Program-made: the position numbers and the translations under genes
In this document: positions 1 to 62,598 of the stretch, in pieces
How the letters are laid out: each line of letters opens with the position of its first letter
How positions within the stretch are numbered: position 1 is the stretch's first letter
DNA from: a virus
Lineage: Duplodnaviria > Caudoviricetes
IMG/VR virus record: IMGVR_UViG_3300025316_000018
Span: 1-62,598 of that record
Reading direction: 5' to 3' (one strand)
DNA: 62,598 bases
Notes under the pieces: generated by a model
What the model was told of the DNA's origin: nothing
Database searches by the model: none
The model's input: the letters and a program-made list of their open reading frames with translations, nothing else

Positions 1-87
1 TTCTGGTAATTTCAGTGGTGTTTTGTCTAATCTGTCCAGTGTATCAATGTAATCTGCGCAGGATTTTCCTATTATAAAACTTATCAT
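1..87 (-). CDS. hypothetical protein, 5' part only (runs off window)
   Basis: AAGGAG RBS then ATG, MISFIIGKSCADYIDT..., open to window edge. Confidence 0.5.
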   Translation of the reverse strand, partial: MISFIIGKSCADYIDTLDRLDKTPLKLPE

Positions 88-114
88 TATACTCCTTAAA
101 TAGAATTATATAGG

Positions 115-591
115 TCATTTCATTGAGTTCTTATAATAGTGATATGTTACAAATTCTTCGTGCTTGGTGTAGTTCGATATGAAATATTGACCCCAATCTA
201 TATCGGGGAACGCTATATCACCACCACAATCAAACTTCATGAATGATATGATCATATTATCACAATTAGGAGCTAGTTGTTTGTATATCTCTGCACCACC
301 ACAAAGGTAAAATCGTGAGGCTGCACTATGTGATGCGAACCACAAAAATTTATCGATAGTCATTGTATCGAACCCTTCGAGTTTGTACTCCGGATCTCGT
401 GATAACACAATACATTCACGGCCAGGAAGCTTACCCACCTGTTCTGCCGTTACCCTACCCATTACCAGAGTACCACCCATAGTAATTGCTTTGAATTGTC
501 TCAGCTCATCTTTGCAATGCCAAGGCATATTATCCAGTGTGCTGTCCCCAATTATACCGTTCTCTGATACTGCTGCGATCAGTGTTATCAT
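115..591 (-). CDS. frd: dihydrofolate reductase
   Basis: MITLIAAVSENGIIG, MPWH, VMGRVT, LPGR, CGGAEIY; start moved to second Met. Confidence 0.93.
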   Translation of the reverse strand: MITLIAAVSENGIIGDSTLDNMPWHCKDELRQFKAITMGGTLVMGRVTAEQVGKLPGRECIVLSRDPEYKLEGFDTMTIDKFLWFASHSAASRFYLCGGAEIYKQLAPNCDNMIISFMKFDCGGDIAFPDIDWGQYFISNYTKHEEFVTYHYYKNSMK

Positions 592-650
592 AAATGCCTC
601 TGCATTATTAATTCTAGTAATGCATAACATTAACTAAAAGGAAAATCAAA

Positions 651-995
651 ATGTCAACAACATATACCTGGACAGTTAACTCTATTGAGTGTACTGCAAA
701 TAATGATATCGAAACAGATTGTGACGAAATAACATCCGCACTTTGGACGTTAACTGGTAACAATGGAACAATTTCATCTAGTATTACTAGCAGATCTCCA
801 TTGTTAATTGATATGGAACCAACTGGTGAAGAGTCAAACAATGCACCATTCTTGGCATTAACAGAAGCTAATGTAATATCTGCGATTCAATCAACACTTG
901 GTACTAACCAAATAGCTCAAATTGAAGCACAGATAGATGCTGATCTAACAAAGGCAACTGTAAATACTATTACACCCACACTACCTTGGGTATAA
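651..995 (+). CDS. conserved phage hypothetical protein (TYTWTV...LPW type)
   Basis: AAGGA RBS, 114 aa, fills the gap between frd and td. Confidence 0.7.
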   Translation: MSTTYTWTVNSIECTANNDIETDCDEITSALWTLTGNNGTISSSITSRSPLLIDMEPTGEESNNAPFLALTEANVISAIQSTLGTNQIAQIEAQIDADLTKATVNTITPTLPWV

Positions 996-997
996 AA

Positions 998-1963
998 TCA
1001 TACTGCTATTGGTGCGGGTATTCTTGCATGACTAATAGCATTATGTAGGGTAAATGATTCATACGTGTAATCATCTATATTATTAATCCCACAAGCTATT
1101 TCTAAGGTTGGCAATGGATATAAACTTAAATCCCGTGACAACAATTCATTAGCCTGTACCAAGTGATTCTTGTATAAGTGTGTATCACCAAATGACATAT
1201 GAAGCATATCAGGAACCATGTTCACAACATTAGCGACCATCTCTGTTAAGAGTGCATACGAAGCGATGTTGAATGGTAAACCTAAGAAAGTATCACAAGA
1301 TCGTTGATACAAATGGCAAGACAAAGCATACCTCGGTGTTTTCAAATCATCCATAATTTTATGATATTCTTCTTCATAATATTCGGACGGTTGAATATCG
1401 GAAACACAATATTTTGTTCGTTCATGGAACGACAACTTCCTCACATAAAACTGAAAGAATGCATGGCAAGGTGCTAGAGCCATTCTGTTATCAGACACAT
1501 TCTGTTGTGGTGATACAGATTCATCAGGAAGATCAGCAACATTCCAAGCAGAAACAATATGTCTACGGCTAAAAGGTTTATTTTTTAATCCTTCAATTAA
1601 GGCAGCTATCTGATCAATACCATTCCAGTCTCTCATTTGCTTACCGTATATTGGACCAAGTTCTCCATTAGGTAAACTCCACTCAGACCAAATGGTTGGT
1701 TTATCATTACCATTCATTCTTCTTAATTCTTCATTATTAGTAGAACCAGATAAGAACCAAAGCAACTCATTTGCTACTAATTTGAATGCAGTGAACTTTC
1801 CTGGTAGTAATGGAAATCCTTTCTTCAAATCGAACTCAAGATGCTTACCAAATAATGATAGTGTACCTGTACCCGTTCTATCATCGGAATCATTACCATT
1901 ATCTAATATATCCTGCAATAGATCATAGTAACACTGCATAGGTATTTTCTGCTCAGTGTCCAA
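998..1963 (-). CDS. td: thymidylate synthase (ThyA type)
   Basis: DRTGTGT, ELLWFLSG, GPIYGKQ, ALAPCH, YQRSCD, GLPFNIASY, GDTHLY. Confidence 0.97.
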   Translation of the reverse strand: MDTEQKIPMQCYYDLLQDILDNGNDSDDRTGTGTLSLFGKHLEFDLKKGFPLLPGKFTAFKLVANELLWFLSGSTNNEELRRMNGNDKPTIWSEWSLPNGELGPIYGKQMRDWNGIDQIAALIEGLKNKPFSRRHIVSAWNVADLPDESVSPQQNVSDNRMALAPCHAFFQFYVRKLSFHERTKYCVSDIQPSEYYEEEYHKIMDDLKTPRYALSCHLYQRSCDTFLGLPFNIASYALLTEMVANVVNMVPDMLHMSFGDTHLYKNHLVQANELLSRDLSLYPLPTLEIACGINNIDDYTYESFTLHNAISHARIPAPIAV

Positions 1964-2257
1964 TTATTTCAGCCCCCACATAACCACAGCAACAGTACCC
2001 AATAATACAACATTCAATATCGTAGATATTGCTAGTAGTGTGATAATTTTATCAAATCTTAGGTGTAGGTCGTAATAATCTTTGTGATTACGTTGTAATG
2101 CTGTATATGCAGCTTCTAACTCAGTAGGCTTTTTAACTTTCTTTGTGTATGCACGTTTAGTAGCTACCGGTTCTTCTACAATAGGTTCAACAACTAGTTC
2201 AGCTTTAACTTTTCTGACATATGGACGTTTAACTTTATTCATTTGATTCTTTTTCAT
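1964..2257 (-). CDS. hypothetical protein with C-terminal TM helix
   Basis: GGAG RBS, abuts td. Confidence 0.65.
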   Translation of the reverse strand: MKKNQMNKVKRPYVRKVKAELVVEPIVEEPVATKRAYTKKVKKPTELEAAYTALQRNHKDYYDLHLRFDKIITLLAISTILNVVLLGTVAVVMWGLK

Positions 2258-2386
2258 TTTTATCTCCTATAGACTTAATTAGTATTGCTTTATCTTTCTT
2301 GCTCATATTACTTATATATTGCAATTTTCCTCTATGATCAACCCATGCTACCAACATACTTGGTTTGGCACCAATATGGAATTTCT

Positions 2387-2659
2387 TTACATCCATGAGA
2401 ATATAAATCCTGCAACACCACCAAAGATAATAGCAGACATCACTATAACAGTTAATCTCAATTGATCGAGTTTATCTTCGACAGATTCATCTGTCTTATA
2501 CGCAGCATTAGAAAGTTCTGTAACGTATCTGTTGTATGATTTTTCCATATCTTTGTTGTGAGTCAACTCACTAAGATTGTAATCTTCATACGTGACCCAA
2601 TGGCCATCAGCACATTCTTCTACCGGATACGGTCCCCCAATTTGATTATAGCGTTTCAT
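2387..2659 (-). CDS. hypothetical membrane-anchored protein (MKRY...GHWVTYED family)
   Basis: start coupled to upstream stop; similar N-terminus to 12513..12737. Confidence 0.65.
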   Translation of the reverse strand: MKRYNQIGGPYPVEECADGHWVTYEDYNLSELTHNKDMEKSYNRYVTELSNAAYKTDESVEDKLDQLRLTVIVMSAIIFGGVAGFIFSWM

Positions 2660-2853
2660 TACCAAGCACCAAACCAAATACCGATACCATGTACGATACC
2701 TATTGGAGCTGCAATAGCACCAGCAATCAAGAATGCCCATTCTTCTTTCTGAATGCAATAGATCACATGAGTACCCCACGCACCAACTGGTATAGATGCC
2801 ACAGCCACTATTGCTGTCACACCCACAAACAAATCTATATTATAATTTTTCAT
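2659..2853 (-). CDS. small membrane protein
   Basis: two hydrophobic segments, THVIYC..WAFLIAGAIAAPIG. Confidence 0.65.
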   Translation of the reverse strand: MKNYNIDLFVGVTAIVAVASIPVGAWGTHVIYCIQKEEWAFLIAGAIAAPIGIVHGIGIWFGAW

Positions 2854-3027
2854 CCTAAACTCCAAAATTTTGGATCACATAAAACTACTTCAACCAACTT
2901 AGTACATTCTGGCAAAGCACTCACTTTATCACTCGCTTCAAATGATGATCTCGCATCAATAAATTTGAACTTTGTTTCCTTTTTGTCGTTCAAATATTCA
3001 ACCATATATTCGTTATATGACATCGGA

Positions 3028-3411
3028 TTACCAATTTTGTGCGTCAGTTAGATCAACTTCTTTACCGTCTACAAACATAACAGAAATAGATTCACCACGT
3101 TCAATAACTTTTACTACCTGAGTTCTGCCACCTTCGTGCTCCTTCTGTACTGAAATAGCAACTAACAATCTTAACACTTCATCTTCACCGATGATAACTT
3201 CTCTAACAACAGTTGGTTTAGTATCTTCTGGCAACTTAGCAATTGCATCTGCCGCTGCGTTCAGGATATTACTTTCAATTTGGTGTTTCTCATCCAACAA
3301 TACTTCTACTACAGATGCATAATAATCAGCATCGCTCGATGATCTTTGGACATGTTCTTCGAATAGTTTAATATCATCTAATACAGTTTGTAGTGCAGTT
3401 TTATTTTTCAT
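3028..3411 (-). CDS. hypothetical protein
   Basis: 127-aa ORF in operon orientation. Confidence 0.65.
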   Translation of the reverse strand: MKNKTALQTVLDDIKLFEEHVQRSSSDADYYASVVEVLLDEKHQIESNILNAAADAIAKLPEDTKPTVVREVIIGEDEVLRLLVAISVQKEHEGGRTQVVKVIERGESISVMFVDGKEVDLTDAQNW

Positions 3412-3575
3412 TATTTGTTAGCCTTTGGTTGTCGTGGTTGTCTTGGTTTCTTTGGAATGCCAGTTAAGCATTCACACTTATCTCTTCTATTCTCGCAACG
3501 ATTGATCTTACTGCAAGCAGTTAGTAATCGAAACAGTTGTGATTCTGGTATTGTGTATATATTCTCTTCTTCCAT
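3411..3575 (-). CDS. small hypothetical protein (MEEENIYTIPESQ...), not in ORF track
   Basis: 54 codons read manually, stop overlaps next start, just downstream of a sigma70 promoter. Confidence 0.5.
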   Translation of the reverse strand: MEEENIYTIPESQLFRLLTACSKINRCENRRDKCECLTGIPKKPRQPRQPKANK

Positions 3576-3609
3576 TTATATCTTCTCAAATACATTTATA
3601 TAGGCGGTC

Positions 3610-3637
3610 ATTATATCATAAGTATTTACAGTGTCAA
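3610..3637 (-). promoter_or_regulatory. sigma70-type early promoter
   Basis: TTGACA-16-TATAAT with TG extension. Confidence 0.7.
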
Positions 3638-3666
3638 GAGTTGATTAAGTGTAAATACTTAGTTCT

Positions 3667-3674
3667 TATAAATA
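3667..3674 (+). promoter_or_regulatory. T4-type late promoter for the curli-like operon
   Basis: TATAAATA 20 nt before ATG 3695. Confidence 0.75.
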
Positions 3675-3694
3675 TGTGTAATATTGGGGGATTA

Positions 3695-3970
3695 ATGGAT
3701 ATATTAAAATTTATAAGCGATGTGGGATTTCCAATAGCAGCCGCCTGTGTTGGATTCTACTTTGTGTATCTTACGTTGAAGTTTATTCTTGAAGGTGTGT
3801 CTGGTTCAGTCAAAGGATTGACAGGTATCATATCAGCATTGGATAGGCGTGTTGCGACAATGAACCACGATGTCTTGCGTATTGATGTACTTGTATCTAA
3901 TGCACTTCAAATCAAACCTGATGTTGATCGTATAGCACGAGCAGAACAATCTGATGCGAGGCGAGATTAA
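3695..3970 (+). CDS. small membrane protein, GFP-motif paralog 1
   Basis: MDILKFISDVGFPIAA + TM + coiled coil; GGGGG RBS. Confidence 0.75.
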   Translation: MDILKFISDVGFPIAAACVGFYFVYLTLKFILEGVSGSVKGLTGIISALDRRVATMNHDVLRIDVLVSNALQIKPDVDRIARAEQSDARRD

Positions 3971-4242
3971 TGGATTTAGTATTATTATCAAAATCTATAA
4001 ATGAATTTGGTTTTCCAGTAATAGCATCTATAGGTATGGGTGCTATGATATATTTTATTTGGGTGTGGGCAACAACCGTAGTCAAACCTATGCTGTCGGA
4101 AGCCAGTACAACATTGATAGCACTAATAGACCGAGTTAGATTATTAGATAACGATTTGATAAGATTAACTCAGAAAGTAAATGTGGTTCTTATGTTACGG
4201 GATGTAAAGAATGAAAATTCTAATACTTCTGATACTGATTAG
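3970..4242 (+). CDS. small membrane protein, GFP-motif paralog 2
   Basis: INEFGFPVIAS + TM + ALIDRVRLLDNDLIRL, paralogous to previous ORF. Confidence 0.75.
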   Translation: MDLVLLSKSINEFGFPVIASIGMGAMIYFIWVWATTVVKPMLSEASTTLIALIDRVRLLDNDLIRLTQKVNVVLMLRDVKNENSNTSDTD

Positions 4243-4642
4243 TAATAACACACAAGCAGAACAATCATTCTCATTTAAGTCACCATCATTTTCTGGTATT
4301 GGGTATTCATCCCATGTTCAAACCATAGAGAATACAGAAACCACACGAAAACAAGCAATACAAGCATCAAACTTACAAGCAGCAAAGGATGCTGCTGCAT
4401 TAGCTGGTAATACTACTCTTCAGAAGTTTCTGAACAATTTCGAAAGTCGTGTTTATGCTCAATTATCAACACAATTGATTAATAATCTATTTGGTGTCAA
4501 CCCACAAACGAGTGGTACTGTTACTATTGAGGGTAACACAATACAATACACCAAGACCGCTGATCAGATTTCCATGACTGTAACTGATGCTAGTGGTAAT
4601 ATAACTCAGGTAGTAATCCCTGTCGGTAGTCTGACATTCTGA
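4211..4642 (+). CDS. csgF: curli assembly protein CsgF-like
   Basis: signal peptide, FSFKSPSFSG N-terminal motif, FLNNFESRVYAQLS..LF, directly upstream of csgG. Confidence 0.8.
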   Translation: MKILILLILISNNTQAEQSFSFKSPSFSGIGYSSHVQTIENTETTRKQAIQASNLQAAKDAAALAGNTTLQKFLNNFESRVYAQLSTQLINNLFGVNPQTSGTVTIEGNTIQYTKTADQISMTVTDASGNITQVVIPVGSLTF

Positions 4643-5430
4643 TGCGTATTCTATTGTTGTGTTTATTGTTAACCGGATGTTCATCGTGGCCATCACCCTT
4701 TGTAACATGGACTAATGAACCAGAACTTTTGGATATAAAACCAAAAGAAAAGGTAATTCTGCCGTCACCAAAAGACGGTAAGATTGTTGTTGCTGTATAT
4801 TCGTTTATGGATAAGACCGGACAAAGAAAGGATTCTGCTACTATTGCAAAGTTATCATCTGCTGTAACACAGGGTGGTGAATCAATTCTGTTGAAATCAC
4901 TGGAAGATGCTGGTGGTGGTATGTGGTTTAGGGCAGTAGAACGGGTAGGTTTAGATAACCTATTGAAAGAACGACAATTGATTAGGTCGGCAAGGGATGA
5001 AGCAAAGGATGACAAGCGTATAGGTTCAATATTATATGCTGGTATGATAATCGAAGGTTCCATAGTATCGTATGACACTAATATTCGCACTGGTGGTATT
5101 GGTATACGCTATTTGGGTATAGGACCAGACACACAATATCAGGAAGATATGGTAACTGTCTCACTTCGAGCAATTAGTACACAAACTGGTGAGGTATTAA
5201 TCACCGTTAATGTACAGAAAACAATTTTGAGTTATACATTAGGTGTTGCTGTATTCAAATTTTTCGACACTGGTACACAATCATTTGAAAATGAGATTGG
5301 TGCCACTAAAACGGAAGCTGGGATATATGCATTAAAATCTGCGTTAGATTTAGCTGTAGAGGAATTGATTATTAAGGGTGAGCGAAAATCGTTATGGAAA
5401 TTTTCATCAACTTATAAAGGAAATAACTAA
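4642..5430 (+). CDS. csgG: curli secretion channel lipoprotein CsgG
   Basis: lipobox LLTGC; VAVYSFMDKTGQRK, SSAVTQG, WFRAVERVGLDNLLKERQLIR, GGIGIRYLGIG. Confidence 0.93.
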   Translation: MRILLLCLLLTGCSSWPSPFVTWTNEPELLDIKPKEKVILPSPKDGKIVVAVYSFMDKTGQRKDSATIAKLSSAVTQGGESILLKSLEDAGGGMWFRAVERVGLDNLLKERQLIRSARDEAKDDKRIGSILYAGMIIEGSIVSYDTNIRTGGIGIRYLGIGPDTQYQEDMVTVSLRAISTQTGEVLITVNVQKTILSYTLGVAVFKFFDTGTQSFENEIGATKTEAGIYALKSALDLAVEELIIKGERKSLWKFSSTYKGNN

Positions 5431-6138
5431 ATGCACATCTTAAGAAACATTCTGTTGATTAGTATGCTTTTGAGTAGCCAAACAACCATGAGTGATAGTG
5501 GTGGTAATTTTGTTTACATAGACCAAACTAATGCGGACAATTCTACCGTTAGTATTACACAAACAGGATCAAATAACACAGTAGGTGATCCTAATTCAAT
5601 ATCGGCACCATCATTTGTCATTGAGGGTAATTCAATGTTCGTCACTATCCTTCAAGATGGTATGAACAACGCGATAACTGGTAACATAATAGGTGGTGGC
5701 ACAACTGCTAATATTACACAAACCGGTAACAGCAACTTTACCAACTTCAATATGGGTAACATGGGTACGTCTTCTGGTCTATTGAACATGACAATGACTG
5801 GTAGTAATAATATATCTAATATGAACATTGGATTATTACATGATTCAAGTAATTACACATACACAGCATTATTGACTGGTAGTAATAATACATTAACCAG
5901 CACAATTAATAGCAAATATACCGTAGATTCATTCACCGTCACAGGATCAAACAATGCTATCACGACAAACCAAACTGGTGCTAATGGTTCTAATAATGTT
6001 ATTGGTAATAATATTGCCATTTCCAATATTGGAAACTCTAATTCTATAAGCATCGTACAAGATGGAACAACGAATCCGAATAGTGCTATTGTCAACCTTG
6101 TGGGTAATAACGCTGCTGTGTCTGTCGTCCAACATTAA
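5431..6138 (+). CDS. curlin-like (CsgA/CsgB-like) repeat protein
   Basis: signal peptide; repeated x-I-x-Q/T-x-G-x-x-N units rich in N, G, S, T; ends VSVVQH. Confidence 0.75.
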   Translation: MHILRNILLISMLLSSQTTMSDSGGNFVYIDQTNADNSTVSITQTGSNNTVGDPNSISAPSFVIEGNSMFVTILQDGMNNAITGNIIGGGTTANITQTGNSNFTNFNMGNMGTSSGLLNMTMTGSNNISNMNIGLLHDSSNYTYTALLTGSNNTLTSTINSKYTVDSFTVTGSNNAITTNQTGANGSNNVIGNNIAISNIGNSNSISIVQDGTTNPNSAIVNLVGNNAAVSVVQH

Positions 6139-7117
6139 TGCTGGTATTGGCAAGGTAACAGAACAGAAGGGTAGTGCATCTATTACACGAGAGAAATCGG
6201 TAATAGATGCTAAGAAAGATTCCAGTGTTGATAGTTTAGATACTATTGAAACTGGTAAAGGTGAGGTTGGTATCTCATTTGATGATGATACACAAGTAAA
6301 AGTAACCGAGAACAGTAAACTGGTCATAGATGATTTCGTATATGACCCCAAGAATAAATCTGTTGGTAAGTTAGCATTGAAATGTGCTATTGGTACTGTG
6401 AGATATGCTTCAGGTAATATTGCCCACGATAACAATAAGAATGTGGCAATCAATACACCAACAGCAACTATAGCAGTTCGTGGTACTGCATTTACTATGA
6501 CCGTAGATGAAATTGGTCAATCTATGGTCATATTGTTACCTAATTTAGATGGTAGTGTTGGTGAAATTGAGGTCAGAACTGCAATGGGTTCGGTAGTATT
6601 GAACCAAGCATTTCAAGCAACTGTGACTACATCTAATGAGATTAAACCCACTAAACCTGTGGTGTTACTTATTGCTGAGTCTGCTATAAATAACATGATG
6701 ATAGTAAAACCACCCAAGGAAATTAGTCAGAAGTTGATTGATGATAACAAAGCATCAGCATTAGACTTTAAGGGATTAGAAAAGGATGCACTATCGGTAA
6801 GGGTATTTGTTGACCCCTATGCAAAGTTCAACGAATTAAGTGTTGATTTATTGGCGATAGATTATTTGACAAACGTATTAGATAGTTTTGGTACAGTAAC
6901 AACATTTTCGGCTGGATACAATAATAGTAACCAAGTTTATATATTCGACAAAGAATCAAATTGGCTAGTCCAAAGAACGGTGAAACAGAGTGCTACATTA
7001 TTATTGAACAAAGATCGTGGTTATAGTGTGACACTTATACAAGATGGGATTACCGTGAAGATGCAAAGTGCAGATACAACCACTAATACTATTCTAATCA
7101 AACAAGGTGCAAACTAA
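6062..7117 (+). CDS. FecR-domain periplasmic protein
   Basis: signal peptide; DTIETGKG, ISFDDDTQVKVTENSKLVID, INTPTATIAVRGTAF. Confidence 0.85.
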   Translation: MEQRIRIVLLSTLWVITLLCLSSNINAGIGKVTEQKGSASITREKSVIDAKKDSSVDSLDTIETGKGEVGISFDDDTQVKVTENSKLVIDDFVYDPKNKSVGKLALKCAIGTVRYASGNIAHDNNKNVAINTPTATIAVRGTAFTMTVDEIGQSMVILLPNLDGSVGEIEVRTAMGSVVLNQAFQATVTTSNEIKPTKPVVLLIAESAINNMMIVKPPKEISQKLIDDNKASALDFKGLEKDALSVRVFVDPYAKFNELSVDLLAIDYLTNVLDSFGTVTTFSAGYNNSNQVYIFDKESNWLVQRTVKQSATLLLNKDRGYSVTLIQDGITVKMQSADTTTNTILIKQGAN

Positions 7118-7410
7118 TGGCAGTAGCAAAAACAATCGTTATAGCAAAAGAGAAAGAACACTGGACATCGACTGGTTGGAGACCAGCACTTGCGTGGAGT
7201 TATGTTTTAATATGTATATTTGACTTTGCGATAGGTCCAATTATATTCAACGTTTTGCAATATTGGAATCCTGGACAATCAATCAGTGCATATACAGCAG
7301 TTACTTTGCAGGGATCGGGGTTGTATCATCTTTCAATGGGTGCGGTATTAGGTTTAACTACTCATGGTCGTACTAAAGAGAAGATAGAAGCAGGAAAAGT
7401 AACAGAATAA
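7117..7410 (+). CDS. putative holin (3TM/GTA-holin-like)
   Basis: WRPALAW...LGL...RTKEK pattern. Confidence 0.6.
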   Translation: MAVAKTIVIAKEKEHWTSTGWRPALAWSYVLICIFDFAIGPIIFNVLQYWNPGQSISAYTAVTLQGSGLYHLSMGAVLGLTTHGRTKEKIEAGKVTE

Positions 7411-7419
7411 ATGCATTAA

Positions 7420-7460
7420 ATACAATGCGTTATTCGACTAAAACGTGTAACGCATTGTAT
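7420..7460. terminator. bidirectional hairpin between convergent operons
   Basis: perfect 13-bp inverted repeat ATACAATGCGTTA/TAACGCATTGTAT; lacks a clear U-tract. Confidence 0.55.
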
Positions 7461-7466
7461 ACTATA

Positions 7467-9536
7467 CTACTTACTTGTTGGTCTGTATACCCCATCCCAG
7501 CCTTTGGGTAGTTTCTTACTGAGTTCATAATCAGCAATTCGTTGTATCATCATATCATAGTAGTAATCTAACTCACCATCAAAACATCCTTTCAACGAAT
7601 CACATAAACCCGCAGCATCTTTCCATTGCTGTGCTTGATAATGTGTAAACATTTTATTATGTGTTTCTCTGAATATGTTGCTTGGATATGTCGGTGATGT
7701 TATTACTGTATAGATGTCAACACCTTCAGATTTACCCTTTACGGAAATTGTATCTAACTTAATAAAGAACTCATTCATATGTAAAAACCCACCCAACACA
7801 TTTTCGGATTTTAGTTTATCTAATGTGTTCTTGCTTAGTATTAATGAAACTCCATAATTTTTAGTCTGTCCCTCTAATCGCGCAGCAAGATTAACTTCAT
7901 CACCCAATATATCATAACTAAATCTATCTTTAGACCCCATATTACCAATAAATACCGTTCCTGTACTGAGACCTGCCCCAACTTGTAATGGTGGTTTACC
8001 TTCAGCAACCAATTCAATATTCAATTCTGCTAATGCAACTTCCATTTCTTTTGCTGCTTTTAATGCTTTAGTTGCCTGATTCTCTACATCTAATGGGGCA
8101 CCCCACCAAGCCATTATTGCATCGCCTATCAGCTTACCAACAGTACCATCATTATCCATTATTATAGGAAGCATCTTATCCATATATCTTGTAATAAGAT
8201 TAGTTAAACCTTGAGGGTCGGTTTTATAATGTTCTGAAATAGTTGTGAATGACCTGATATCAGAAAAGTATATAGTTAGTTCTTTAGAATCACCACCCAA
8301 CTTCAACAGTTCTGGATTCTTCTGTAACTTTTCCACATAGTCAGGACTTAAATATGTTCCAAACTGCTTCTTTATCTGAAGTTTTGCTTTAAGTTCTGTG
8401 ATGAATAAGGTGGCGTGTGTGTGGCCAAATACAACTCCCCCTGCCAGAATAGGTATTGTAATGTCAATGAGATAATACAAATGGGTATATAGATACAGAG
8501 AAATAGGATAAACACTAACAATGATACCACAAAATATAAAAATTCCATACTTGATCCTTGATATTAAGATTGAGAAGATGCTAAGTATAATCATAGCAAG
8601 TATTTCTGCACCAGTACTCCAATCAGGTCTTGAAATATTGGTACCGGTTACTAGTGTATTTAGTATTGATGCTTGAAAGTTATGTGGAAAGATAGCACCG
8701 TTAGAAGTGGCGACTGGGTTGTTAAGACCTCTGGCAGTAAGTCCAACAATGACGATACTGGAATTAAAGGACTCTGGAAGGTGAATGGAGGAGTATTCTG
8801 TAAATATTGCTGGTTTAACCCATATTCTACCGATACTGTCTGTTCCAATCTTTCCAAACGTTGGTATCCTGACAGCTTCAATTGATCCATCGTTAACTTT
8901 GACTTGGAAAGATTTATCACCCGAAGCGACTCGCAATGTTTCGAGGCTGATGCTAGGGTACAATAGTCCATTGGAAGAGACCACCATTGGTACTCTTCTG
9001 GTAACGCCATCAATTTCGGGGAGTGTATTAACAACACCAACACCAGCAGCAGTATCATTAAGTGCTTGTATATTAGGTTGAATATTTTCATAAGAGATTC
9101 CCACATCACCTGTACCAATTACCGATACACCTGGTCTAAATGCGTCATAAGTTTTTGTGAATACATCATTAGTACCTGTCTGGGGTAGAACAACAGGGTA
9201 TTCAGTTAGTATTGTAGCAAAACTACTGTCCTGTCCGGATCTATCCGCATCTGGTAGAAATACATTAAATACAACAAGACCAGCACCATGATCGTAAAGT
9301 TCTTTAATAATTGAACCATACTCATTTCGTGGAAATGGCCATTGACCTTTTTGAGAAATCGTTTCATCATCTATATTTACCAGTACAATATCAGAATGTT
9401 GTATATCTTGTGTTAGAAGAGTATCAAAGTATCTTAACCTGATACTCTCCACGAATGTTGGGTCAAGTACTCTTATCCCAATGATGATTGATAATGTTAT
9501 TAATGCACACCAACGGGATAAAAGTATCTTCTTCAT
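7467..9536 (-). CDS. CHASE2-domain class III adenylate cyclase
   Basis: IVLVNIDDETI..GQWPFPR, DGVTRRVP (CHASE2), 3 TM, FSDIRSFT, KLIGDAIM, GNMGS, GDEVNLAARLE, VKGK. Confidence 0.95.
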   Translation of the reverse strand: MKKILLSRWCALITLSIIIGIRVLDPTFVESIRLRYFDTLLTQDIQHSDIVLVNIDDETISQKGQWPFPRNEYGSIIKELYDHGAGLVVFNVFLPDADRSGQDSSFATILTEYPVVLPQTGTNDVFTKTYDAFRPGVSVIGTGDVGISYENIQPNIQALNDTAAGVGVVNTLPEIDGVTRRVPMVVSSNGLLYPSISLETLRVASGDKSFQVKVNDGSIEAVRIPTFGKIGTDSIGRIWVKPAIFTEYSSIHLPESFNSSIVIVGLTARGLNNPVATSNGAIFPHNFQASILNTLVTGTNISRPDWSTGAEILAMIILSIFSILISRIKYGIFIFCGIIVSVYPISLYLYTHLYYLIDITIPILAGGVVFGHTHATLFITELKAKLQIKKQFGTYLSPDYVEKLQKNPELLKLGGDSKELTIYFSDIRSFTTISEHYKTDPQGLTNLITRYMDKMLPIIMDNDGTVGKLIGDAIMAWWGAPLDVENQATKALKAAKEMEVALAELNIELVAEGKPPLQVGAGLSTGTVFIGNMGSKDRFSYDILGDEVNLAARLEGQTKNYGVSLILSKNTLDKLKSENVLGGFLHMNEFFIKLDTISVKGKSEGVDIYTVITSPTYPSNIFRETHNKMFTHYQAQQWKDAAGLCDSLKGCFDGELDYYYDMMIQRIADYELSKKLPKGWDGVYRPTSK

Positions 9537-9790
9537 TAATCTAGGTCCTCATTCATCTTTGTGTGTATATCACATAAGAATGATTTGTAATATTCAACGA
9601 GACTGCCATTGAATGAATCTTTAAGTTCTATACAATTGGTGGCAGCTCTTCTATAACACTTCTTCTCAAAAAGTTCCACGGTTTCATTGTGTAGGTTTCT
9701 CGACAACGAATACGCAAATGTATTGAAATCATTAACGGGTATTTGAAAAGAACCCAATTCCTTTTTATGTGTGACGATTTCCATGTACAT
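9536..9790 (-). CDS. hypothetical protein
   Basis: coupled to both neighbours. Confidence 0.6.
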   Translation of the reverse strand: MYMEIVTHKKELGSFQIPVNDFNTFAYSLSRNLHNETVELFEKKCYRRAATNCIELKDSFNGSLVEYYKSFLCDIHTKMNEDLD

Positions 9791-10560
9791 TAGAACAAAT
9801 CCGAAAACCAGTTTCCTATAGAATCGAGAAAGTCATCATCTTTCTCTACTGCTTGTTCATCAGGTATAGCAACTTCTTCTGCAACAACTACAGCAATAGC
9901 GGCAGCAGCAATTACTGGAGTCACAACTGGTGCTGGTTCAGAAAATACATCATCACTAATTACTTTCATTGCTTCATCATAGTGTTTCTGTCTGTCTTTT
10001 AGACCAATAACCCCACCATTAATTTTCTTAGTTAATGTGACGAAATCTCCAGAATCACAGAATTGGTTTAGTTTATTTACCGACCAAAACCAACAGGAGC
10101 TAGATGCTGCACCCTCAAGAGTATTGCAATATGATACAGTTTCATCTAATGTCTTGCCAATGGATTTAGCAAAACGTGAATAATTATCCTTACCAGTAAG
10201 CTGTAAAAATCCGACCCCGCGATACTTAAACCCATCACCAGAAGCTTCTGTACCATTGCCCATGCGATCAGCATATACCTTGTTTGCTATACGTTCAGGA
10301 TTACGGTTGTATGGTGCTGCCATCGCAGCAGAGGTGAACCTTTTTGGCCATACTGAGCAAAGACCAGCGGCAGAATAGTTAAGGTTTTCTTTTAGTGCTG
10401 TGAACTGGGCAGATTCGTGGATAGTTTGACTCAAGAATCCACAAACTCTTTTCTTATTGTCTATACCATACTCAGGGAGGATCTTGTTCAATACTGCACA
10501 CAACGCATCCAAGTCTTTATTATTTGGACACAACACTTTTAATTGAGATACACTGATCAT
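9790..10560 (-). CDS. endolysin, glycoside hydrolase family 19
   Basis: FLSQTIHES, ENLNYSA, IANKVYADRMGNG, DGFKYRG, QLTGKDNY, TKKINGG. Confidence 0.92.
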   Translation of the reverse strand: MISVSQLKVLCPNNKDLDALCAVLNKILPEYGIDNKKRVCGFLSQTIHESAQFTALKENLNYSAAGLCSVWPKRFTSAAMAAPYNRNPERIANKVYADRMGNGTEASGDGFKYRGVGFLQLTGKDNYSRFAKSIGKTLDETVSYCNTLEGAASSSCWFWSVNKLNQFCDSGDFVTLTKKINGGVIGLKDRQKHYDEAMKVISDDVFSEPAPVVTPVIAAAAIAVVVAEEVAIPDEQAVEKDDDFLDSIGNWFSDLF

Positions 10561-10588
10561 TTTATGTTCCTTAGTTAGTTTCGATATG

Positions 10589-10653
10589 TATAAATAGTTA
10601 CAGGTCACGAGACAGCCATCTCTACCTATTCTAACACTAAACGGAGTATCAGC
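10589..10653. promoter_or_regulatory. conserved late promoter + two-hairpin leader, copy 1
   Basis: TATAAATA then GTTACAGGTCACGAGA..TCTCTACCTATTCTAACACT..GGAGTATCAGC; homologous to 12764 and 44058. Confidence 0.8.
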
Positions 10654-11445
10654 ATGACTATATATACATTAATAGATCCAACATATTTATACATCAAACA
10701 ACACTCTGTCACTAAAAAGAAATACTTCGGTAAGACTAGTAAAACAGACCCAATAAAGTATTTAGGCTCTGGCACTTACTGGTTGAGGCACATTAAGAAA
10801 CACGGTAAACAATTCGTAGAAACTTTGTGGGTTTCTGATATATATCACGATACATCTATAGTTGATATAGCATTACATTTTTCATCGGAAAATGATATAG
10901 TAGGGTCCGATGAATGGGCTAATCTACAAGTAGAAAACGGATTGGATGGAGCCAGTACTAGATCACAAGAATCGATATCCAAAGGAAAGTCCACAAACAT
11001 TGAAAGATATGGGGTAGATAATTGGGGTAAAAGTGATGCTGGTAAAGAACATAATAGAGATTCAGTACATCATCAAATATTAAATGGTTTGCACACATCA
11101 ACAAATGGTGGTAGTGAGATTATAAAGAGAACCAACGCTAGGATGTTATCTTTAGGTACACACCCTTTTCAAGGTAAACATGGTAGTGCTCGCTCATCCA
11201 AATTAGCAGAAAAATTAATATCTGATGGTACCCACAATTTCTTATCTCAAGATCATAAAGATAATGTCAGTAAGAGTAATTATACATTATCTAACAGACC
11301 AGAATACTTAGAGTTAAAATTCATATATGAGGACCTTGGGCTGAAACAACCAAAATTCTTACACATGAAATCATTAGAAGATATAGCGATATTAAGATTG
11401 GGTGTTGTTGGACAATATTTCCCATATATCAATAAAGATTGTTAA
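10654..11445 (+). mobile_element. free-standing homing endonuclease, GIY-YIG-like (Seg-like)
   Basis: YLYIKQH..KYFGKT..YLGSG..W..HIKKHG, WANLQVENG; antisense to neighbours. Confidence 0.8.
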
Positions 11446-11635
11446 CTATCAAGATAAAGCTAACCAATCCCAATATTGCCGTCACATCAGCTATAATTCC
11501 TGCAAGGATTGACCAGTTATCTAACTCTAGTGTTCTGATTACTTTATACCATGTGTTCGTTTTCCTCTTAGAGACTTCTTTATTGCTTTGAGCCATAATA
11601 TTCTTTCCCTCATCACATCACCATCAACACATGCT

Positions 11636-12415
11636 TTATACATTTTCGATATTATTTTCTTTACTTTCATTTCTATTTGTCCACGTTACTATTTCGAATC
11701 GACCATCATAGTGTTCTACTAATGCGGTCATACTTTCTACCCAGTCACCATCATTCATATACACAATACCATCAATTTCTTTGATGTCGGCAGAGTGTAT
11801 GTGACCACAAATAATGCCGTCAAACTTTCGTTTTCTACAGTATTCTAGTATATTTGTCTCAAATTCGAATATGAATGATACAGCTGTCTTGACCTTGCTC
11901 TTGATGTATTTGCTGAGTGACCAATACCCAAATCCCATCTTGTGTCTAACCCAATTGAATTTGTTGTTCAATATTAGTATTAGATCATATCCTTTATCAC
12001 CAAGTATACTTAACCAAGGTGCTAATTTAGAAATCCCATCAAACATATCACCATGAACTACAAGATATCGTTTACCGTCTATACCAATGTGTTCTATTTG
12101 ATTTACTATTTCTATATCACCAAACCCAATATTATAAGGTATCATTGGACGAAGAAACTCGTCATGATTACCGGCAATATAGATAACTCTTGTGCCTTTC
12201 TTTGCAATCTTTAATATCTGTTGGACAACATTGGAATGGGATTGTTTCCAAAACCACTTGTTCTGTTGAATTCTCCAGACATCTAGGATATCTCCAACAA
12301 GGTATAGAGTTTCACATTTATTGTGTTTAAGGAAATCTAGAAGTTGTAGGGCCTTACAATCTCTAGTACCAAGATGAACATCCGATATAAAGATTGATTT
12401 GTAGTGTTGTTTCAT
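11636..12415 (-). CDS. calcineurin-like metallophosphoesterase, LpxH/YbbF-like
   Basis: SDVHLG, LVGDILD, GNHD, HGD, CGHIH, NDGDWVE. Confidence 0.88.
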   Translation of the reverse strand: MKQHYKSIFISDVHLGTRDCKALQLLDFLKHNKCETLYLVGDILDVWRIQQNKWFWKQSHSNVVQQILKIAKKGTRVIYIAGNHDEFLRPMIPYNIGFGDIEIVNQIEHIGIDGKRYLVVHGDMFDGISKLAPWLSILGDKGYDLILILNNKFNWVRHKMGFGYWSLSKYIKSKVKTAVSFIFEFETNILEYCRKRKFDGIICGHIHSADIKEIDGIVYMNDGDWVESMTALVEHYDGRFEIVTWTNRNESKENNIENV

Positions 12416-12512
12416 TTTGTATAGTCAACAACAAATTTAAAGAAAACTAACAATAATCCCATAGAAGCAAGCCAAGTTGCGCCTTTAATGATAAGAAGGT
12501 TTGTGTTTTTCA

Positions 12513-12737
12513 TTAGAATACCAATGTTAATAATAGTAGTGATGCTAGTATATATACCGAGAATTTGAGTTTGACATTTTTACGTGATAACTCATACTGC
12601 CCTAAAATCAGCACTCGAACATCTTCGTTACGTGCTGCCCATCTTCTCTTATAGTCATCTTCGTGGTCTTTGTATAATATCCAAGTACCTTCATTTGATT
12701 CATACATTTTTCCAAGAATTTTCTTATATCGGACCAT
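12513..12737 (-). CDS. hypothetical membrane-anchored protein
   Basis: GGAG RBS; C-terminal TM. Confidence 0.6.
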   Translation of the reverse strand: MVRYKKILGKMYESNEGTWILYKDHEDDYKRRWAARNEDVRVLILGQYELSRKNVKLKFSVYILASLLLLTLVF

Positions 12738-12763
12738 AGTTGTCTCCGTTGAGTTTTAATTTA

Positions 12764-12829
12764 TATAAATAGTTATAGGTCACGAGATTGGCGTCTCTAC
12801 CTATTCTAATACTTTCACGGAGCATCAGC
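12764..12829. promoter_or_regulatory. conserved late promoter + two-hairpin leader, copy 2
   Basis: same element as 10589. Confidence 0.8.
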
Positions 12830-12835
12830 ATTAAT

Positions 12836-13606
12836 ATGTATACAGAAATAATACCAACATATCTTTACATCAAACAACATTCAGTAACAGGTCTAAAATA
12901 TTTCGGTAAGACTACAAAACCTGATCCAATAAAATGTCTAGGCTCAGGTAAGTATTGGAAATCCCACATCAAGAAACACGGCAAAGAGCATGTGGTGACT
13001 TTATGGTGTCAGTTGTTTGATACCCAAGAATTACTAACGGATTTTGCATTATTATTTTCTGAACACTGGGATATTGTTAATTCTAAAGTGTGGGCCAATC
13101 TAATATTAGAAAATGGATTAGATGGTACAATACCAGGAACTATTTTCGGTCCAAGATCGGATGAAACAAAAGCAAAAATATCAGCATCCCATATAGGTAA
13201 AATAGTTTCTGATGAAACAAAAGCAAAACTATCAGAAATAAACACTGGGAAAGTTGTTTCCACCGAAACAAAAGCAAAAATATCAGCATCTAATACAGGA
13301 CAGAAAAGGACGGAAGAAACCAAGGCAAAAATGTCAGCATCTCGCATAGGTATGAAAGTTTCTGATGAGGTGAGAATTAACATGTCTAAACCAAAATCAG
13401 ACCAACATAAAGTAAACTTAACTATTGCTCAAAAATTAAGGTGGATCAATAATCCTTGTACTGATGAAACTAAATTAAAAATGTCTAATATCAAAAAGGG
13501 AATACCAAAACGAATAATAGAATGTCCGCAATGTGGTAAATCTGGTGGAGAACCACAAATGTGTCGATGGCATTTCAATAATTGTAAATCCCTTAGTGAC
13601 GATTAA
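12836..13606 (+). mobile_element. free-standing GIY-YIG-like homing endonuclease with NUMOD3 repeats
   Basis: N-terminal domain paralogous to 10654; repeated SDETKAKIS; CPQC...WHFNNCK tail; start ATG 12836 or ATT 12830. Confidence 0.85.
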
Positions 13607-13810
13607 TCACCATTGGTGGATTGCACCGATTATTACAGCTAAACAGGTAACTATATGTAGTAGCACCCACATTGTTCTAATAACCAAACTTAATCTGGCT
13701 TCTATTTGAGTAAGGATAGGGACTGACGGTTCATCGTGGTCAGTCTCACCCATCATATGGTCAAAACTTCTAGCCCACACCCTTTTCCATCTAATCTTTC
13801 TTAATCCCAT
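13607..13810 (-). CDS. small membrane protein
   Basis: C-terminal hydrophobic helix. Confidence 0.55.
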   Translation of the reverse strand: MGLRKIRWKRVWARSFDHMMGETDHDEPSVPILTQIEARLSLVIRTMWVLLHIVTCLAVIIGAIHQW

Positions 13811-14026
13811 AACCCCTGCCAGTAAGTACCCATTAATCTGAAACCATTATTCATACGGTCTTGGTGCTTTCTCATACCTTCAAAATCTGTTTTCCTAGTA
13901 TGGTTTGGACCATACCCCATACCACCGTCATTATCAAATGTTAAATCAGATTCACCTGTACGGTATTGATCTTCCCATTCAATAGTATATTGAGTAAACG
14001 CCCAAAATTTTCTTATATAATTTCAT
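13801..14026 (-). pseudogene. out-of-frame fusion remnant: MKLYKKILG start joined to the C-terminal part of a paralog of 14494..15105
   Basis: manual translation WAFTQYTIEWEDQYRTGESDL...GFRLMGTYWQGLWD*, with no start at its 5' end. Confidence 0.75.
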
Positions 14027-14226
14027 TCGTCTAATCCTATTCGTTTTCTGAAAGCAGCATATTCAGCATCTGAACATATACCAACTGGCATCCTTGCAAA
14101 TTCATCACAAGTCTCAGGTTGGGCGAGAAACTCTACGATTTCATTTCGTATCTTGTCGTTACACTCATAATTAATGTATTGTGTATCCCTGAGTATTTTT
14201 CTTAGTAACTCTCTTTCTTTACTCAT
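14023..14226 (-). CDS. MSKERELL/LAQPE family protein
   Basis: shared N-terminus and LAQPE anchor. Confidence 0.75.
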   Translation of the reverse strand: MSKERELLRKILRDTQYINYECNDKIRNEIVEFLAQPETCDEFARMPVGICSDAEYAAFRKRIGLDE

Positions 14227-14492
14227 TGTTTTCTCCAGTTAATTGAGACTTCAAATACACCCTCGCAAAAGCCATTTTTATCTACAGGGATACCGCACTC
14301 ATCAGCATTAAGATTGTCATAGAAATCTACCATCAAATCACTTATCTCATCGTCATAATATGCTTTTTGAAAGATTGGCTCTTGCTCAGGTTGGGCGAGC
14401 AGTTCTTCAACTACATCAATAAATGAGCCTGTAATCCCATACCCTTCAAAATGCTCAAGTGCACACTTCAATAAATCTCTTTCTTTACTCAT
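14223..14492 (-). CDS. MSKERELL/LAQPE family protein
   Basis: MSKERDLL...ELLAQPEQEP. Confidence 0.75.
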   Translation of the reverse strand: MSKERDLLKCALEHFEGYGITGSFIDVVEELLAQPEQEPIFQKAYYDDEISDLMVDFYDNLNADECGIPVDKNGFCEGVFEVSINWRKQ

Positions 14493-14493
14493 A

Positions 14494-15105
14494 TTATGTC
14501 CATAAAGTTTGATATAACTCACCGAATAATCTAAATCCGTGTTGCATACGCTTTTGCTGTTTTCTCATGCCATCATAATCAGTTTCCATAGTATGATTTG
14601 GTCCTCTTTTCACCTCATTACCTTCAAATACAAGATCAGCATCCCCTGTTCTATACTGTTCTTCCCAATCAATATTCAGTTGACCAAATGCAAATATCAT
14701 TTCATCTAATGCCCATTCAAACCTCTTGTGGTAATTATCATCCACATCCCATTCATCTTGTACTCTTGGAGAGTTCATACTCTTTAGATGATCCGGAACC
14801 AATAGATCAGAAACAAACGGTGAACCATGCTTCTGTTTTTTCATTTCTATTAACATAGGTAACACAATCAATCCAAGTGTTTCTGGAAAATTCCACACAT
14901 CAAACTTATCAATCTTTACATAAGAAATGCGTGGATGAATTGTGTCGAGAAACTTTCTTAGGTTCTCGCAGATATTGTGCAGCCAATCAGGTGGTACTTT
15001 ATCGTAGATTTCATCTTCGGTTTTCCAGAACAACACCTTTTCCATTATAGAGAAACTGCTCAACCAGTGGTCGCGGTAATTACTCAGATATACGTGCATT
15101 GCCAT
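14494..15105 (-). CDS. conserved phage hypothetical protein
   Basis: 203 aa, RBS, YVKIDKFDVWN..KHGSP..WALDEMIFAF. Confidence 0.8.
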   Translation of the reverse strand: MAMHVYLSNYRDHWLSSFSIMEKVLFWKTEDEIYDKVPPDWLHNICENLRKFLDTIHPRISYVKIDKFDVWNFPETLGLIVLPMLIEMKKQKHGSPFVSDLLVPDHLKSMNSPRVQDEWDVDDNYHKRFEWALDEMIFAFGQLNIDWEEQYRTGDADLVFEGNEVKRGPNHTMETDYDGMRKQQKRMQHGFRLFGELYQTLWT

Positions 15106-15136
15106 AACTCCTTAGTACATGTAATGGTTTTATTTA

Positions 15137-15436
15137 CTAATATTTATCAATAGTAATAGATGTGCCTTCTGGAAAATCCTTTGTCCAATCTTCAAGCATA
15201 CCAGCCGTATACGCACTCATACCTTGACTGTCTTTGAAGCATTTATAGATACTGCCAGATTCATTATGGAATAGGTAGTGTCCCTCATTTTCTACAGTTT
15301 CTGTAATGCCACTGCTGCATCTCCAACTATCACTACCCGCAATCCCACCATACCAAGATGCTAACACTTTTTGTATGGTTGTATCTGGTGTCTTTATTTC
15401 AATTACCTCCCATTTATCAGGGTAATAGTCAGTCAT
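15137..15436 (-). CDS. conserved phage hypothetical protein
   Basis: PDKW..KVLASWYGG..DSWRCSSGIT..SGSIYKC. Confidence 0.75.
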   Translation of the reverse strand: MTDYYPDKWEVIEIKTPDTTIQKVLASWYGGIAGSDSWRCSSGITETVENEGHYLFHNESGSIYKCFKDSQGMSAYTAGMLEDWTKDFPEGTSITIDKY

Positions 15437-15620
15437 CGTTTCCACCACACATTCTATAGGCGGCACTACTTTTATCTACCCCTTGGCTACCGGCATAGCG
15501 GTGATCATCTTCGTAATACTTAGTAACTCCATTAGGGGTATCCACCGCATAGCCACCGTTGTTTAATTTTCTATAAGTCCCTTGTTTTTTATTGGCTTCT
15601 TCTCTAAAATTCTTTTTCAT
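15429..15620 (-). CDS. hypothetical protein
   Basis: overlapping operon packing. Confidence 0.55.
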   Translation of the reverse strand: MKKNFREEANKKQGTYRKLNNGGYAVDTPNGVTKYYEDDHRYAGSQGVDKSSAAYRMCGGNDD

Positions 15621-15868
15621 ATATGCAATCCTATTGTATTTTCAGCATTCGCTCCAGATAACTCTCTCATTCGTTTCAGAAGAATATTTAAAGGTTCAAT
15701 TTTCATACATCTACAGCAACTAATTGTTATAGGATGAAACTCTCTACCAGAATCAGATTCTTCCCAAGTATCAAGGTAATTTTCAAAGAAATCCTTGACA
15801 AGGGATTTCAGTTCTATTGTATTGTTGTATGCTTCATATAGTTTCATCATTATTACCTCATTCCTCAT
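15617..15868 (-). CDS. hypothetical protein
   Basis: operon packing. Confidence 0.6.
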   Translation of the reverse strand: MRNEVIMMKLYEAYNNTIELKSLVKDFFENYLDTWEESDSGREFHPITISCCRCMKIEPLNILLKRMRELSGANAENTIGLHI

Positions 15869-16347
15869 TCCTCATCTCTAATCCCAGCCCAATAACAGCT
15901 AGCAATTCTTGCTTGCTTATAAGCATGGAACATGTCAGTGGTAGCTTCTTCACTCAAAGGCTCACGTTTTGGCTGCGAGTATTTTCTGTAGGTATGGTCG
16001 TGCATCGCCATCATTGCGTTAGCAAACCAACAAAGCATCGCATCGTCATCTACATTACAGTCTGGATTTGTTTCTCTAAAAAACCTCGTCCAAGCCAATG
16101 CGTCTGGATTGTCGTGGATTTTCATGTCATACGGAGGGGATTCTTCAATCTGCTCAGGTGAATAGCTATCTCCATTCGACCGAAGACCTCTAAAATCTAT
16201 CTTAGACTCTTGCTCAGGTTGGGCGAGTAATTCCTGTATTTTATACAGTGTCGCTGCTAAAACACCGAAATTACCATTGCTAACAGCCACTTCACCTGCG
16301 GCAAAATGACTCATTACCTCTTTCAACAACTCTCTTTCTTTACTCAT
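15865..16347 (-). CDS. MSKERELL/LAQPE family protein
   Basis: MSKERELL...ELLAQPEQE. Confidence 0.75.
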   Translation of the reverse strand: MSKERELLKEVMSHFAAGEVAVSNGNFGVLAATLYKIQELLAQPEQESKIDFRGLRSNGDSYSPEQIEESPPYDMKIHDNPDALAWTRFFRETNPDCNVDDDAMLCWFANAMMAMHDHTYRKYSQPKREPLSEEATTDMFHAYKQARIASCYWAGIRDEE

Positions 16348-16621
16348 TATCAACCTCAAAGTGTTTCTTCAATAAGTCGGCAAAGTATTCTTTACGATGC
16401 CTATCTGTGCTGTTCATAATAACATCAATACATTCTTGTACCACAAATTTACTAGTGGGTGTGTGCCAACCAAAATCATATCGTTCTTTGTACGGTTTGT
16501 CACCTGTCATTTGCCAGAATGGTATTAGGTTATCACTAATATCACAATCTTTATTAGGACAGTATTGACCAATACCTGGAGCATCCTTCAATTCTATTTC
16601 GCATTTTGGGCAAGTTATCAT
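16340..16621 (-). CDS. zinc-ribbon hypothetical protein
   Basis: CPKC...CPNKDC. Confidence 0.6.
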   Translation of the reverse strand: MITCPKCEIELKDAPGIGQYCPNKDCDISDNLIPFWQMTGDKPYKERYDFGWHTPTSKFVVQECIDVIMNSTDRHRKEYFADLLKKHFEVDNE

Positions 16622-16780
16622 ATCATTCCTTATACTTTTCGGTTTGCCATACAAACATAAAAATTAAAGACAATATTGCCAATACAAACATAGTTTTAGG
16701 AAATAATGCAATAATAAATGCTGAAAGCAAAAAGATCATGAAGATACCAATAGTCTTTATTGCTGTAATTAAAATTTTTT

Positions 16781-17188
16781 TCATATTGTATCCAAATAAA
16801 GGTGTGGTTTCTGACTAATACGTAATTCGATTCTTTCGTGTACTATATTATCATCTTCGAGTGTTGATGTCCAGTCATTATAGAATAAAGAATTAAATCC
16901 ATCAAATGCAGTACGTCTACTTCTATCTGGATTGTATCCACGCCTATCCATTTCATCACACAATGTATCAAATCTGTGTTGAAGGAAGGTGAGCTTATTG
17001 TAGAAGAATTTTACATGTCCGGTGTTCAGCGTGAACTTTTTGGGTATACCGGAAAGAATCATAAGATGAGATCTGGCCATTAAGCTTCTACTCAATGATG
17101 CCGGTACCATCGTTATCTCTCTCAATTCAGCAATCAAATGGAGTCTGTGTAGGAGTTTTGGATCTATATTTGAATTGATGCGTGTCAT
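16781..17188 (-). CDS. denV: pyrimidine dimer DNA glycosylase / endonuclease V
   Basis: MTRIN, HLIAELREI, IPKKFTLNTGHVKFFYNKL, EMDRRGY. Confidence 0.93.
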   Translation of the reverse strand: MTRINSNIDPKLLHRLHLIAELREITMVPASLSRSLMARSHLMILSGIPKKFTLNTGHVKFFYNKLTFLQHRFDTLCDEMDRRGYNPDRSRRTAFDGFNSLFYNDWTSTLEDDNIVHERIELRISQKPHLYLDTI

Positions 17189-17217
17189 AATAACTCTCTT
17201 TGTGTAAAGTATTAGTC

Positions 17218-17246
17218 ATTATAACACGAATATCTAATAAAGTAAA
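17218..17246 (-). promoter_or_regulatory. sigma70-type promoter upstream of denV
   Basis: TTTACT-17-TATAAT. Confidence 0.6.
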
Positions 17247-17253
17247 GACTTAT

Positions 17254-17520
17254 TCAGTTTTCTTTTACTTCAAATTTAACAGGTCTTTCATACATGATTT
17301 CTTTTGAAGCATTCTTTCTATTTTTAGTAAAATTAAATATCCTACCATCTTCACAAATTTGTACAACGTCAAATTCAATGATTTGCGGTTCTGCTGGTGT
17401 TTTAATACTTATCATAAATTGTTCTGAGAGACCCTCTGGTAGAGTTCCAGTCCAAGTTACTTGATTAATCTCTTTACTATAATATTCACCAAATTCATTT
17501 TTATCATATAGAGGAATGGC
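17254..17520 (-). pseudogene. 5'-truncated fragment resembling YcnI/DUF1775 C-terminal half
   Basis: QVTWTGTLPEGLSEQFMISIKTPAEPQIIEFDVVQICEDG; no upstream start. Confidence 0.5.
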
Positions 17521-17674
17521 AAGAGACGAATCATATTCGGTTGATAGAATTGATTCGTCTCTTGGTTACACTTTTGATAATCTTCAGATCATATCTGCAA
17601 AAGCAAATAGAGCCAAAAATAATTTAACAGAAGAAGAGCTTCAAAAATTTGCTTCGTTTATCAACAATTCCTGA
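17516..17674 (+). pseudogene. 5'-truncated HNH-like endonuclease fragment
   Basis: SVDRIDSSLGYTFDNLQIISAKANRAKNN matches C-half of 20776..21096. Confidence 0.7.
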
Positions 17675-17781
17675 TATTAATGACACAAATTCTCATTATT
17701 ATTTAAATTTTAAGTCAACAAAATCAGATGCAATTGCTTTGTGTATTTGCCTTCAGCAAACACAGTGTTATCTTCTATCAT

Positions 17782-18006
17782 TTATAGCCCCAATAATACT
17801 TTAAGTTCATTCACTGATAATCTAGCAGAAGCTAGTTTTTCTTGTGGTGTTAGCTCAACTGGAGCTGGTTGATTAGCCTCAATCTCTGCTTGTATAACCT
17901 GTGCTTCTTCATCTGTAATTGGAGTGCAATCAGCAGGGAGTAAGTATTCAAACTCAGCAGAATCAAGAAAGTGTAGGTTGTTGTTTGTGTCTTTGTAGTT
18001 TTGCAT
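17782..18006 (-). CDS. putative tail-fibre-associated small protein
   Basis: follows fibre-like gene; YKDTNNNLHF..PITDEEA..LTPQEKL. Confidence 0.55.
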   Translation of the reverse strand: MQNYKDTNNNLHFLDSAEFEYLLPADCTPITDEEAQVIQAEIEANQPAPVELTPQEKLASARLSVNELKVLLGL

Positions 18007-18368
18007 TATCTTAGCTCCGACCAAACATTAAAAGCTGGCGATCCATTTGATGTACATACGTATGACGCTCCAGCCGGGACAATAGCTGATCCAAAATAAC
18101 TGAAATTTGTACCACTTGGCTCGTTGTCAGTATTATTCATTACTGTTACCCCATTTATAACAATCGTTAATGTTTCGTTCTGGGTCATGCCACCCGACAA
18201 ACTTATATAAATAGGGCGTCCAGTCGTATTGTAATAAGTGGTTCCTGACACTCTACTTGCGGTCACATTCTGCCAAGTCTGCCCATACCCCAAAGCACCA
18301 ACATATGCTGTGCTTTGTGTCGTCCCATCCCCAAATGTTATATTACCATTACCTAATGATGATGACAT
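18006..18368 (-). CDS. short tail-fibre-like protein
   Basis: ITFGDGTTQSTA, LGYGQTWQNVTASR..TTYYNTTGRPI, AIVPAGASY, WSELR. Confidence 0.7.
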   Translation of the reverse strand: MSSSLGNGNITFGDGTTQSTAYVGALGYGQTWQNVTASRVSGTTYYNTTGRPIYISLSGGMTQNETLTIVINGVTVMNNTDNEPSGTNFSYFGSAIVPAGASYVCTSNGSPAFNVWSELR

Positions 18369-18406
18369 ATTATTTACTCCTTTGTTGTATATATATGTTA
18401 TGTATA

Positions 18407-18617
18407 TCAACCCAAACTTTGGATTTGGGATTTTCTAAATTCCAATTCATCTTCAAACACTTTTCTGATATAATCCTGAATATGAGTTTGAGTCTCCTGC
18501 ACCTGCTAAAGTCCTACCATCAGCATCATTAAGAGTTCTAGTTGCTGTTGCGGATAATCCTAATTCTGTACTAATGGCACCAAAACTTAGTGCGTTAGGT
18601 GATACTGGTAAAGTCAT
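18407..18617 (-). pseudogene. fusion remnant: tail-adhesin-like N-terminus joined out of frame to the tail of a paralog of 18726..19211
   Basis: MTLPVSPNALSFGAISTELG...RTLAG (18453..18617) overlapping ETQTHIQDYIRKVFEDELEFRK* in another frame. Confidence 0.65.
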
Positions 18618-18725
18618 TTTTAATTCCTATTTGATTTTTAATATGCCCTTTTCTACAATAGATACTTCATCATCAAATAATGGCACCAACGATAATATTA
18701 TTTATTATATTCTGTATTTAACTAT

Positions 18726-19211
18726 TTATAACGCATCGATTATCTGTCTAAATTTCAATTCATCTTCAAACAATTTTACTAGAACTGGCGCAAGATGTGT
18801 TTGGGTTCTTAATACTGCTTCTATGTGACTATCTTCCATATTTTTCAATAGAATTTCATGTAGAGGTTCTGTACCATCTATGCCATACGAACCCCAACCA
18901 AAGTGTTGTCGTATTTCTATATGGTCGGACTCAGTTGTCAATGAGATATATTCTGCACGGATTTCATTGACAGAAGATTTCACATAATCAACCCCACCAT
19001 CGATCATATACCATTCACCATTGGCATCGGTATGTGTTTTGTAGTCGTGTCTATGCCTAGAATACAGCACAGTACCATCAGGAGTTTTCAATCCTGATAC
19101 TAATACTTTCTCAGTCATATAAGTGATACCACTGTGAGCACAATCATGACAAACACCATTATAGATGCTGCCGTTAAAGACATTAATAATCTCATAATAA
19201 TTTCGCTCCAT
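18726..19211 (-). CDS. conserved phage hypothetical protein
   Basis: SRHRHDY..IDGGVDY..WGSYG. Confidence 0.75.
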   Translation of the reverse strand: MERNYYEIINVFNGSIYNGVCHDCAHSGITYMTEKVLVSGLKTPDGTVLYSRHRHDYKTHTDANGEWYMIDGGVDYVKSSVNEIRAEYISLTTESDHIEIRQHFGWGSYGIDGTEPLHEILLKNMEDSHIEAVLRTQTHLAPVLVKLFEDELKFRQIIDAL

Positions 19212-19289
19212 GCAGTGCCGCGATCATCAATACTTCCATAGCAATCGCAACAGAAATTATAGTCATGTACCATACGCCATTAATTAAAC

Positions 19290-19559
19290 TCATTTCATAT
19301 CATCCTGTAAAAATTCATTATTCACATCATCGGTAAACATCCTAATGATGACCATTGCTTTCACAATATCATCATCACACACATTTGGGTATAGTGACAT
19401 AAGTTTACCAGCACCAACATTCATTAATTCATCATAGGTAAAATCTCTATGTTTATCTACATGCCAAAGTGACAGAAGTTGTTCACCTTTTGTCGAGGTA
19501 TCTGGCATCACGTTATAAAAACTGTACCATACTCCATCACTCCATCTTGAATAGCTCAT
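19290..19559 (-). CDS. hypothetical protein
   Basis: MSYSRW..WY pattern. Confidence 0.65.
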   Translation of the reverse strand: MSYSRWSDGVWYSFYNVMPDTSTKGEQLLSLWHVDKHRDFTYDELMNVGAGKLMSLYPNVCDDDIVKAMVIIRMFTDDVNNEFLQDDMK

Positions 19560-19618
19560 TTATTTTCTCACGTTTTCTATTATATAGTTTCTTCGTTTTA
19601 ACTATCTGCATTGCAAAT

Positions 19619-19840
19619 CTAGGTGTTCGGAGCGATTTTGCTACGGGATTCTTCATTGTTGTTCTCGCATGTTGTGTATCTATGCCGAGTACCTTTATCG
19701 TAATAAGCATATGTTTTGCAATTGTCCTTTTCGAAAAGGAGTTCAGGTTCTTGTGTAATCGGTGTTACTATAACAATGGCTATTAATGCAATATATAAAA
19801 GAAGCATCATTCCAACTAGGATATAATAACTATTCATCAT
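19619..19840 (-). CDS. small membrane/secreted protein
   Basis: N-terminal TM, LLFEKDNCKTY. Confidence 0.6.
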   Translation of the reverse strand: MMNSYYILVGMMLLLYIALIAIVIVTPITQEPELLFEKDNCKTYAYYDKGTRHRYTTCENNNEESRSKIAPNT

Positions 19841-20144
19841 TAGCCCAAGGTGGTGTCATATCGAACTTAGTTACAAAGGTGTCGATTTTGTGGTCATCAG
19901 ACCAGTCAGCACCAAATTCATTATCCTCATCTATAATCGTCAACGCTTCTTCGCTGGACACCACTCTGTGAGATATAATAGTTTCACCAAGATGCTTCTG
20001 TGAAAATTCGAAAGCTTCTTCCATCGTCACTGCATCTAATGCCCAGTCTTTGTTACCTAATGGAACTTCTATAAAATATCTCATACGGTATTGAGAAATA
20101 GCTTCTACTAATACTAATTCTAATTCTGTTGCGTAATCACTCAT
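19830..20144 (-). CDS. conserved phage hypothetical protein
   Basis: WALDAVTMEEA.EFSQKHLGETI. Confidence 0.7.
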   Translation of the reverse strand: MSDYATELELVLVEAISQYRMRYFIEVPLGNKDWALDAVTMEEAFEFSQKHLGETIISHRVVSSEEALTIIDEDNEFGADWSDDHKIDTFVTKFDMTPPWANDE

Positions 20145-20445
20145 AGTTACCTCCTAACTCTTCGATTGTTAATGCTTTGATGTCGTTGTTTAATCGCTCA
20201 TGGAATCGTTCTTCTCCGGTATCACCCGATAATAACCAATCAACTTCATGCGCATAAATTTGTGCTAAACGCAGGTGACTAATCGCATCCCTGAATTCAT
20301 TAATGGTTTCCGCTGAATATCCTCTACCTAGTGTATCACCCCAACGATTAAGCTCTTCGCTATCATTGTTATGAATAATTTCTTGAATAGCATCAGCAAT
20401 ATTACCCATTTTGAATTGGTCGTAATTAAAATGTCCGCCGCTCAT
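20137..20445 (-). CDS. conserved phage hypothetical protein
   Basis: MSGGHFNY..VDWLLSGD.GEE. Confidence 0.75.
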   Translation of the reverse strand: MSGGHFNYDQFKMGNIADAIQEIIHNNDSEELNRWGDTLGRGYSAETINEFRDAISHLRLAQIYAHEVDWLLSGDTGEERFHERLNNDIKALTIEELGGNYE

Positions 20446-20446
20446 G

Positions 20447-20713
20447 TTAGCCTCCTTGATGCCATGTTGGATCCATCTTGTCTGGATTTCGTGCTACTGA
20501 TCCACAGGATTCTGAACCATCATATACTAGCGGGAAATATGCGTAATCATGCGTCCATGCAGTAAATGGTGCTCCTTCTATACCACCATAGCCGTTATCG
20601 AATTCTATATCCAATTCTTCATTGGTCAATGTGCAAACAAACTGACCAATTTCTCGATCATCATTGCTGGCCATCTCTTCTTCTATCATTTTACGCCAAG
20701 TTGTATAGCTCAT
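20447..20713 (-). CDS. conserved phage hypothetical protein
   Basis: FDNGYGGIEG.PFTAWT..YDGSE. Confidence 0.7.
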   Translation of the reverse strand: MSYTTWRKMIEEEMASNDDREIGQFVCTLTNEELDIEFDNGYGGIEGAPFTAWTHDYAYFPLVYDGSESCGSVARNPDKMDPTWHQGG

Positions 20714-20775
20714 AATATCTCTCTTTTCGTTGAATATAAGTAATTGTATCAACATCTCTTCTACTTGTCAACACT

Positions 20776-21096
20776 ATGTATAAATTAAAAGCACCAGACC
20801 CAAAGGTACTATATAACCGACTAAAATCTTCGGCAAAGAAACGCGGGATTGATTTTGATTTAACTGTATTAGATTTGTATGAGATAAGTTATCCTATCAC
20901 ATGTCCAATTTCTGGGGTAGCAATGCATTGGTACACATCTCAGCAACCAAACAGCTATAGTTTTGATCGAATAGACTCCAGGAAAGGATATTCTATTGAT
21001 AATTTGATAGTGGTATCGTGGAGAGCAAACAGACTAAAGTCCGATGCCACACACGAGGAGTTAAAGCAGCTGCACGATTTCTATAATGCTACTTAA
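20776..21096 (+). CDS. small HNH-like endonuclease
   Basis: SAKKRGIDFDLT, CPI, SFDRIDSRKGYSIDN..VSWRANRLK. Confidence 0.75.
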   Translation: MYKLKAPDPKVLYNRLKSSAKKRGIDFDLTVLDLYEISYPITCPISGVAMHWYTSQQPNSYSFDRIDSRKGYSIDNLIVVSWRANRLKSDATHEELKQLHDFYNAT

Positions 21097-21149
21097 CAGA
21101 TTTCTTCTTTGAGTCGAATATCCCTTTGAATATACCATTATCAAAATTA

Positions 21150-21386
21150 TCATTGTACATGGATTGTACCATCTTTATATATCACGCCCAGATCAATTAT
21201 AGCACAGGATGGAATTGAATCATCGAAAGTTTCCAGAAATATTTCGGATGATTCAATTGGAACAATTTCGAGTTCTTCTGATGCTATTAGTTTAGAATAC
21301 AATGACAATGTTACTGTATCATCTAATTTACGCGAGATACCCCGTCGTTCAGGGCGGGGTGATTGACTACTGGGGAGTATTCTCAA
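21150..21386 (-). CDS. hypothetical protein
   Basis: ORF only. Confidence 0.4.
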   Translation of the reverse strand: MRILPSSQSPRPERRGISRKLDDTVTLSLYSKLIASEELEIVPIESSEIFLETFDDSIPSCAIIDLGVIYKDGTIHVQ

Positions 21387-21404
21387 TTCTACATTCTATA
21401 TATA

Positions 21405-21704
21405 CTATTTGTTATCACATAAAGCATTTTCTGGTAACGCACAGTACATCACCTTGTTGATCACCATGTACATCACCGATACTAATTTAAGACCATCTGC
21501 ATCACGACTCAATAATTGTGCGTTTACCGCTACATCACCTGAGCTATTGAACCGCACACCATTTATATGATGACCAATCAAATCTGTTCTGGCATTGAGT
21601 GTGGCATTAACTAAACCAGTAGCATATTCCAGCTCGTTCTGTCTGCCTAGATTACTGAACATTGCACTCCCTCTTCCATAGTGCTGTGCGGTTATTTGGT
21701 TCAT
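21405..21704 (-). CDS. hypothetical protein
   Basis: ORF only. Confidence 0.5.
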   Translation of the reverse strand: MNQITAQHYGRGSAMFSNLGRQNELEYATGLVNATLNARTDLIGHHINGVRFNSSGDVAVNAQLLSRDADGLKLVSVMYMVINKVMYCALPENALCDNK

Positions 21705-21864
21705 AGCATTGTTGTAAACCAGCCTTAACAGCTATTTCCATTCCGCTCTTCTCTACACTGCCAATTTCATACGCGATGAACATAACAACAGCAGCAAATA
21801 TAGCAACAAAAACCATAACACAGAACTCACCATCGTCCATAAATTTCAATACAATTTCTTTCAT
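21652..21864 (-). CDS. small membrane protein
   Basis: GAGG RBS; TM; KAGLQQC. Confidence 0.6.
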   Translation of the reverse strand: MKEIVLKFMDDGEFCVMVFVAIFAAVVMFIAYEIGSVEKSGMEIAVKAGLQQCYEPNNRTALWKRECNVQ

Positions 21865-21948
21865 TCGATTTCCTCGTTAAGATTATAATACCATTCCTGA
21901 AAGTCAGAGAATGTCCATTGTCCCGTTCTAACGAGACAGAAAACTTGT

Positions 21949-22614
21949 TCAAGCGTCATGTTGTTTCCTAAAGTGTTTGAATGTTTGTCTATATTCTTTT
22001 ATGAATGGTTTCAATAATTTGGTGTCAATACCAAAATCCTTGCGTAATTCCTTCTTCTTGCTCGTGCTCATATATGCTTGGATTTCGTCATCAATAACGT
22101 GATCAGCATAACCCAATGCAGTTAGCGCACGTACCATGCTACGATATTCAGTGAGTCGACTATAAAATCTGGCGGTGATTTGATCCATTTTAATCATGTA
22201 GTCTTCATCAAGATAATACATTGCATGTGCCAGCTCATGATCGAGTGCGGAATTATCATCTAGGCATCCAATGATGTAAAAATTGTCATGGATACATATA
22301 TTTCCTATTTTAGTATACAGATCTGACTCATGATGTGTGAATTGTGGGTTTCCATAAATTTCTCTTATACTATCAACCCAATCATAATACGTTTCAGAAC
22401 TAAAATTGAATCCATCAAAATATGAATAATAAGATATATTTCCGTTGTCATCCATCTGAGAATTGATCAAATCATAGAAAGTGAAGGATTTCCCTCTTAT
22501 GTGCTCATTGCTATTTTCAAAAAACTCTTGGCAACGTGTCATGGATAACGTAAGGTCTTTACGATTATCAAATGTGAATAAAACCGTGTTAGTAATTGGG
22601 TGTGATATTTTCAT
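21949..22614 (-). CDS. hypothetical protein with HExxH motif
   Basis: RCQEFFE, HELAHAMYY, DDEIQAY. Confidence 0.75.
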   Translation of the reverse strand: MKISHPITNTVLFTFDNRKDLTLSMTRCQEFFENSNEHIRGKSFTFYDLINSQMDDNGNISYYSYFDGFNFSSETYYDWVDSIREIYGNPQFTHHESDLYTKIGNICIHDNFYIIGCLDDNSALDHELAHAMYYLDEDYMIKMDQITARFYSRLTEYRSMVRALTALGYADHVIDDEIQAYMSTSKKKELRKDFGIDTKLLKPFIKEYRQTFKHFRKQHDA

Positions 22615-22633
22615 ATGATTCTACACTAGTAAC

Positions 22634-22710
22634 TGGGGGATCTGTTCGGGTATGATCCGAAACTCTCAACCGTTATGAGCGGTGTGTTTTACCAATTAAA
22701 CTACAGATCC
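22634..22710 (-). tRNA. tRNA with CAT anticodon (Met or Ile2), atypical T-loop
   Basis: GGATCTG/CAGATCC acceptor, ACCG-CTCATAA-CGGT, TTCGG-ATCATAC-CCGAA, CCA end. Confidence 0.75.
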
Positions 22711-22810
22711 AAAATTAGAGACACAGGTCAGGGACTTTTACCCACCATTTTATCAAGCGATGTGCCAACGCTTGTGGTGCTTACTTTTCGGTTAATTACT
22801 CCGATTAATT

Positions 22811-22884
22811 TGGAGCCAATACTCAGAATCAAACTGAGGTCTAAAGATTACAAGTCAATTGTATTATCACTATACTATATCGGC
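22811..22884 (-). tRNA. tRNA-Thr(TGT), degenerate
   Basis: GCCGATA/TATTGGC acceptor, CTTGTAA loop, CTCAG/CTGAG T-stem, CCA; two U-U mismatches in anticodon stem. Confidence 0.65.
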
Positions 22885-22890
22885 ATTAAT

Positions 22891-23087
22891 TCCATTTGTT
22901 AATGTTACTATGTTATGAGATACGCTCAACCGTACCTGTTTGCTTTTAACTTCCACTGCTTACTGTATAAGGTGATCAACCTCGTCTCGTCAGTGTCAAA
23001 CTCGCTAACCTTGATAGTCGACATCCAGTTAGTTTAAAGTGCATTATCCGATACACGGATTTTTCCATAATAACATTAACAAATGGA
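22891..23087 (-). ncRNA. candidate structured ncRNA closed by a 22-bp stem
   Basis: 22891-22912 pairs with 23066-23087 (one G-U on minus strand); several internal hairpins; no convincing ORF. Confidence 0.55.
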
Positions 23088-23282
23088 GTGCCGTCTTCAA
23101 CCTCTTTACAGTCTTATGACTTACGGCATTGCCAATCCTCGCACATGTTTTTAGTATGAGCAATAATAAGTGCTTTCTACCACTATGCGTCCATAATGTT
23201 TCGACTTTCAGCATTGCCGTACCACCCGATGTGTGCATAGTTTAGAGGCATGGATGGTAAATTAGTTATAAAGTGGACATTT

Positions 23283-23354
23283 CTCCATTTCCTAGAATCG
23301 AACTAGGCTCACACGGAGTAACAATCCGGCTGCACACCTTGTGCATTAAATGAA
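23283..23354 (-). tRNA. tRNA-Asn(GTT)-like, no encoded CCA
   Basis: TTCATTT/AAATGGA-G acceptor, CGGA-TTGTTAC-TCCG, CCTAG-TTCGATT-CTAGG; atypical D-arm. Confidence 0.6.
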
Positions 23355-23679
23355 GAAATCTCGTTCTTCAATCTCGTACACAGAGCTGATTAAGTTAGTC
23401 GATGATTATGACTCAATAAACGTTATCGTGCTTTAAGCACTTTCATACGATTAAAGATTTTATCTTTGTCACGACCACGGCTCGTGGTATCGAACAATTT
23501 TTCCAGTTGTTCAAGACTATATAGCTTAATACGATTTCTACCAGCAATAGTTGTTTTCGGTGTTCTAATTCTATTCTTCATCGTCATCCTCATAATAAAA
23601 CATATAGGTAACAGCCAACATGATCGTTACCGCCATAACTCGCTGTACCAATTCAAGATCCATTATACCACCTAATTAT

Positions 23680-23874
23680 CTATGCGTCAAGTTTAATGGC
23701 GTTATACACTTCCATTGCTGATTCATACTCTGTTAGAAAAAACTCGGCAAAATCTTCTCTGGACATGGATGATTTATTTTCCATAAAATCTTGCACATCC
23801 ATATTAACCACATACTTAGCCCAAGGTTTAAGTGTTTGTTCATTTAGAATCAATTCAACTGTATCAATTATCAT
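23680..23874 (-). CDS. hypothetical protein
   Basis: GGAG RBS. Confidence 0.55.
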   Translation of the reverse strand: MIIDTVELILNEQTLKPWAKYVVNMDVQDFMENKSSMSREDFAEFFLTEYESAMEVYNAIKLDA

Positions 23875-24035
23875 TTATGCTCCATACATAAAAAGTGTTA
23901 TCATGATCATTGCAAACACTGTCACATATACAATAGACATGTTCACTGATGGTGGTTTAACTGGTTCTGGTTCTATTTGTAGATATAGAGGTTGTGTCGG
24001 TCGTAATGGACAATTTCTGTTCTTGTTGCTGGGTT

Positions 24036-24407
24036 TCACTTTGGTTTCCCTATAATGCTAATGTCTAAAGAATTGTATCTTTCGTCTAAGTTGTAATAAA
24101 TGTGTCCTAGTTCATCAAACTGTGATTCTGTCACTAAACTGTGGTACTGTGAGTCGAGTTCACTTTTTATTTGTATGATAGTTTCACCTAGTAAAGATGG
24201 ATGTGCCTTCCGTAACAGTTGCATAATTCTTGTTGATTCATCATTCTTTTCCAGACACCGATTAAATATTCTATTTAAGTGATGACAAGCAATAGCAAGA
24301 TCGTCTGCGGTTTGTAAATGTTCTTCTATGTTCACCAATTTTTCCTGTGTAATAATTGTATATATGTCAAAATAAACCATCCAGAAGTGCACTTTTTGTG
24401 CCACCAC
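24036..24407 (-). CDS. hypothetical protein (start uncertain)
   Basis: ORF; start may be GTG 24335. Confidence 0.5.
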   Translation of the reverse strand: MVAQKVHFWMVYFDIYTIITQEKLVNIEEHLQTADDLAIACHHLNRIFNRCLEKNDESTRIMQLLRKAHPSLLGETIIQIKSELDSQYHSLVTESQFDELGHIYYNLDERYNSLDISIIGKPK

Positions 24408-24450
24408 GTCATCGGTATCTGCGTCAATTTAACATAGCTGGTATTTCATA

Positions 24451-24828
24451 TTAGTTAAGGTACGCTTTTATTTCATCGTTGGTTAATGGTTTTGCGGAAG
24501 TCCAGTAATCAGTATTAATACAGACAAAGTGTTCTCCATCAAATCTTTTAATTATGTTAATAATATCTGAGTTTTTACCAACCCAACATAACCGACCATG
24601 TTCTGGGATAGTATCATACCACGGTGGTGAGTCTGTATAACTGAACTTGTCGGTCGCCCATTCTTTGATAACTATATCAGATATTCTGTTCAGCAAATTC
24701 TCTCTAACCATTATTTGTGCTTCAAGTTCTAGTGTATCCTTAAAATGTGTACAATTCTGTTCTTCTAATGTTTCCACCATTCTCTTCAGACGAGCAATTT
24801 CCGTTTGAGCTACTATGTTAGCGTTCAC
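24451..24828 (-). CDS. hypothetical protein
   Basis: GTGA coupling; WYDTIPEHGRLCWV..AKPLTNDEI. Confidence 0.65.
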   Translation of the reverse strand: MNANIVAQTEIARLKRMVETLEEQNCTHFKDTLELEAQIMVRENLLNRISDIVIKEWATDKFSYTDSPPWYDTIPEHGRLCWVGKNSDIINIIKRFDGEHFVCINTDYWTSAKPLTNDEIKAYLN

Positions 24829-25109
24829 TTCAAAACCTCGATGATTTCGATGCACAAATCAAATTGTTCTTCGGGTGTGTTCTTTTCATTGATAGCTAAT
24901 TCGACAATCTTTCTCAATGAATTGATCTTTAGTTTATTATCTAATTTGTTTTCCACTACATAATCGTTCATGTATTGTACAACATCATTGGTGAATTCTT
25001 GTACAAGGTAATCATTACGGTTCGCCCACGCATCGAACGCTGCACGATCAGTTTTATAGTTTGCGTAAGGTAGGTTATTTGTGTATTTGCTAAAATCTAT
25101 TGGTGTCAT
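24825..25109 (-). CDS. hypothetical protein
   Basis: downstream of a sigma70 promoter. Confidence 0.65.
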   Translation of the reverse strand: MTPIDFSKYTNNLPYANYKTDRAAFDAWANRNDYLVQEFTNDVVQYMNDYVVENKLDNKLKINSLRKIVELAINEKNTPEEQFDLCIEIIEVLK

Positions 25110-25137
25110 AAGTTTCTCATTAATTTAAGTTCGAGTA

Positions 25138-25167
25138 ATTGTATCACGTTATTTTGTACTGTGTCAA
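25138..25167 (-). promoter_or_regulatory. sigma70-type promoter
   Basis: TTGACA-18-TACAAT with TG extension. Confidence 0.55.
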
Positions 25168-25186
25168 ATATTATTCATTAATACGT

Positions 25187-25363
25187 TCATAATTTATCAC
25201 CAGCATAATACTCATGATCCCACCTTTTACGTGAAGCAATGACTTTATAATCTTTGCACTTATTTTTACATACTACCCGTGTGCCGATTGATGAATGATA
25301 AAATCTCACATCACTTCCGCAATCTGGACATTTTTCGGGTGTGTTTTTACTCTGAATCATCAT
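25187..25363 (-). CDS. small zinc-ribbon protein
   Basis: CPDC..CKNKC. Confidence 0.5.
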   Translation of the reverse strand: MMIQSKNTPEKCPDCGSDVRFYHSSIGTRVVCKNKCKDYKVIASRKRWDHEYYAGDKL

Positions 25364-25778
25364 AAACACCAACCCTAGATTTGTACTTCTCATACCACCT
25401 GATACCCATTTTAAACATATGCACACCGTATGGTGTTGGGTCATGACCAGCGGTTACAGCCGAGATTTCATCATCGGTCATCCGTTCTGGTTTTGATGGT
25501 GACCATTCTTCAACTGCACAAATAGCATCTTCCAGCAGTATCAAATACTCACCTTCGTCAGTCCTAAGCATTTCAGTATCGTACAAGCTCTGAAAGTGAT
25601 CTATTAGATTTACTTTCCAAGCCACAGGCTCTTGCGTGACCATGTTCCCGACATCAGGAATATGCTCAGGTTGGGCGAGGAGTTCTTGTATTTCATCCAC
25701 AAGATCAGAAGATTGTTTTAAATCAAAAACTAACAGTTGCACAGCGACTCTTGCTAACAACTCTCTTTCTTTACTCAT
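25347..25778 (-). CDS. MSKERELL/LAQPE family protein
   Basis: MSKERELL...ELLAQPEHIPDVGNMVTQEPVAW. Confidence 0.75.
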   Translation of the reverse strand: MSKERELLARVAVQLLVFDLKQSSDLVDEIQELLAQPEHIPDVGNMVTQEPVAWKVNLIDHFQSLYDTEMLRTDEGEYLILLEDAICAVEEWSPSKPERMTDDEISAVTAGHDPTPYGVHMFKMGIRWYEKYKSRVGVYDDSE

Positions 25779-26070
25779 TCCACACCTCTCTTGTTTTAAG
25801 CATTGCGTCTGCACACTTATAGGCAAATTTGGAAACAGAATCAATACCACATTCATCGCTAGCTAATAACCCTTGCATAGCCAAGCCTGCAAAGTGGTCT
25901 CGTAAATCTTGCTCGTCCAACTGTAAGCTATCAGTTGACAGTTCAGGTTGGGCAAGTCGATTTGTTAGATGGTCTATTTCATTCAGCAGTGCCTTCTTTT
26001 CATTTTCCCAATACACAGGCTCTTGCGTGACCATGTTCCCGACATCAGGAATATGCTCAGGTTGGGCGAG
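25623..26070. repeat. 57-bp exact direct repeat (25623-25679 and 26014-26070)
   Basis: encodes LAQPEHIPDVGNMVTQEPV in two adjacent genes. Confidence 0.9.
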
Positions 26071-26259
26071 TCTTACTCCAGCATCATATCCATCGCGCCA
26101 CATTTCTATCAGTCGTTCCCCCGGTAAAGGAAATTGCTCAGTCTGCTCAGGTTGGGCAAGTAGTTCTGTTATCTCTTTGTGTAGATTTAATGCTTCTTCT
26201 GAAGCATGAGGTTGCAAAAATATTAGCGCCCACTCCAACAACTCTCTTTCTTTAATCAT
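25771..26259 (-). CDS. MSKERELL/LAQPE family protein with three LAQPE anchors
   Basis: MIKERELL; ends with LRDHFAGLAMQGLLA..AYKCADAML module. Confidence 0.78.
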   Translation of the reverse strand: MIKERELLEWALIFLQPHASEEALNLHKEITELLAQPEQTEQFPLPGERLIEMWRDGYDAGVRLAQPEHIPDVGNMVTQEPVYWENEKKALLNEIDHLTNRLAQPELSTDSLQLDEQDLRDHFAGLAMQGLLASDECGIDSVSKFAYKCADAMLKTREVWNE

Positions 26260-26473
26260 CTTGATCTACCCCATACATCATCATTACTTTGTTCTTAATG
26301 GTTGTTATTTCCCCATCATTAAGCGGATAACCTATTGGCATTTGATGATCTATGTCAACTACGCGTTTGTCAGAAATAGCTTTAAGTCTTAGCACAAAAT
26401 CTGTGTTTTCATCTTCGCCATAAACGTTAATTAATCTTCCAACCATCCAGTTTAGAAATTTGCCATCGTTCAC
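26252..26473 (-). CDS. hypothetical protein
   Basis: FLNWMVGRLINVYGEDENTDF. Confidence 0.65.
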   Translation of the reverse strand: MNDGKFLNWMVGRLINVYGEDENTDFVLRLKAISDKRVVDIDHQMPIGYPLNDGEITTIKNKVMMMYGVDQDD

Positions 26474-26772
26474 TTATCTACTCCCAAGTAAAGTGGTCGC
26501 ACAAGATCTGGGCGTTTTAAGCTTTCGCTGTCTTTTGCGTACTCATCAGCTTCACGCCTCATCTGAAATACCATATTTGTATATCCTCCCCCTTCATAAT
26601 TTCTAGTCCACATCCAAGCCATTGGTTCTTGCTCTTGCTCAGGCTGGGATAGCACTTCTTGTAGTGTATCAGCTAAGTCAGCAGGTAAACACTCACCATA
26701 TATTCTGCTGTACTTATCTATTTCTTCGAGCAACAGCCTTTCTCTATTTACCACCTCTTTTCCTTTACTCAT
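26470..26772 (-). CDS. divergent LAQPE family protein
   Basis: ERLLLE..VLSQPEQEQEPMAW..VRPLY. Confidence 0.7.
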   Translation of the reverse strand: MSKGKEVVNRERLLLEEIDKYSRIYGECLPADLADTLQEVLSQPEQEQEPMAWMWTRNYEGGGYTNMVFQMRREADEYAKDSESLKRPDLVRPLYLGVDK

Positions 26773-26949
26773 ACTTTCACCCATTCACAAGCAAAACAAA
26801 CTTTCATCATCCACTGCACAAATCTATTAGGCTCATTGCCTTTTATTGGTACATATATTAAACCATTCGTACCTTTATGGCTACCAAACATATAGCACTT
26901 CCAGTCTGACATTTGTGGTAGTGATAATTCATATTTCACTTCGTTCATA

Positions 26950-27750
26950 TTAACCCACCATCACGTAAGTGCTAAGGTTTTTCCAGTCGTTGTCCACGTT
27001 TGCCGCACGAATATTTGTCACCTGTATCATAGTTCTTAGTGTTAGTTCTTTCACCTTGTACATCAGTTTGGTGATAAGTTCTAGTGCGTCAGTTTTATGT
27101 TCAATTGAATGCTCAGGCATGAAGTATTCGGACTCTAATAATGATTGCATACGTTCGATCTTCTCCATAGTAGTCATGGTAACATCGACACACATAGACC
27201 GTGATCTTACAGCCTGATCTATACTCATCATAGACATGTTAGAAATAAATATTACACGACCAGTAAACTTGAACGATGATGGTAATGATTCATCTTTGAT
27301 AGAACTGTTCCAAGAAATGATACGCTCATCGTATGAATCCAGACAACCCTTGAGCAGATTAATTGCTGTGGCATCCTTTAGTACAGAATCACAGTCATCC
27401 ATCACAATAACCGAGTTACGATTCTCAAAAAGTGTCTTATATAGTCCTTTCGCTGTGCTATAACCTTTAATAATCCTGAACAGTTTATACTCAGGAAAGT
27501 CATTAACATTCAGATCAAAGTCACCACTAATGTCTTCGTAACCTTCTTCGGTTAATGTCTGCTTAACAGCGTATGATTTACCAAGACCACCACTACCACA
27601 AATTATAGCAGAGTTTTGTTCCGCTCGTGCCACCATTGCTATTGTGCTGTGAATAAATTTAAACCTCTCCCCAATAGAGAATTGTGATGGCTCTTGTATA
27701 GTTGGTTCAATGTTCTTACGTGTATAGGTGCGTTTGATTCTATCTGTCAT
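26950..27750 (-). CDS. AAA+ ATPase
   Basis: Walker A GSGGLGKS, Walker B IVMDDCD, IFISN, AVRSR. Confidence 0.85.
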   Translation of the reverse strand: MTDRIKRTYTRKNIEPTIQEPSQFSIGERFKFIHSTIAMVARAEQNSAIICGSGGLGKSYAVKQTLTEEGYEDISGDFDLNVNDFPEYKLFRIIKGYSTAKGLYKTLFENRNSVIVMDDCDSVLKDATAINLLKGCLDSYDERIISWNSSIKDESLPSSFKFTGRVIFISNMSMMSIDQAVRSRSMCVDVTMTTMEKIERMQSLLESEYFMPEHSIEHKTDALELITKLMYKVKELTLRTMIQVTNIRAANVDNDWKNLSTYVMVG

Positions 27751-27769
27751 AATTTATCTCGGCTCAATT

Positions 27770-28105
27770 TTATCTTAATGACTTGTGTAGGTCGTTAGCG
27801 AACTTCATACCTTCGAGATATGCAACCTGTATCTTTTGTGCTGAGTCATTGGGTTTAATATACTTTCGTATGATGTCGGCAAAGTTTTCGACCATACTAT
27901 CATTACAGAAACCTTTTATAAATGAATCCGCTATTTCATTAGCACAATCCATTGCTTTGTCGTTTGTTGGTTTCTTTTTACAAGATTTAACACCATCATG
28001 ATACACCTCATTAGCAAACTGCTCTAACTGTTCCATGTATGATTTATTACTAACTATACCATACTTTGTTGCTAGTTCTACTACTCTACTACTAATACCG
28101 CTCAT
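27770..28105 (-). CDS. hypothetical protein
   Basis: operon packing. Confidence 0.6.
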   Translation of the reverse strand: MSGISSRVVELATKYGIVSNKSYMEQLEQFANEVYHDGVKSCKKKPTNDKAMDCANEIADSFIKGFCNDSMVENFADIIRKYIKPNDSAQKIQVAYLEGMKFANDLHKSLR

Positions 28106-28362
28106 TGTTCTACTCCAAAGGTTTTTGAAATAACATCATGACATATCCCAGCACCAATACCTATATACATTGGATCTATGTCATTTTCATCCAAATAATC
28201 ATCTTCAATACTATCACAAATAGACAGGCATTGCCTAATAATTAGTGTAGCAAACTTTACAATATCCTCAGTAATCACATCACTCGTTGTTGGCAGGGAT
28301 ATGACACCATTATTCACATAAAATCCAGCCTGTTCAGCGATCTCTGTTATTTTATCGTTCAT
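28102..28362 (-). CDS. hypothetical protein (FAxLIIxxC family)
   Basis: KFATLIIRQC..FGVE. Confidence 0.65.
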   Translation of the reverse strand: MNDKITEIAEQAGFYVNNGVISLPTTSDVITEDIVKFATLIIRQCLSICDSIEDDYLDENDIDPMYIGIGAGICHDVISKTFGVEQ

Positions 28363-28619
28363 TATAACACCCCAAACTTCTGTTTAATTGAATCTATCAC
28401 AAGTTCCATACCATACCCGACATCCATAGATTTTTGATCGCCAGCATATCGTATGGTAATTTTCTTCTCGAAATCACCGACACATTCTTTGATGATTAAC
28501 TCAGCAAATCTATCGGTGATTTGTTGTGGAATAGTTACTGTATCTAACTCTGAAAGTTCCCAGTAAATTTTATATTCTTCTACAGATTGTTGTAATAATG
28601 CTAACACATTTCCATTCAT
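28362..28619 (-). CDS. hypothetical protein (FAxLIIxxC family)
   Basis: RFAELIIKEC..FGV, paralog of neighbour. Confidence 0.65.
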   Translation of the reverse strand: MNGNVLALLQQSVEEYKIYWELSELDTVTIPQQITDRFAELIIKECVGDFEKKITIRYAGDQKSMDVGYGMELVIDSIKQKFGVL

Positions 28620-28755
28620 GATGTCAACTCCTGCCAAACGTAAATACCTTCATCAACTCCATCAACCAATGCTATACATAATGCAAAACCAAATGCAAAC
28701 ACATAAGCGAATGGGTACACAATAATCTTTTTAATAATAGTAATATATTTCATTC

Positions 28756-28965
28756 TTAACTCCTACAATGAACTGTGACATCTTGCTCTACCGAGTTGCC
28801 ATTTATTGTGGTGTTGCCGCTAGTATAAATCGCTGATATACCGTCTACCCACTGACTCATGCAATCATCTTGTTCACCTTGACCTGAGTACCACTCGACC
28901 CACTGCGCAGCTTGATCTAGTGTATGAAACCCCTTGAGTACAACATTATAACTAGGTTTCATCAT
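28756..28965 (-). CDS. hypothetical protein
   Basis: LKGFHTLDQA..WYSGQGEQD. Confidence 0.6.
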   Translation of the reverse strand: MMKPSYNVVLKGFHTLDQAAQWVEWYSGQGEQDDCMSQWVDGISAIYTSGNTTINGNSVEQDVTVHCRS

Positions 28966-29040
28966 CTCAACAACCACATCCAAATAATAGTAGATAAAAT
29001 AGCACCAATAGCCATTCCTGTTATTGTCACAATACATACA

Positions 29041-29391
29041 CTAACATTCGTCGTCTGCTCCAAGTTTACGCTCCGCTCCAACAATATCCCAGTACACTTC
29101 ATCATCAACTGGTCTATACGATTCTAGTATATCAGCCTGTGTTTTGTTAGCGGTAATGTCACGTCCTTCATACATTTCAAATATTGTATCAGTGACAGTC
29201 ACGTCATCAATTTCCTCGTATTCTGCTGGCTGCCAATGTGTGGCTGGTGTATCTTTACCCGACACACTCACTTCCACTTCCCAGTACACACCAGCAATAG
29301 AACAATCATCAAACCCTAATAGCTTCTCGATCTCGTTATAATCAAACGATGGATTCTTTTCTGCAAACACTATACCAGTATACTTGCTCAT
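29041..29391 (-). CDS. acidic hypothetical protein
   Basis: PATHWQPAEY. Confidence 0.65.
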   Translation of the reverse strand: MSKYTGIVFAEKNPSFDYNEIEKLLGFDDCSIAGVYWEVEVSVSGKDTPATHWQPAEYEEIDDVTVTDTIFEMYEGRDITANKTQADILESYRPVDDEVYWDIVGAERKLGADDEC

Positions 29392-29576
29392 GTTCTATCA
29401 CTCTGTTCAAATCTATCTTTCCATGATGTTAATAGCTCACCACGAACCTTATCTATCAATGGATCATGTAATCCTGAATAAGTATCACATACATCCATAA
29501 CAGTACCTAATGCTTCAATTAATAGCCATTGCTCGTCAGGTGTTAGCTTTAAGTTATAATCGTCTTCGTTAATCAT
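29388..29576 (-). CDS. hypothetical protein
   Basis: ATGA coupling. Confidence 0.55.
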   Translation of the reverse strand: MINEDDYNLKLTPDEQWLLIEALGTVMDVCDTYSGLHDPLIDKVRGELLTSWKDRFEQSDRT

Positions 29577-29794
29577 TTTCGCACCATAACCCCGTTCGCT
29601 TGTTGCTCTGTTTGAAGTTCTGATATGCTGTAGATTCTTTCATCTTTAATATAAAACACACCCGATTTAGTTTTCTGTACAAGAACATAATCCTTGTATA
29701 ACTCCTTAGTATAGTGTGAGTTATATTCAGCACCAATAATACCAGACACTACCATTAATAACGCAATTAATCCTGCCATTTGTAATTTATTCAT
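29573..29794 (-). CDS. small membrane/secreted protein
   Basis: N-terminal hydrophobic helix. Confidence 0.6.
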   Translation of the reverse strand: MNKLQMAGLIALLMVVSGIIGAEYNSHYTKELYKDYVLVQKTKSGVFYIKDERIYSISELQTEQQANGVMVRK

Positions 29795-30095
29795 GTTTAT
29801 TCACCTTTTGATTTAATAATATATCGAAACTCATTATAAAGTAATAATACCGCCACCGCAATAAATATTGATGTTGATATTACCGTAATACCATCACGTT
29901 CATAACTCAGTAATAGAAAACTGAATATACAAAGTGTTAACGCTATTGAACCATTAATCATATAAATCCTGTGTTAATTAAAATCTGATACTTGGGCGTA
30001 GCCCATCGCGTAGCGAGTATTAATACTGTATTAGCACATGTGTTATACGTCCGCTTCGCGAATCAATAGCTACGCCATTGAAGTTCTGGTGCTGT

Positions 30096-30175
30096 ATTAT
30101 ATACTTGTATTAGTTCTTGTGTCAATACGTGTTCTAGTGGTAGTGCATTATACTAACACTACATAAACCTGTCAA
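30096..30175 (-). promoter_or_regulatory. tandem consensus sigma70 promoters
   Basis: TTGACA-17-TATAAT (30175-30147) and TTGACA-18-TATAAT (30125-30096). Confidence 0.75.
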
Positions 30176-30392
30176 GTGTTTTGCAAAACGACTAGCGAAA
30201 ACTCAGCGGCTAATGGTCATATTAGCACATGAATTATATGCGAAAACATGCTAGTAATAGTGTTGTAACACCCTGATTAGTATGACAATGTGCTAATTTA
30301 ACGTACCTTAAACCACATTTAAGGAATCTGCACGTGTGTCTGTGTGTAAAACCGACATAAAACTCATATTTCTGCTTGTATAACTCTTTATA

Positions 30393-30405
30393 AATCAATG
30401 AGTTA
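30393..30405 (+). promoter_or_regulatory. IHF-consensus site
   Basis: AATCAA-TGAG-TTA matches WATCAANNNNTTR in a non-coding block. Confidence 0.45.
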
Positions 30406-30585
30406 AAATGGTGTAAATTCTAGTTTTTGTCGATTGTACGGAATAAAGAAACCCTGTGAGAACAGGGCATAGAATGTGCGGAATTTCGAGCGAGGTATCC
30501 GCAACCTTTTCGATCGTGTATTGCGATGGATGCTCATAACATCCATGACAATCAACAATCTCTATTTAACTCATCTTCCTCGACA

Positions 30586-30762
30586 TTACAATTCTCCCAT
30601 CGGTAAGTGACCAGATATTTCTAACAATTCATCATCGTCCCAAGTACCAAACCAATCAGTCATATTTTCTACATAGAACGCACGTAAGTCATCTACTGAC
30701 ATCAATGATAATTTAGAATTGATGTATTTGAATATTAATTCTTTTCTTTCATTAGCACTCAT
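30586..30762 (-). CDS. small acidic protein (not in ORF track)
   Basis: 58 aa read manually; GGAG RBS; ATGA coupling. Confidence 0.6.
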   Translation of the reverse strand: MSANERKELIFKYINSKLSLMSVDDLRAFYVENMTDWFGTWDDDELLEISGHLPMGEL

Positions 30763-31295
30763 AATTCTCTCCTTAGTTCAGCATCACTCAGACTTTCTAG
30801 AAAATCCACTTGGTTAATACGATAAAATTCACGCATTTCTATATAAGAACAAAAAACAGTATTCCTCTCGGCAATCTGTTCGATCATAGTATCTCGTGGT
30901 ATTGGTTTGGTAATATAATCATTAATGATCCACTCAGGTATTAGATGCTCGAATCCCACGATCTCGTCAGCTTCTAGTGTAGGTTTATCACCACACACAT
31001 TAACACCGCATTCATCATCAAGGTCATCTGTATCAATCAGCAACACATTAACACCATAATCTGCATGATAATCAGCAACACCACCAGACACGACTATCAC
31101 CACACGCTTCATCGCCTGAATAGCTTTATTCCATAACACCCAACAGTCCATGATGTATACACCGTTATGCAATACACTGTAGGGATTCCGTGCGTCATCC
31201 AAATCAAATAGCCTAAAGAACTCTATCACGTCTTCATCGGATGCCATTTCAATCGCGTTCATAAATCTTATTCTATTATTTTCTGATGCAGTCAT
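30759..31295 (-). CDS. acidic hypothetical protein
   Basis: VVIVVSGGVAD..VLLIDTDD. Confidence 0.7.
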   Translation of the reverse strand: MTASENNRIRFMNAIEMASDEDVIEFFRLFDLDDARNPYSVLHNGVYIMDCWVLWNKAIQAMKRVVIVVSGGVADYHADYGVNVLLIDTDDLDDECGVNVCGDKPTLEADEIVGFEHLIPEWIINDYITKPIPRDTMIEQIAERNTVFCSYIEMREFYRINQVDFLESLSDAELRREL

Positions 31296-31318
31296 TTTAA
31301 TACTCTCTTTAATTGTTA

Positions 31319-31558
31319 TTATGCCAGTAAATCTTTTTGTACTTGATCCTTTACGGTCTTGCCGAACCAATAGAACTTACTGTTCCTATGCTTACCAACA
31401 CCTGATACAACGTCCCTCTCTGGGAATGTACCAGCCGCTACTCGATGATGTAACCCACGTTTCTTTATACCATAGATCATACAAATATCACCGACACTCA
31501 TATTACTATTATCAGATACATGTGTCAACCATTTAAAATCAACTGGTTTATTGTTCAT
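31319..31558 (-). CDS. AlpA/excisionase-like HTH protein
   Basis: SVGDICMIYGIKKRGLHHRVAAGTFP..W. Confidence 0.6.
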   Translation of the reverse strand: MNNKPVDFKWLTHVSDNSNMSVGDICMIYGIKKRGLHHRVAAGTFPERDVVSGVGKHRNSKFYWFGKTVKDQVQKDLLA

Positions 31559-31968
31559 GGTTTATCACCGAATGCTTCCTGATATAACAGTTCTATAGTC
31601 TGCTCGTCCATCTTCTCATAGAATGCAGCTAATACAGAATACAGGTAGTTGCTATCATTCACACACGAATCATACACATCATCAACGACCATCATTCTCT
31701 TGTCTTCAATGTGGATGTGAGCATCGTTCTCAAGTTCTTCAACAGCATCCTCTACAGGTGTTTTAAGCTCAATGTCCTGAGCAAATACCTCAATGATAGA
31801 ACCAGAGCCTTTATACTCGTCTATTATAGTGATCTTGTCTATAGGTGACTCAACCAACCCATTATCTGTGTTGATTGACATGATATTGTAATATTCACTA
31901 TTATAATATACGCCATCACCCTTAACTAAATCTTTATAGCCATCTTCTATATCTGCCATGGTCATCAT
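31555..31968 (-). CDS. acidic hypothetical protein
   Basis: ATGA coupling. Confidence 0.65.
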   Translation of the reverse strand: MMTMADIEDGYKDLVKGDGVYYNSEYYNIMSINTDNGLVESPIDKITIIDEYKGSGSIIEVFAQDIELKTPVEDAVEELENDAHIHIEDKRMMVVDDVYDSCVNDSNYLYSVLAAFYEKMDEQTIELLYQEAFGDKP

Positions 31969-32144
31969 GCACCCCATATACCAAGAGCAAATTGTTCTAG
32001 TTCTTCATCTGTCATGTCTTCTAGGATTTCATACTGTACCAGATAGAAGGCAGCTTGTAAGGCTTCTGTATCAGCCTCATTTGTAAAGAAACTAGCCAGC
32101 CTACTAATCAAATCGTGTCTGCTTCTTTGTGTATTAATACTCAT
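31965..32144 (-). CDS. small acidic protein (not in ORF track)
   Basis: 59 aa read manually, MSINTQRSRHDL... Confidence 0.55.
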   Translation of the reverse strand: MSINTQRSRHDLISRLASFFTNEADTEALQAAFYLVQYEILEDMTDEELEQFALGIWGA

Positions 32145-32146
32145 GA

Positions 32147-32419
32147 TTACACCACCTGTATATCATAGTTTAATTGATCCAATGTCAATACATAAAACAA
32201 GTCTAGCTTAGTAACAGAACCAAAAGAATACGCAATGTCTTCCATTGCTGTCTCCTCACCTGTACCATAAAAGAAACCTGTATATGATTCATCTGTCATT
32301 TGTTCTTCCATAATATCATCGTCTGAATCCCAATATCTAATGCGTATTGGTTCTTCACCTGACTCTGGTACATATACTGATGACCGCCGTACTAAACTCT
32401 TTGCTCGTTCAATATTCAT
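32147..32419 (-). CDS. hypothetical protein
   Basis: GGGGA RBS. Confidence 0.55.
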   Translation of the reverse strand: MNIERAKSLVRRSSVYVPESGEEPIRIRYWDSDDDIMEEQMTDESYTGFFYGTGEETAMEDIAYSFGSVTKLDLFYVLTLDQLNYDIQVV

Positions 32420-32687
32420 ATATCCCCCAATCGTTTCTAAATTCATACAACCCACCCCATAGATCAGTAGATTCACACTCAGGATCAAAGTGTATCATAG
32501 TACACCCAAGACCCATAGCCCTTTGTGCAATATAATATAACCATATCGGCAAATACTCGTGGTTCTTATCAACCACCACAATTATATTACCGACACCCTT
32601 GGCTATAACGTATGGCTCAAGGTCTTCAAGGTAACTTTCTTTAGGACAATATGACAACGGTATACTGAATATCTTTTCTATGCTCAT
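32409..32687 (-). CDS. hypothetical protein
   Basis: operon packing. Confidence 0.55.
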   Translation of the reverse strand: MSIEKIFSIPLSYCPKESYLEDLEPYVIAKGVGNIIVVVDKNHEYLPIWLYYIAQRAMGLGCTMIHFDPECESTDLWGGLYEFRNDWGIYEY

Positions 32688-32875
32688 AACCATTCCTGCA
32701 AGTTGCAATCTACCTTGCAACCATCAGCCATGTAGAAGTCTACTGTATGCTCGTTACCCTTTGCATCAGTACCTACCACCTTTAATATATTAAACGCTGG
32801 TGTACCACCACCAGCCTCAAATTCCTGCACATGAATCTTAACGTCTGCCATGTTATGTACTGAATAATTACTCAT
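32684..32875 (-). CDS. hypothetical protein
   Basis: GAGG RBS. Confidence 0.55.
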   Translation of the reverse strand: MSNYSVHNMADVKIHVQEFEAGGGTPAFNILKVVGTDAKGNEHTVDFYMADGCKVDCNLQEWL

Positions 32876-33132
32876 TGTACCACCTCGTTTAACCATGCTC
32901 TAATCTTAGACATACCATCAGCAGATATTGTCCATGTTGGTACACCAGCATCAATATTCAAACCACTATCGCCATCTAGTATAGTGCTGATGTAATACTG
33001 GAATGTACGTTGACCATACTCAGTGTGCATATATCGACCATCATAAAATGTAATGAAATCCTCGTCTGTGACTGCTGTCCAAGGTTGACCTGTAACGCTG
33101 TCGGTAATTCTTAATACATTATTCATCATCAT
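32872..33132 (-). CDS. hypothetical protein
   Basis: FYDGRY..YGQ..YYISTIL..GVPTWTI. Confidence 0.65.
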   Translation of the reverse strand: MMMNNVLRITDSVTGQPWTAVTDEDFITFYDGRYMHTEYGQRTFQYYISTILDGDSGLNIDAGVPTWTISADGMSKIRAWLNEVVQ

Positions 33133-33404
33133 TCACCAAATCATTAACCACATTCTCGACAAATTCCATCATGTCACCAATAGCCTGAAATAACTCGTCA
33201 TCAGTAACATCGTCGCGTATAGCCTCTAATGCTATTATGTAATCAGCCGCAGCATCATTAAGTTTACTAGCTAGTTCTTTATCCATCACACCAACCCCAT
33301 AGTAGCTTCATACAAAGCTAACAGTTCATCATAAGTAATAACATCACCATCAACAGCCGCATTAATGTTATCTACCGCAGTTTTAATCATTGTATTAATG
33401 CCCA

Positions 33405-33641
33405 TCAGCCCACCATCATCTTAAGTTTCAATTGTGGCACAGTGTGTTCAATTCGTGTGCATACATCGGTGTCCGCATCAATGTGCCATACTATGTCATG
33501 GCTGTAAACAGAACCAGTCTCGGTATAGATACCTTCAACCTCGACCAAGCGGGTGTTACCTTTCATGTTATCAGCCATTGTGCCTTTCCAGCCATTAGCT
33601 AATTGTATTCTCATGCCTTTCTTTAATTCATTAGTTTTCAT
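33405..33641 (-). CDS. conserved phage hypothetical protein
   Basis: LKKGMRI..DNMKGNTR..GSVYSHDI. Confidence 0.7.
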   Translation of the reverse strand: MKTNELKKGMRIQLANGWKGTMADNMKGNTRLVEVEGIYTETGSVYSHDIVWHIDADTDVCTRIEHTVPQLKLKMMVG

Positions 33642-33904
33642 ATCAATTCTCATTTAATTATTATCGAGCCTGTATCTTAGCACAGGTAATTTTTATTTGT
33701 TCAACTTTCTTTCAGGACTCATAGATCACTCGCATCCATACAATACCCGTCTTGTCTAGTCATTGTATACACACTCCACTATTTTAATGTGCTTATATCT
33801 ACCACCATCAACAGCATCAAGTAAAGCAGCCTCACAATAATCATGTGACGGGAATTCTATCTGCTGTACCTGTCCTGTATACATCACCACCAACAACACC
33901 CACA

Positions 33905-34306
33905 TTAGATGCCCCACTCACCCAAATTATAATCATGACCACGACTAGCACCACTATGTAACAGACAATGCTCTAATTGAGTCAGCATAGCCTTAGCCTT
34001 GCTACCAGTCCAGCCATCATACTCACATGATTGATAATCAAGGCAGTCAACTAGCTTTAACATAGCACCATCACTATACCCAGCAAACAAGTCTAAATTG
34101 CGTATGTTTATCCTGCCTCGTCTACGTGTCTCGTCATATCGTGTATTAACGCTTTTAACATTAGCCGACCATAATGCCTTTGCTACATTCACAATCATAG
34201 TGTAATCACCACTATCTGTACGCCTACGCCCACCTAACTCAACACGACAAACATACTCATTCGCCACCGCTAATACGTGTTTTTCACTAACCAACCATGC
34301 ACTCAT
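33905..34306 (-). CDS. conserved phage hypothetical protein
   Basis: ANVKSVNTRY, CLDYQSCE. Confidence 0.75.
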   Translation of the reverse strand: MSAWLVSEKHVLAVANEYVCRVELGGRRRTDSGDYTMIVNVAKALWSANVKSVNTRYDETRRRGRINIRNLDLFAGYSDGAMLKLVDCLDYQSCEYDGWTGSKAKAMLTQLEHCLLHSGASRGHDYNLGEWGI

Positions 34307-34506
34307 ATTCTTGCTCCACTACATACATAAGGTTTCTCAATAGCCACATGACAATCGCCATATAACGCCAGCTTATTCATATCACCACCCGTTATTAATT
34401 CGACAGCCTTCTCTATAGCTCGCTTCTCAGCCTTAGCCTCAACAGATCGACACGAATAACCACCACCATCTTTTCTGTACAACGTGACCCTGAATGTATC
34501 GCTCAC
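34303..34506 (-). CDS. hypothetical protein
   Basis: coupled. Confidence 0.55.
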   Translation of the reverse strand: MSDTFRVTLYRKDGGGYSCRSVEAKAEKRAIEKAVELITGGDMNKLALYGDCHVAIEKPYVCSGARI

Positions 34507-34745
34507 ACATCACCCATATAGTGGAAAGTCCATATCTGCTCAGTACCCACCTGAACCAATGGCTGCTCACGCTCTGCCCTAACTAGATCAGCCTTAGATC
34601 GACTGATCTTGTAATCGCGACAATTAACCGCATCGCCATTGATCGTGATTGATCCAGCCACACTGATAACATTGCCAGTCTTAGGCGGATAATATACCTC
34701 GCCTATAACCCTGTTGTTCCTGTCTAATAGTGCCGCCCTGTTCAT
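34503..34745 (-). CDS. hypothetical protein
   Basis: GAGG RBS, coupled. Confidence 0.6.
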   Translation of the reverse strand: MNRAALLDRNNRVIGEVYYPPKTGNVISVAGSITINGDAVNCRDYKISRSKADLVRAEREQPLVQVGTEQIWTFHYMGDV

Positions 34746-35008
34746 GCTATCACCTCGTTAGATAGAGCAACAAAACCCAAGCCCTTCAAGTACGCGTTAA
34801 GCTCTGTATTGCGGTTTTCTATCTCGTTCATTTCAGAGAATACACGACACACAATATCTAACATATAGTCATCTAGCTTAGCGATATCAGTAAACTGTCT
34901 GCTGATGTTGTTGTACTTGACTGCCACACTGCCATGCTCTGGGCATGTATGTACATCAATGTGCCGCACCAAATTACCGACCTTAATAGTTCTTTGTAAA
35001 ATCATCAT
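34742..35008 (-). CDS. hypothetical protein
   Basis: ATGAGGTG RBS. Confidence 0.65.
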   Translation of the reverse strand: MMILQRTIKVGNLVRHIDVHTCPEHGSVAVKYNNISRQFTDIAKLDDYMLDIVCRVFSEMNEIENRNTELNAYLKGLGFVALSNEVIA

Positions 35009-35225
35009 ATCACCTCATTCATTGATTAAAATTAATAATACATCATTGCATTATTATCGTGACCACTCGTTTAAATGGTCACTGTAATAACTTAACGTGC
35101 TTTTAATATACACCGCCTTAAATTGCAATCAGATAGACTCTCAAAGTGACAGCCCACAGTATGCCACTCAATCCAACCATTACTATCGATTGTACCCTTT
35201 ACACCATCACAAATAAATCGTTTCA

Positions 35226-35435
35226 TTATATCACCAAATAATTTTCATAAAGAGACTTACTAGCCAGATATGCCTGTTTTTGCTTAGACACATTTACCCA
35301 GTGCTTACTGATAAATGTACTGCGACTAGCAGACACCTCCCTATAATTGTGTATTGATACATCAACACTAAGCAAATCATTAAGCTTATACTGTTGGCAA
35401 ATCATATTATCAAATAACTCTTTTCTATATTCCAT
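35226..35435 (-). CDS. hypothetical protein
   Basis: AGGTG RBS. Confidence 0.55.
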   Translation of the reverse strand: MEYRKELFDNMICQQYKLNDLLSVDVSIHNYREVSASRSTFISKHWVNVSKQKQAYLASKSLYENYLVI

Positions 35436-35496
35436 ACATCACCTATTAATCAAGATTGATGCTCTATCATTACAATAGAGCAACATACAACCTTCA

Positions 35497-35712
35497 TTAC
35501 AAACCGTCATCATCCTCATAGAAAGTTATACCGCAAGCACCAAAATCAAATCCGTCGGGGAAGGTTAATATTTCTGCTGGATAGTCTTCGTTCATTGACC
35601 ACGTACTAACATCATATTCCATAGCAGCATTTACACTATCAATATCTTTAAACCAGTGAACAGACGCTGAGCCGTCACCGTTGTCACTAACCAAACCATA
35701 AATTTTTATCAT
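35497..35712 (-). CDS. hypothetical protein
   Basis: ATGAGGTG RBS; DNGDGSASVHWF. Confidence 0.7.
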   Translation of the reverse strand: MIKIYGLVSDNGDGSASVHWFKDIDSVNAAMEYDVSTWSMNEDYPAEILTFPDGFDFGACGITFYEDDDGL

Positions 35713-35796
35713 ACATCACCTCATTCATTGATTAAAATTAATAACACTAGAATTAATGCTATTAAGTTTAATCGCCATCCTTGGCAATAAATCACC

Positions 35797-36231
35797 TTAC
35801 CACTTGCCCTTATTGTATAGATCGTTATGATGTCCGCCAATATACGCAGCTAAACATACGTCTATATCATCAAAGTCCTTATGGCTGCTGGTAAAGTCCT
35901 CGTAAGCATTGATAATAATACTAGATACCGTTCCTATATCAACGCGCCTAAAGATATAACCATGCTTTCTTGATATCCTGTCCGCGACAATATCACTGGC
36001 AGAAAATATAACCGCGTTTTCTGCATCAATATCAGCCTGAACAGCGTCATAATACACCGCCTGAGCCTCTTTTAACAGCCGTATAGAATGTTCTAGCTCG
36101 CCCACGCCATACCAGCCGCGAAGCTCTAATAATAGCGTTCTATTCGCTACATCATCAACACAATACCTAACGTCTGCATGGTCATGCATCAGCTTATTAG
36201 ATTGCATCATTACGCTTTCAATAGATAACAT
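35797..36231 (-). CDS. hypothetical protein
   Basis: AATGAGGTTTTAAAATG start. Confidence 0.7.
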   Translation of the reverse strand: MLSIESVMMQSNKLMHDHADVRYCVDDVANRTLLLELRGWYGVGELEHSIRLLKEAQAVYYDAVQADIDAENAVIFSASDIVADRISRKHGYIFRRVDIGTVSSIIINAYEDFTSSHKDFDDIDVCLAAYIGGHHNDLYNKGKW

Positions 36232-36328
36232 TTTAAAACCTCATTATTAAACGATGTCGAATTAACATCAATAATAGCACACTACGTACCATTATTGATG
36301 CTCTATCATTACAATAGAGCAACATCAC

Positions 36329-36520
36329 CTATTTGTATCTAATGCTAAACTTGCCCACTTCTATCAATACCGCCTCGACCTGATTGTCTAGGTAGTTCAA
36401 CCCATTGATTAAACTTACCACTTCACTAGTCGTAGCATTGCTAATCAATACCGAATTACCATCAGCCGCAAGATTAACCCTATACTCTTTTGATGATAGA
36501 TACTTTGCTAAATTGTCCAT
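36329..36520 (-). CDS. hypothetical protein
   Basis: AATGAGGTTTTAAAATG start. Confidence 0.65.
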   Translation of the reverse strand: MDNLAKYLSSKEYRVNLAADGNSVLISNATTSEVVSLINGLNYLDNQVEAVLIEVGKFSIRYK

Positions 36521-36883
36521 TTTAAAACCTCATTATAATAACACCCACAATTGAGCATTGATATAGATGATAATTAAATCACCTATAGCGATAATCAATA
36601 GAATCTATCTGGTAATGCCTCTGGATTATCCCAGTAAAAAGCCTCCATTTGATCTAGGCTAAAATTATCCAAGTCTAACTCACCATTATCACATAATGGC
36701 ATATCTTTGTAGCTCATAATTGCACCTGAAATAATGCTAACACTATTACACCAGCACAAAACACCGCACCGACCAAATTAATCATTAATTCTCTATACAT
36801 TTTAAAACCTCATTATTTGATTAAAATTAATAACACTAGAATTAATGCTATTAAGTTTAATCGCCATCCTTGGCAATATAACC

Positions 36884-37336
36884 CTATACTAGATTGATGA
36901 TAGAATCCATTTTTATATTGAATACATCACCAGCACCACCAGCACCACCAGCGCGAAACTCACTCGCTAAACAGCGTTCTTTTACTGTATCTCTATCAAT
37001 AACAGCACCATTACATGTATATTCTGTAATGGTATTAAAACTAGAATTAAAGCTATTACACCTTAATTGAAGCGTATCCTTAACACGTATCAGGAACGGA
37101 AATATCGCCCACTCGCCATACTTTAAACCCTGATTTTCTGCTGGTAAATCACCAGCTTCTCTTTTTACCACTACCTTACTAAGATTGTCGTAATCTATCC
37201 CTAGGCGTGTTTGAAATGTGCTAGTTTTTATTATTGCATCCATCCCTTTTCTAGTCTTCATTACCCTAGACGTGGTGATAGTCGCAATTTGACCTTTCTT
37301 TGACAGAATACGGCTCATTAGCACTTCATTGTTCAT
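36884..37336 (-). CDS. conserved phage hypothetical protein
   Basis: RLGIDYDN..REAGDLP..GEW..FPFLI. Confidence 0.75.
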   Translation of the reverse strand: MNNEVLMSRILSKKGQIATITTSRVMKTRKGMDAIIKTSTFQTRLGIDYDNLSKVVVKREAGDLPAENQGLKYGEWAIFPFLIRVKDTLQLRCNSFNSSFNTITEYTCNGAVIDRDTVKERCLASEFRAGGAGGAGDVFNIKMDSIINLV

Positions 37337-37421
37337 TTTATAACCTCATTATAATTGTATTAATAATTGACAATCAATTATTGCTATGGATACCCACAAA
37401 GATACCCATAACACTAATAAA

Positions 37422-38147
37422 TCACATCCTAACAACAAATCCGCTTACATCCTTTTTAGCCTTTCCTTTAGCGTATAACGCCACAACACCCGCACCATCT
37501 AAAAAGCGCAAGTCCGTTTTGTCACCGTCAAGGGTGCGCATACCATCAAACATAGATGGAATATTACCCACCTTATCAAACACCACTGCAAAACGCTTGA
37601 ATACTGGATTCAGTTTTGCCTTAGTGTATACATCAATAAACTTCTCTACACCACTATAAGAAAACGTCAAATCGTAATTTGAAGGAATCCCATTGCGAGT
37701 AGGTATTTTAGTATAATCATAAAATTGTACATCTTTAAAGTATTCCATAATATTAGAGTAAATTACACCATCAAACAAAAAGGCGTACTTCTCCCACTGT
37801 ATATCACTTGTACCATTAAGGCGTACCACTGGAATCAATCCCAGTCTTTTGGCGCGTGTTATCAGTCTTTTTATAGACTTTACCATATTGATGAAAAATA
37901 TGGCTCTATCATTAAACCACATAGTAGTCTTTGACAAGCGCGCCAATTGTACATTAGAAAACGCACCTCTGCCTGCCGTATTAAGGCAAGGTTCAGCACA
38001 TCCAGCTAATAAGGCAAATGGACATACATCACCGAAACCACCACCATCACTAGGAGTGAGATAGAGTATTCCTGTAAGATAGCCTTGTGCCTGACCCTTT
38101 ACGGTCTTGGCATCAGCACTCATGGATAGCATCATTTTATAGCTCAT
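37422..38147 (-). CDS. GP88-like protein
   Basis: CP....C...CL.TAGRG, VRLNGTSD, FYDYTK, NYDLTFS, DGDKTDLRFLD. Confidence 0.7.
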   Translation of the reverse strand: MSYKMMLSMSADAKTVKGQAQGYLTGILYLTPSDGGGFGDVCPFALLAGCAEPCLNTAGRGAFSNVQLARLSKTTMWFNDRAIFFINMVKSIKRLITRAKRLGLIPVVRLNGTSDIQWEKYAFLFDGVIYSNIMEYFKDVQFYDYTKIPTRNGIPSNYDLTFSYSGVEKFIDVYTKAKLNPVFKRFAVVFDKVGNIPSMFDGMRTLDGDKTDLRFLDGAGVVALYAKGKAKKDVSGFVVRM

Positions 38148-38838
38148 TTTATAACCTCATTATAAATTATTACCTATACATCATTAAAACAATGACATAG
38201 GCAATAATCCCTAAAATCTAGGCATTATTGCGCCATCTGTCACATGGCTTGAGGTATAAAAATTCCGTATTGTTAAAGAGCTTAATTTTACACAAGACTT
38301 TCTACAAGGCGTAACTATGCCTATACACGAACTATCATTGTGTGATAGATTCCACGGCAAGGCTATACTCTTGCAACTCATAGACACTACTATAGTGCTA
38401 TGGCGTGGGGCTATCATTAGTTTTTAAAGAGCTAGTTCAAAACTTCTGAACTAGAGGACTTACAGTTTAGCACAATGACAACTTAAAGCAATTTTATCGT
38501 TTTTACTGTACCGCACACAGGATCTAATTGTGTATAAGTGCTTGAATTATAACAAAAAGTATTTTTATGTGTGTCCGCAATGATTGCGAATCACTTTTAA
38601 TATAAAACTGTATAATGCCTTATAAAACAGTGTGTTAGCGCGTTATTGTGTGTTAGAGTCAGCATCCTGTTCTCGTTTTGTTCTCTATTGGCGCGTGTAT
38701 TGTCGCCATAAACAAGTAGTAAGTGATTTTAGTCTCTTAGCACGATTATAAGCACGTTTCAGCACTTAGCAATACCATAGTAGCCATAAACGTATAACAG
38801 GCGTTAAAACGCAATTTTAACGCCTTGGCGCGCGTTTG

Positions 38839-38940
38839 CACAAGCACAAGCACAAGCACAAGCACAAGCACAAGCACAAGCACAAGCACAAGCACAAGCA
38901 CAAGCACAAGCACAAGCACAAGCACAAGCACAAGCACAAG
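38839..38940. repeat. (CACAAG)17 microsatellite
   Basis: counted directly. Confidence 0.97.
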
Positions 38941-39193
38941 CACGCGCGTAGCAATAAACGTGCCAATTGCTAATTTTAGCCATTTTTTGGCACGTTTTGA
39001 AAATAGCGTTTTTTGCCGTGGTAGCACGGTTTTGTACTAGGTAATGCTACGGTATAGCAAAACCGTAAAAACGCCTTAAAACGCAATTTTAATGCCTTCC
39101 TGATCTAACGTGAAAAGACACTATTTCGGGTGTTTTTACGATATATCTTTACATGGTGTTGATAATGTGGTTATGGTTTTGTGAAATAAAGTA

Positions 39194-39222
39194 TTGACAT
39201 GGTTTTAATAATGTGCTATATC
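39194..39222 (+). promoter_or_regulatory. possible sigma70 promoter firing into the repeat block
   Basis: TTGACA-17-TATATC with TG extension; no real ORF downstream. Confidence 0.4.
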
Positions 39223-39245
39223 ATGCCAAGTTTTGCACGTTGTAT

Positions 39246-39261
39246 TGTTCCACATGGAACA
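39246..39261. promoter_or_regulatory. parS: parS-like palindrome (1 mismatch)
   Basis: TGTTCCACATGGAACA. Confidence 0.65.
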
Positions 39262-39268
39262 GTGTTCT

Positions 39269-39451
39269 GCACTGTATTGGTGCGGTGTAAAGTTTGTGCT
39301 GAACGGTTCTGCACTGTATTGGTGCGGTGTTCCACGTGGAACAGTACTAAAAGTGGGAATTTTTGCGCGTTTGCACTGTATTGGTGCGGTGTTGCACTGT
39401 ATTGGTGCGGTGTTGCACTGTATTGGTGCGGTGTTGCACTGTATTGGTGCG
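39269..39451. repeat. 21-bp iteron-like repeat GCACTGTATTGGTGCGGTGTT, six copies
   Basis: starts at 39269, 39311, 39373, 39394, 39415, 39436 (last partial). Confidence 0.95.
39328..39343. promoter_or_regulatory. parS: perfect parS palindrome
   Basis: TGTTCCACGTGGAACA. Confidence 0.75.
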
Positions 39452-39466
39452 TGTGAGCGGGAACGC

Positions 39467-39513
39467 GAATGGTAATGGTAATGAGAATGGTAATGAGAAT
39501 GGTAATGAGAATG
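39467..39513. repeat. 12-bp tandem repeat AATGGTAATGAG (about 3 copies)
   Basis: direct reading. Confidence 0.9.
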
Positions 39514-39569
39514 ATTCGTATTCGTATAGAAAAGTTCGATTCTGGCTCAAACTCTTATTCTCGTAACTA

Positions 39570-39690
39570 TTTTTCTACACAATTTTCCAGTACATTTCGA
39601 ATTTTTTTCTACACAATTTTCCAGTACATTTCGAATTTTTTTTCGCAGAAATTTTCAGTACATTCCGAATTTTTTTTTCGCAGAAAATTT
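39570..39690. repeat. T-rich ~34-bp degenerate tandem repeat
   Basis: TTTTTCTACACAATTTTCCAGTACATTTCGAATT twice, then two variant units. Confidence 0.85.
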
Positions 39691-39699
39691 GTGCCCAGA

Positions 39700-39748
39700 G
39701 GAGCGAAGTGAACTCCTTGGGGAGCGAAGTGAACTCCTTGGGGAGCGA
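39700..39748. repeat. 21-bp tandem repeat GGAGCGAAGTGAACTCCTTGG (2 copies + partial)
   Basis: each unit has a GGAG/CTCC hairpin. Confidence 0.9.
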
Positions 39749-39815
39749 TGGATATCTAACAAGAAGTGCTGCACTGTGTTGTACAATGCAGCACATGTAT
39801 CGAGGGTATGGGTGA

Positions 39816-40097
39816 TTAATCGAATATAGCCACGACATCATCTTCATTTACAATAAAGAATGTGTCATCATTAACGTTTGTGGTAGTTGCTTCGTTCTTC
39901 TTAGCTAGTTGCCAATTAGGTAGGATGATATCGCCTTCTTTGACGAATATGCACCCAGCCCCTACTGCTAGTACTCTACCTTTTGTTACTTCTTTTGGGT
40001 CAGCACGGGACAGTACGATACCGCCCTCGGTGATCATTTCTTTTTCGAGCATTTCTACTACGATGTTTTTGTTTATTGGTTTCAGGAAGTGTGCCAT
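39816..40097 (-). CDS. groES: GroES-like co-chaperonin (functional analog of T4 gp31)
   Basis: LKPINKNIVV, TEGGIVL, GRVLAVGAG, VKEGD, NEDDVVAI. Confidence 0.85.
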   Translation of the reverse strand: MAHFLKPINKNIVVEMLEKEMITEGGIVLSRADPKEVTKGRVLAVGAGCIFVKEGDIILPNWQLAKKNEATTTNVNDDTFFIVNEDDVVAIFD

Positions 40098-40098
40098 A

Positions 40099-40293
40099 TT
40101 AATCTCTTAGTAGTTTAGGTGCGGATTCGCCATCATGAACGTAGTCTTCTGCGATGGTGTATGGGTTATCGGCGATACCGACATTTCTGTTGTGTACTAG
40201 TACATTATCCTCATAGAAGTTAATTAGGTATCCGGACGGGGTATCCATTATTTCGGATCGTTTATTATTGTGTTGGTACGACATTGGTTTCAT
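40099..40293 (-). CDS. hypothetical protein
   Basis: operon packing. Confidence 0.6.
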   Translation of the reverse strand: MKPMSYQHNNKRSEIMDTPSGYLINFYEDNVLVHNRNVGIADNPYTIAEDYVHDGESAPKLLRD

Positions 40294-40300
40294 ATATTGC

Positions 40301-42301
40301 CTATGATATCATATTAATAAAACGGTTCAGTACGACTCTATTAGTAGTTCTTTGTTTTGAGAACTTAGTAAATGAGGATACCAGACCACGGGTTGTTGCA
40401 TTTTCTTTCACTTTTAGTTCTGCATCTTCAGCTGTATCCATGCCATCAGCTCTTAGTAGGTAGTATTCATCGTAACCGGCGGTAGTAACGACTTTATAGT
40501 TATCTCTTCGGAACTGTGCTTTAATAGCATCATGATCAATTGTATCTGGGAACAGATATTCAATCGCTGATATTGATCGTCTATCCACGACATAGAACCC
40601 TATTATATTACACTTTGTGATGGACTTCAACAGTTTAAGGTAAGCTGATGTGACTAGTCTACCAACATGCGGAGATTTAATAGTTTCTTGGTGTTTTGAT
40701 TTTGGGTCGCGTATCACGAGTGCTTTAAATGTGTCGGGGTCGGGGTCGATACCCAGACCTATTCTGTCTATTCCATCGTTATAGTGTATGGATCTGTTAC
40801 CATCTGATTCGCCATCCGTGAGGAACACTGTGTTAACGATTTGCAGATTATAGTCTTTTTTAAACTTTGGTACTACTGTCATTGCAGTTACTATAGCGGC
40901 ATTTAGTGGAGTACACCCCAGAGAGAACCATTTAGGAGCTGATTGGTACTCATGCATGTTTCTTGATAAGATAAGCAATGATTGTACGGCATAGTTATAT
41001 TCTCTCGTGGTCATTTTATTCGATAGGATGTTCAGCATATTAACTGACGAGAATATTTCCAGATCCCCGTCTTTGTGTTTTTGTTTACTTTCAGCACATC
41101 TATCGGTAAATGCGTATACCTCGAATGGTATATTAACTTGTTTGCAGAACATGACCAGATTGAGCAATTGTTTAACGGTATTATGCAGTGTATTCTGCAT
41201 AGAACCTGACCAGTCTATGAACAGCACTAATCCATGAGATTTACCATTGGGCACGACCGCTAGTTTCTTGAACACGTCATCCGCGAACTTATACGAGAAT
41301 ATAGCATCCATATTGAGTTCACCGGTTTTGGCGACAGAAGCACGTTTTAGTTGTTGAGCATTCTTTTTCAGTTCGAACTCTTTCACTAGGTATGCCACGA
41401 CTTTCTTTGATTCTGTTCTGAAAGTTTGGTACAGGTCATTATTCAGCACTAATCGTTGTTGATAATGTTCTCGGTAGTATTCTGGGTGTATTAGATCGAC
41501 ATATGTGCGATAGTTTCGCCACACGATTTTATGGTCTACTATTACTTTATCCATATCCACGGTTGGTATATTTCCGTAGTAGTATTCAAAATTAGCCTCT
41601 GAGTATAGTTGTTCTTGGTTTTTTCGTAATGCGTTATCGGTTTCTGACTCTACACGTTTTTGATAGTCGCCTGATTCACCATCGCCATCCCCATCACTTT
41701 CTTGTTCCTCTCCTTCATCATCATTTGGATTGGTGGGTTCTTTATCTTCTATTTCGAGATAATCCATCACTTTTCTTGCTACTATTAGCACCTCATCTAT
41801 TGTGGTACAATTCAAGATCTCTTCCATCAGGTCTTGTTCTATTGTTGTGATGAAATCTATACCACTATTAACACCGAGCTTTATGTACATATTAGCTCTA
41901 TCGATGAAATTTAGTTCATTGATATTAGTATCTTCTGTGCCGAAGAAGTTTCTCTGGACAAGATCATTATAGCCTATGATGAATGGTTGTTTTAGTCCTG
42001 GATATTTGGACTTGATCATTTTTTCTATACGAGCATCTTCTATCACATTTAGCACAGAGAATGTGATGTCTAGTTCTTTAGATCGTGTAAGGAGTTCTGG
42101 TGGTGTGAACAGTGCATGACCGACTTCATGGCCCATGAACAGATCATATAATTCTGGGATAATCTTATCGTCTAGTATAGGTATTGTTAGAATACGGTTA
42201 ATCACATCGAAAGATGCTGTTCTAACTTTACGTTGTTCAACGATAAGATTTTCTGATGCCATTAATTTGGCGAGGATTGATTTGGACTGTACTAATTTCA
42301 T
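40301..42301 (-). CDS. metallopeptidase-like + vWA (CobT-like) protein
   Basis: HEVGHALFT, NVIEDARIE, DWSGSM, TPLN, LTDGE. Confidence 0.85.
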   Translation of the reverse strand: MKLVQSKSILAKLMASENLIVEQRKVRTASFDVINRILTIPILDDKIIPELYDLFMGHEVGHALFTPPELLTRSKELDITFSVLNVIEDARIEKMIKSKYPGLKQPFIIGYNDLVQRNFFGTEDTNINELNFIDRANMYIKLGVNSGIDFITTIEQDLMEEILNCTTIDEVLIVARKVMDYLEIEDKEPTNPNDDEGEEQESDGDGDGESGDYQKRVESETDNALRKNQEQLYSEANFEYYYGNIPTVDMDKVIVDHKIVWRNYRTYVDLIHPEYYREHYQQRLVLNNDLYQTFRTESKKVVAYLVKEFELKKNAQQLKRASVAKTGELNMDAIFSYKFADDVFKKLAVVPNGKSHGLVLFIDWSGSMQNTLHNTVKQLLNLVMFCKQVNIPFEVYAFTDRCAESKQKHKDGDLEIFSSVNMLNILSNKMTTREYNYAVQSLLILSRNMHEYQSAPKWFSLGCTPLNAAIVTAMTVVPKFKKDYNLQIVNTVFLTDGESDGNRSIHYNDGIDRIGLGIDPDPDTFKALVIRDPKSKHQETIKSPHVGRLVTSAYLKLLKSITKCNIIGFYVVDRRSISAIEYLFPDTIDHDAIKAQFRRDNYKVVTTAGYDEYYLLRADGMDTAEDAELKVKENATTRGLVSSFTKFSKQRTTNRVVLNRFINMIS

Positions 42302-42332
42302 ATATCACCGATAGATTCATAATGTATGGGTT

Positions 42333-42360
42333 ATTATACCATGTATTAGCACAGTGTCAA
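42333..42360 (-). promoter_or_regulatory. sigma70-type promoter
   Basis: TTGACA-16-TATAAT. Confidence 0.65.
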
Positions 42361-42363
42361 GTT

Positions 42364-42786
42364 TTATGGTAGTAGGTCTGGAAATGCTTCTTTAATGAAT
42401 TCATAATCTAGACCAGGAACACCTAGATCTTTGTTAAAGATACCCATGACCACTTCTGCTTCTCTTGGTTCAATTGCTTCCAGAAACTGTGTTAATAGTT
42501 CTTCTCTTCGTTGTGGTGTTAGTTGTTCTGCTTGTGGGTGACCTTTTTGGAACAGATATAGTCTACGGATTTCGGTAGACAGTTGTGTAGATGCCATACC
42601 AGGAACCACATCTTTCGGTACATATTTGTGTGGTACTTCTTTGATCAGCCAATGATGATCTGGGTGATAAGCAAGTACAAACACATCAACGAGAGTTTTA
42701 GAGAGATTCTTCTCTACCACTTTCATCTTATCATGACGGGTTGGCGCATTTTCGATTTCGTCTAGCACTTCATAAATATTTTTCAT
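42364..42786 (-). CDS. conserved T4-like hypothetical protein (rnh neighbour)
   Basis: RRLYLF..RREELLTQFLEAIEPREAE..EAFP. Confidence 0.8.
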   Translation of the reverse strand: MKNIYEVLDEIENAPTRHDKMKVVEKNLSKTLVDVFVLAYHPDHHWLIKEVPHKYVPKDVVPGMASTQLSTEIRRLYLFQKGHPQAEQLTPQRREELLTQFLEAIEPREAEVVMGIFNKDLGVPGLDYEFIKEAFPDLLP

Positions 42787-43631
42787 TAAAATTCATCCAT
42801 CACTGATATAAGGTTTCGTAGTTTATATTGAACCATATAGTCCAATAGGTGTTTTCTTGGTGCAGGTTTTGTTTCTTCGTAGCATTTGATGATATTCTGT
42901 TTAATATGTGTTGGTATAAAAGACAGGTCTATCATCTGTTGGTTTCGTATAAAGTTATTCTTTTGTGTTTCATCTTCCCATTCTGTATGGTTTTCGTACA
43001 GAAGTTTCTCAAGGATGCCTTTTGTCACTGATTTCTGTTTAATATCCATAACGAACGTATCACTTGGCGATAGCACATTTGGTACACCATCGCCACGATC
43101 GCCGCGAATAATCTTCTCTTTAAGTTCTAGAGTAGGGTTTTCTGATTTCAGGAACTTCTTTTGCATTGGTGAGTATTGCTTAACGTTTTTGTGGCTATGC
43201 AATTGCAGAAAGTCTTCATCACCGGATAGTATTAGTATCTTTTGTGTTGGTGCGTGTCTTGGTACCAAAGTCCCGATGATATCATCTGCTTCGGCCATAT
43301 CCACATCGATCACCTTGTATGGGAAATAGTCTTTAAGTTCTTGTCTGAACTTGGTCATCATTTCAAACACAAGTTTCCAATCAAGGTCTGATTTAGCACG
43401 AGATTTTGCTCGACACGCTTTGTAGTATGGGAACTCGGACTTGCGCCAATACGTTCTGTTATCACAGCAAATGACCACTTCACCATACTCTTTGAATGTT
43501 TTCACATGTCCACGTATCATATTAAGTATCATATACCGAATATCATTTTCGGTGGGTTTGCTCAGATTCTTCGGTGATATTTGTGGCATGATACCCGATA
43601 TTAGTATCTGGTTTAGATCAATTAATAACAT
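42786..43631 (-). CDS. rnh: T4-type RNase H / 5'-3' exonuclease
   Basis: LIDLNQI, YWRK..YYKACR, EADDII, SGDEDFLQL, GDRGDGVPN. Confidence 0.93.
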   Translation of the reverse strand: MLLIDLNQILISGIMPQISPKNLSKPTENDIRYMILNMIRGHVKTFKEYGEVVICCDNRTYWRKSEFPYYKACRAKSRAKSDLDWKLVFEMMTKFRQELKDYFPYKVIDVDMAEADDIIGTLVPRHAPTQKILILSGDEDFLQLHSHKNVKQYSPMQKKFLKSENPTLELKEKIIRGDRGDGVPNVLSPSDTFVMDIKQKSVTKGILEKLLYENHTEWEDETQKNNFIRNQQMIDLSFIPTHIKQNIIKCYEETKPAPRKHLLDYMVQYKLRNLISVMDEF

Positions 43632-43639
43632 AATATACC

Positions 43640-43975
43640 TTACTCAAAAATAGAATCAAAAAATATGTCTGATGTTGTGGTTTTCCTTCCGATGATACCA
43701 TAGAACCCACACTTTATTAGGTGCTCTAGGTATACTACGGGGTCCGCTAATATAGCATCGAAACAGTCTTCGATCACCATAACACCGTCTTCGTTTGGTT
43801 CTATGAACACTATCTCATAGTTCTTACCAAGTTTAGAACCTCCAACGCTTTCGCCTGGATCTTTGTATGTGAATGTTTCTATGTGTGTATGTTCATCCAG
43901 TTCTTCGTGCGGTGAAAAGATAAACCCATCGTATGGGGTTTCTGCCAATTTTCTGATGTTGTCGAGTAGACTCAT
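43640..43975 (-). CDS. hypothetical protein
   Basis: GGAG RBS; promoter upstream. Confidence 0.7.
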   Translation of the reverse strand: MSLLDNIRKLAETPYDGFIFSPHEELDEHTHIETFTYKDPGESVGGSKLGKNYEIVFIEPNEDGVMVIEDCFDAILADPVVYLEHLIKCGFYGIIGRKTTTSDIFFDSIFE

Positions 43976-44004
43976 ACTGCTCCTATAGTTTCACATGAAT
44001 TAAT

Positions 44005-44033
44005 ATTATAACTCATATGTTGGTATTTGTCAA
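44005..44033 (-). promoter_or_regulatory. sigma70-type promoter
   Basis: TTGACA-17-TATAAT. Confidence 0.7.
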
Positions 44034-44057
44034 CAAATTTACACATATTCTATGTGT

Positions 44058-44123
44058 TATAAATAGTTATAGGCCACGATATTAGAGTATCCGCCTATTC
44101 TAACACTTTCAAGGAGCATCAGC
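44058..44123. promoter_or_regulatory. conserved late promoter + two-hairpin leader, copy 3
   Basis: same element with compensatory changes. Confidence 0.8.
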
Positions 44124-44537
44124 ATGAATATATATACGATATTATCGAGTAAGCCACACAACACACATTATCTAATTAGATACATAAATTTCATTAATAG
44201 TCGAGACAATAATAAAACTGGATACACAGAAAAACATCATATTTGCCCAAAAGCAATGGATCTATTTCCTGAATATGATAATCTCAGAAGGAATCTATGG
44301 AATTCTGTTGTACTAACAGCAAGAGAGCACTTTATAGCCCATTGGTTGCTATGGAAGGCATTTCCAAAAACTACTATGTCAACAGCGTTCATATTAATGG
44401 GTAGAAAGAATTCCAATCGTTTAAATAGTAAATCTTATCAATCATTAAAAGAAGAATATTCGATAATAAATAGTGAATCTCAAATAGGAAGTTATATGTG
44501 CCTGATTTATGAGGGCATTCTTGGCACTAATAGTTAG
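44124..44537 (+). mobile_element. free-standing HNH homing endonuclease (MobE-like), possibly C-truncated
   Basis: YTEKHHICPK..NSVVLTAREHFIAHWLL. Confidence 0.8.
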
Positions 44538-44959
44538 AGTTTATTCTTTATGTGTGATTTGTGGATTCGGCAGCTAATTTGTCCGTTATAAAATTCGTCA
44601 CTTTCGAGGACTTTTAATAGGAACTGTTCGCTGGCCTCTCTATACGTACACTCCGCTTTCGATGTGCAGTAGAATAATATTTCGCGAGTAAAGTTTTCTT
44701 CCCCGTGTGTCTTAACGTCATTCTGTAATTCTAAAGATGATGACCAATATGTTTTCCAATCGGATTCCACTTGTTTCTTTATCTTTTTCTTCTTTTTCGC
44801 ACCAGATTTTAGTGTTACTGTTTTAATAGATGTTTTTGTGAAGTGTGATAGCTTCTTACCGATATACTTCCGGTTGTTAGTCAGATTTGTTATAAGATAC
44901 ACAAACCCGACACAATCAGGAAGTACTTCGACAGCATCACCGTTGTATAACCACATCAA
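44534..44959 (-). CDS. GIY-YIG family nuclease
   Basis: GFVYLITN..KYIGKK, ESDWKTYWSS, FYNG. Confidence 0.85.
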   Translation of the reverse strand: MMWLYNGDAVEVLPDCVGFVYLITNLTNNRKYIGKKLSHFTKTSIKTVTLKSGAKKKKKIKKQVESDWKTYWSSSLELQNDVKTHGEENFTREILFYCTSKAECTYREASEQFLLKVLESDEFYNGQISCRIHKSHIKNKL

Positions 44960-45558
44960 ATATCCAATGGTTTTTTAGATATGATCATATGTCGATTTTT
45001 AAATTTTTCGTCTTTACCGAATGAGTTTTTTAAATGTTTGTGTATGTTGTCATTGTTAGTTTTATGCAGCCGTTTACCATCGAAATGATATACATGGTGA
45101 CCATCATCCAATGCTTTATGTGTTAAATCCCTCCACATATCATGACCAGTTGTGAATTGCTCTTTAGATGTTACTAGAGGCAGTCCACTATGCTCCATAT
45201 GATGATATATTACAGCTTTAGCGTGTCCACGAGGCAACTTTCCGCCTTTAACTCTATCAACTTCAGATTGAGTATTGTGCTCAAATGGCAAGGAGTTTTC
45301 GTGTGCATTATGGTGCTTTATTACTGCTCTATGAACGAGCTGTTTTTCAACATGATCATTAGTCGAAATGTGTATATTAGTACCATGAGTTTTGGTATGT
45401 ATTTTTACTCCAGGAACATCAACTTGATATGTGTGTTCTGGGTCGTTATGAGTTAGCTTATAGTTGTGTTTTCTGGTATTGATGTCAGAATTAACAATCG
45501 AATACGGAGATCCGATGTCCTGAGACATTTCCCAAATAAATTGTTTATAAGTTTTCAT
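44956..45558 (-). CDS. His-rich hypothetical protein, possible internal head protein
   Basis: N-terminus MKTYKQFIWE. Confidence 0.65.
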   Translation of the reverse strand: MKTYKQFIWEMSQDIGSPYSIVNSDINTRKHNYKLTHNDPEHTYQVDVPGVKIHTKTHGTNIHISTNDHVEKQLVHRAVIKHHNAHENSLPFEHNTQSEVDRVKGGKLPRGHAKAVIYHHMEHSGLPLVTSKEQFTTGHDMWRDLTHKALDDGHHVYHFDGKRLHKTNNDNIHKHLKNSFGKDEKFKNRHMIISKKPLDI

Positions 45559-45937
45559 ATTCTTTTATTTTGTCCATTATTGTTTGTTTGTCGATATCGG
45601 TTCTATACATCTTGATTATTGAGCAATATTTGTTTTCCGTAATACCACCAATAACAATAGAATTCACTATACCAATGTTCCAATCTATATGACTAGCAAA
45701 AAACCTACCATTGTTTGTAAACACACATGGATAATCGAACTTACATAAAAATCTATCACATGAGTTGAATATTTTTGTGTTCCATATGTTTTTACTTAAA
45801 TCTACATCACATAGCCAGTAGTTATTTACATATTGCATGAATTCTATTGTTAATAAGTCGAAATTAGGAATAAGTTTAATGACATCATCTAAACTTATTC
45901 CGTTCACTAAGCTATATTCAGTCCCAATCTTCTTCAA
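45545..45937 (-). CDS. hypothetical protein
   Basis: overlapping operon packing. Confidence 0.55.
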   Translation of the reverse strand: MKKIGTEYSLVNGISLDDVIKLIPNFDLLTIEFMQYVNNYWLCDVDLSKNIWNTKIFNSCDRFLCKFDYPCVFTNNGRFFASHIDWNIGIVNSIVIGGITENKYCSIIKMYRTDIDKQTIMDKIKEYENL

Positions 45938-46106
45938 TTTCCAATTCTTCCTCTACAAACTCTTCGTCATACTCTTCTATTAACTCACCACAGAACGGGC
46001 AGTGTACTGGGATGTCTTTAGAAACCATTTCTGCTTGATATGTTATACTGAAATATGAATCGCAATTAGAGCACTCCTCTTTTATGTTTTTCTTTGTCAT
46101 GTGCAT
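45918..46106 (-). CDS. small zinc-ribbon acidic protein
   Basis: CSNC..CPFCG. Confidence 0.7.
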   Translation of the reverse strand: MHMTKKNIKEECSNCDSYFSITYQAEMVSKDIPVHCPFCGELIEEYDEEFVEEELEIEEDWD

Positions 46107-46118
46107 ATGTTATGTTGT

Positions 46119-47825
46119 TTATCCGTGACATGCGATACATTCTCCTTTACTAACATTCACACCCGATTCTGAACGAATATAGTATAAACCTTTGATATAC
46201 GGGTCCTTGAACGCCATTTTGTGCACTTCGCTAATATATTCTTCGTCTTCGTCCGCCGAGAAGAACAGATTGATCGATTGCCCCTGATCTATATATCTCT
46301 GTCTAGCAGACGCTAATCTAATTATTTGTTTCTGGTCAATTTCAAATGCTGTCTTGAATACCGATTTCTCGTCATCAGTTAGCCATTCAACGTGTTGAAC
46401 CGATCCGTTATGTGATATAATATCTTTCACGGTCTCATCGGAGTATACATCACGATCTTTCATAAGATTTAGCAATGTCGGGTTAACTCTATCCATTTTA
46501 CCTGCGGCAGTATTTTGCACATACGCATTCTTGTAGATTGGCTCAATGCCCTGCGATACGGAGCCACATATCAGTGCCGATGATAGATTTGGTGCTATAG
46601 CGATTCTATGGGTGTTTCTAACCCCATACCCTTTACACCAAAAAGGTTCACCAAATTCAGTAGCCATCCATTGTGATGCTCGTAGAGTCTCATCATGCAG
46701 GTGCTTGAATATTTCTGTATTCTTGTAATATGCATCCATTGATTCAAATGGAATGGAGTGTTCTTGTAGGTAAGTATGGAAACCCAGCATACCCAAACCA
46801 AGTGCTCTACTCTTTTCGGCGAACCTTACTACCTTTTCCATTCCTTGTGTTCGCTTACCTATTTCGATCAGGTCTTGGTTAACACAATCAAGAAACACAG
46901 TTGCATTGAATACTGCATCGGTGTCTTTCCATTCATCGTATAGAGAAGCATTCATAGAAGATAATACACAAGAAAACGAGTGATCTTCGTCTGAAAATAG
47001 CTGAACCTCAGAGCACAAGTTTGAAGCTTTTACCGTTAGATTTTTATCTTTATACATCTTTGGGTTTTGTGAGTTCACTTTATCAATAAATTCAAAATAC
47101 CCCTTTCCTGTGATCATCTTCAATTTTAGTGCTTTTTGGTACCGATCAATAGCATCTTTATCACCAGCATCTAATCTATCAATGAACTTATTAGTCACAA
47201 TCCATCCAATATTAGCATCATCGGGATTCTTTGTGATAAAATTCACTAGTTCAAAGAAGTCGCCATGATCAATTTCAATGTATCCTGCCCATGCACCTCT
47301 GCGTTGAGAACCCTGGCTAATATCTCTTGACATCTGCACAAAGTCCTTAAATACAGGAAGAACACCAGATGCCGAACCTTTTAGTCCTGTAATCTTAGAT
47401 CCTCTTGGCCTAATACCACCAAGATAGCTAGATGTACCAAAACCGTTTTTAGACAGGATAGCATTTTCTTTTTGTGCGTCATAGAACGCATATACAGAAT
47501 CGCCTACATAATTTCCAGAACAACTCACTGGACAACCGACACCGGTGCCCATATTGGACAACACGGGCGTTGATGCTGCTAGATGACCATTCCATAATAG
47601 GTTATAGAACTTTTCTTGCCATTCTGCTGGTGTTGTTGTGTATGATGCTGCATGTTTAGCCACTCGTGTATACACCGATTCTAGGTCGGGATATTTCGTA
47701 GAAAGGTAGTTCTCCTTCAGCATCTGCCACGCAACCGTAGTCACCCAATTGGGCAACCTACCTTGTTCTTGAAGACGTTTTCGTTCTTCACCGAGTTCAT
47801 CGTATATACTTACGTCTTTTACCAT
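46119..47825 (-). CDS. nrdA: ribonucleotide reductase class I alpha subunit (short, no ATP cone)
   Basis: STPVLSN, VSC, NLCSE, LGLG, IAPN, DQGQSIN, LYY, C-terminal CIAC. Confidence 0.95.
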   Translation of the reverse strand: MVKDVSIYDELGEERKRLQEQGRLPNWVTTVAWQMLKENYLSTKYPDLESVYTRVAKHAASYTTTPAEWQEKFYNLLWNGHLAASTPVLSNMGTGVGCPVSCSGNYVGDSVYAFYDAQKENAILSKNGFGTSSYLGGIRPRGSKITGLKGSASGVLPVFKDFVQMSRDISQGSQRRGAWAGYIEIDHGDFFELVNFITKNPDDANIGWIVTNKFIDRLDAGDKDAIDRYQKALKLKMITGKGYFEFIDKVNSQNPKMYKDKNLTVKASNLCSEVQLFSDEDHSFSCVLSSMNASLYDEWKDTDAVFNATVFLDCVNQDLIEIGKRTQGMEKVVRFAEKSRALGLGMLGFHTYLQEHSIPFESMDAYYKNTEIFKHLHDETLRASQWMATEFGEPFWCKGYGVRNTHRIAIAPNLSSALICGSVSQGIEPIYKNAYVQNTAAGKMDRVNPTLLNLMKDRDVYSDETVKDIISHNGSVQHVEWLTDDEKSVFKTAFEIDQKQIIRLASARQRYIDQGQSINLFFSADEDEEYISEVHKMAFKDPYIKGLYYIRSESGVNVSKGECIACHG

Positions 47826-48811
47826 TTGAATTTAGCCTCTACCCAATTTCTATTATAGTCATTTCCAGTAGAACTGAAAAAATCATGAAGTGTACTACTC
47901 TCTATATCTTTGTAGAACCACTTTGCTATAGGATTATACGTTGGTTTGAATATTCCTGCGAATCCTAGATTTTCTAGACATATATCAAGTCTTGATTCAA
48001 CAAAGTGTTTCAATTGGTTTTCGGTAATACCTTTGATGTGACCCTTTTCGAAGATTTTGTCGATAATGATCGATTCATGTTCTAGGATAACTCTGGCGGT
48101 ATCTTCTAGTTCGTGGACTAACAAGTTACGTTGTGCTGTTGGTAATTGACCATCAGCCTCCGCTTCTTCGAGCAGCGTTCTGAACAACCACGCACCAGCT
48201 TGACTGTGTATAGTTTCTTCGATAGCACTAAAATTGATACCAGCATTAACATTTATGAGTTTATTCTTTCCAGCACTATTAAAGTGTTTCAAGAATGCAA
48301 AACTAGAATAAAGTATAGCACCTTCGATCATCGAGAATATACCGACAGATTTTAGTATATCGTATACAGTATCGCGTTTTTCTGTGCGTTTACCGATCCA
48401 TGCCATGCGATTAGAAAGAACTTCGTCCTCTTTATATGAGTTGTAGAATTCTTCGTTATCAAGACCCAGCACTTCATTGATTTTGTTATAGAATGGTGCA
48501 TGGACACCAATTTCTACGTAAGAGAATGTTGCTGCCATTCGTTGTATGTCTGGTCTAGGGAAAACCACGGACACATAGTTTTGCCAATAATCATTACCTA
48601 CATTCAGTTCGTATAGAGTGAACAGTTTTAGTGTTGAAATAACACCGTGGTATTCTGCTTCTGTGCAATTGGTCTTCAGATCATGAAGATCTTTCTCAAC
48701 TTCAATTTCATCGGGTAGCCAGAAAATTTCAGCTTGCTGTTTAGCAAATTCTATTGCTACCGGATAATCGGTGATGTATTCCGATTTCGGGGTCAAAATC
48801 CTTATTGCCAT
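47819..48811 (-). CDS. nrdB: ribonucleotide reductase class I beta subunit
   Basis: FWLPDEI, E..VH..FY, EGAILYSSF, EETIH, DFF. Confidence 0.93.
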   Translation of the reverse strand: MAIRILTPKSEYITDYPVAIEFAKQQAEIFWLPDEIEVEKDLHDLKTNCTEAEYHGVISTLKLFTLYELNVGNDYWQNYVSVVFPRPDIQRMAATFSYVEIGVHAPFYNKINEVLGLDNEEFYNSYKEDEVLSNRMAWIGKRTEKRDTVYDILKSVGIFSMIEGAILYSSFAFLKHFNSAGKNKLINVNAGINFSAIEETIHSQAGAWLFRTLLEEAEADGQLPTAQRNLLVHELEDTARVILEHESIIIDKIFEKGHIKGITENQLKHFVESRLDICLENLGFAGIFKPTYNPIAKWFYKDIESSTLHDFFSSTGNDYNRNWVEAKFKW

Positions 48812-48852
48812 ATTATAATCCTATCAGTAAATTCGTGTGGTGTAGTATGTAG

Positions 48853-49227
48853 TTACTTGAAATCTGGGTGATCTACCAGTATTGTTTTGATATCTGGTGT
48901 TGTCCAATCATGAGGTTTTAGTATTTTACCATCTTCACGTCTTAATACGGTGCCATCATCAGAAATTTTCGCCAGATTACTTCTCGCAACTTCGTCCCAG
49001 ATTTGTTGTTGTGGTAATTGCATGGTGTGTTCTAATCCTTCAACAACCCATTTAAGATCAGCACAAGCATCAGCGATTTCAACAATATTTCGTGTAGAAA
49101 CTGCTAATTTCAACTCATCATACTCTTCGGCAATAAGTTTCATATACAAATCTGCTTGATCACCATAACCAACTTCAGTCTGACCACACGCTCTCATAAA
49201 TTTTAAAACATCATTTCTACTAAACAT
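48853..49227 (-). CDS. MazG-like / PRA-PH nucleotide pyrophosphohydrolase
   Basis: LIAEEYDEL, EIADACADL, EVARSNLAK, REDGKILKP. Confidence 0.85.
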   Translation of the reverse strand: MFSRNDVLKFMRACGQTEVGYGDQADLYMKLIAEEYDELKLAVSTRNIVEIADACADLKWVVEGLEHTMQLPQQQIWDEVARSNLAKISDDGTVLRREDGKILKPHDWTTPDIKTILVDHPDFK

Positions 49228-49242
49228 TCACTTCTCCAATTA

Positions 49243-50247
49243 TTAAATTTCTATCTTCTTCCAGTTAATCCAAGCCATTTTAGCACGAAGATTAACAAAT
49301 GTATTCTTTTCTATTATATCTTGAATATCTTCTGCATCAAATCCTGCTAGGATCATATCGTTGATATCCTTTTCTTCTATCATTTCTGGCCAGATACATA
49401 TAGCAAAATGGTTATCTATGGCACTTTCCATCAATTTCAATATTTCTTTGTTTCTTGGTTCGTTATCGAATACCAACACCACCTGAGTTTTGTCGTACAG
49501 CTCGGCAGCAAATTGTAAGTTAGAACTCGATATAGCGATACAGTTCTTCAGGAACAGAGAATCAATAGGACCTTCCACTACCAGTATAGGATCTTCTTCA
49601 TTGATTCTATTAAGACCAAATACCTTTGGTGAGTTTTCATCTATCTTTATTGTTATATATCGTAGCTTAGAATCGTTTAGTGTTCTTCCTTGAAACCCTA
49701 TTAGATTATCATCTGCATCATAGAACGGTATTACTAGCCTGGTATCATTCTCACCTAACTTCTTTTCGATACCCATATCAACATTAACAAATTTGTTGAA
49801 GTCTTCGCAATAGTATAGCTCAGACCATTCAGCTTCGGGGATCTTCCGCTTTATCACATATGCCTTAGCAAAGTGGTCGTCTGGTAATCTGTGTATCTTG
49901 GGTAGAGGTATTGCCTTTTTAACTTTGTGCTGAACAACCTTGATTGGTTTCACTGGTACATTATATGCGCCCTTGTCTTTGTATCTTTCTAGTGAATACT
50001 CTTTCAATAACGATGGGTCTACTTGTTTCAGCAGGTTATAGAAGTTTGTACTAATACCGCAGTTATGGCACATATAGAAATAGTCATTATCTTTCTTGTA
50101 CACGAATCCACGTGCCTTGGTTTTGTCTCTTGCAGAGTCTCCACACATAGGGCACCTGAATTGGTACAGATCGTCTTTCTTTTTGGTGAATCTAGATAGT
50201 TTTGCTGAAATTCGAAGAAGGAATGTTCTATCGATGTAAATGCTCAT
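49243..50247 (-). CDS. 61: DNA primase (T4 gp61-like)
   Basis: RCPMCGDS..CHNC, GFQGR, VEGPIDSLF, FDNEPRN, KDINDM. Confidence 0.95.
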   Translation of the reverse strand: MSIYIDRTFLLRISAKLSRFTKKKDDLYQFRCPMCGDSARDKTKARGFVYKKDNDYFYMCHNCGISTNFYNLLKQVDPSLLKEYSLERYKDKGAYNVPVKPIKVVQHKVKKAIPLPKIHRLPDDHFAKAYVIKRKIPEAEWSELYYCEDFNKFVNVDMGIEKKLGENDTRLVIPFYDADDNLIGFQGRTLNDSKLRYITIKIDENSPKVFGLNRINEEDPILVVEGPIDSLFLKNCIAISSSNLQFAAELYDKTQVVLVFDNEPRNKEILKLMESAIDNHFAICIWPEMIEEKDINDMILAGFDAEDIQDIIEKNTFVNLRAKMAWINWKKIEI

Positions 50248-50276
50248 AATCAGTTGTCCTTGAGTTGTATATTTCC

Positions 50277-50305
50277 ATTATACCCATGCAACGTAGTTAT
50301 GTCAA
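50277..50305 (-). promoter_or_regulatory. sigma70-type promoter upstream of primase
   Basis: TTGACA-17-TATAAT. Confidence 0.7.
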
Positions 50306-50306
50306 G

Positions 50307-50708
50307 TTATTTAAATATACCCAAATGGTTTAGTAAGAACACGAACCCTGCCGCACCACCAATTAACAACCATCGCCAGTTTTCTAATGCTGACAATCTA
50401 TCAGAAATAGCTCTGCTCTGTGTTGATGATATATCTGCATGTTCCTTGATCTTTTCTTCTATTCGAGTCTCCATGTCTTCTATCTTGGCGACTATTTCTC
50501 GTGTATTATCTGCCATTTTACTATATAGGTCCCTTACATCAGTTAATGTCTCTTTATTACCATCTTCGAGATGATTTATTCTTGAATCATGTACTGCTAA
50601 TAATCTAGTTACTTCTGATGATGCTTTTGCTATTTCTGCAACAGTGTTATCTATTTTGTATACTACTGTACGTAATACCGCAACTTCAACGTTAATGTCA
50701 CTTTGCAT
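50307..50708 (-). CDS. coiled-coil protein with C-terminal TM
   Basis: LLAVHDSRI..LENWRWLLIGG. Confidence 0.75.
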   Translation of the reverse strand: MQSDINVEVAVLRTVVYKIDNTVAEIAKASSEVTRLLAVHDSRINHLEDGNKETLTDVRDLYSKMADNTREIVAKIEDMETRIEEKIKEHADISSTQSRAISDRLSALENWRWLLIGGAAGFVFLLNHLGIFK

Positions 50709-51288
50709 TGTCTAGCTCCTTCTGTTGCCTAACCCAATCTTGCAGGGCCTTTAGTTGTTCAACTACTTCGTAATATGTGCCGTAGTTTCTGCTGACGTTT
50801 TCGGCAACACCAGAGAGTTTAATGTCGGTGGGGGTGTCATTAGCAATTCCGGTGGATTCGGGAACTTCATTTTTTGCGGCAGAGTTGAGCAGCTCGACAA
50901 AACCGTTATTGATAACACACTTAGCATCAGAAGCTTTATTGATGTATTCAGGTACTTTCTTAATAATAACATTAGTTTTTCCTTTGACTATTTGAACTCT
51001 ATCAACATATTTAGTAACCACTTGTGTAGTTATTTCAGCGGCGGCAAGTTCTTGCTTTGCTATTTCTGATTGCATCTGAAGTACTTTTATTTGCCATGCT
51101 GCTTCGTTGGTAATAGCACCGACCATAAACACACCAAATGTGAATAGTGCAACAGATAGATATTTTAATGCTAATCTATATGTTATCGGTATTAGTATAC
51201 CGAACGCGAATGCTATGAATAGACCAACCATACCGAGTAAGGTTATGACATAAAATATCCATTGTGGCAGAAATTCTAAAATAAACAT
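50698..51288 (-). CDS. inner-membrane spanin (Rz-like)
   Basis: N-terminal TMs, coiled coil, VTKYVDRV..KVPEYI..C..NY..QLKALQDWV. Confidence 0.75.
   Translation of the reverse strand: MFILEFLPQWIFYVITLLGMVGLFIAFAFGILIPITYRLALKYLSVALFTFGVFMVGAITNEAAWQIKVLQMQSEIAKQELAAAEITTQVVTKYVDRVQIVKGKTNVIIKKVPEYINKASDAKCVINNGFVELLNSAAKNEVPESTGIANDTPTDIKLSGVAENVSRNYGTYYEVVEQLKALQDWVRQQKELDNAK
50763..50927 (-). CDS. embedded outer-membrane spanin lipoprotein (Rz1-like)
   Basis: lipobox LSSC, Pro-rich FPNPPELLMTPPP, nested in another frame of the i-spanin. Confidence 0.7.
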   Translation of the reverse strand: MLSVLSITVLSSCSTLPQKMKFPNPPELLMTPPPTLNSLVLPKTSAETTAHITK

Positions 51289-51497
51289 ATTGTTACCCAG
51301 CCCTCATCGGAAAATTTATAGCATTTGTGTTCTTTAACAATTACGTGGACTTTATCGAATTCGGATAATATCCAGTTAGATAGACTGCAATTGTCTATCC
51401 CAACTATCCTAATACGTATTAATCCATCTTCTGACATAGTTTTACACTTTAATTGAAATTTTGTTTCAATGCGTTCAACTACATCGGATAGAATCAT
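51276..51497 (-). CDS. hypothetical protein
   Basis: coupled. Confidence 0.55.
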   Translation of the reverse strand: MILSDVVERIETKFQLKCKTMSEDGLIRIRIVGIDNCSLSNWILSEFDKVHVIVKEHKCYKFSDEGWVTICLF

Positions 51498-51664
51498 TTT
51501 CTGGAGGTCATCCCAATCACAACAGGATTGCGTTTTTTCTTTCTATCGACACCTGGTTCACCTTGTGCACCAACACCGATTCCGGCAACTTGACCACCAC
51601 CAGCAGTATTACCACCACCAGCAGCAGCACCCATTTCTAGAATGAAATCTTTAAACTTTTTCAT
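51494..51664 (-). CDS. small Gly-rich protein (not in ORF track), possible internal head protein
   Basis: MKKFKDFILEMGAAAGGG..GEPGV; ATGA coupling on both sides. Confidence 0.7.
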   Translation of the reverse strand: MKKFKDFILEMGAAAGGGNTAGGGQVAGIGVGAQGEPGVDRKKKRNPVVIGMTSRK

Positions 51665-52047
51665 AGCTTCCTTAACCTATCAGCTACACCCATATCCATT
51701 AGGATGTCGGATGAATGTATGTCTATACCATTGATACCAATTATTCTATCGGGCATCATGTTCAAATATATTAAAAACGTTTTGAGTAACCCATAATCTT
51801 CTTCATCGACTTTAAAGAACAATATTCTTGTTGTCGGCTCAGGTCCAAATACATTACTCAATAAAATTATATGGTTCAGTATAAGTCTTTCTTTCAAATC
51901 ACTTATTGTATTGTATCTTCTGAATAATCTCTTGATATATTTGGTACGTCTGATATCAGATTCGAATTCGGACATTATGCATCTAGGTGCCGAATAGCAC
52001 TTCAATGCATATATCTGAAAGTTGTCGTCACATAATATAGAAAACAT
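51661..52047 (-). CDS. conserved T4-like hypothetical protein
   Basis: KYIKRLFRRY..LKERLILNHIILL.NVFG. Confidence 0.85.
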   Translation of the reverse strand: MFSILCDDNFQIYALKCYSAPRCIMSEFESDIRRTKYIKRLFRRYNTISDLKERLILNHIILLSNVFGPEPTTRILFFKVDEEDYGLLKTFLIYLNMMPDRIIGINGIDIHSSDILMDMGVADRLRKL

Positions 52048-52055
52048 CAGACTAA

Positions 52056-52658
52056 TTATAGACCAGTATAGATCTGACCAGTGCTAGTATTACCAGAGTT
52101 CACATTAGCAGCAGATGCGTTTGTTAATGCAACTAAGGTTTCTTTCAAATACCGAACAGTACCATCGTTGTTGGTCTTCTTCTGAATATGAACCCATCCT
52201 GCACTAGTATCACCAATACTAGCAGTTAATGATGTATTAGCATTAGATGTTCGTGTAGTGGTAACAAGAATAGTGTCTTGGTTATATGTAGATTGTGCAC
52301 TAGATGATTGTACAATAGGTTTGTCAAATTCAATACTTGCGCTGATGGCAACATTTGAAGCGACATTTTGACTTAGTGTTACTGTAGTACCAGTCACGCT
52401 TAGTACAGTTGTATTAGCGGTGAACATTCCTGGAGTACCTGTTCCATTTACGATGTTTGCACCGAAAACCGACCAACCAGCTAGGATTCCTACATTAGCA
52501 ACATCAGAAGATCCTGACGCGAAAGTTAATACATTTGAGATTGCATCAGTAGTATTTGCCGCTGATGTTACTGATAAACTAACTGATTCCCTAATTTGTC
52601 TTTCTAAAGGAAATTTTGGTTTATTGATTGCTGTGTCTGTGTTACCCCAAGCTGGCAT
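52056..52658 (-). CDS. probable virion structural protein
   Basis: MPAWGNTD..AGWV..DGTVRYLKETLVAL; S/T/N-rich beta composition. Confidence 0.65.
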   Translation of the reverse strand: MPAWGNTDTAINKPKFPLERQIRESVSLSVTSAANTTDAISNVLTFASGSSDVANVGILAGWSVFGANIVNGTGTPGMFTANTTVLSVTGTTVTLSQNVASNVAISASIEFDKPIVQSSSAQSTYNQDTILVTTTRTSNANTSLTASIGDTSAGWVHIQKKTNNDGTVRYLKETLVALTNASAANVNSGNTSTGQIYTGL

Positions 52659-52688
52659 CTTATTACTCCTAATTTTTAAATTATACAA

Positions 52689-53288
52689 CTATTTAGTTGA
52701 TTTCTTATCTTCAGTTTTCTTTTCTTTGTCTTCGCCCTTCTTTTCACTACGACCTCTGGGTGAAGGATCGATCTCTACTATACCCTTGTCCTTGGTGGTG
52801 CCGTCAGGATTTTTGGGTCCTGTCATTGGGGTGCCCAAAGTGAGTACTGCTAATGCATCGGGTTTATTATCGCCTGTTGAATCTTTAGGGTCAGTTTTCT
52901 CGAATTTTGGTTTGTTACTAGATTTTGGTTTTTCTTCAGAATCTTCTAGTCTAAGTTGTTTATATATCTCTTTAATTATGCTTGATGCTCTACCAGGTGA
53001 ATACTGTTCTAGTCCATGTGTAAGTCTAGCTTTATCATAATGATCTTGTTTCCATTTCTCGAAGTCACCAGTTTTAGCATGACTAATCATTTTTGCTCTA
53101 GTAACATATCTTGGATCTAATCCTTTAGATTTTAGGAACTTTCCTAGTGCTGGATCTTTTTGCCATGTTTCGTCTAGTGGATAAAATTCTTCGTACTTTT
53201 GTCCAGAAGAATCATAAGGATCATTTCTAGCTGGTCCTGTAGCTGAGGATTTAATATCTTTTAGGAACGTTTTAATTTTCTTCATCAC
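52689..53288 (-). CDS. Lys-rich hypothetical protein
   Basis: late operon. Confidence 0.7.
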   Translation of the reverse strand: MMKKIKTFLKDIKSSATGPARNDPYDSSGQKYEEFYPLDETWQKDPALGKFLKSKGLDPRYVTRAKMISHAKTGDFEKWKQDHYDKARLTHGLEQYSPGRASSIIKEIYKQLRLEDSEEKPKSSNKPKFEKTDPKDSTGDNKPDALAVLTLGTPMTGPKNPDGTTKDKGIVEIDPSPRGRSEKKGEDKEKKTEDKKSTK

Positions 53289-54208
53289 TATTGTTTGTCC
53301 TTTAGATTTCTAATGTGCTTGGCTGCTATCTTTTTGATGTTTCTAATTGATTTCGATGCTTCGTTAGTGACGAAAGGTACGTTGTCATCGACAGGAGTTC
53401 TTGCTTCGTCTAATTCACCTTTCATTTCTGCATTTTTAAAAGCGCGTTTATTATGCACATCCATGTCGTCAGCTGATTCAGTCATTGCCATTTTAGTGGC
53501 AGTAGCATACATAACATTTTGCCAGTTCTTGCCATACTTCTTCTTGAAATCCTTTTCCTTAGACTTCATTGATAATACGATTTCTTCTTTCTTCTTTGTT
53601 TGTGCTGGTGTCATAGTTTCTTCATCGACATCAGAGAAGTCTGGTGTTGATATTGGTTTCATTGCTTCTAGTATTTTGCTAGAGAATGAAGTTTCTTCAC
53701 GACTCAACACTTTATGTGTACCGGCAAAACTTTTGCTGATCTTTCTGTGGCTATCATCACCTAACTTACCAGTGGCTGCTAATGATTTTCTCTTTTCTGC
53801 GCTTTTATCTAGATATGATTTAACTGCTGATGGTTTGTCTAGTACTTCAGATATAGCGGTATTCTCTGGAGTATACTGTACTTTTGCGCTGAAGTGTTCA
53901 TTATCACCGATACCTGGTGGTAATTCTCTACGAACACCATCTAGTCCATCCATGTATTTCTTATCAGCCTTTGGTCTTATTACTTTAGTCGTTTTGTGTA
54001 GTTTAATGATGTGTTGCTGGGTATTAACTTCGGCATTTTTCATCATTCTATCTAGACTAGAAACAACATCCTTTAATTTCTGGCCACGCTCACTCTCGTT
54101 TAATTCTTCGGACAGCATTGCAACTTCGTGCTTTTCAGTGTCAACCTTTTCTAATACACTATTTACTGCGTCTATCATTGATTGTGAGATTTTGTCTTTT
54201 GTGAACAT
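53288..54208 (-). CDS. hypothetical, probable virion protein
   Basis: KKKEEIVLSMK..FKKKYG..VMYATATKMA module. Confidence 0.7.
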   Translation of the reverse strand: MFTKDKISQSMIDAVNSVLEKVDTEKHEVAMLSEELNESERGQKLKDVVSSLDRMMKNAEVNTQQHIIKLHKTTKVIRPKADKKYMDGLDGVRRELPPGIGDNEHFSAKVQYTPENTAISEVLDKPSAVKSYLDKSAEKRKSLAATGKLGDDSHRKISKSFAGTHKVLSREETSFSSKILEAMKPISTPDFSDVDEETMTPAQTKKKEEIVLSMKSKEKDFKKKYGKNWQNVMYATATKMAMTESADDMDVHNKRAFKNAEMKGELDEARTPVDDNVPFVTNEASKSIRNIKKIAAKHIRNLKDKQ

Positions 54209-54209
54209 T

Positions 54210-55292
54210 CTATCCTACCTTCTTCTTTTTGATTCTTGGGGGTGATTTGCTTAATTCATTTTCTAATGGGGTTCGCATTTTCTCTTGGTCTGTACTGTTA
54301 ACAGTACCTAATTCATAACCAGTATCACCAGAAGCTAATCCTTCTAGTATTTCTTTGCGAAATTTCATGAATTGTTTCTGTTCTACTTGAGCGTTTCCAA
54401 ATGCACCAGAACCTTGATTTGGTCGGTCGCTCCATGTGTCACCGATACCATCGACAGGCCTGAATTTACCACCTTGTGTATTATATTTAGGTTTTACTTT
54501 AGAGTCTTTATCTTTTTGAAAATTCGGAATTTTCTTTTCTGGACTAATCTTAAGCGAGGGCTGCGCTTGCTCGTGGTAGGCTCTATTAGAATATCCGGTA
54601 TTTTGGGCAACATCACCATATTTAACATTATCGGGTTTACCTGATATGCGTACCAACTGGCATGTTGGACAATTATTATCAGACAATAGATTGCTATGTT
54701 TCTTATCTCGCCCCGCCGCTCCATTAGTAAATTTTGATATGTCCTGTTTAGTATTAGTTGGTTTACATGTGCACTCTAGAAATATTTTCGTTTTAGTACA
54801 CACACGATCAATTGACTCGTTGAATTTTGTTAATGTGTCTATGTTGTCTACTACAATGATATCCTCAAACATGTCGGTATACACGCCAAGGTTTTCTTGT
54901 GCGCTACACCATCTGCTATACCTAATCTCTTCAGATAGGGTTTTGTTCAACTTAGAGTTCCTATCAATACTTATAGTATTTGTAGTATTAACAAACACCA
55001 TATTTGTAGCATATCCAATCTTAGTAAGGTCTTCGTTTATCTGTGAAATTGTATCTATATCTGTGGCTGGTGCAGTTATCAGTAGTGGTGATTTATCTGT
55101 TAATGTGCCTTGGCAAATCACAGAGTATGCCTGGTGGTGGTTCATTTCTAAAATAGAAATGTCTTTCATGATACCGCGTATCACCACGTCTTTACCAGAG
55201 CCAGGTACACCAACAACAAATATAGCTTTAGATTTGCCTATATCGCCGAAGTCTTCTGAGATAGTGTTTAATAATTCTTTGAAATTTTTCAT
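54210..55292 (-). CDS. P-loop kinase-like protein (zeta-toxin/AAA_33-like)
   Basis: AIFVVGVPGSGKD, MVFVNT..SIDRN..R/K. Confidence 0.7.
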   Translation of the reverse strand: MKNFKELLNTISEDFGDIGKSKAIFVVGVPGSGKDVVIRGIMKDISILEMNHHQAYSVICQGTLTDKSPLLITAPATDIDTISQINEDLTKIGYATNMVFVNTTNTISIDRNSKLNKTLSEEIRYSRWCSAQENLGVYTDMFEDIIVVDNIDTLTKFNESIDRVCTKTKIFLECTCKPTNTKQDISKFTNGAAGRDKKHSNLLSDNNCPTCQLVRISGKPDNVKYGDVAQNTGYSNRAYHEQAQPSLKISPEKKIPNFQKDKDSKVKPKYNTQGGKFRPVDGIGDTWSDRPNQGSGAFGNAQVEQKQFMKFRKEILEGLASGDTGYELGTVNSTDQEKMRTPLENELSKSPPRIKKKKVG

Positions 55293-55323
55293 TATTTTTA
55301 TGATTATCTATTCAACATAGTAG

Positions 55324-55331
55324 TATTTATA
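55324..55331 (-). promoter_or_regulatory. T4-type late promoter
   Basis: TATAAATA on minus strand ~30 nt before 55292. Confidence 0.7.
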
Positions 55332-55347
55332 ATATTATAATTATCAA

Positions 55348-56031
55348 CTAATCCAGCATGATCTGGCCATTTAATGCCATGATCATTTCGCAGTGAAGCA
55401 TATCGTGCTCTATTAGTTTGGTTGGATCGATATTCAGCATATGTGAATGTTCTGTATCTAATCCAAGTTCAAATTTACCGAAGTTCTTGATTATTACCTT
55501 GCTATAATCTTCTACTAAAGATAAGCACCACGAGTATAATCTTGTCTCTAATATATGGGGTGATCCATATCCTTGTTGGATATCCTCGCTCATCCAAGAG
55601 TTTACACGTTTCTTGAATACGTATTTACCATGAATATCGTGATCAGCTATATCAAACTCATCTTGTAGTTTACATCGCCCACCAATCTTAAACATCCGAC
55701 CTTCCATAGATTTGAACTCGTATATGGAGTTTAGATGTTCTATTGCCTTTAGTAGTAAGTAATTTTCGCCATGACTCTTTAGTCCGTGATGGTTAAAGTA
55801 TCTGCAATTTTCATCATCACTAAAATCCAGCATGATGTGTGTTTTGGATCGAATGACTTCCTGTTCTATTAGAGTTAATGGATAAGCAGAGCTGTCAGAG
55901 AATACTATTAATGCCTTTGGGTCTTTTCGTGCAATAGAATCAAATGTTTCTAGTGTTTGCTTGTATCTATCATCTGCATTAATAACTCCGAATAATGGTT
56001 TCATACACGAAGTAACTATAAATATATTCAT
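55348..56031 (-). CDS. putative glycosyltransferase-like protein
   Basis: IVTS..RYKQTLET..FKIGGR..TRLY; in GT cluster. Confidence 0.55.
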   Translation of the reverse strand: MNIFIVTSCMKPLFGVINADDRYKQTLETFDSIARKDPKALIVFSDSSAYPLTLIEQEVIRSKTHIMLDFSDDENCRYFNHHGLKSHGENYLLLKAIEHLNSIYEFKSMEGRMFKIGGRCKLQDEFDIADHDIHGKYVFKKRVNSWMSEDIQQGYGSPHILETRLYSWCLSLVEDYSKVIIKNFGKFELGLDTEHSHMLNIDPTKLIEHDMLHCEMIMALNGQIMLD

Positions 56032-56837
56032 TTCAGGGTGTTCTCATACTGTGATCTTGGCCAATTATATTGAATTGGTGTTCCTTGTGGTGGCTGTACT
56101 GGGCAGCTAATGATATTATAGAAATCGTGGTAGTATGATGTACCTATCCACATTTCTGGTTTATTTCTATTAGAATCCCATGTATTTAGTGGTGTGTATT
56201 TCATCAACATTTCCCACCAATCATTTGTCTTTATATCAGGCAGTTTTCTGATGTAAGATGATTTGGTCCACCAAAACGTACCTGAATAATGTGGCATTGG
56301 CCACATACACAGATTAACCCCAGCACATGAGTGGTCTTGTAGTTTCTCGATACAAGTTTCCCACTTCTCTATACAACCCCATTCTAAGAACTTTCTCCAC
56401 AGATAATAGTTGACGAATGGTTGATAGATCTTTTCTTGTCTCATTCTCCAAGGAGCGGTAATACCCTTGCAATGGAAATACAAGAAATATGCGTCTTCAC
56501 GTTTAGCATGTTCTTGGAGTTCGTACATAGTTTCTGTTTCATCAAAAACTTCAGAATCTCCGTCATACGTTACTGTTTGCACATGTTGCAGTGACAAGTT
56601 TTCTACTTTGTTCTCATCGGTAACAATCTTCTTGATTATTTCAATCTTATCGAATGTATTACAGATCCCACTAAACATATCGACTTGTTCTGCCTTACCG
56701 ATACAAACAACATATATCTTTTCCAGTTCCTCGTATAATCCATGATTAATGACTTCGTGTATTTGATCAAGGAACACATTATACCAGCAGCCGGTCTCAT
56801 CGGTTAGATATACATGATAGTACGCATATTTCTTCAT
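56028..56837 (-). CDS. putative glycosyltransferase-like protein
   Basis: YFHCKG, HYSGTFWW..YIRKLP, EMWIG. Confidence 0.6.
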   Translation of the reverse strand: MKKYAYYHVYLTDETGCWYNVFLDQIHEVINHGLYEELEKIYVVCIGKAEQVDMFSGICNTFDKIEIIKKIVTDENKVENLSLQHVQTVTYDGDSEVFDETETMYELQEHAKREDAYFLYFHCKGITAPWRMRQEKIYQPFVNYYLWRKFLEWGCIEKWETCIEKLQDHSCAGVNLCMWPMPHYSGTFWWTKSSYIRKLPDIKTNDWWEMLMKYTPLNTWDSNRNKPEMWIGTSYYHDFYNIISCPVQPPQGTPIQYNWPRSQYENTLK

Positions 56838-56841
56838 AATA

Positions 56842-57561
56842 TTATTTCGGGTAGTAGTTCTTGTATAAATGCACTATTGGATATTTATCAGCGTCAACTA
56901 TACTAAGATCAAAGTTTTTGTTCAGTGGTTTGATCTCGTATATACCATTATTAACAGTATATGGTTTTCCGCACAGAAAGTAAACTATAGTCATGAAACA
57001 ATCATACCAACCGAATGTGGGGTAGTGTTCTTGTATCTGATCAAACACCTGTTCAAAGATTTCCACGATCTGAAGATAGTTATTAACAAATGTGTCTATC
57101 TTATATATTGTACCGCCGCCAGCACCATAGTATCTAGTTAGTGGTTCTATTCCAGAAACCTGTTTGCACAAATCAAATACAAAATCTGGCACATAGTTGG
57201 TTGGTGTATTATGTGCAAATATTTCACAATCATCGGGTATGGTGATTTTACCAATAATAGCGACATCGTCCTCTGCACACATGATATGTGTACCTTTTGC
57301 TAGTAGACAAGCAACATAGAACCGTTGCATCCAATTTAGTGCTTTATCTTTCCTGTATCCATGTGGCATTTCTGGATATCCAAGATTCTCTGTATAATAC
57401 TGGAACTGACAATCATACTCTTTTGCGGCAGAGTAATAATCAGGACCAGCATCAGAACTTATGATAATAGAACTATCCGGATAAAACTTCCGGATGTTCT
57501 TTATACATTCGACAGAGGCATCCTCAAAGAAACCTGGTATGTAGAATGATAGTTCGCTCAT
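56842..57561 (-). CDS. putative GT-A fold glycosyltransferase
   Basis: IRKFYP..SDAG, AEDD, GGG, VH..K. Confidence 0.6.
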   Translation of the reverse strand: MSELSFYIPGFFEDASVECIKNIRKFYPDSSIIISSDAGPDYYSAAKEYDCQFQYYTENLGYPEMPHGYRKDKALNWMQRFYVACLLAKGTHIMCAEDDVAIIGKITIPDDCEIFAHNTPTNYVPDFVFDLCKQVSGIEPLTRYYGAGGGTIYKIDTFVNNYLQIVEIFEQVFDQIQEHYPTFGWYDCFMTIVYFLCGKPYTVNNGIYEIKPLNKNFDLSIVDADKYPIVHLYKNYYPK

Positions 57562-58106
57562 CGTTTGATAAGATACCATGCATCATTAGATACCAATTTA
57601 AGATCAGACACATCATAGCTGTTTGCTTGAAGGAATTCGCCTAGTGCTTTATTAACACCAACTAGGCTGTAATCATGACCAGAGAACATACCACCAGACT
57701 TAACTTTTGGATAAAAATTCAGCATATCTTCAGATGCTCTTTCGTATGAATGGTCACCATCAATAAACACGAAGTCTAATTCATCATCGGCAATTTTAGA
57801 GACTGCTTCATTTGAAATCATTTCCAAGAAAGTTACTTTACTTGCTTGTGTGATTTTAGTAAGGTTGTTCATTGCAATAGCTTTACATTCGTTGATGCGT
57901 TGCTCTGAAATAGCACCACACCAATCCATATATGCTAGATAAGGATCAATTGCATACATGGTTGAAATGTTATCACAATGTTCTAGCATTTGGCACAAAT
58001 TTGTACCTTCACATACACCAAGTTCACATCCTACGATGTTATCACCAAGTGATTTGATTGCTTCTAATAAACCGTTGCTAGATTCTGCTGAGTTGTTAAA
58101 TATCAT
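57558..58106 (-). CDS. class I SAM-dependent methyltransferase (Methyltransf_24-like)
   Basis: ELGVCEG, IDPY, DFVFIDGDHSY, GHDY. Confidence 0.88.
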   Translation of the reverse strand: MIFNNSAESSNGLLEAIKSLGDNIVGCELGVCEGTNLCQMLEHCDNISTMYAIDPYLAYMDWCGAISEQRINECKAIAMNNLTKITQASKVTFLEMISNEAVSKIADDELDFVFIDGDHSYERASEDMLNFYPKVKSGGMFSGHDYSLVGVNKALGEFLQANSYDVSDLKLVSNDAWYLIKR

Positions 58107-58115
58107 ATAGTTTCC

Positions 58116-58970
58116 TTATGTGTTGATTGTAAAGTAATCGTTTTCGTTATGTTGGTTATATTTCTGTTCTATGAACTTCTTCCATTCAGGCACTCTATCG
58201 TATTGATGAACAATACAGAAAGGTTCGCCCCAATATGTTTTAACCACACCATCTTCAAAGAGGGGTTCTGCTTCTGTAAGAAATGGTCTAAACCCTTCAA
58301 TCTTGCTGGGGTCAGCAGTAGTTCCTGCTTGACATGCCCATGATTGCCATTGTTCAGCAAAGAATGTTCTAGATTTATAAGGTTCAGTTTGCAGCAATAC
58401 ATTATAAACAGCCTGGTCTACTATTGGGATCGGTCTATTGATAGCATTGGTGAAAATATTGAACATCAAATCTTTAACATATTCAGACGCACCACCAATT
58501 GTACCAACATTATAAATGATATTATCCTTGAATAATTCATGAACATATGGACCATAGGTTTCTAGTAGGTTTTGATTACCCCAAGATTCATCTTTGTATC
58601 TAATAGATTCTGAACCAGCAACTAGTCTATGAGGAGGTAGACCTCCACTCAACCAATCTACAGGATTTGTTTGGAAATATACATCTTTGACATCGGTGGT
58701 GATGACATATTCGTAGTCTTGCCATGTATCTTTCAGATAGTCGTAGATAGACAAGAATCGAGCAACATGAATTGGTGCATCAACCTGAATCATTTCTACA
58801 ATCTTGAATCCTTGTTCTAGTATCTTTGTTCGTGTTTCTTCTGATGCTTGTCCTAATACAAGAACTTTATCACCTTCAAATCCACATTCATTGATAGATT
58901 CAATCCAAGGTTTTAACTGGTTGTAGTTGTAACCAGTTGCGGCACCAATAATTAAACTTTGTTTAGCCAC
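58116..58970 (-). CDS. putative glycosyltransferase
   Basis: TTDVKDVYFQ.NP, NVG.IGG, DQAVYN, VHQYDR. Confidence 0.7.
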   Translation of the reverse strand: MAKQSLIIGAATGYNYNQLKPWIESINECGFEGDKVLVLGQASEETRTKILEQGFKIVEMIQVDAPIHVARFLSIYDYLKDTWQDYEYVITTDVKDVYFQTNPVDWLSGGLPPHRLVAGSESIRYKDESWGNQNLLETYGPYVHELFKDNIIYNVGTIGGASEYVKDLMFNIFTNAINRPIPIVDQAVYNVLLQTEPYKSRTFFAEQWQSWACQAGTTADPSKIEGFRPFLTEAEPLFEDGVVKTYWGEPFCIVHQYDRVPEWKKFIEQKYNQHNENDYFTINT

Positions 58971-59665
58971 GGGAATTCTCCATTATATTTGTCGTTCATA
59001 AAGTTGTTGCCCTGATCAAAGAATTCTTTGGATACAGAACCATCATTTCCAGCTAATCTATATGCAACTGTATGTACACCAGTGCCTATGTACTTTGGGT
59101 AGTTTGTCATTAGCACATCACGATATACCCTATCTTGTCCCCACCCACCGTGCCATACACTGGCAACATGAGCGGCAACATTTGTACGTATACAGTAGCA
59201 ATTGGTATCTATGTGTTTGTATCCAGCACACGAATCCCAGTTACCGAGAGATTCACAATTATCATCACATATATAAGTACCATCTTTATCGAATATTCTT
59301 CTTAGTGAATATGTCCAATCTAGATTATTTTCTTCTATGGTATCTATACAAGATTTTACATGATTAATTTCAAACCAATTATCCTGATCTAAGAACAATA
59401 CATATTCAGTATTAACCAAGTGACTGAATGCTGCATATATTCTATGACCATAATAACCATTAGCACCAACATTATCATTAAGATAACACACTTTTAGATT
59501 TTTGTTTCCAAGGTATTCACTAACGATAGCACTAGTTTTGCCTTTAAATTGTACACCATCACACACAACAAGACATTGTGTATCTGTGCTCTGACTAAGA
59601 ACAGATGTAATAGCAGTTCTTAATTCAGGAACACCTGTAGTGGGTATTATCACCGTAGCCGTCAT
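58952..59665 (-). CDS. glycosyltransferase family 2
   Basis: VIIPT, SVLSQ, VVCDG, FLDQDN, IDTN. Confidence 0.85.
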   Translation of the reverse strand: MTATVIIPTTGVPELRTAITSVLSQSTDTQCLVVCDGVQFKGKTSAIVSEYLGNKNLKVCYLNDNVGANGYYGHRIYAAFSHLVNTEYVLFLDQDNWFEINHVKSCIDTIEENNLDWTYSLRRIFDKDGTYICDDNCESLGNWDSCAGYKHIDTNCYCIRTNVAAHVASVWHGGWGQDRVYRDVLMTNYPKYIGTGVHTVAYRLAGNDGSVSKEFFDQGNNFMNDKYNGEFPWLNKV

Positions 59666-61023
59666 ATTTTAAAATTCCCAAAGTCTTTCTTCTGTGTTTT
59701 AGGTGCACTAGTTTGACCAGCATCTATGATATCATTTTGCGATGATTGTTCTGTATCATACAGTTTCATTTTAGCTCTATCAATACCAATGGTGAATCTC
59801 TTATGGTGTGTTAAATCGGAATATCGATTCTTTAACTGCTTTACCATAATTTGATCCATTTGCTCAAGTTCTTCAGATGAAATCAATGCAAACATCATAT
59901 CGGCAGTAGCTGGCAGACCAAAACTCTCACTGACATCTTCCATACCTGGATCTGATGATCCAAAGCCACTTCTTGTTGTCTGTGTTGCTGTTACCAACGG
60001 AACATTATATTCAACTGCTAATCCTCTCAATTCCTCGGCAATTGCTTTAACATATGTGTATGAGTTTACGTTAGAACCAACCTTTAATCTTGAACTGCAA
60101 CATATGTTCAGATAATCTATGAATATGATATCTGGTTCAAAATTACGTTTCAGGTTCAATTCATTCAACAATGTTCTAAAGTGTGCCGATGATGCTGATG
60201 CTGTTGGATATTCTTTGATAATAAGTTTACCAACAGTTTTAGATCTGACTCTTTCAACTTTCTTGATGTATGATTCTTCATTCAACGACATCAATTCATC
60301 CATAGTAACATTCAACAAATTAGCATCGATACGTTCGGCAATTCGTTCTTCCGCCATTTCCATTGTGATGTATAGTACATTCTTACCCTGTGCCATACAA
60401 GCAGCTGCAACATGACACATGAACAAAGATTTACCAACACCAGTCCCAGCAAGAATCACGTTAAGAGTTTTAGTGGATAATCCTCCCTTCGTGATCTTAT
60501 TGAAATATTCCAGATCAAATGGTATCTTGCTTTCTTTCCTATGGTAGAACTCATATCTTGATGCGGCATCTTCAAGATAATCATGTCCAACAGAGTTATC
60601 AAATGATACAGCTAGTGCATCAGTCAATAACTTTGGAATTGTTCCTGTATCTCTTGCTTTATCTGAACCATCAAAGATAGCGACAGAATCCATTAGAGCA
60701 TTGTATATAGATTTATCTTTACAAAACTCTTCGGTCTGATCAATCAACCAATCTATCTTAGAAGAATCACCACCCTCAAGATCATTGATATAGAAGTTCA
60801 GTTCAACGAAACCATCTTGTGATAGATTAAGATCATTTACAGCAATCCTAAGTGCTTCTATTGATGGTGGTGTGTTGTACTTATTAGTAAAATCAATGAT
60901 TGAGGTGAATATCGCGCTTTCTTTCTTACCAACGAAATATTCAGGTTTTAAAAATGGTAATACTTTTCGCAAATATTCTTCATTATGTATTAAGTTCTTC
61001 AGTATTACTAGTTCTAGATTCAT
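59662..61023 (-). CDS. 41: replicative DNA helicase (T4 gp41-like)
   Basis: AGTGVGKS, TMEMAEE, IKEYPT, FIDYLN, ATQTTR, KQLKNRY. Confidence 0.96.
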   Translation of the reverse strand: MNLELVILKNLIHNEEYLRKVLPFLKPEYFVGKKESAIFTSIIDFTNKYNTPPSIEALRIAVNDLNLSQDGFVELNFYINDLEGGDSSKIDWLIDQTEEFCKDKSIYNALMDSVAIFDGSDKARDTGTIPKLLTDALAVSFDNSVGHDYLEDAASRYEFYHRKESKIPFDLEYFNKITKGGLSTKTLNVILAGTGVGKSLFMCHVAAACMAQGKNVLYITMEMAEERIAERIDANLLNVTMDELMSLNEESYIKKVERVRSKTVGKLIIKEYPTASASSAHFRTLLNELNLKRNFEPDIIFIDYLNICCSSRLKVGSNVNSYTYVKAIAEELRGLAVEYNVPLVTATQTTRSGFGSSDPGMEDVSESFGLPATADMMFALISSEELEQMDQIMVKQLKNRYSDLTHHKRFTIGIDRAKMKLYDTEQSSQNDIIDAGQTSAPKTQKKDFGNFKI

Positions 61024-61297
61024 CTACGATTTCCTGTCCTGCGCTGTTGGCCATGATAGCTATTAAAATATTTCCTATAAAATCTCTGAACTCTATGCTG
61101 TCTAGATCATCGAATTTATTATATTCTACTATATCATGAGTAAATTGTAAATACATTTTACCATCTTCTTCTTCAACACCCACTTTACCGAAATTAAATA
61201 CTACCCCTTGATACCCACCAGACAATAGTTTTATGTGTACAATTTCAGGATCATATTCAGGTATCAAGAATGAATAATCAATGCCTTCCTCCATCAT
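60983..61297 (-). CDS. gp40-like head vertex assembly chaperone
   Basis: size and synteny between uvsX and 41. Confidence 0.55.
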   Translation of the reverse strand: MMEEGIDYSFLIPEYDPEIVHIKLLSGGYQGVVFNFGKVGVEEEDGKMYLQFTHDIVEYNKFDDLDSIEFRDFIGNILIAIMANSAGQEIVDESRTSNTEELNT

Positions 61298-61839
61298 AGC
61301 ACATCCTCAATAGCTTCTAGTTCACTAGCAATATCATCATCAGAGATAATTGCACCATTAGATACCTGATAGTTTTCTTTGATCCATTGCTGGAAGCTAG
61401 TGCTTGAAATAAGAGGCATCCAGAAATCTTTAGTGTCGGTATCTTTTGCACGGTATTTCTTTTCGGAAATCTCACCTGTTTCAACATCAACCTTAGAGTA
61501 CCAGCCATTAGATGGTTTAACCACATGACCAGATTCTAGTGCCATTTCAAGTAAACCAGACCATTTACTAAGACCACCATCAAATTTAACGGTAACAGGA
61601 ATCTTAGACTTTTCACGTGAATGTCTAGACTTTTCTACGTTAATGATGAAGTTGTATCCAGTTAATTCAGTACCATCTTTCTCTTGTTGTCTACCAAGGA
61701 TGAAAATGTTGTCGGCAGAAAGATAGATACCAGTATTATGAGTTATCACTCCATTTTCTAAAACATATTGGTGATTATCTGCTACTGTAATATCAAAAAC
61801 TCTTTTTTTGCCCACTTTTTCAATGCTAGTTATTTTCAT
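61294..61839 (-). CDS. uvsX: UvsX recombinase C-terminal half preceded by split-intein C-fragment
   Basis: after HN: TGIYLSADNIFILGRQQEKDG..NVEKSR..REKSKIP..WSGLL..KPSNGWY. Confidence 0.9.
   Translation of the reverse strand: MKITSIEKVGKKRVFDITVADNHQYVLENGVITHNTGIYLSADNIFILGRQQEKDGTELTGYNFIINVEKSRHSREKSKIPVTVKFDGGLSKWSGLLEMALESGHVVKPSNGWYSKVDVETGEISEKKYRAKDTDTKDFWMPLISSTSFQQWIKENYQVSNGAIISDDDIASELEAIEDVL
61735..61839 (-). mobile_element. split intein C-fragment (35 aa)
   Basis: MKITSIEKVGKKRVFDITVADNHQYVLENGVITHN|T: blocks F and G, own ATG. Confidence 0.88.
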
Positions 61840-62598
61840 ATTTTCTCTCTTTACAATTATCGTTATGCCAACGAACTATATTACCAACCGTAGAAGTTAT
61901 TCCGCAATGTTCACAAGATGCTCTCTTTTGGATTGTTGCAGGATTTTTCCAAATATTTACATCATATAAATCTAAATCTAATCGATCAACCTTTAATACT
62001 TCTCCAGTATCAAAATTCTTAAGCATTATTTTATCTTTATTTGCTATCGATACAATTAACTTATGTTCTTCAGTCATTGGAAGTTTAGCAACTTTTTCTA
62101 TCCAATTGGATATTTCCTCTGGACTTTTAATCCTACCCTTATTTCCAATGCCCTGCAATATCTTAGATTCATCTGTATGTTTCTTCCCATAAAAACTATT
62201 TTCTTCTCCTGATCTTCCCCTTAATTTTTTCTCTTCTTCCGATAAGATTGTCCCCTTTGTAACACCAACCCAGTTACCGTTTAAAACCTCTGGATGTAAT
62301 CTAGGCAATCTAGCTATCTTACCCGTTAATAAATTTTTATATGTTGCATAATCTGGATCTGTATAGGAATTGATAGATGCAACACTTTTATTAAAATAAT
62401 TAGGAGACGCAACAACATCGTTAGCAATATGACTATCTTTTTCTGCCATTAAAGCGTCATTATACACATCAAACTCGCCCAATACAAAAACTTCATAATC
62501 ACACTCCGCTAATGCAGACAAATACAAATCAGACTCACTAGAACCTTCATATATTTTACCTCTTTTATCCTGTATTTTTCCATTTATAATTGAACAAT
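61826..62598 (-). mobile_element. homing endonuclease with NUMOD3 motif, 5' end beyond window
   Basis: YEGSS, YFNKS, NSFYGKKHTDESK, CEHC..RWHNDNCK; frame open to window edge. Confidence 0.8.

Follow-up and report, generated by a model that had tools for sequence, protein, structure and literature searches.

The stretch of viral DNA analysed here, referred to as the window (62,598 nucleotides), carries three copies of a structured leader, each preceding an endonuclease gene and each at the position where a preliminary description had placed it (10589-10653, 12764-12829 and 44058-44123; Table 1). The 16-mer TATAAATAGTTAYAGG occurs three times on the plus strand of the window and not at all on the minus strand, against a shuffle expectation of 0.16 (at least three occurrences in 0 of 100 shuffles), and a covariance model built from relatives finds exactly three matches in the window, scoring 65-71 bits, with the runner-up at 10.8 bits. 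The octamer TATAAATA alone is not enriched in the window (10 observed vs 9.66 expected). The assignment of two GIY-YIG-like genes and one HNH gene to the leaders is upheld, in the case of copy 1 by a weak PHROG match and by similarity to the product of copy 2, the latter being the reason that its product is called GIY-YIG-like. For copy 2, ATT replaces the ATG that is usual in the family, and the start is shifted to 12836. The helicase encoded in the window shares 62% identity with cyanomyovirus helicases.

Table 1. Positions of the leader elements and endonuclease genes in the window
Feature	Position	Strand	Remarks
Copy 1 sense octamer TATAAATA	10589..10596	+	Late-promoter-type, 3 nt 5' of hairpin 1; from sequence; NATAAATA is the cyanomyovirus late promoter (PMC2984593, available text)
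Copy 1 hairpin 1	10600..10629	-	Outer stem 10600-10605/10624-10629; R:Y pair 10607/10623; inner stem 10609-10612/10619-10622
Copy 1 hairpin 2 over ribosome-binding site	10631..10652	-	Arms 10631-10638/10645-10652; minus-strand-only fold; anti-Shine-Dalgarno at loop
Copy 1 endonuclease gene, 263 aa	10654..11445	+	GIY-YIG-like N-terminus; weak PHROG match to intron-like endonuclease
Copy 1 reverse octamer, codons 2-5	10659..10666	-	TATATATA on minus strand; 1 base off TATAAATA; 6 nt from hairpin 2
Copy 2 sense octamer TATAAATA	12764..12771	+	
Copy 2 hairpin 1	12775..12804	-	
Copy 2 hairpin 2	12806..12828	-	Arms 12806-12813/12821-12828
Copy 2 reverse octamer	12835..12842	-	TATACATA on minus strand; one base off
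Copy 2 Seg-like endonuclease gene, 256 aa	12836..13606	+	NUMOD3 domain; PHROG homing endonuclease
Copy 3 sense octamer TATAAATA	44058..44065	+	
Copy 3 hairpin 1	44069..44098	-	Two compensated changes vs copies 1 and 2
Copy 3 hairpin 2	44100..44122	-	Arms 44100-44107/44115-44122
Copy 3 HNH-type homing endonuclease gene, 137 aa	44124..44537	+	PHROG HNH/homing endonuclease
Copy 3 reverse octamer	44129..44136	-	TATATATA on minus strand; one base off

Copies beyond the window were collected by sequence-pattern scans of IMG/VR, and a structural regular expression run over the fetched loci gave 72 distinct fragments, from which 67 distinct copies were kept and 5 dropped. The observation as a whole is confirmed and extends well past the window. 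Nearly all of the 67 copies precede free-standing homing endonuclease genes of several families; locus L033:4355 has kept the hairpin in the absence of a nuclease. The downstream proteins have only I3 and Y4 in common and are otherwise unrelated, with a mean column identity of 10%. The orientation of leader genes antisense to their neighbours, described for the window, holds there (the flanking ORFs are all on the minus strand) but not across the family: of 53 loci with both neighbours called, 31 are antisense and 15 co-oriented. At the 31 antisense loci, the leader would be transcribed in antisense even with no promoter devoted to this, and such a transcript could serve the neighbouring genes instead.

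Across the family the module spans about 95 bp, and consists of NATAAATA, 3 nt, hairpin 1, TCTAA, hairpin 2 across the ribosome-binding site, a further 6-7 nt, and TATTTAT in codons 2-4 of the nuclease gene, the last reading, in reverse complement, as the core of a T4-type late promoter. Both hairpins, and the asymmetry by which A.C mismatches become G.U pairs on the other strand, are as first described. In copy 1, hairpin 1 pairs on both strands, and its sole C.A on the coding strand is G.U on the minus strand, as had been claimed. The outer stem of hairpin 1, given previously as 4 bp, is 6 bp (ATAGGT/ACCTAT), and its internal loop holds an additional R:Y pair that had been missed; the loop sequence, described as free, is not entirely so, having a loose YTGCMR tendency. 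The anti-Shine-Dalgarno reported at the loop of hairpin 2' on the antisense strand is present in short and long forms of the module. In the long form, the ATG falls within hairpin 2 and the TATTTAT motif lies at codons 5-7.

The wider alignment covaries strongly, in both hairpins, with both-sided change in 15 of 19 pairs and an observed score reached by 0 of 500 shuffles (short form, n=49), and pairing is more complete on the antisense strand than on the sense strand. For the short form (49 copies, 929 cells), 98.9% of cells are paired antisense vs 89.5% sense, and slid controls are 29-45% paired; by hairpin, the antisense values are 97.7% for hairpin 2' and 99.8% for hairpin 1', with sense hairpin 2 at 79.2%. 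For the long form (15 copies), the values are 98.4% antisense vs 86.6% sense. The coding-strand mismatches are almost all A.C, which is G.U on the opposite strand, and the number of G.U cells is correspondingly biased, with about 90 antisense vs 2 sense in the short form and about 47 vs 2 in the long form. Sense-strand reading of the R:Y pair of hairpin 1 gives G-C in 31 copies, A-U in 20, A.C in 16 and G.U in none. The long form (n=15) has an additional 6-bp helix, left unconstrained by every retrieval pattern, in which both-sided change is seen in 5 (counted antisense) or 6 (counted sense) of the 6 pairs.

Folding of the alignments de novo with RNAalifold agrees with this strand preference. 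On the antisense strand both hairpins are predicted (18 pairs at -17.6 kcal/mol; long form, 25 pairs at -19.2), and on the sense strand only hairpin 1 (10 pairs; long form, 11), with the ribosome-binding site left open. Folded singly, the antisense sequence is the more stable in 66 of 67 copies, with a mean energy for hairpin 2 of -5.1 kcal/mol antisense vs -1.4 sense; for the three window copies, the values for hairpin 2 are -4.3 to -5.7 antisense and 0.0 sense. Single-sequence z-scores are modest (-1.4 to -2.1 antisense). Position 4 of hairpin 2 is also informative. When this base is A, the opposite base is U (48 copies) or C (18), and extra stretches bearing G, examined as a test of the prediction, have C opposite in 7 of 7 cases and U in none.

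The pairing counts are of cells and not of tree-based events; the cells are not independent, and many copies are closely related. Two of the retrieval pattern sets fix most of hairpin 2 and permit only C or T at two positions, where a sense G.U is therefore not demonstrable, and another pattern fixes positions 1-4 of the 5' arm. The strand bias thus rests on the parts left free, namely, at part of the loci, the 3' arm and positions 5-8, together with the extension helix of the long form and the R:Y pair.

T4-type late promoters are in use in this phage group. The NATAAATA sequence of the sense strand is a documented late promoter of cyanomyoviruses (PMC2984593, available text), whose helicases resemble that of the window, and in the relative L029 the ATAAATA sites are on the coding strand in 6 of 6 cases, one of them 31 nt 5' of the scaffold gene. 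T4 late promoters are described in the consulted portion of PMC2988020 as not needing a -35 element, as starting about 6 nt past the box, and as firing on either strand. The reverse octamer core in the 67 copies is TATTTAT in 47, TATATAT in 12 and TATGTAT in 3, and is missing from 5. Of the 62 copies that have it, 42 place it 6 nt from hairpin 2 and 12 place it 7 nt away, and in 41 it is followed by A. The three reverse octamers of the window (TATATATA and TATACATA) are each one base off consensus, as are variants of this kind in 15 of the 67 copies. The spacing tracks hairpin 2 rather than the ATG: in the long form, with the ATG inside hairpin 2, the motif lies farther into the gene. At the motif, synonymous sites are frozen: Tyr is always TAT (54 of 54 cases, vs 82% in gene bodies), Ile is mostly ATT (42 of 54, vs 40% in gene bodies), the codon before the motif ends in T in 53 of 54, and all 15 long-form copies use AGC as codon 3, a triplet that makes up 4.4% of Ser codons. 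Two loci, L082 and L044, retain the motif in a different reading frame. On the far side of hairpin 1', the tail of the main class is UAUUUAUA, preceded by 3 nt and without a clean U-run, and a simple scan for terminators gave no call at the three copies of the window; in the 11 copies that lack an adjacent NATAAATA, an A-run stands in its place, giving hairpin 1' a canonical, terminator-like AUUUUUU antisense tail. TATTTAT could also be retained for an AU-rich translation start instead.

That the full fold exists only opposite the gene points to a built-in antisense RNA brake, and the conserved fold most likely belongs to an antisense molecule whose likeliest job is pairing with the nuclease ribosome-binding site. 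More specifically, we hold with about even confidence, and in the absence of expression data, that the leader is a portable module with two facing promoters, in which the selected fold is that of a short cis-antisense RNA covering this site. The module accompanies free-standing homing endonuclease genes from many families, in T4-like phages that are related to cyanomyoviruses. On the sense side, transcription of the nuclease gene from the T4-type late promoter (NATAAATA) would begin only a few bases from hairpin 1, and the ribosome-binding region downstream is predicted to be kept unpaired. On the other strand, the putative second late-promoter-type octamer in codons 2-4 of the nuclease (sense TATTTAT[A]) would face back over the start codon and start an RNA 0-1 nt ahead of hairpin 2', with the anti-Shine-Dalgarno at its loop; this RNA may continue through hairpin 1' to the U-rich tail, for a length of about 65-75 nt. 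Its target would be the open ribosome-binding site on the nuclease mRNA from its own copy, and possibly from sister copies, and the resulting pairing would hold down nuclease synthesis. Antisense transcription from the reverse octamer, termination after hairpin 1' and translational repression by the RNA are all inferences, and no evidence shows either that the antisense RNA is made or that the gene is silenced. The preliminary description had proposed a portable expression or antisense-silencing module, or a mobility end, swapped among selfish nucleases, and had stated what would refute it: a wider alignment without covariation or G.U strand bias, matches not tied to endonucleases, or a described Rfam family. 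None of these was met with, the Rfam search of the leader matching no family, and the interpretation is graded as supported.

Facing promoters of this kind have precedent in IS10 RNA-OUT (pIN/pOUT) and the sar RNA of phage P22, which are short cis-antisense RNAs made from a promoter that faces that of the target. As in these systems, the proposed promoters of the module are less than 100 bp apart, the predicted stem-loop RNA is the complement of the target's 5' end and ribosome-binding site, the complementary bases are exposed in a loop, and the target product is dangerous to its carrier. There is no sequence relation, however, and the target is a homing endonuclease rather than a transposase or antirepressor, with the RNA here not shown to exist. 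The module promoters are of T4 late type (8 bp, no -35), so that, unlike those of IS10 and P22, the reverse promoter fits inside three codons.

In the T4-type translational control of homing endonuclease genes, according to the available text of PMC2988022, the late promoter of I-TevI, I-TevII, I-TevIII, segB and Aeh1 mobE lies within a hairpin by which the ribosome-binding site is sequestered, and this sense hairpin buries the site in early and middle read-through transcripts. The module shares with these genes a late promoter (TATAAATA) directly 5' of a selfish nuclease gene, a structured leader RNA, and the apparent aim of restraining nuclease synthesis. The module departs from T4 in a sense ribosome-binding site that is predicted to be open, in a promoter placed 3 nt ahead of a hairpin that is clear of that site, in pairing across the site that is complete on the antisense strand only, and in the lack of a co-oriented upstream transcript at 31 of 53 loci.

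The foremost alternative, which we consider unlikely, is that the antisense-strand structure acts in cis on the transcripts opposite the nuclease gene, as a terminator or insulator or as a 5'-leader or processing element of the neighbouring gene, and so limits the damage of insertion rather than regulating the nuclease. The cassette is antisense to both neighbours at the 31 loci mentioned, the minus-strand neighbours of copies 1 and 2 begin within about 40 nt of hairpin 1', and the A-run copies would supply the U tail of a terminator. T4 endonuclease genes embed promoters for downstream host genes (PMC2988022, as far as its available text goes), and in the relative L029 the nuclease gene has an ATAAATA site at its 3' end, immediately 5' of the following gene. 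However, the 15 co-oriented loci keep both fold and wobble bias with no neighbouring gene downstream on that strand, the anti-Shine-Dalgarno in the hairpin 2' loop of short and long forms would be needless for a mere terminator, and a strong terminator would be polar on the neighbour.

A sense-strand-only leader is improbable. Here, as in known T4-type leaders that work on the sense strand, a late promoter would be followed by a stabilising or regulatory 5' hairpin 1, with the ribosome-binding region selected to be open and the antisense pairing of hairpin 2 incidental. Sense hairpin 1 does pair nearly as well (96.8-98.2%), and a 3-nt spacer would place the start of the late transcript within the outer stem, so that hairpin 1 would be 5'-terminal; this does not apply where the promoter sits 12-35 nt farther upstream. 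Dassa et al. 2009 describe hairpins with TATAAATA 5' of free-standing GIY-YIG and Vsr-like endonuclease genes at 'fractured genes' in ocean metagenomes, and treat them as sense translational regulators (PMC2677866, available text), a report of which the preliminary description was unaware. Shared with the present family are the conserved 5' hairpin, the late-promoter box, two stem-forming conserved motifs, the origin in environmental T4-like phage DNA, and one locus with a hairpin but no nuclease, like L033:4355 here. Their hairpin is probably hairpin 1 of this family, the sequences themselves not having been compared. Where their reading is a sense-strand attenuator, the fold here is antisense; the main text of that paper, as available, does not mention hairpin 2, strand bias or a reverse promoter, with 'antisense' occurring 0 times, and relative to it the antisense fold and reverse promoter appear to be new. 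If selection merely kept the region open, no compensatory changes would be expected, and so those in hairpin 2 (4 of 8 pairs) and in the long-form extension (5 or 6 of 6, depending on the strand counted) count against a sense-only leader, as does the R:Y pair of hairpin 1, which obeys antisense rules (16 A.C, 0 G.U).

Slightly harder still to credit is a signal for recombination, replication or mobility formed by folding of bottom-strand single-stranded DNA, with the leader serving mainly as a homology patch for nuclease swapping. DNA hairpins also tolerate G.T, and the leader is common to unrelated nucleases. Swapping itself, claimed earlier, is supported by these unrelated proteins and by the chimaeric leader of L010, which equals window copy 1 up to the TCTAA linker and copy 2 beyond it, with about 2.2 kb missing between; comparison of L010 with the window reveals one recombination event at the leader. 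The PeSL (promoter-early stem-loop) elements of T4-like phages, which are mobile regulatory cassettes (PMC4122927, available text; see also PMC2839356), provide a precedent for shuffling at regulatory repeats (PMC4122927), and share with the module a short, conserved promoter and stem-loop composite, repeated in the genome, at which recombination occurs. They differ in having an early sigma-70-type promoter and a terminator and in flanking genes of hyperplastic regions, and no endonuclease tie, strand-specific fold or reverse promoter is described for them in that portion of PMC4122927. A cruciform would treat both wobble types alike, so that the bias demands one strand only; the cassette is found in either orientation to its neighbours, and no constant leading- or lagging-strand role fits; the fixed-spacing promoter-like octamer and U-rich tail are transcription features; and homology patches have no need of covarying stems. 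Finally, that the strand bias is an artefact of pattern sampling, shared ancestry and transition bias is scarcely credible despite the constrained patterns and close kinship noted above, since it persists in the pattern-free parts, the 6 shared outer-stem classes each contain both wobble states, sense A/G polymorphism exists at R (28 A vs 21 G, alignment A1), and the position-4 prediction held in the newly fetched stretches.

An antisense RNA opposite a homing endonuclease gene has been detected experimentally in a T4-like cyanophage. This RNA, CfrI of S-PM2, is about 225 nt and overlaps the homing endonuclease gene and psbA (PMC2984593, available text); unlike the module it is longer, linked to psbA, and without known function in that account. 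A covariance-model search of the S-PM2 genome gave no match at E up to 10, and CfrI is thus not a homologue detectable by this model; no copy was found in any of the five named phages searched with a covariance model. The sequence collection and type of evidence used here also underlie a published catalogue of 8,495 candidate structured RNAs, predicted from intergenic regions of IMG/VR (PMC10690425). Its main text, so far as available, names no homing-endonuclease motif, the term occurring only in a reference title, and the module may already be in its candidate lists under an anonymous number.

On the best-supported reading, the leader is a portable module in which two late promoters face each other and the fold under selection is that of a short cis-antisense RNA lying over the ribosome-binding site (RBS) of the nuclease gene; the module lacks any expression evidence, and transcription, termination and repression are all inferred from sequence. 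The preliminary description had placed three copies in the window, each ahead of a plus-strand endonuclease gene amid minus-strand genes, and both the positions and the arrangement are correct: the 16-mer common to them has just three occurrences, all on the plus strand, against an expectation of 0.16 from shuffled sequences. The window is a 62.6-kb viral record whose replicative helicase is ~62% identical to the helicases of T4-like cyanomyoviruses, and a leader-bearing relative encodes Gp23, a T4 scaffold protein, UvsY and UvsW. Among 10 small ORFs of the window, PHROGs gave no gp55-like late sigma factor; the window covers only ~40% of a genome. The window also carries a CHASE2-cyclase gene, which is unusual for a T4-like phage.

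Positions of the leader copies and of other features (in the window, unless the handle of a related IMG/VR locus, L plus a number, is given)
Position	Strand	Feature	Details
10589-10653	+	Leader copy 1
12764-12829	+	Leader copy 2
44058-44123	+	Leader copy 3
L010:560-900	-	Chimaeric leader	Compared with window 10440-10720 and 12700-12960
L029:5831-6693		Leader-bearing nuclease gene
L029:7708-8475		Leader-bearing nuclease gene
L033:4355	+	Hairpin 1 and start of long-form hairpin 2	No nuclease gene
7467-9536	-	689-aa protein	CHASE2 sensor domain, E 1.7e-35; adenylate/guanylate cyclase catalytic domain, E 6.6e-19
22637-22710		tRNA gene	Near abiF match
22814-22884		tRNA gene	Near abiF match
23221-23257	-	Rfam abiF RNA	39.7 bits; gathering score 37
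44033-44005	-	Perfect sigma-70 consensus promoter	TTGACA, 17 nt, TATAAT; 12/12
43975-43640		Gene faced by the sigma-70 promoter
~44043-44059		7-bp inverted repeat	Between sigma-70 promoter and leader copy 3
44534-44959	-	Fourth endonuclease gene, SegE-type GIY-YIG	E 1.4e-31; no leader module

Four pattern scans of IMG/VR yielded 8, 16, 52 and 45 stretches, and a structural regular expression run on all fetched loci matched 101 places, or 72 distinct fragments, from which 67 distinct copies were kept. Four fragments without the conserved inner features were dropped as chance matches (L042:6720, L043:1585, L053:3720 and window:55519), together with the L033 fragment, a hairpin remnant lacking hairpin 2 and a gene; five pattern matches of the 45-stretch scan (L060, L061, L068, L070 and L083) were excluded for want of hairpin 1. 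A covariance model built from 49 copies of the short form of hairpin 2 found in the window the three known copies and no others, and gave 93 matches across the 82 loci, with nearly all short-form copies scoring 55-80 bits, copies of the long form 26-52 bits, and one extra match 47.1 bits. In prokaryote genomes, 22 pattern matches, a number close to chance by a rough estimate, reached at best 32.5 bits as against 55-80 for nearly all short-form copies, and were taken as chance. The model found nothing significant in the four cyanomyoviruses S-SRM01, S-PM2, B23 and ACG-2014f (best 15.5 bits, E 0.39), while searches of named phages gave no match for 5 kb by megablast and no match, or short spurious pieces only, for the leader by blastn. 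A match to a described Rfam family would have refuted the preliminary description; the whole window at gathering thresholds returned only two tRNAs and an abiF RNA, the latter just above threshold, and Rfam 15 gave nothing at the leaders in 3 kb around each window copy at E values up to 10.

On the coding strand, the late-type box NATAAATA adjoins the hairpin in 56 of the 67 copies, lying 2-6 nucleotides upstream of hairpin 1 with a spacer of 3 nucleotides in 39 of these 56. Hairpin 1, which does not involve the RBS, consists of a 6-bp outer and a 4-bp inner stem closed by a loop of 6-7 nucleotides, and is interrupted by an internal loop that reads C-R-C on its 5' side, the R pairing with a single Y. 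The linker TCTAA leads to hairpin 2, with 8 bp of the form CTAANNNN/NNNNYCAG. The Shine-Dalgarno sequence of the short form (49 aligned copies) runs across the loop and 3' arm of hairpin 2, and the ATG follows 1-2 nucleotides on. In the long form (15 copies) an extra helix accompanies the Shine-Dalgarno sequence in the loop, and the start codon lies within the 3' arm, which reads AUGNCCAG. Three further copies that combine a long loop with a short-form 3' arm (L051, L017:1453 and L076:7985) are outside both alignments.

The covariation and the strand bias of G-U pairs that had been noted in three copies are both evident in the wider MAFFT alignments, where both sides change in 15 of 19 pairs of the short form and in 16-17 of 25 pairs of the long form; none of 500 shuffles attained the observed scores, and slid controls were 28-46% paired. 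The outer stem of hairpin 1 occurs in 23 different forms with Watson-Crick pairs in 400 of 402 cells, and the inner stem, counting its 4-bp core and, where a few copies have them, extensions that close the loop, is Watson-Crick in 274 of 281 cells. Read on the antisense strand, 98.9% of short-form and 98.4% of long-form cells are paired, as against 89.5% and 86.6% on the sense strand. A sense A.C that becomes an antisense G.U accounts for ~90 short-form and ~47 long-form cells, while sense G.U pairs number only 2 in each. RNAalifold, run blind, predicted both hairpins on the antisense alignments and hairpin 1 alone on the sense alignments, where the ribosome-binding region was left open without pairs, and folding of single sequences favoured the antisense strand in 66 of 67 copies. 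Sense hairpin 2 has a mean of -1.4 kcal/mol (0.0 in the window copies), with 74-79% of its cells paired. As had also been claimed, hairpin 2', the antisense counterpart of hairpin 2, has an anti-Shine-Dalgarno sequence at its loop.

Most of hairpin 2 is dictated by the patterns of the 16- and 45-stretch scans, and its first four bases by the pattern of the 52-stretch scan. Evidence for the strand bias should therefore be sought where the sequence was unconstrained: in the R:Y pair, in the extension helix of the long form, in the 3' arm, and at positions 5-8 in loci of the 8- and 52-stretch scans. The R:Y pair, read on the sense strand, is G-C in 31 cases, A-U in 20, A.C in 16 and G.U in none. 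The long-form extension helix has antisense G.U in 9 cells at one pair and 5 elsewhere, with no sense G.U, and positions 5-8 of hairpin 2 in the loci of those two scans hold at least 14 A.C cells and no G.U, as counted by eye. In a forward test on stretches with G at position 4 of the 5' arm, the opposite base was C in 7 of 7 and never T; no stretch with G at position 3 was among those found. These counts are of cells rather than independent events, and there is no tree-based event count. Both wobble states recur inside shared outer-stem classes, in 6 classes each, and the changes are thus repeated events or recombinants.

An alternative explanation for an antisense fold is a structure that serves only the transcript of the neighbouring genes. 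The cassette is antisense to both neighbours at 31 of 53 loci, co-oriented at 15 and mixed at 7, as judged by crude ORF calling and with one neighbour unknown in 15 further loci; the fold and the wobble bias are alike in both orientations, which a role confined to the neighbours leaves unexplained.

Downstream of hairpin 2, YCAGC is followed after 6-7 nucleotides by TATTTAT(A), the reverse complement of a late-promoter core, which falls in codons 2-4 and faces antisense. Of the 67 copies, 47 have the 7-mer itself at this fixed spacing and 15 have a one-base variant of it (TATATAT in 12, TATGTAT in 3); the octamers of the window's own three copies are one base off consensus, and promoter activity is only inferred. 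According to the accessible portion of PMC2988020, T4 late promoters consist of 8 bp starting at -13 and need no -35 element; they are found on both strands, and a single deviation is tolerated. The motif keeps its distance from hairpin 2 rather than from the ATG, as follows from the long form and from two copies with the motif in another frame. Synonymous sites here are frozen: Tyr is TAT in 54 of 54 cases versus 82% in gene bodies, the codon before the Tyr/Ile motif ends in T in 53 of 54, and codon 3 of the long form is AGC in 15 of 15, a rare Ser codon at 4.4% in gene bodies.

The association of the leader with endonucleases of several families, as initially described, is upheld by the downstream proteins, which match the PHROG homing endonuclease families 314 (29 proteins), 655 (22) and 3339 (8), as well as HNH families and one endonuclease VII, and the Pfam families NUMOD3 (19), DUF7487 (8) and GIY-YIG (4). 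Among 54 full-length proteins, I3 and Y4 are the sole shared residues. This M-x-I-Y start could be taken for a GIY motif or another protein-level tag, but neither is accepted as its principal cause: the true GIY-YIG motif sits deeper in the protein, HNH and zinc-finger proteins start alike, the long form has I-Y at residues 6-7, and in two copies the DNA motif is kept in another frame. A long-range helix between upstream TATAAATA and downstream TATTTATA can be dismissed, as TATTTAT is kept in copies without an adjacent upstream octamer and the TATATAT and TATGTAT variants are, by eye, uncompensated upstream.

If the two boxes act as facing late promoters, a box that begins at -13 places the RNA start ~6 nucleotides past it. 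From the observed spacing, the sense RNA would then start at the third base of hairpin 1 and the antisense RNA at the G just ahead of hairpin 2'. The RBS would stay open on the mRNA because the antisense G.U pairs are A.C there. At the predicted 3' end of the antisense RNA, hairpin 1' is followed in the main class by 3 nucleotides and UAUUUAUA. In the 11 copies that lack an adjacent octamer, an A-run takes its place and gives an AUUUUUU tail; most of these copies carry TATAAATA 9-35 nucleotides further upstream. This tail fits a terminator, termination being inferred; a simple scan for terminators, whose rule demands an uninterrupted stem, did not flag hairpin 1'.

A more elaborate proposal, which we consider possible but doubtful, is a self-contained circuit in which two facing T4-late promoters within ~95 bp yield a ~70-nucleotide RNA, an open mRNA site, and copy-number control in trans. 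Here, the reverse promoter in codons 2-4 would make the ~70-nucleotide antisense RNA and would account for the M-x-I-Y start of unrelated nucleases, and the antisense G.U pairs would be maintained for the A.C mismatches that they leave on the mRNA. The same DNA would thus give a folded antisense RNA and an open RBS, and, given the conservation of the leader from copy to copy, an antisense RNA made at one site could act in trans on every nuclease mRNA that the phage makes. If true, selfish nucleases would be under a form of copy-number control comparable to the multicopy inhibition of IS10.

In cis-antisense regulators with facing promoters, such as IS10 RNA-OUT and P22 sar, a promoter in the 5' end of the target gene faces back over the RBS, and a discrete short RNA, with its own stem-loop exposing bases complementary to the target's RBS, represses the target. 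The fold and the exposed complementary bases are present in the leader (98.4-98.9% antisense pairing, with covariation), and the best-supported reading is that the module works like IS10 RNA-OUT or P22 sar, its transcription and repression being inferred by analogy. To our knowledge, restraint of free-standing homing endonuclease genes is known for few T4 cases, all of them sense-strand hairpins, and the leader suggests a different, portable restraint common to many nuclease families in uncultured T4-like phages. It further illustrates that wobble asymmetry, G.U versus A.C, can tell which strand has the selected fold, that selection can favour a fold on one of the two transcripts of a DNA stretch and an open state on its opposite, and, if the reverse octamer is active, that an 8-bp promoter can be hidden in codons, imposing an N-terminal sequence on unrelated proteins.

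The distinction drawn earlier from the sense hairpin of I-TevI holds, in so far as the defining features of that type, as set out in the available part of PMC2988022, are missing from the leader. The T4 I-TevI/segB/mobE type has a stable sense hairpin burying the Shine-Dalgarno sequence or start codon, a feature absent here. Its late promoter lies inside the inhibitory hairpin, so that late transcripts lack the 5' arm, whereas the octamer of the leader is upstream of hairpin 1; and its gene lies in a co-oriented early/middle unit, an arrangement found at only 15 of 53 leader loci. PeSL elements pair a sigma-70-type early promoter with a terminator stem-loop, in contrast to the late-type box and the absence of a conserved -35/-10 pair in the leader. 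CfrI also differs from the module. In the portion of Dassa et al. 2009 (PMC2677866) available, a hairpin of two conserved complementary motifs is described beside TATAAATA, 5' of a free-standing endonuclease ORF. This description fits hairpin 1, although the published sequences were not compared, and hairpin 1 with TATAAATA was probably already seen there, in a sense-strand reading. A 2023 catalogue of structured RNAs from IMG/VR (PMC10690425), of which only part was accessible, may list the motif anonymously in its supplements. Literature searches turned up no description of an antisense fold or of a reverse promoter at endonuclease genes.

That leaders are swapped among nucleases, as first inferred, is borne out by locus L010, whose leader is a chimaera of window copies 1 and 2. 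Ahead of the TCTAA linker, its flank, promoter and hairpin 1 are identical to those of copy 1; past the linker, from hairpin 2 into the coding sequence, it is identical to copy 2. The ~2.2 kb that separate these copies in the window, comprising nuclease 1, a metallophosphoesterase gene and a 74-aa ORF, are missing, and the nuclease ORF of L010 is cut to 79 aa. The chimaera and the missing 2.2 kb point to leader-to-leader recombination, a likeness, in this one case, to the shuffling of intervening DNA by recombination between PeSL copies. The leader doubles as a recombination patch that reshuffles nuclease cassettes.

Several loci carry leaders without a nuclease gene. The L033 fragment looks like a remnant after nuclease loss, as described for the locus gp41-7, where a hairpin remained (Dassa et al. 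2009, PMC2677866, seen in part). Six loci (L067, L085, L040, L004, L006 and L064) have an intact or nearly intact leader with no open nuclease frame of at least 60 aa behind it, in one case with the start codon changed to ACG, and are decaying cassettes that keep the leader. In the T4-like late region of locus L029, two leader-bearing nuclease genes are situated after the major capsid gene and between uvsY and uvsW; ATAAATA inside the last codons of the first, 24 nucleotides ahead of the next gene, may be an embedded promoter for that gene. In the window, the sigma-70 promoter lies directly beyond leader copy 3, and the SegE-type gene is co-oriented with its neighbours, its 3' end overlapping the end of nuclease 3 by 4 nucleotides.

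Follow-up and report, generated by a model that had tools for sequence, protein, structure and literature searches.

Chromosomal-type parS sites in a non-coding region of a T4-like phage genome fragment as candidate loading sites for host ParB

The genomes of the prophage-plasmids P1 and N15 contain a centromere-like site to which a ParB-type protein binds; these phages encode both ParA and ParB themselves, and their parS is a private one, distinct from that of the host. In the chromosome of P. aeruginosa, the perfect palindrome TGTTCCACGTGGAACA is found at parS2 and parS3, which the available text of PMC4368675 describes as the highest-affinity ParB sites; affinity is slightly lower for sites with one mismatch, and an intact CACGTG core is important. 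The same text reports that an unstable plasmid was stabilised by one perfect parS in combination with the parAB operon, and that parS-bearing plasmids were silenced by an excess of ParB. The canonical parS is given as TGTTTCACGTGAAACA in the part of PMC5450999 available, where a transition at position 5/12 is described as well tolerated and the C5/G12 form as common to Pseudomonas species, and Table 1 of PMC7022226 (likewise available in part) lists P. putida and Myxococcus with the same or nearly the same form. ParB has also been reported to repress promoters next to parS3 and parS4 (10.1101/151340, partial text).

Clusters of sites for a different host protein, CtrA, have been described in large intergenic regions of Alphaproteobacteria phages, where they read the state of the host ('lytic deferment'). 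According to the available part of that report (PMC9437464), the trait arose independently in several lineages, and binding was demonstrated by EMSA and reporter assays. A literature search that had most subscription journals outside its range found no description of a native host-type parS on a virulent phage, in line with the original prediction, which had known of none in T4-like phages. In the available text of papers that mention parS alongside phage, parS appears to be an engineered label, and the mention in the accessible part of PMC13510664 concerns only the host's own cluster.

The window analysed here is the whole 62.6 kb stretch (62,598 bases) of a linear viral fragment estimated to be 40% complete. 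The sequencing runs listed as containing it are freshwater and lake metagenomes, with no RNA dataset among them. The fragment encodes thymidylate synthase, ribonucleotide reductase subunits, a primase, a DnaB-like helicase, an exonuclease and a cyanomyovirus-type "peptidase". As the helicase is ~62% identical to helicases of T4-like cyanophages and the peptidase is ~35% identical to peptidases of the Kyanoviridae, Pelagibacter phage HTVC008M among them, the description of the phage as T4-like was found to be a fair label.

The sequence and a pattern search agreed on two parS-type sites at the originally predicted positions:

39246 to 39261, no strand assigned: parS site 1, TGTTCCACATGGAACA, one mismatch (central G to A in the CACGTG core)
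39328 to 39343, no strand assigned: parS site 2, the exact 16-bp palindrome TGTTCCACGTGGAACA, no mismatch

The site starts are 82 bp apart within a non-coding gap of 1.4 kb, and the sites are interleaved with repeat copies at 39264 and 39306, with four tandem 21-bp units at 39371-39451. They were the sole matches with three or fewer mismatches in the 62,598 bases, where 0.17 matches would be expected by chance and two or more were found in none of 100 shuffles. Half-parS heptamers showed no enrichment in the window, with 11 occurrences where 14.6 would be expected. Compared with the chromosomal parS consensus TGTT(T/C)CACGTG(A/G)AACA, which may not be that of the phage host, site 2 fits at 16/16 positions and site 1 at 15/16. 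The assignment of the 16-mer to the Pseudomonas-type chromosomal parS in the original prediction agrees with the available text of PMC4368675, PMC5450999 and PMC7022226. Judged by its sequence, site 2 is a textbook high-affinity parS, and site 1 would be expected to be weaker for ParB because its mismatch falls in the CACGTG core.

The phage sites thus share with parS2 and parS3 of Pseudomonas, and with parS of other ParABS bacteria, the same 16-bp palindrome. Site 1, with its single mismatch, is like the chromosomal parS1 and parS4, and in both systems the sites are clustered in non-coding DNA. However, unlike chromosomal parS, the phage sites lie on a genome of virulent type, away from oriC, with no parAB in 62.6 kb; they are only 82 bp apart, are interleaved with the sites of another protein, and are known from sequence alone. 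They also differ from the sites of P1 and N15, as the phage site is of the host type and is not accompanied by par genes in the window. The stabilised parS plasmid of P. aeruginosa (PMC4368675, partial text) shows that ParA and ParB can stabilise a foreign replicon that has one parS of chromosomal type, which is the hitch-hiking mechanism proposed here. However, that plasmid was engineered in the laboratory, whereas the present element is a natural one on a T4-like phage for which a need for partition is presumed.

The lack of parA and parB in the window, as originally predicted, was borne out by profile searches of the 62.6 kb, in which ParB_N (PF02195) and HTH_ParB (PF17762) gave no match above the cut-off. 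ParA-type proteins (PF01656) likewise gave nothing above it, the sole signal being a sub-threshold P-loop of 14.1 bits inside the helicase gene. The window therefore holds no complete ParABS locus with parA and parB on one replicon. As the record is ~40% complete, this absence applies to the window only, and the remaining ~60% of the genome could encode a ParB of its own.

The possibility that the segment is host DNA misassembled into the contig, raised in the original prediction, was excluded by the agreement of independent assemblies and of contigs from other studies. Contigs from two other studies matched positions 38960-39385 and 39216-39366 with no differences. A variant strain from a third study carried substitutions at 39191, 39193, 39232 and 39348, many changes in 39587-39636, repeat-copy deletions, and a back-joint implying an extra dyad unit. 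No difference was listed inside either parS 16-mer, and one contig-end difference (X2 record 3) could not be placed; with an expectation of only ~0.3 substitutions over the 32 bp, the variant-free 16-mers are not significant by themselves. Parts of the stretch had no cover in X6 and X7. The copy number of the repeats varied between strains, and other runs lacked 30 nt at 39467 and 21 nt at 39700.

A search of IMG/VR with the peptidase recovered 16 loci, of which two were close. The first, L004, is 95% identical but ends within the 34-bp repeats, short of the parS sites. The second, L005, has a peptidase with 63% identity, spans the gap and is flanked by syntenic genes at 63-89% identity. Its two sites, TGTTCCACGTGGAACA (4760) and CGTTTCACGTGGAACA (4881), lie 121 bp apart, are interspersed with a related repeat and fit the parS consensus at 16/16 and 15/16 positions; CGTTTCACGTGGAACA has a C-to-T change at position 5, a position at which ParB tolerates change (PMC5450999, partial text). 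A further contig, L166, was the sole relative among the matches listed in a metagenome scan by Cpn10 alignment, and at 99.94% identity to L005 it is an independent assembly rather than a third lineage. L005/L166 is thus the only relative lineage among the matches listed that spans the gap, and it too has two sites.

Across the gap, the window and L005 share 76% identity in aligned columns, which suggests that the whole gap is under some constraint. With only two lineages and a fairly conserved gap, the parS footprint is therefore suggestive rather than decisive. The arrangement of the dyad repeats differs between the two, and the order parS-dyad-dyad-parS is kept in both. In the window, site 2 is separated by 1 nt from the dyad at 39310-39326, and this composite of parS, 1 nt and dyad aligned between the window and L005/L166. 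Together, the four parS sites of the two lineages fit the ParB consensus at 62/64 positions. Among 95 loci (916 kb), a parS-like site with one mismatch or fewer was found in L005 alone. The gap DNA had no match among 50,697 phage records, and two scans of genome bins found no relative. Loci L020-L024 were rejected as syntenic relatives, as they are 73-77% identical on a gene adjacent to the gap, p241, and have nothing else in common with the window.

The expectation that relatives would carry the sites held for the L005/L166 lineage and failed for the named T4-like relatives, as none of five named Kyanoviridae genomes (895 kb in total) contained a parS. This indicates a gain specific to the lineage rather than a trait of T4-like phages, and shows that parS is dispensable for such phages. 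It also fits the view that the sites have no function, being left over from captured host DNA or having arisen as a palindrome by chance and not yet decayed. However, two lineages with flanking proteins of only 63-89% identity have two copies each, and these were kept while the surrounding repeats were rearranged. Furthermore, the GC content of the gap matches that of the rest of the phage and no other host-like sequence surrounds the sites, so that a lack of function is judged very improbable. The best reading is that the palindromes are genuine chromosomal-type parS sites that have probably been kept by selection and do not belong to a partition locus of the phage.

The non-coding gap itself (38418-39815) lies between a minus-strand 68-aa ORF (p68) and a gene for a Cpn10 homologue. 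The features in and beside it are as follows:

37422 to 38147, minus strand: p241, GP88 family (PF17338), downstream of the gap, with the dyad element in its upstream region in many phages
38838 to 38943, no strand assigned: (GCACAA) microsatellite of 17.7 copies, between the sigma-54 site and the downstream genes
38950 to 38965, minus strand: sigma-54 -24/-12 element TGGCACGTTTATTGCT, the only exact consensus match in 62.6 kb
39148 to 39177, plus strand: promoter-like element 1, TTTACA-18-TATGGT
39194 to 39222, plus strand: promoter-like element 2, TTGACA-17-TATATC, as read from the sequence
39268, 39310, 39372, 39393, 39414 and 39435 (span 39268 to 39451), no strand assigned: six copies of the dyad TGCACTGTATTGGTGCG, the 21-bp repeats of the original prediction
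within 39474 to 39748, no strand assigned: tandem repeat family (AATGGTAATGAG), 3.3 copies
39570 to 39676, no strand assigned: 34-bp unit, three copies, in the AT-rich part of the gap
39700 to 39748, no strand assigned: 21-bp unit, 2.3 copies, a second 21-bp tandem repeat family
39766 to 39794, minus strand: strong terminator-like hairpin with a 12-bp stem, ending the upstream replication-gene operon
39816 to 40097, minus strand: Cpn10 (GroES-like) gene, the right boundary of the gap

A 19-nt arm of the terminator-like hairpin is identical in the window, L004 and L005. In place of the microsatellite, another simple repeat is found in L005, bordered by a 23-nt inverted repeat. Plus-strand ORFs in the gap were rejected as genes, as the only residues shared are those encoded by the conserved DNA motifs.

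This architecture had led to the gap being labelled a putative origin, on which account the repeats would be iterons of an initiator and parS would mimic the ParB/SMC loading context found near oriC in the host. The gap is indeed a large non-coding region with at least five families of direct repeats. Four of the dyads stand in tandem at 21-bp spacing (two helical turns), and beside the dyads lies the AT-rich block of 34-bp repeats (39500-39700, GC 0.29-0.33). T4 origins consist of a promoter plus an unwinding element, and the promoter-like pair firing into the gap resembles these, though it is compatible with a transcription-primed origin and equally with plain regulation.

However, the dyads were found to belong to another element. 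Their core in the window is TGCAC-N6-GGTGC (the element can also be written TGCACC-N5-GGTGCA), and a perfect 7-3-7 form of the dyad, TGCACCAnnnTGGTGCA, occurs in other viral contigs. In 79 loci with a p241 homologue (715 kb), 83 dyad matches with two or fewer mismatches were detected, against 0-3 in ten shuffles. The matches fell in 34 of the 79 loci, nearly all of them 150-650 bp upstream of the p241 homologue in otherwise unrelated phages, and none of the dyad-bearing loci of unrelated phages contained a parS. As the dyads travel with p241 in unrelated phages, they are a cis-element of a p241 cassette rather than origin-specific iterons, and parS is, on this comparison of loci, an addition to the element in the present lineage only.

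The adjacent gene also argues against an origin, as p241 is enzyme-like and no initiator was identified. It has three invariant cysteines and other conserved blocks of enzyme-like character, and its predicted structure (pLDDT 85.9) gave weak matches to alpha/beta barrels, including the radical-SAM enzymes QueE, DesII and NifB; there was no Foldseek match at E <= 0.001 and no PDB sequence match below E = 0.06. The cysteines and the barrel-like, radical-SAM-like fold matches also make p241 unlikely as the protein that binds the dyads. In addition, the cumulative GC skew changes slope near 38 kb without a change of sign, and the GC content of the AT-rich part falls little short of the genome mean (~0.365). 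The origin label rested mainly on the 21-bp repeats and was not upheld, and an origin is now considered decidedly unlikely.

The dyads resemble the binding site of NtrC, for which the available text of PMC8743547 and PMC4987338 gives the consensus TGCACCAnnnTGGTGCA. Each of the six dyads in the window agrees at 11/14 specified positions and is individually a weak match, the L005 dyads agree at 13/14, and several p241-bearing loci reach 14/14. Seven NtrC-type matches with three or fewer mismatches were found in the window against 2.43 expected, and six of the seven lie within 184 bp; both parS sites and these six matches together occupy 206 bp of the 1.4 kb gap. The sigma-54 element faces p68 and p241 at ~300 bp from the nearest dyad, and multiple phased copies of the TGCACCAnnnTGGTGCA type with an exact -24/-12 element at such a distance are reminiscent of NtrC enhancers of the enteric glnAp2 type. 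Unlike in NtrC/sigma-54 systems, the sigma-54 element is degraded in L005 (GG changed to AG), and the dyads belong to a phage genome, where an enzyme-like gene lies downstream of them.

A sigma-54-like site was present in only 3 of 28 dyad-bearing loci, where it lies upstream of the dyads, and was absent from the other 25. A general model in which NtrC acts on sigma-54 through the dyads was rejected on this count. According to the available text of 10.1101/2023.06.06.543975, NtrC acts with sigma-70 in Caulobacter and Rhodobacter; NtrC may likewise act with sigma-70 in some hosts, or another protein may read the dyad. The named phages with p241 homologues (Limnohabitans DC31, HMO-2011, HTVC120P and Rhizobium TRX32-1) have no dyads, and the host of the present phage can therefore not be deduced from them. 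Many uncultured phages have an array of NtrC-consensus dyads ahead of an enzyme-like gene, which could matter for phage ecology under nitrogen limitation.

The crowding of putative sites for host proteins into a single large intergenic region of the phage resembles that described for CtrA (PMC9437464, partial text). However, CtrA is a transcription factor, whereas the candidates here are the ParB partition clamp and an NtrC-like protein, both of them predicted. We consider it about evenly balanced whether the two palindromes are loading sites for host ParB within a hub of host-regulator sites. ParB, a CTP-dependent DNA clamp, would be brought onto the phage genome via the parS sites, and the 1.4 kb hub would comprise the parS pair, the six NtrC-consensus-like dyads, the one exact sigma-54 promoter and the conserved promoter-like pair.

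If host ParB binds, the outcome given most weight, at a little under even, is that the phage DNA would be tied to the host ParABS system and positioned or partitioned in slow or stalled infections (a carrier state). It is also possible, with clearly less confidence, that ParB would serve as a local operator or roadblock gating the adjacent promoter pair, in competition or cooperation with the dyad-binding protein. More doubtful is an effect by which ParB would be titrated off the host chromosome or SMC recruited. The original prediction had suggested segregation, disguise against SMC-type plasmid defences or titration of ParB as possible benefits to the phage. Were ParB to load, a virulent T4-like phage would exploit chromosome segregation with just a 16-bp sequence, and this would provide a mechanism for the persistence of a "lytic" phage in slow-growing or starved freshwater hosts (carrier state, pseudolysogeny). 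ParB would then, like CtrA, count among the few host DNA-binding proteins that are read by phages, and parS would be a new sequence-based clue to host range.

The position of the sites relative to the promoter-like pair also suggests another explanation, namely that the palindrome serves as operator for a different protein, either a phage regulator encoded in the other 60% of the genome or a host factor, with the likeness to parS arising by convergence or through a ParB-derived DNA-binding domain. Both promoter-like elements are conserved in L005 and point into the block of parS sites and dyads. Site 1 begins ~16 nt past the start deduced for promoter-like element 2, the activity of which is presumptive because its -10 hexamer lacks T at position 6, and site 2 is 1 nt from a dyad, both of which are operator-like positions. 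The 60% of the genome outside the fragment leaves room for such a regulator. However, the fit of 62/64 positions to the ParB consensus, with variation at the ParB-tolerated position 5, and the absence of HTH_ParB and ParB_N from the window argue for ParB itself.

The distribution of parS in other viral contigs bears on the same question. The exact 16-mer was found in at least 120 viral contigs, and the matches listed fell into 91 unrelated flank clusters with GC contents of 0.23-0.71. This recurrence across unrelated clusters is better explained by a universal host protein than by many private regulators, and the explanation by a non-ParB operator is considered unlikely. In its favour, an unrelated group (L167/L222/L253/L286) has two parS variants 24 bp apart directly after a TATAAT-like element.

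Two controls of identical composition were used, a reversed palindrome, found in three contigs, and a core-swapped palindrome, found in 66. The enrichment of parS by count consequently ranges from at least 1.8-fold to at least 40-fold, and the raw enrichment is not robust as the two controls differ so widely. Placement and pairing were compared using one representative per flank cluster. Among the matches listed, parS lay outside ORFs of at least 80 aa in 22/91 clusters against 1/46 for the core-swapped control (p=0.0006), and a second site with one mismatch or fewer was present in 9/91 against 0/46 (p=0.03). The remaining 69 of the 91 clusters listed have parS within long ORFs, where its presence may be due to chance. 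These coding occurrences and the 66 contigs with the core-swapped palindrome would suit sites without function, whereas a non-coding placement and a pairing far above the control do not.

ParB_N was detected in 3 of the 50 records tested (out of at least 120), and in 1 of the 15 of those that are at least 90% complete. Neither a tyrosine integrase nor an AAA_31-type ParA was found in any of 18 parS-bearing records, 15 of them complete, in a search for these two families. The 15 complete genomes have one site in 13 cases and two in the other two, and the parS motif is therefore not a reiterated phage promoter. Exact sites, one or two per genome, occur in many complete viral genomes that lack ParB, ParA and a tyrosine integrase, often in non-coding DNA and sometimes in pairs, which suggests a phenomenon extending beyond this phage.

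An orphan host-type parS may thus be a widespread cis-acting hijack element of non-integrating phages, a broad proposal that is tentative and held to be somewhat unlikely. Such an element would load the host ParB-CTP clamp, either for positioning and partition by ParABS/SMC or for reading the chromosome or cell-cycle state. In the present phage it would be fused to NtrC-type dyads, so that a single hub would combine nitrogen status with ParB status and decide between productive and deferred infection.

In L198/L201, L206, L259 and L223, the site directly follows a terminator or a stop codon, with the start codon of the next gene 20-35 nt further on, and in two of these a major head gene adjoins the site. 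These single sites in unrelated phages suggest an element acting at the RNA level, in which the 16-mer would form a 6-bp hairpin in the plus-strand transcript from the promoter-like pair, or in 5' leaders of other phages, and affect RNA stability or processing. However, the exact DNA is kept across unrelated phages, whereas a structural RNA would drift with compensatory changes, and in the present region there is no T-run after the site and no relevant Rfam family match, making this extremely improbable.

A search with the combined pattern of iterons plus parS matched 55 viral contigs, one of which is the known relative. A further pair of sites was found in L173, a locus from a 116-kb contig, where the two are 100 bp apart in a gap of 520 bp with flanking inverted repeats. 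The neighbouring genes in L173 are mostly of unknown function.

The GP88-family gene p241 lies downstream of the 1.4-kb non-coding gap that holds the two parS sites, and the gap carries several further elements:
37422–38147, minus strand: p241 (Pfam GP88, PHROG 1617)
38838–38943: (GCACAA) x17.7 microsatellite, separating the sigma-54 site from the downstream genes
38950–38965, minus strand: exact sigma-54 -24/-12 consensus, oriented to p241 and p68 (a 68-aa ORF bordering the gap)
39148–39222: duplicated promoter-like element of ~30 bp, TTGACA/TTTACA ... ATAATGTG ... TAT
39268–39451: array of NtrC-consensus dyads, TGCACCAnnnTGGTGCA, also found in L030–L090, loci fetched for p241 homologues

Matches to the NtrC-consensus dyad numbered 83 in 79 p241-type loci versus ~1.4 expected. 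As arrays of TGCACCAnnnTGGTGCA were found 150–650 bp 5' of GP88-family genes in 34 of the 79 loci, which are from diverse uncultured phages, the dyads and the GP88 gene together may constitute a phage gene cassette under the control of a host regulator, and this control is possibly nitrogen-responsive. Three cysteines of p241 (C42, C50 and C54) are invariant. The structure model of p241 was confident and its matches, all of them weak, were to alpha/beta-barrel proteins, among which QueE, DesII and NifB are radical-SAM enzymes. p241 appears to be an as yet uncharacterised enzyme with a wide distribution across aquatic phages and mycobacteriophages.

The sigma-54 consensus is the only exact one within the window and is located ~300 bp from the dyad array. 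Its counterpart in L005, a relative lineage that spans the gap, is degraded (GG to AG). At the position matching the microsatellite, L005 carries another simple repeat, (GCTGTGCTGAT)n (coordinates 5239–5553), bounded by a perfect inverted repeat of 23 nt, and the region has the appearance of a hypervariable leader. The duplicated promoter-like element is retained in L005 and is oriented into the repeat block, away from both flanking genes. As no conserved ORF was found after this element, the product of the putative promoter, if any, would be a non-coding transcript.

Strains from other lake metagenomes differ in repeat copy number across 39467–39748, with deletions of 30 nt at 39467 and 21 nt at 39700. 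The variation also includes a back-joint (39345 to 39285, 20 letters inserted) that adds a dyad unit.

Exact parS sites were also present in other viral loci:
L173, 8310–8834: exact parS and, 100 bp from it, a one-mismatch copy, both within a non-coding gap of 520 bp
L222, 309–348; L253, 3371–3410; L286, 13–52; and L167: paired parS variants, one contig group
L198, 1509; L206, 6483; L259, 2640; L223, 6576: single exact parS, unrelated phages

Inverted repeats of the AATAAGCTATTA type flank each of the two L173 sites, and ParB_N was not found in this 116-kb viral contig, which is unrelated to the window phage. In the paired group, the Pseudomonas-type (C5/G12) and canonical (T5/A12) forms adjoin, 24 bp start to start, directly after a TATAAT-like element, which is an operator-like position. 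The single sites directly follow a terminator or stop codon, 20–35 nt 5' of the next start codon, and two adjoin a major head protein gene.

The small-ORF block (window 28000–38000) has a strongly negative GC skew (-0.2 to -0.32), which weakens to ~0 exactly at the gap (38000–44000 side), with the genes of both flanks on the minus strand; the gap is a divide between two compositionally distinct modules. The small-ORF region also includes a minus-strand cluster of three tRNA genes (Met-CAT, Thr-TGT and Asn-GTT; window 22634–23355).
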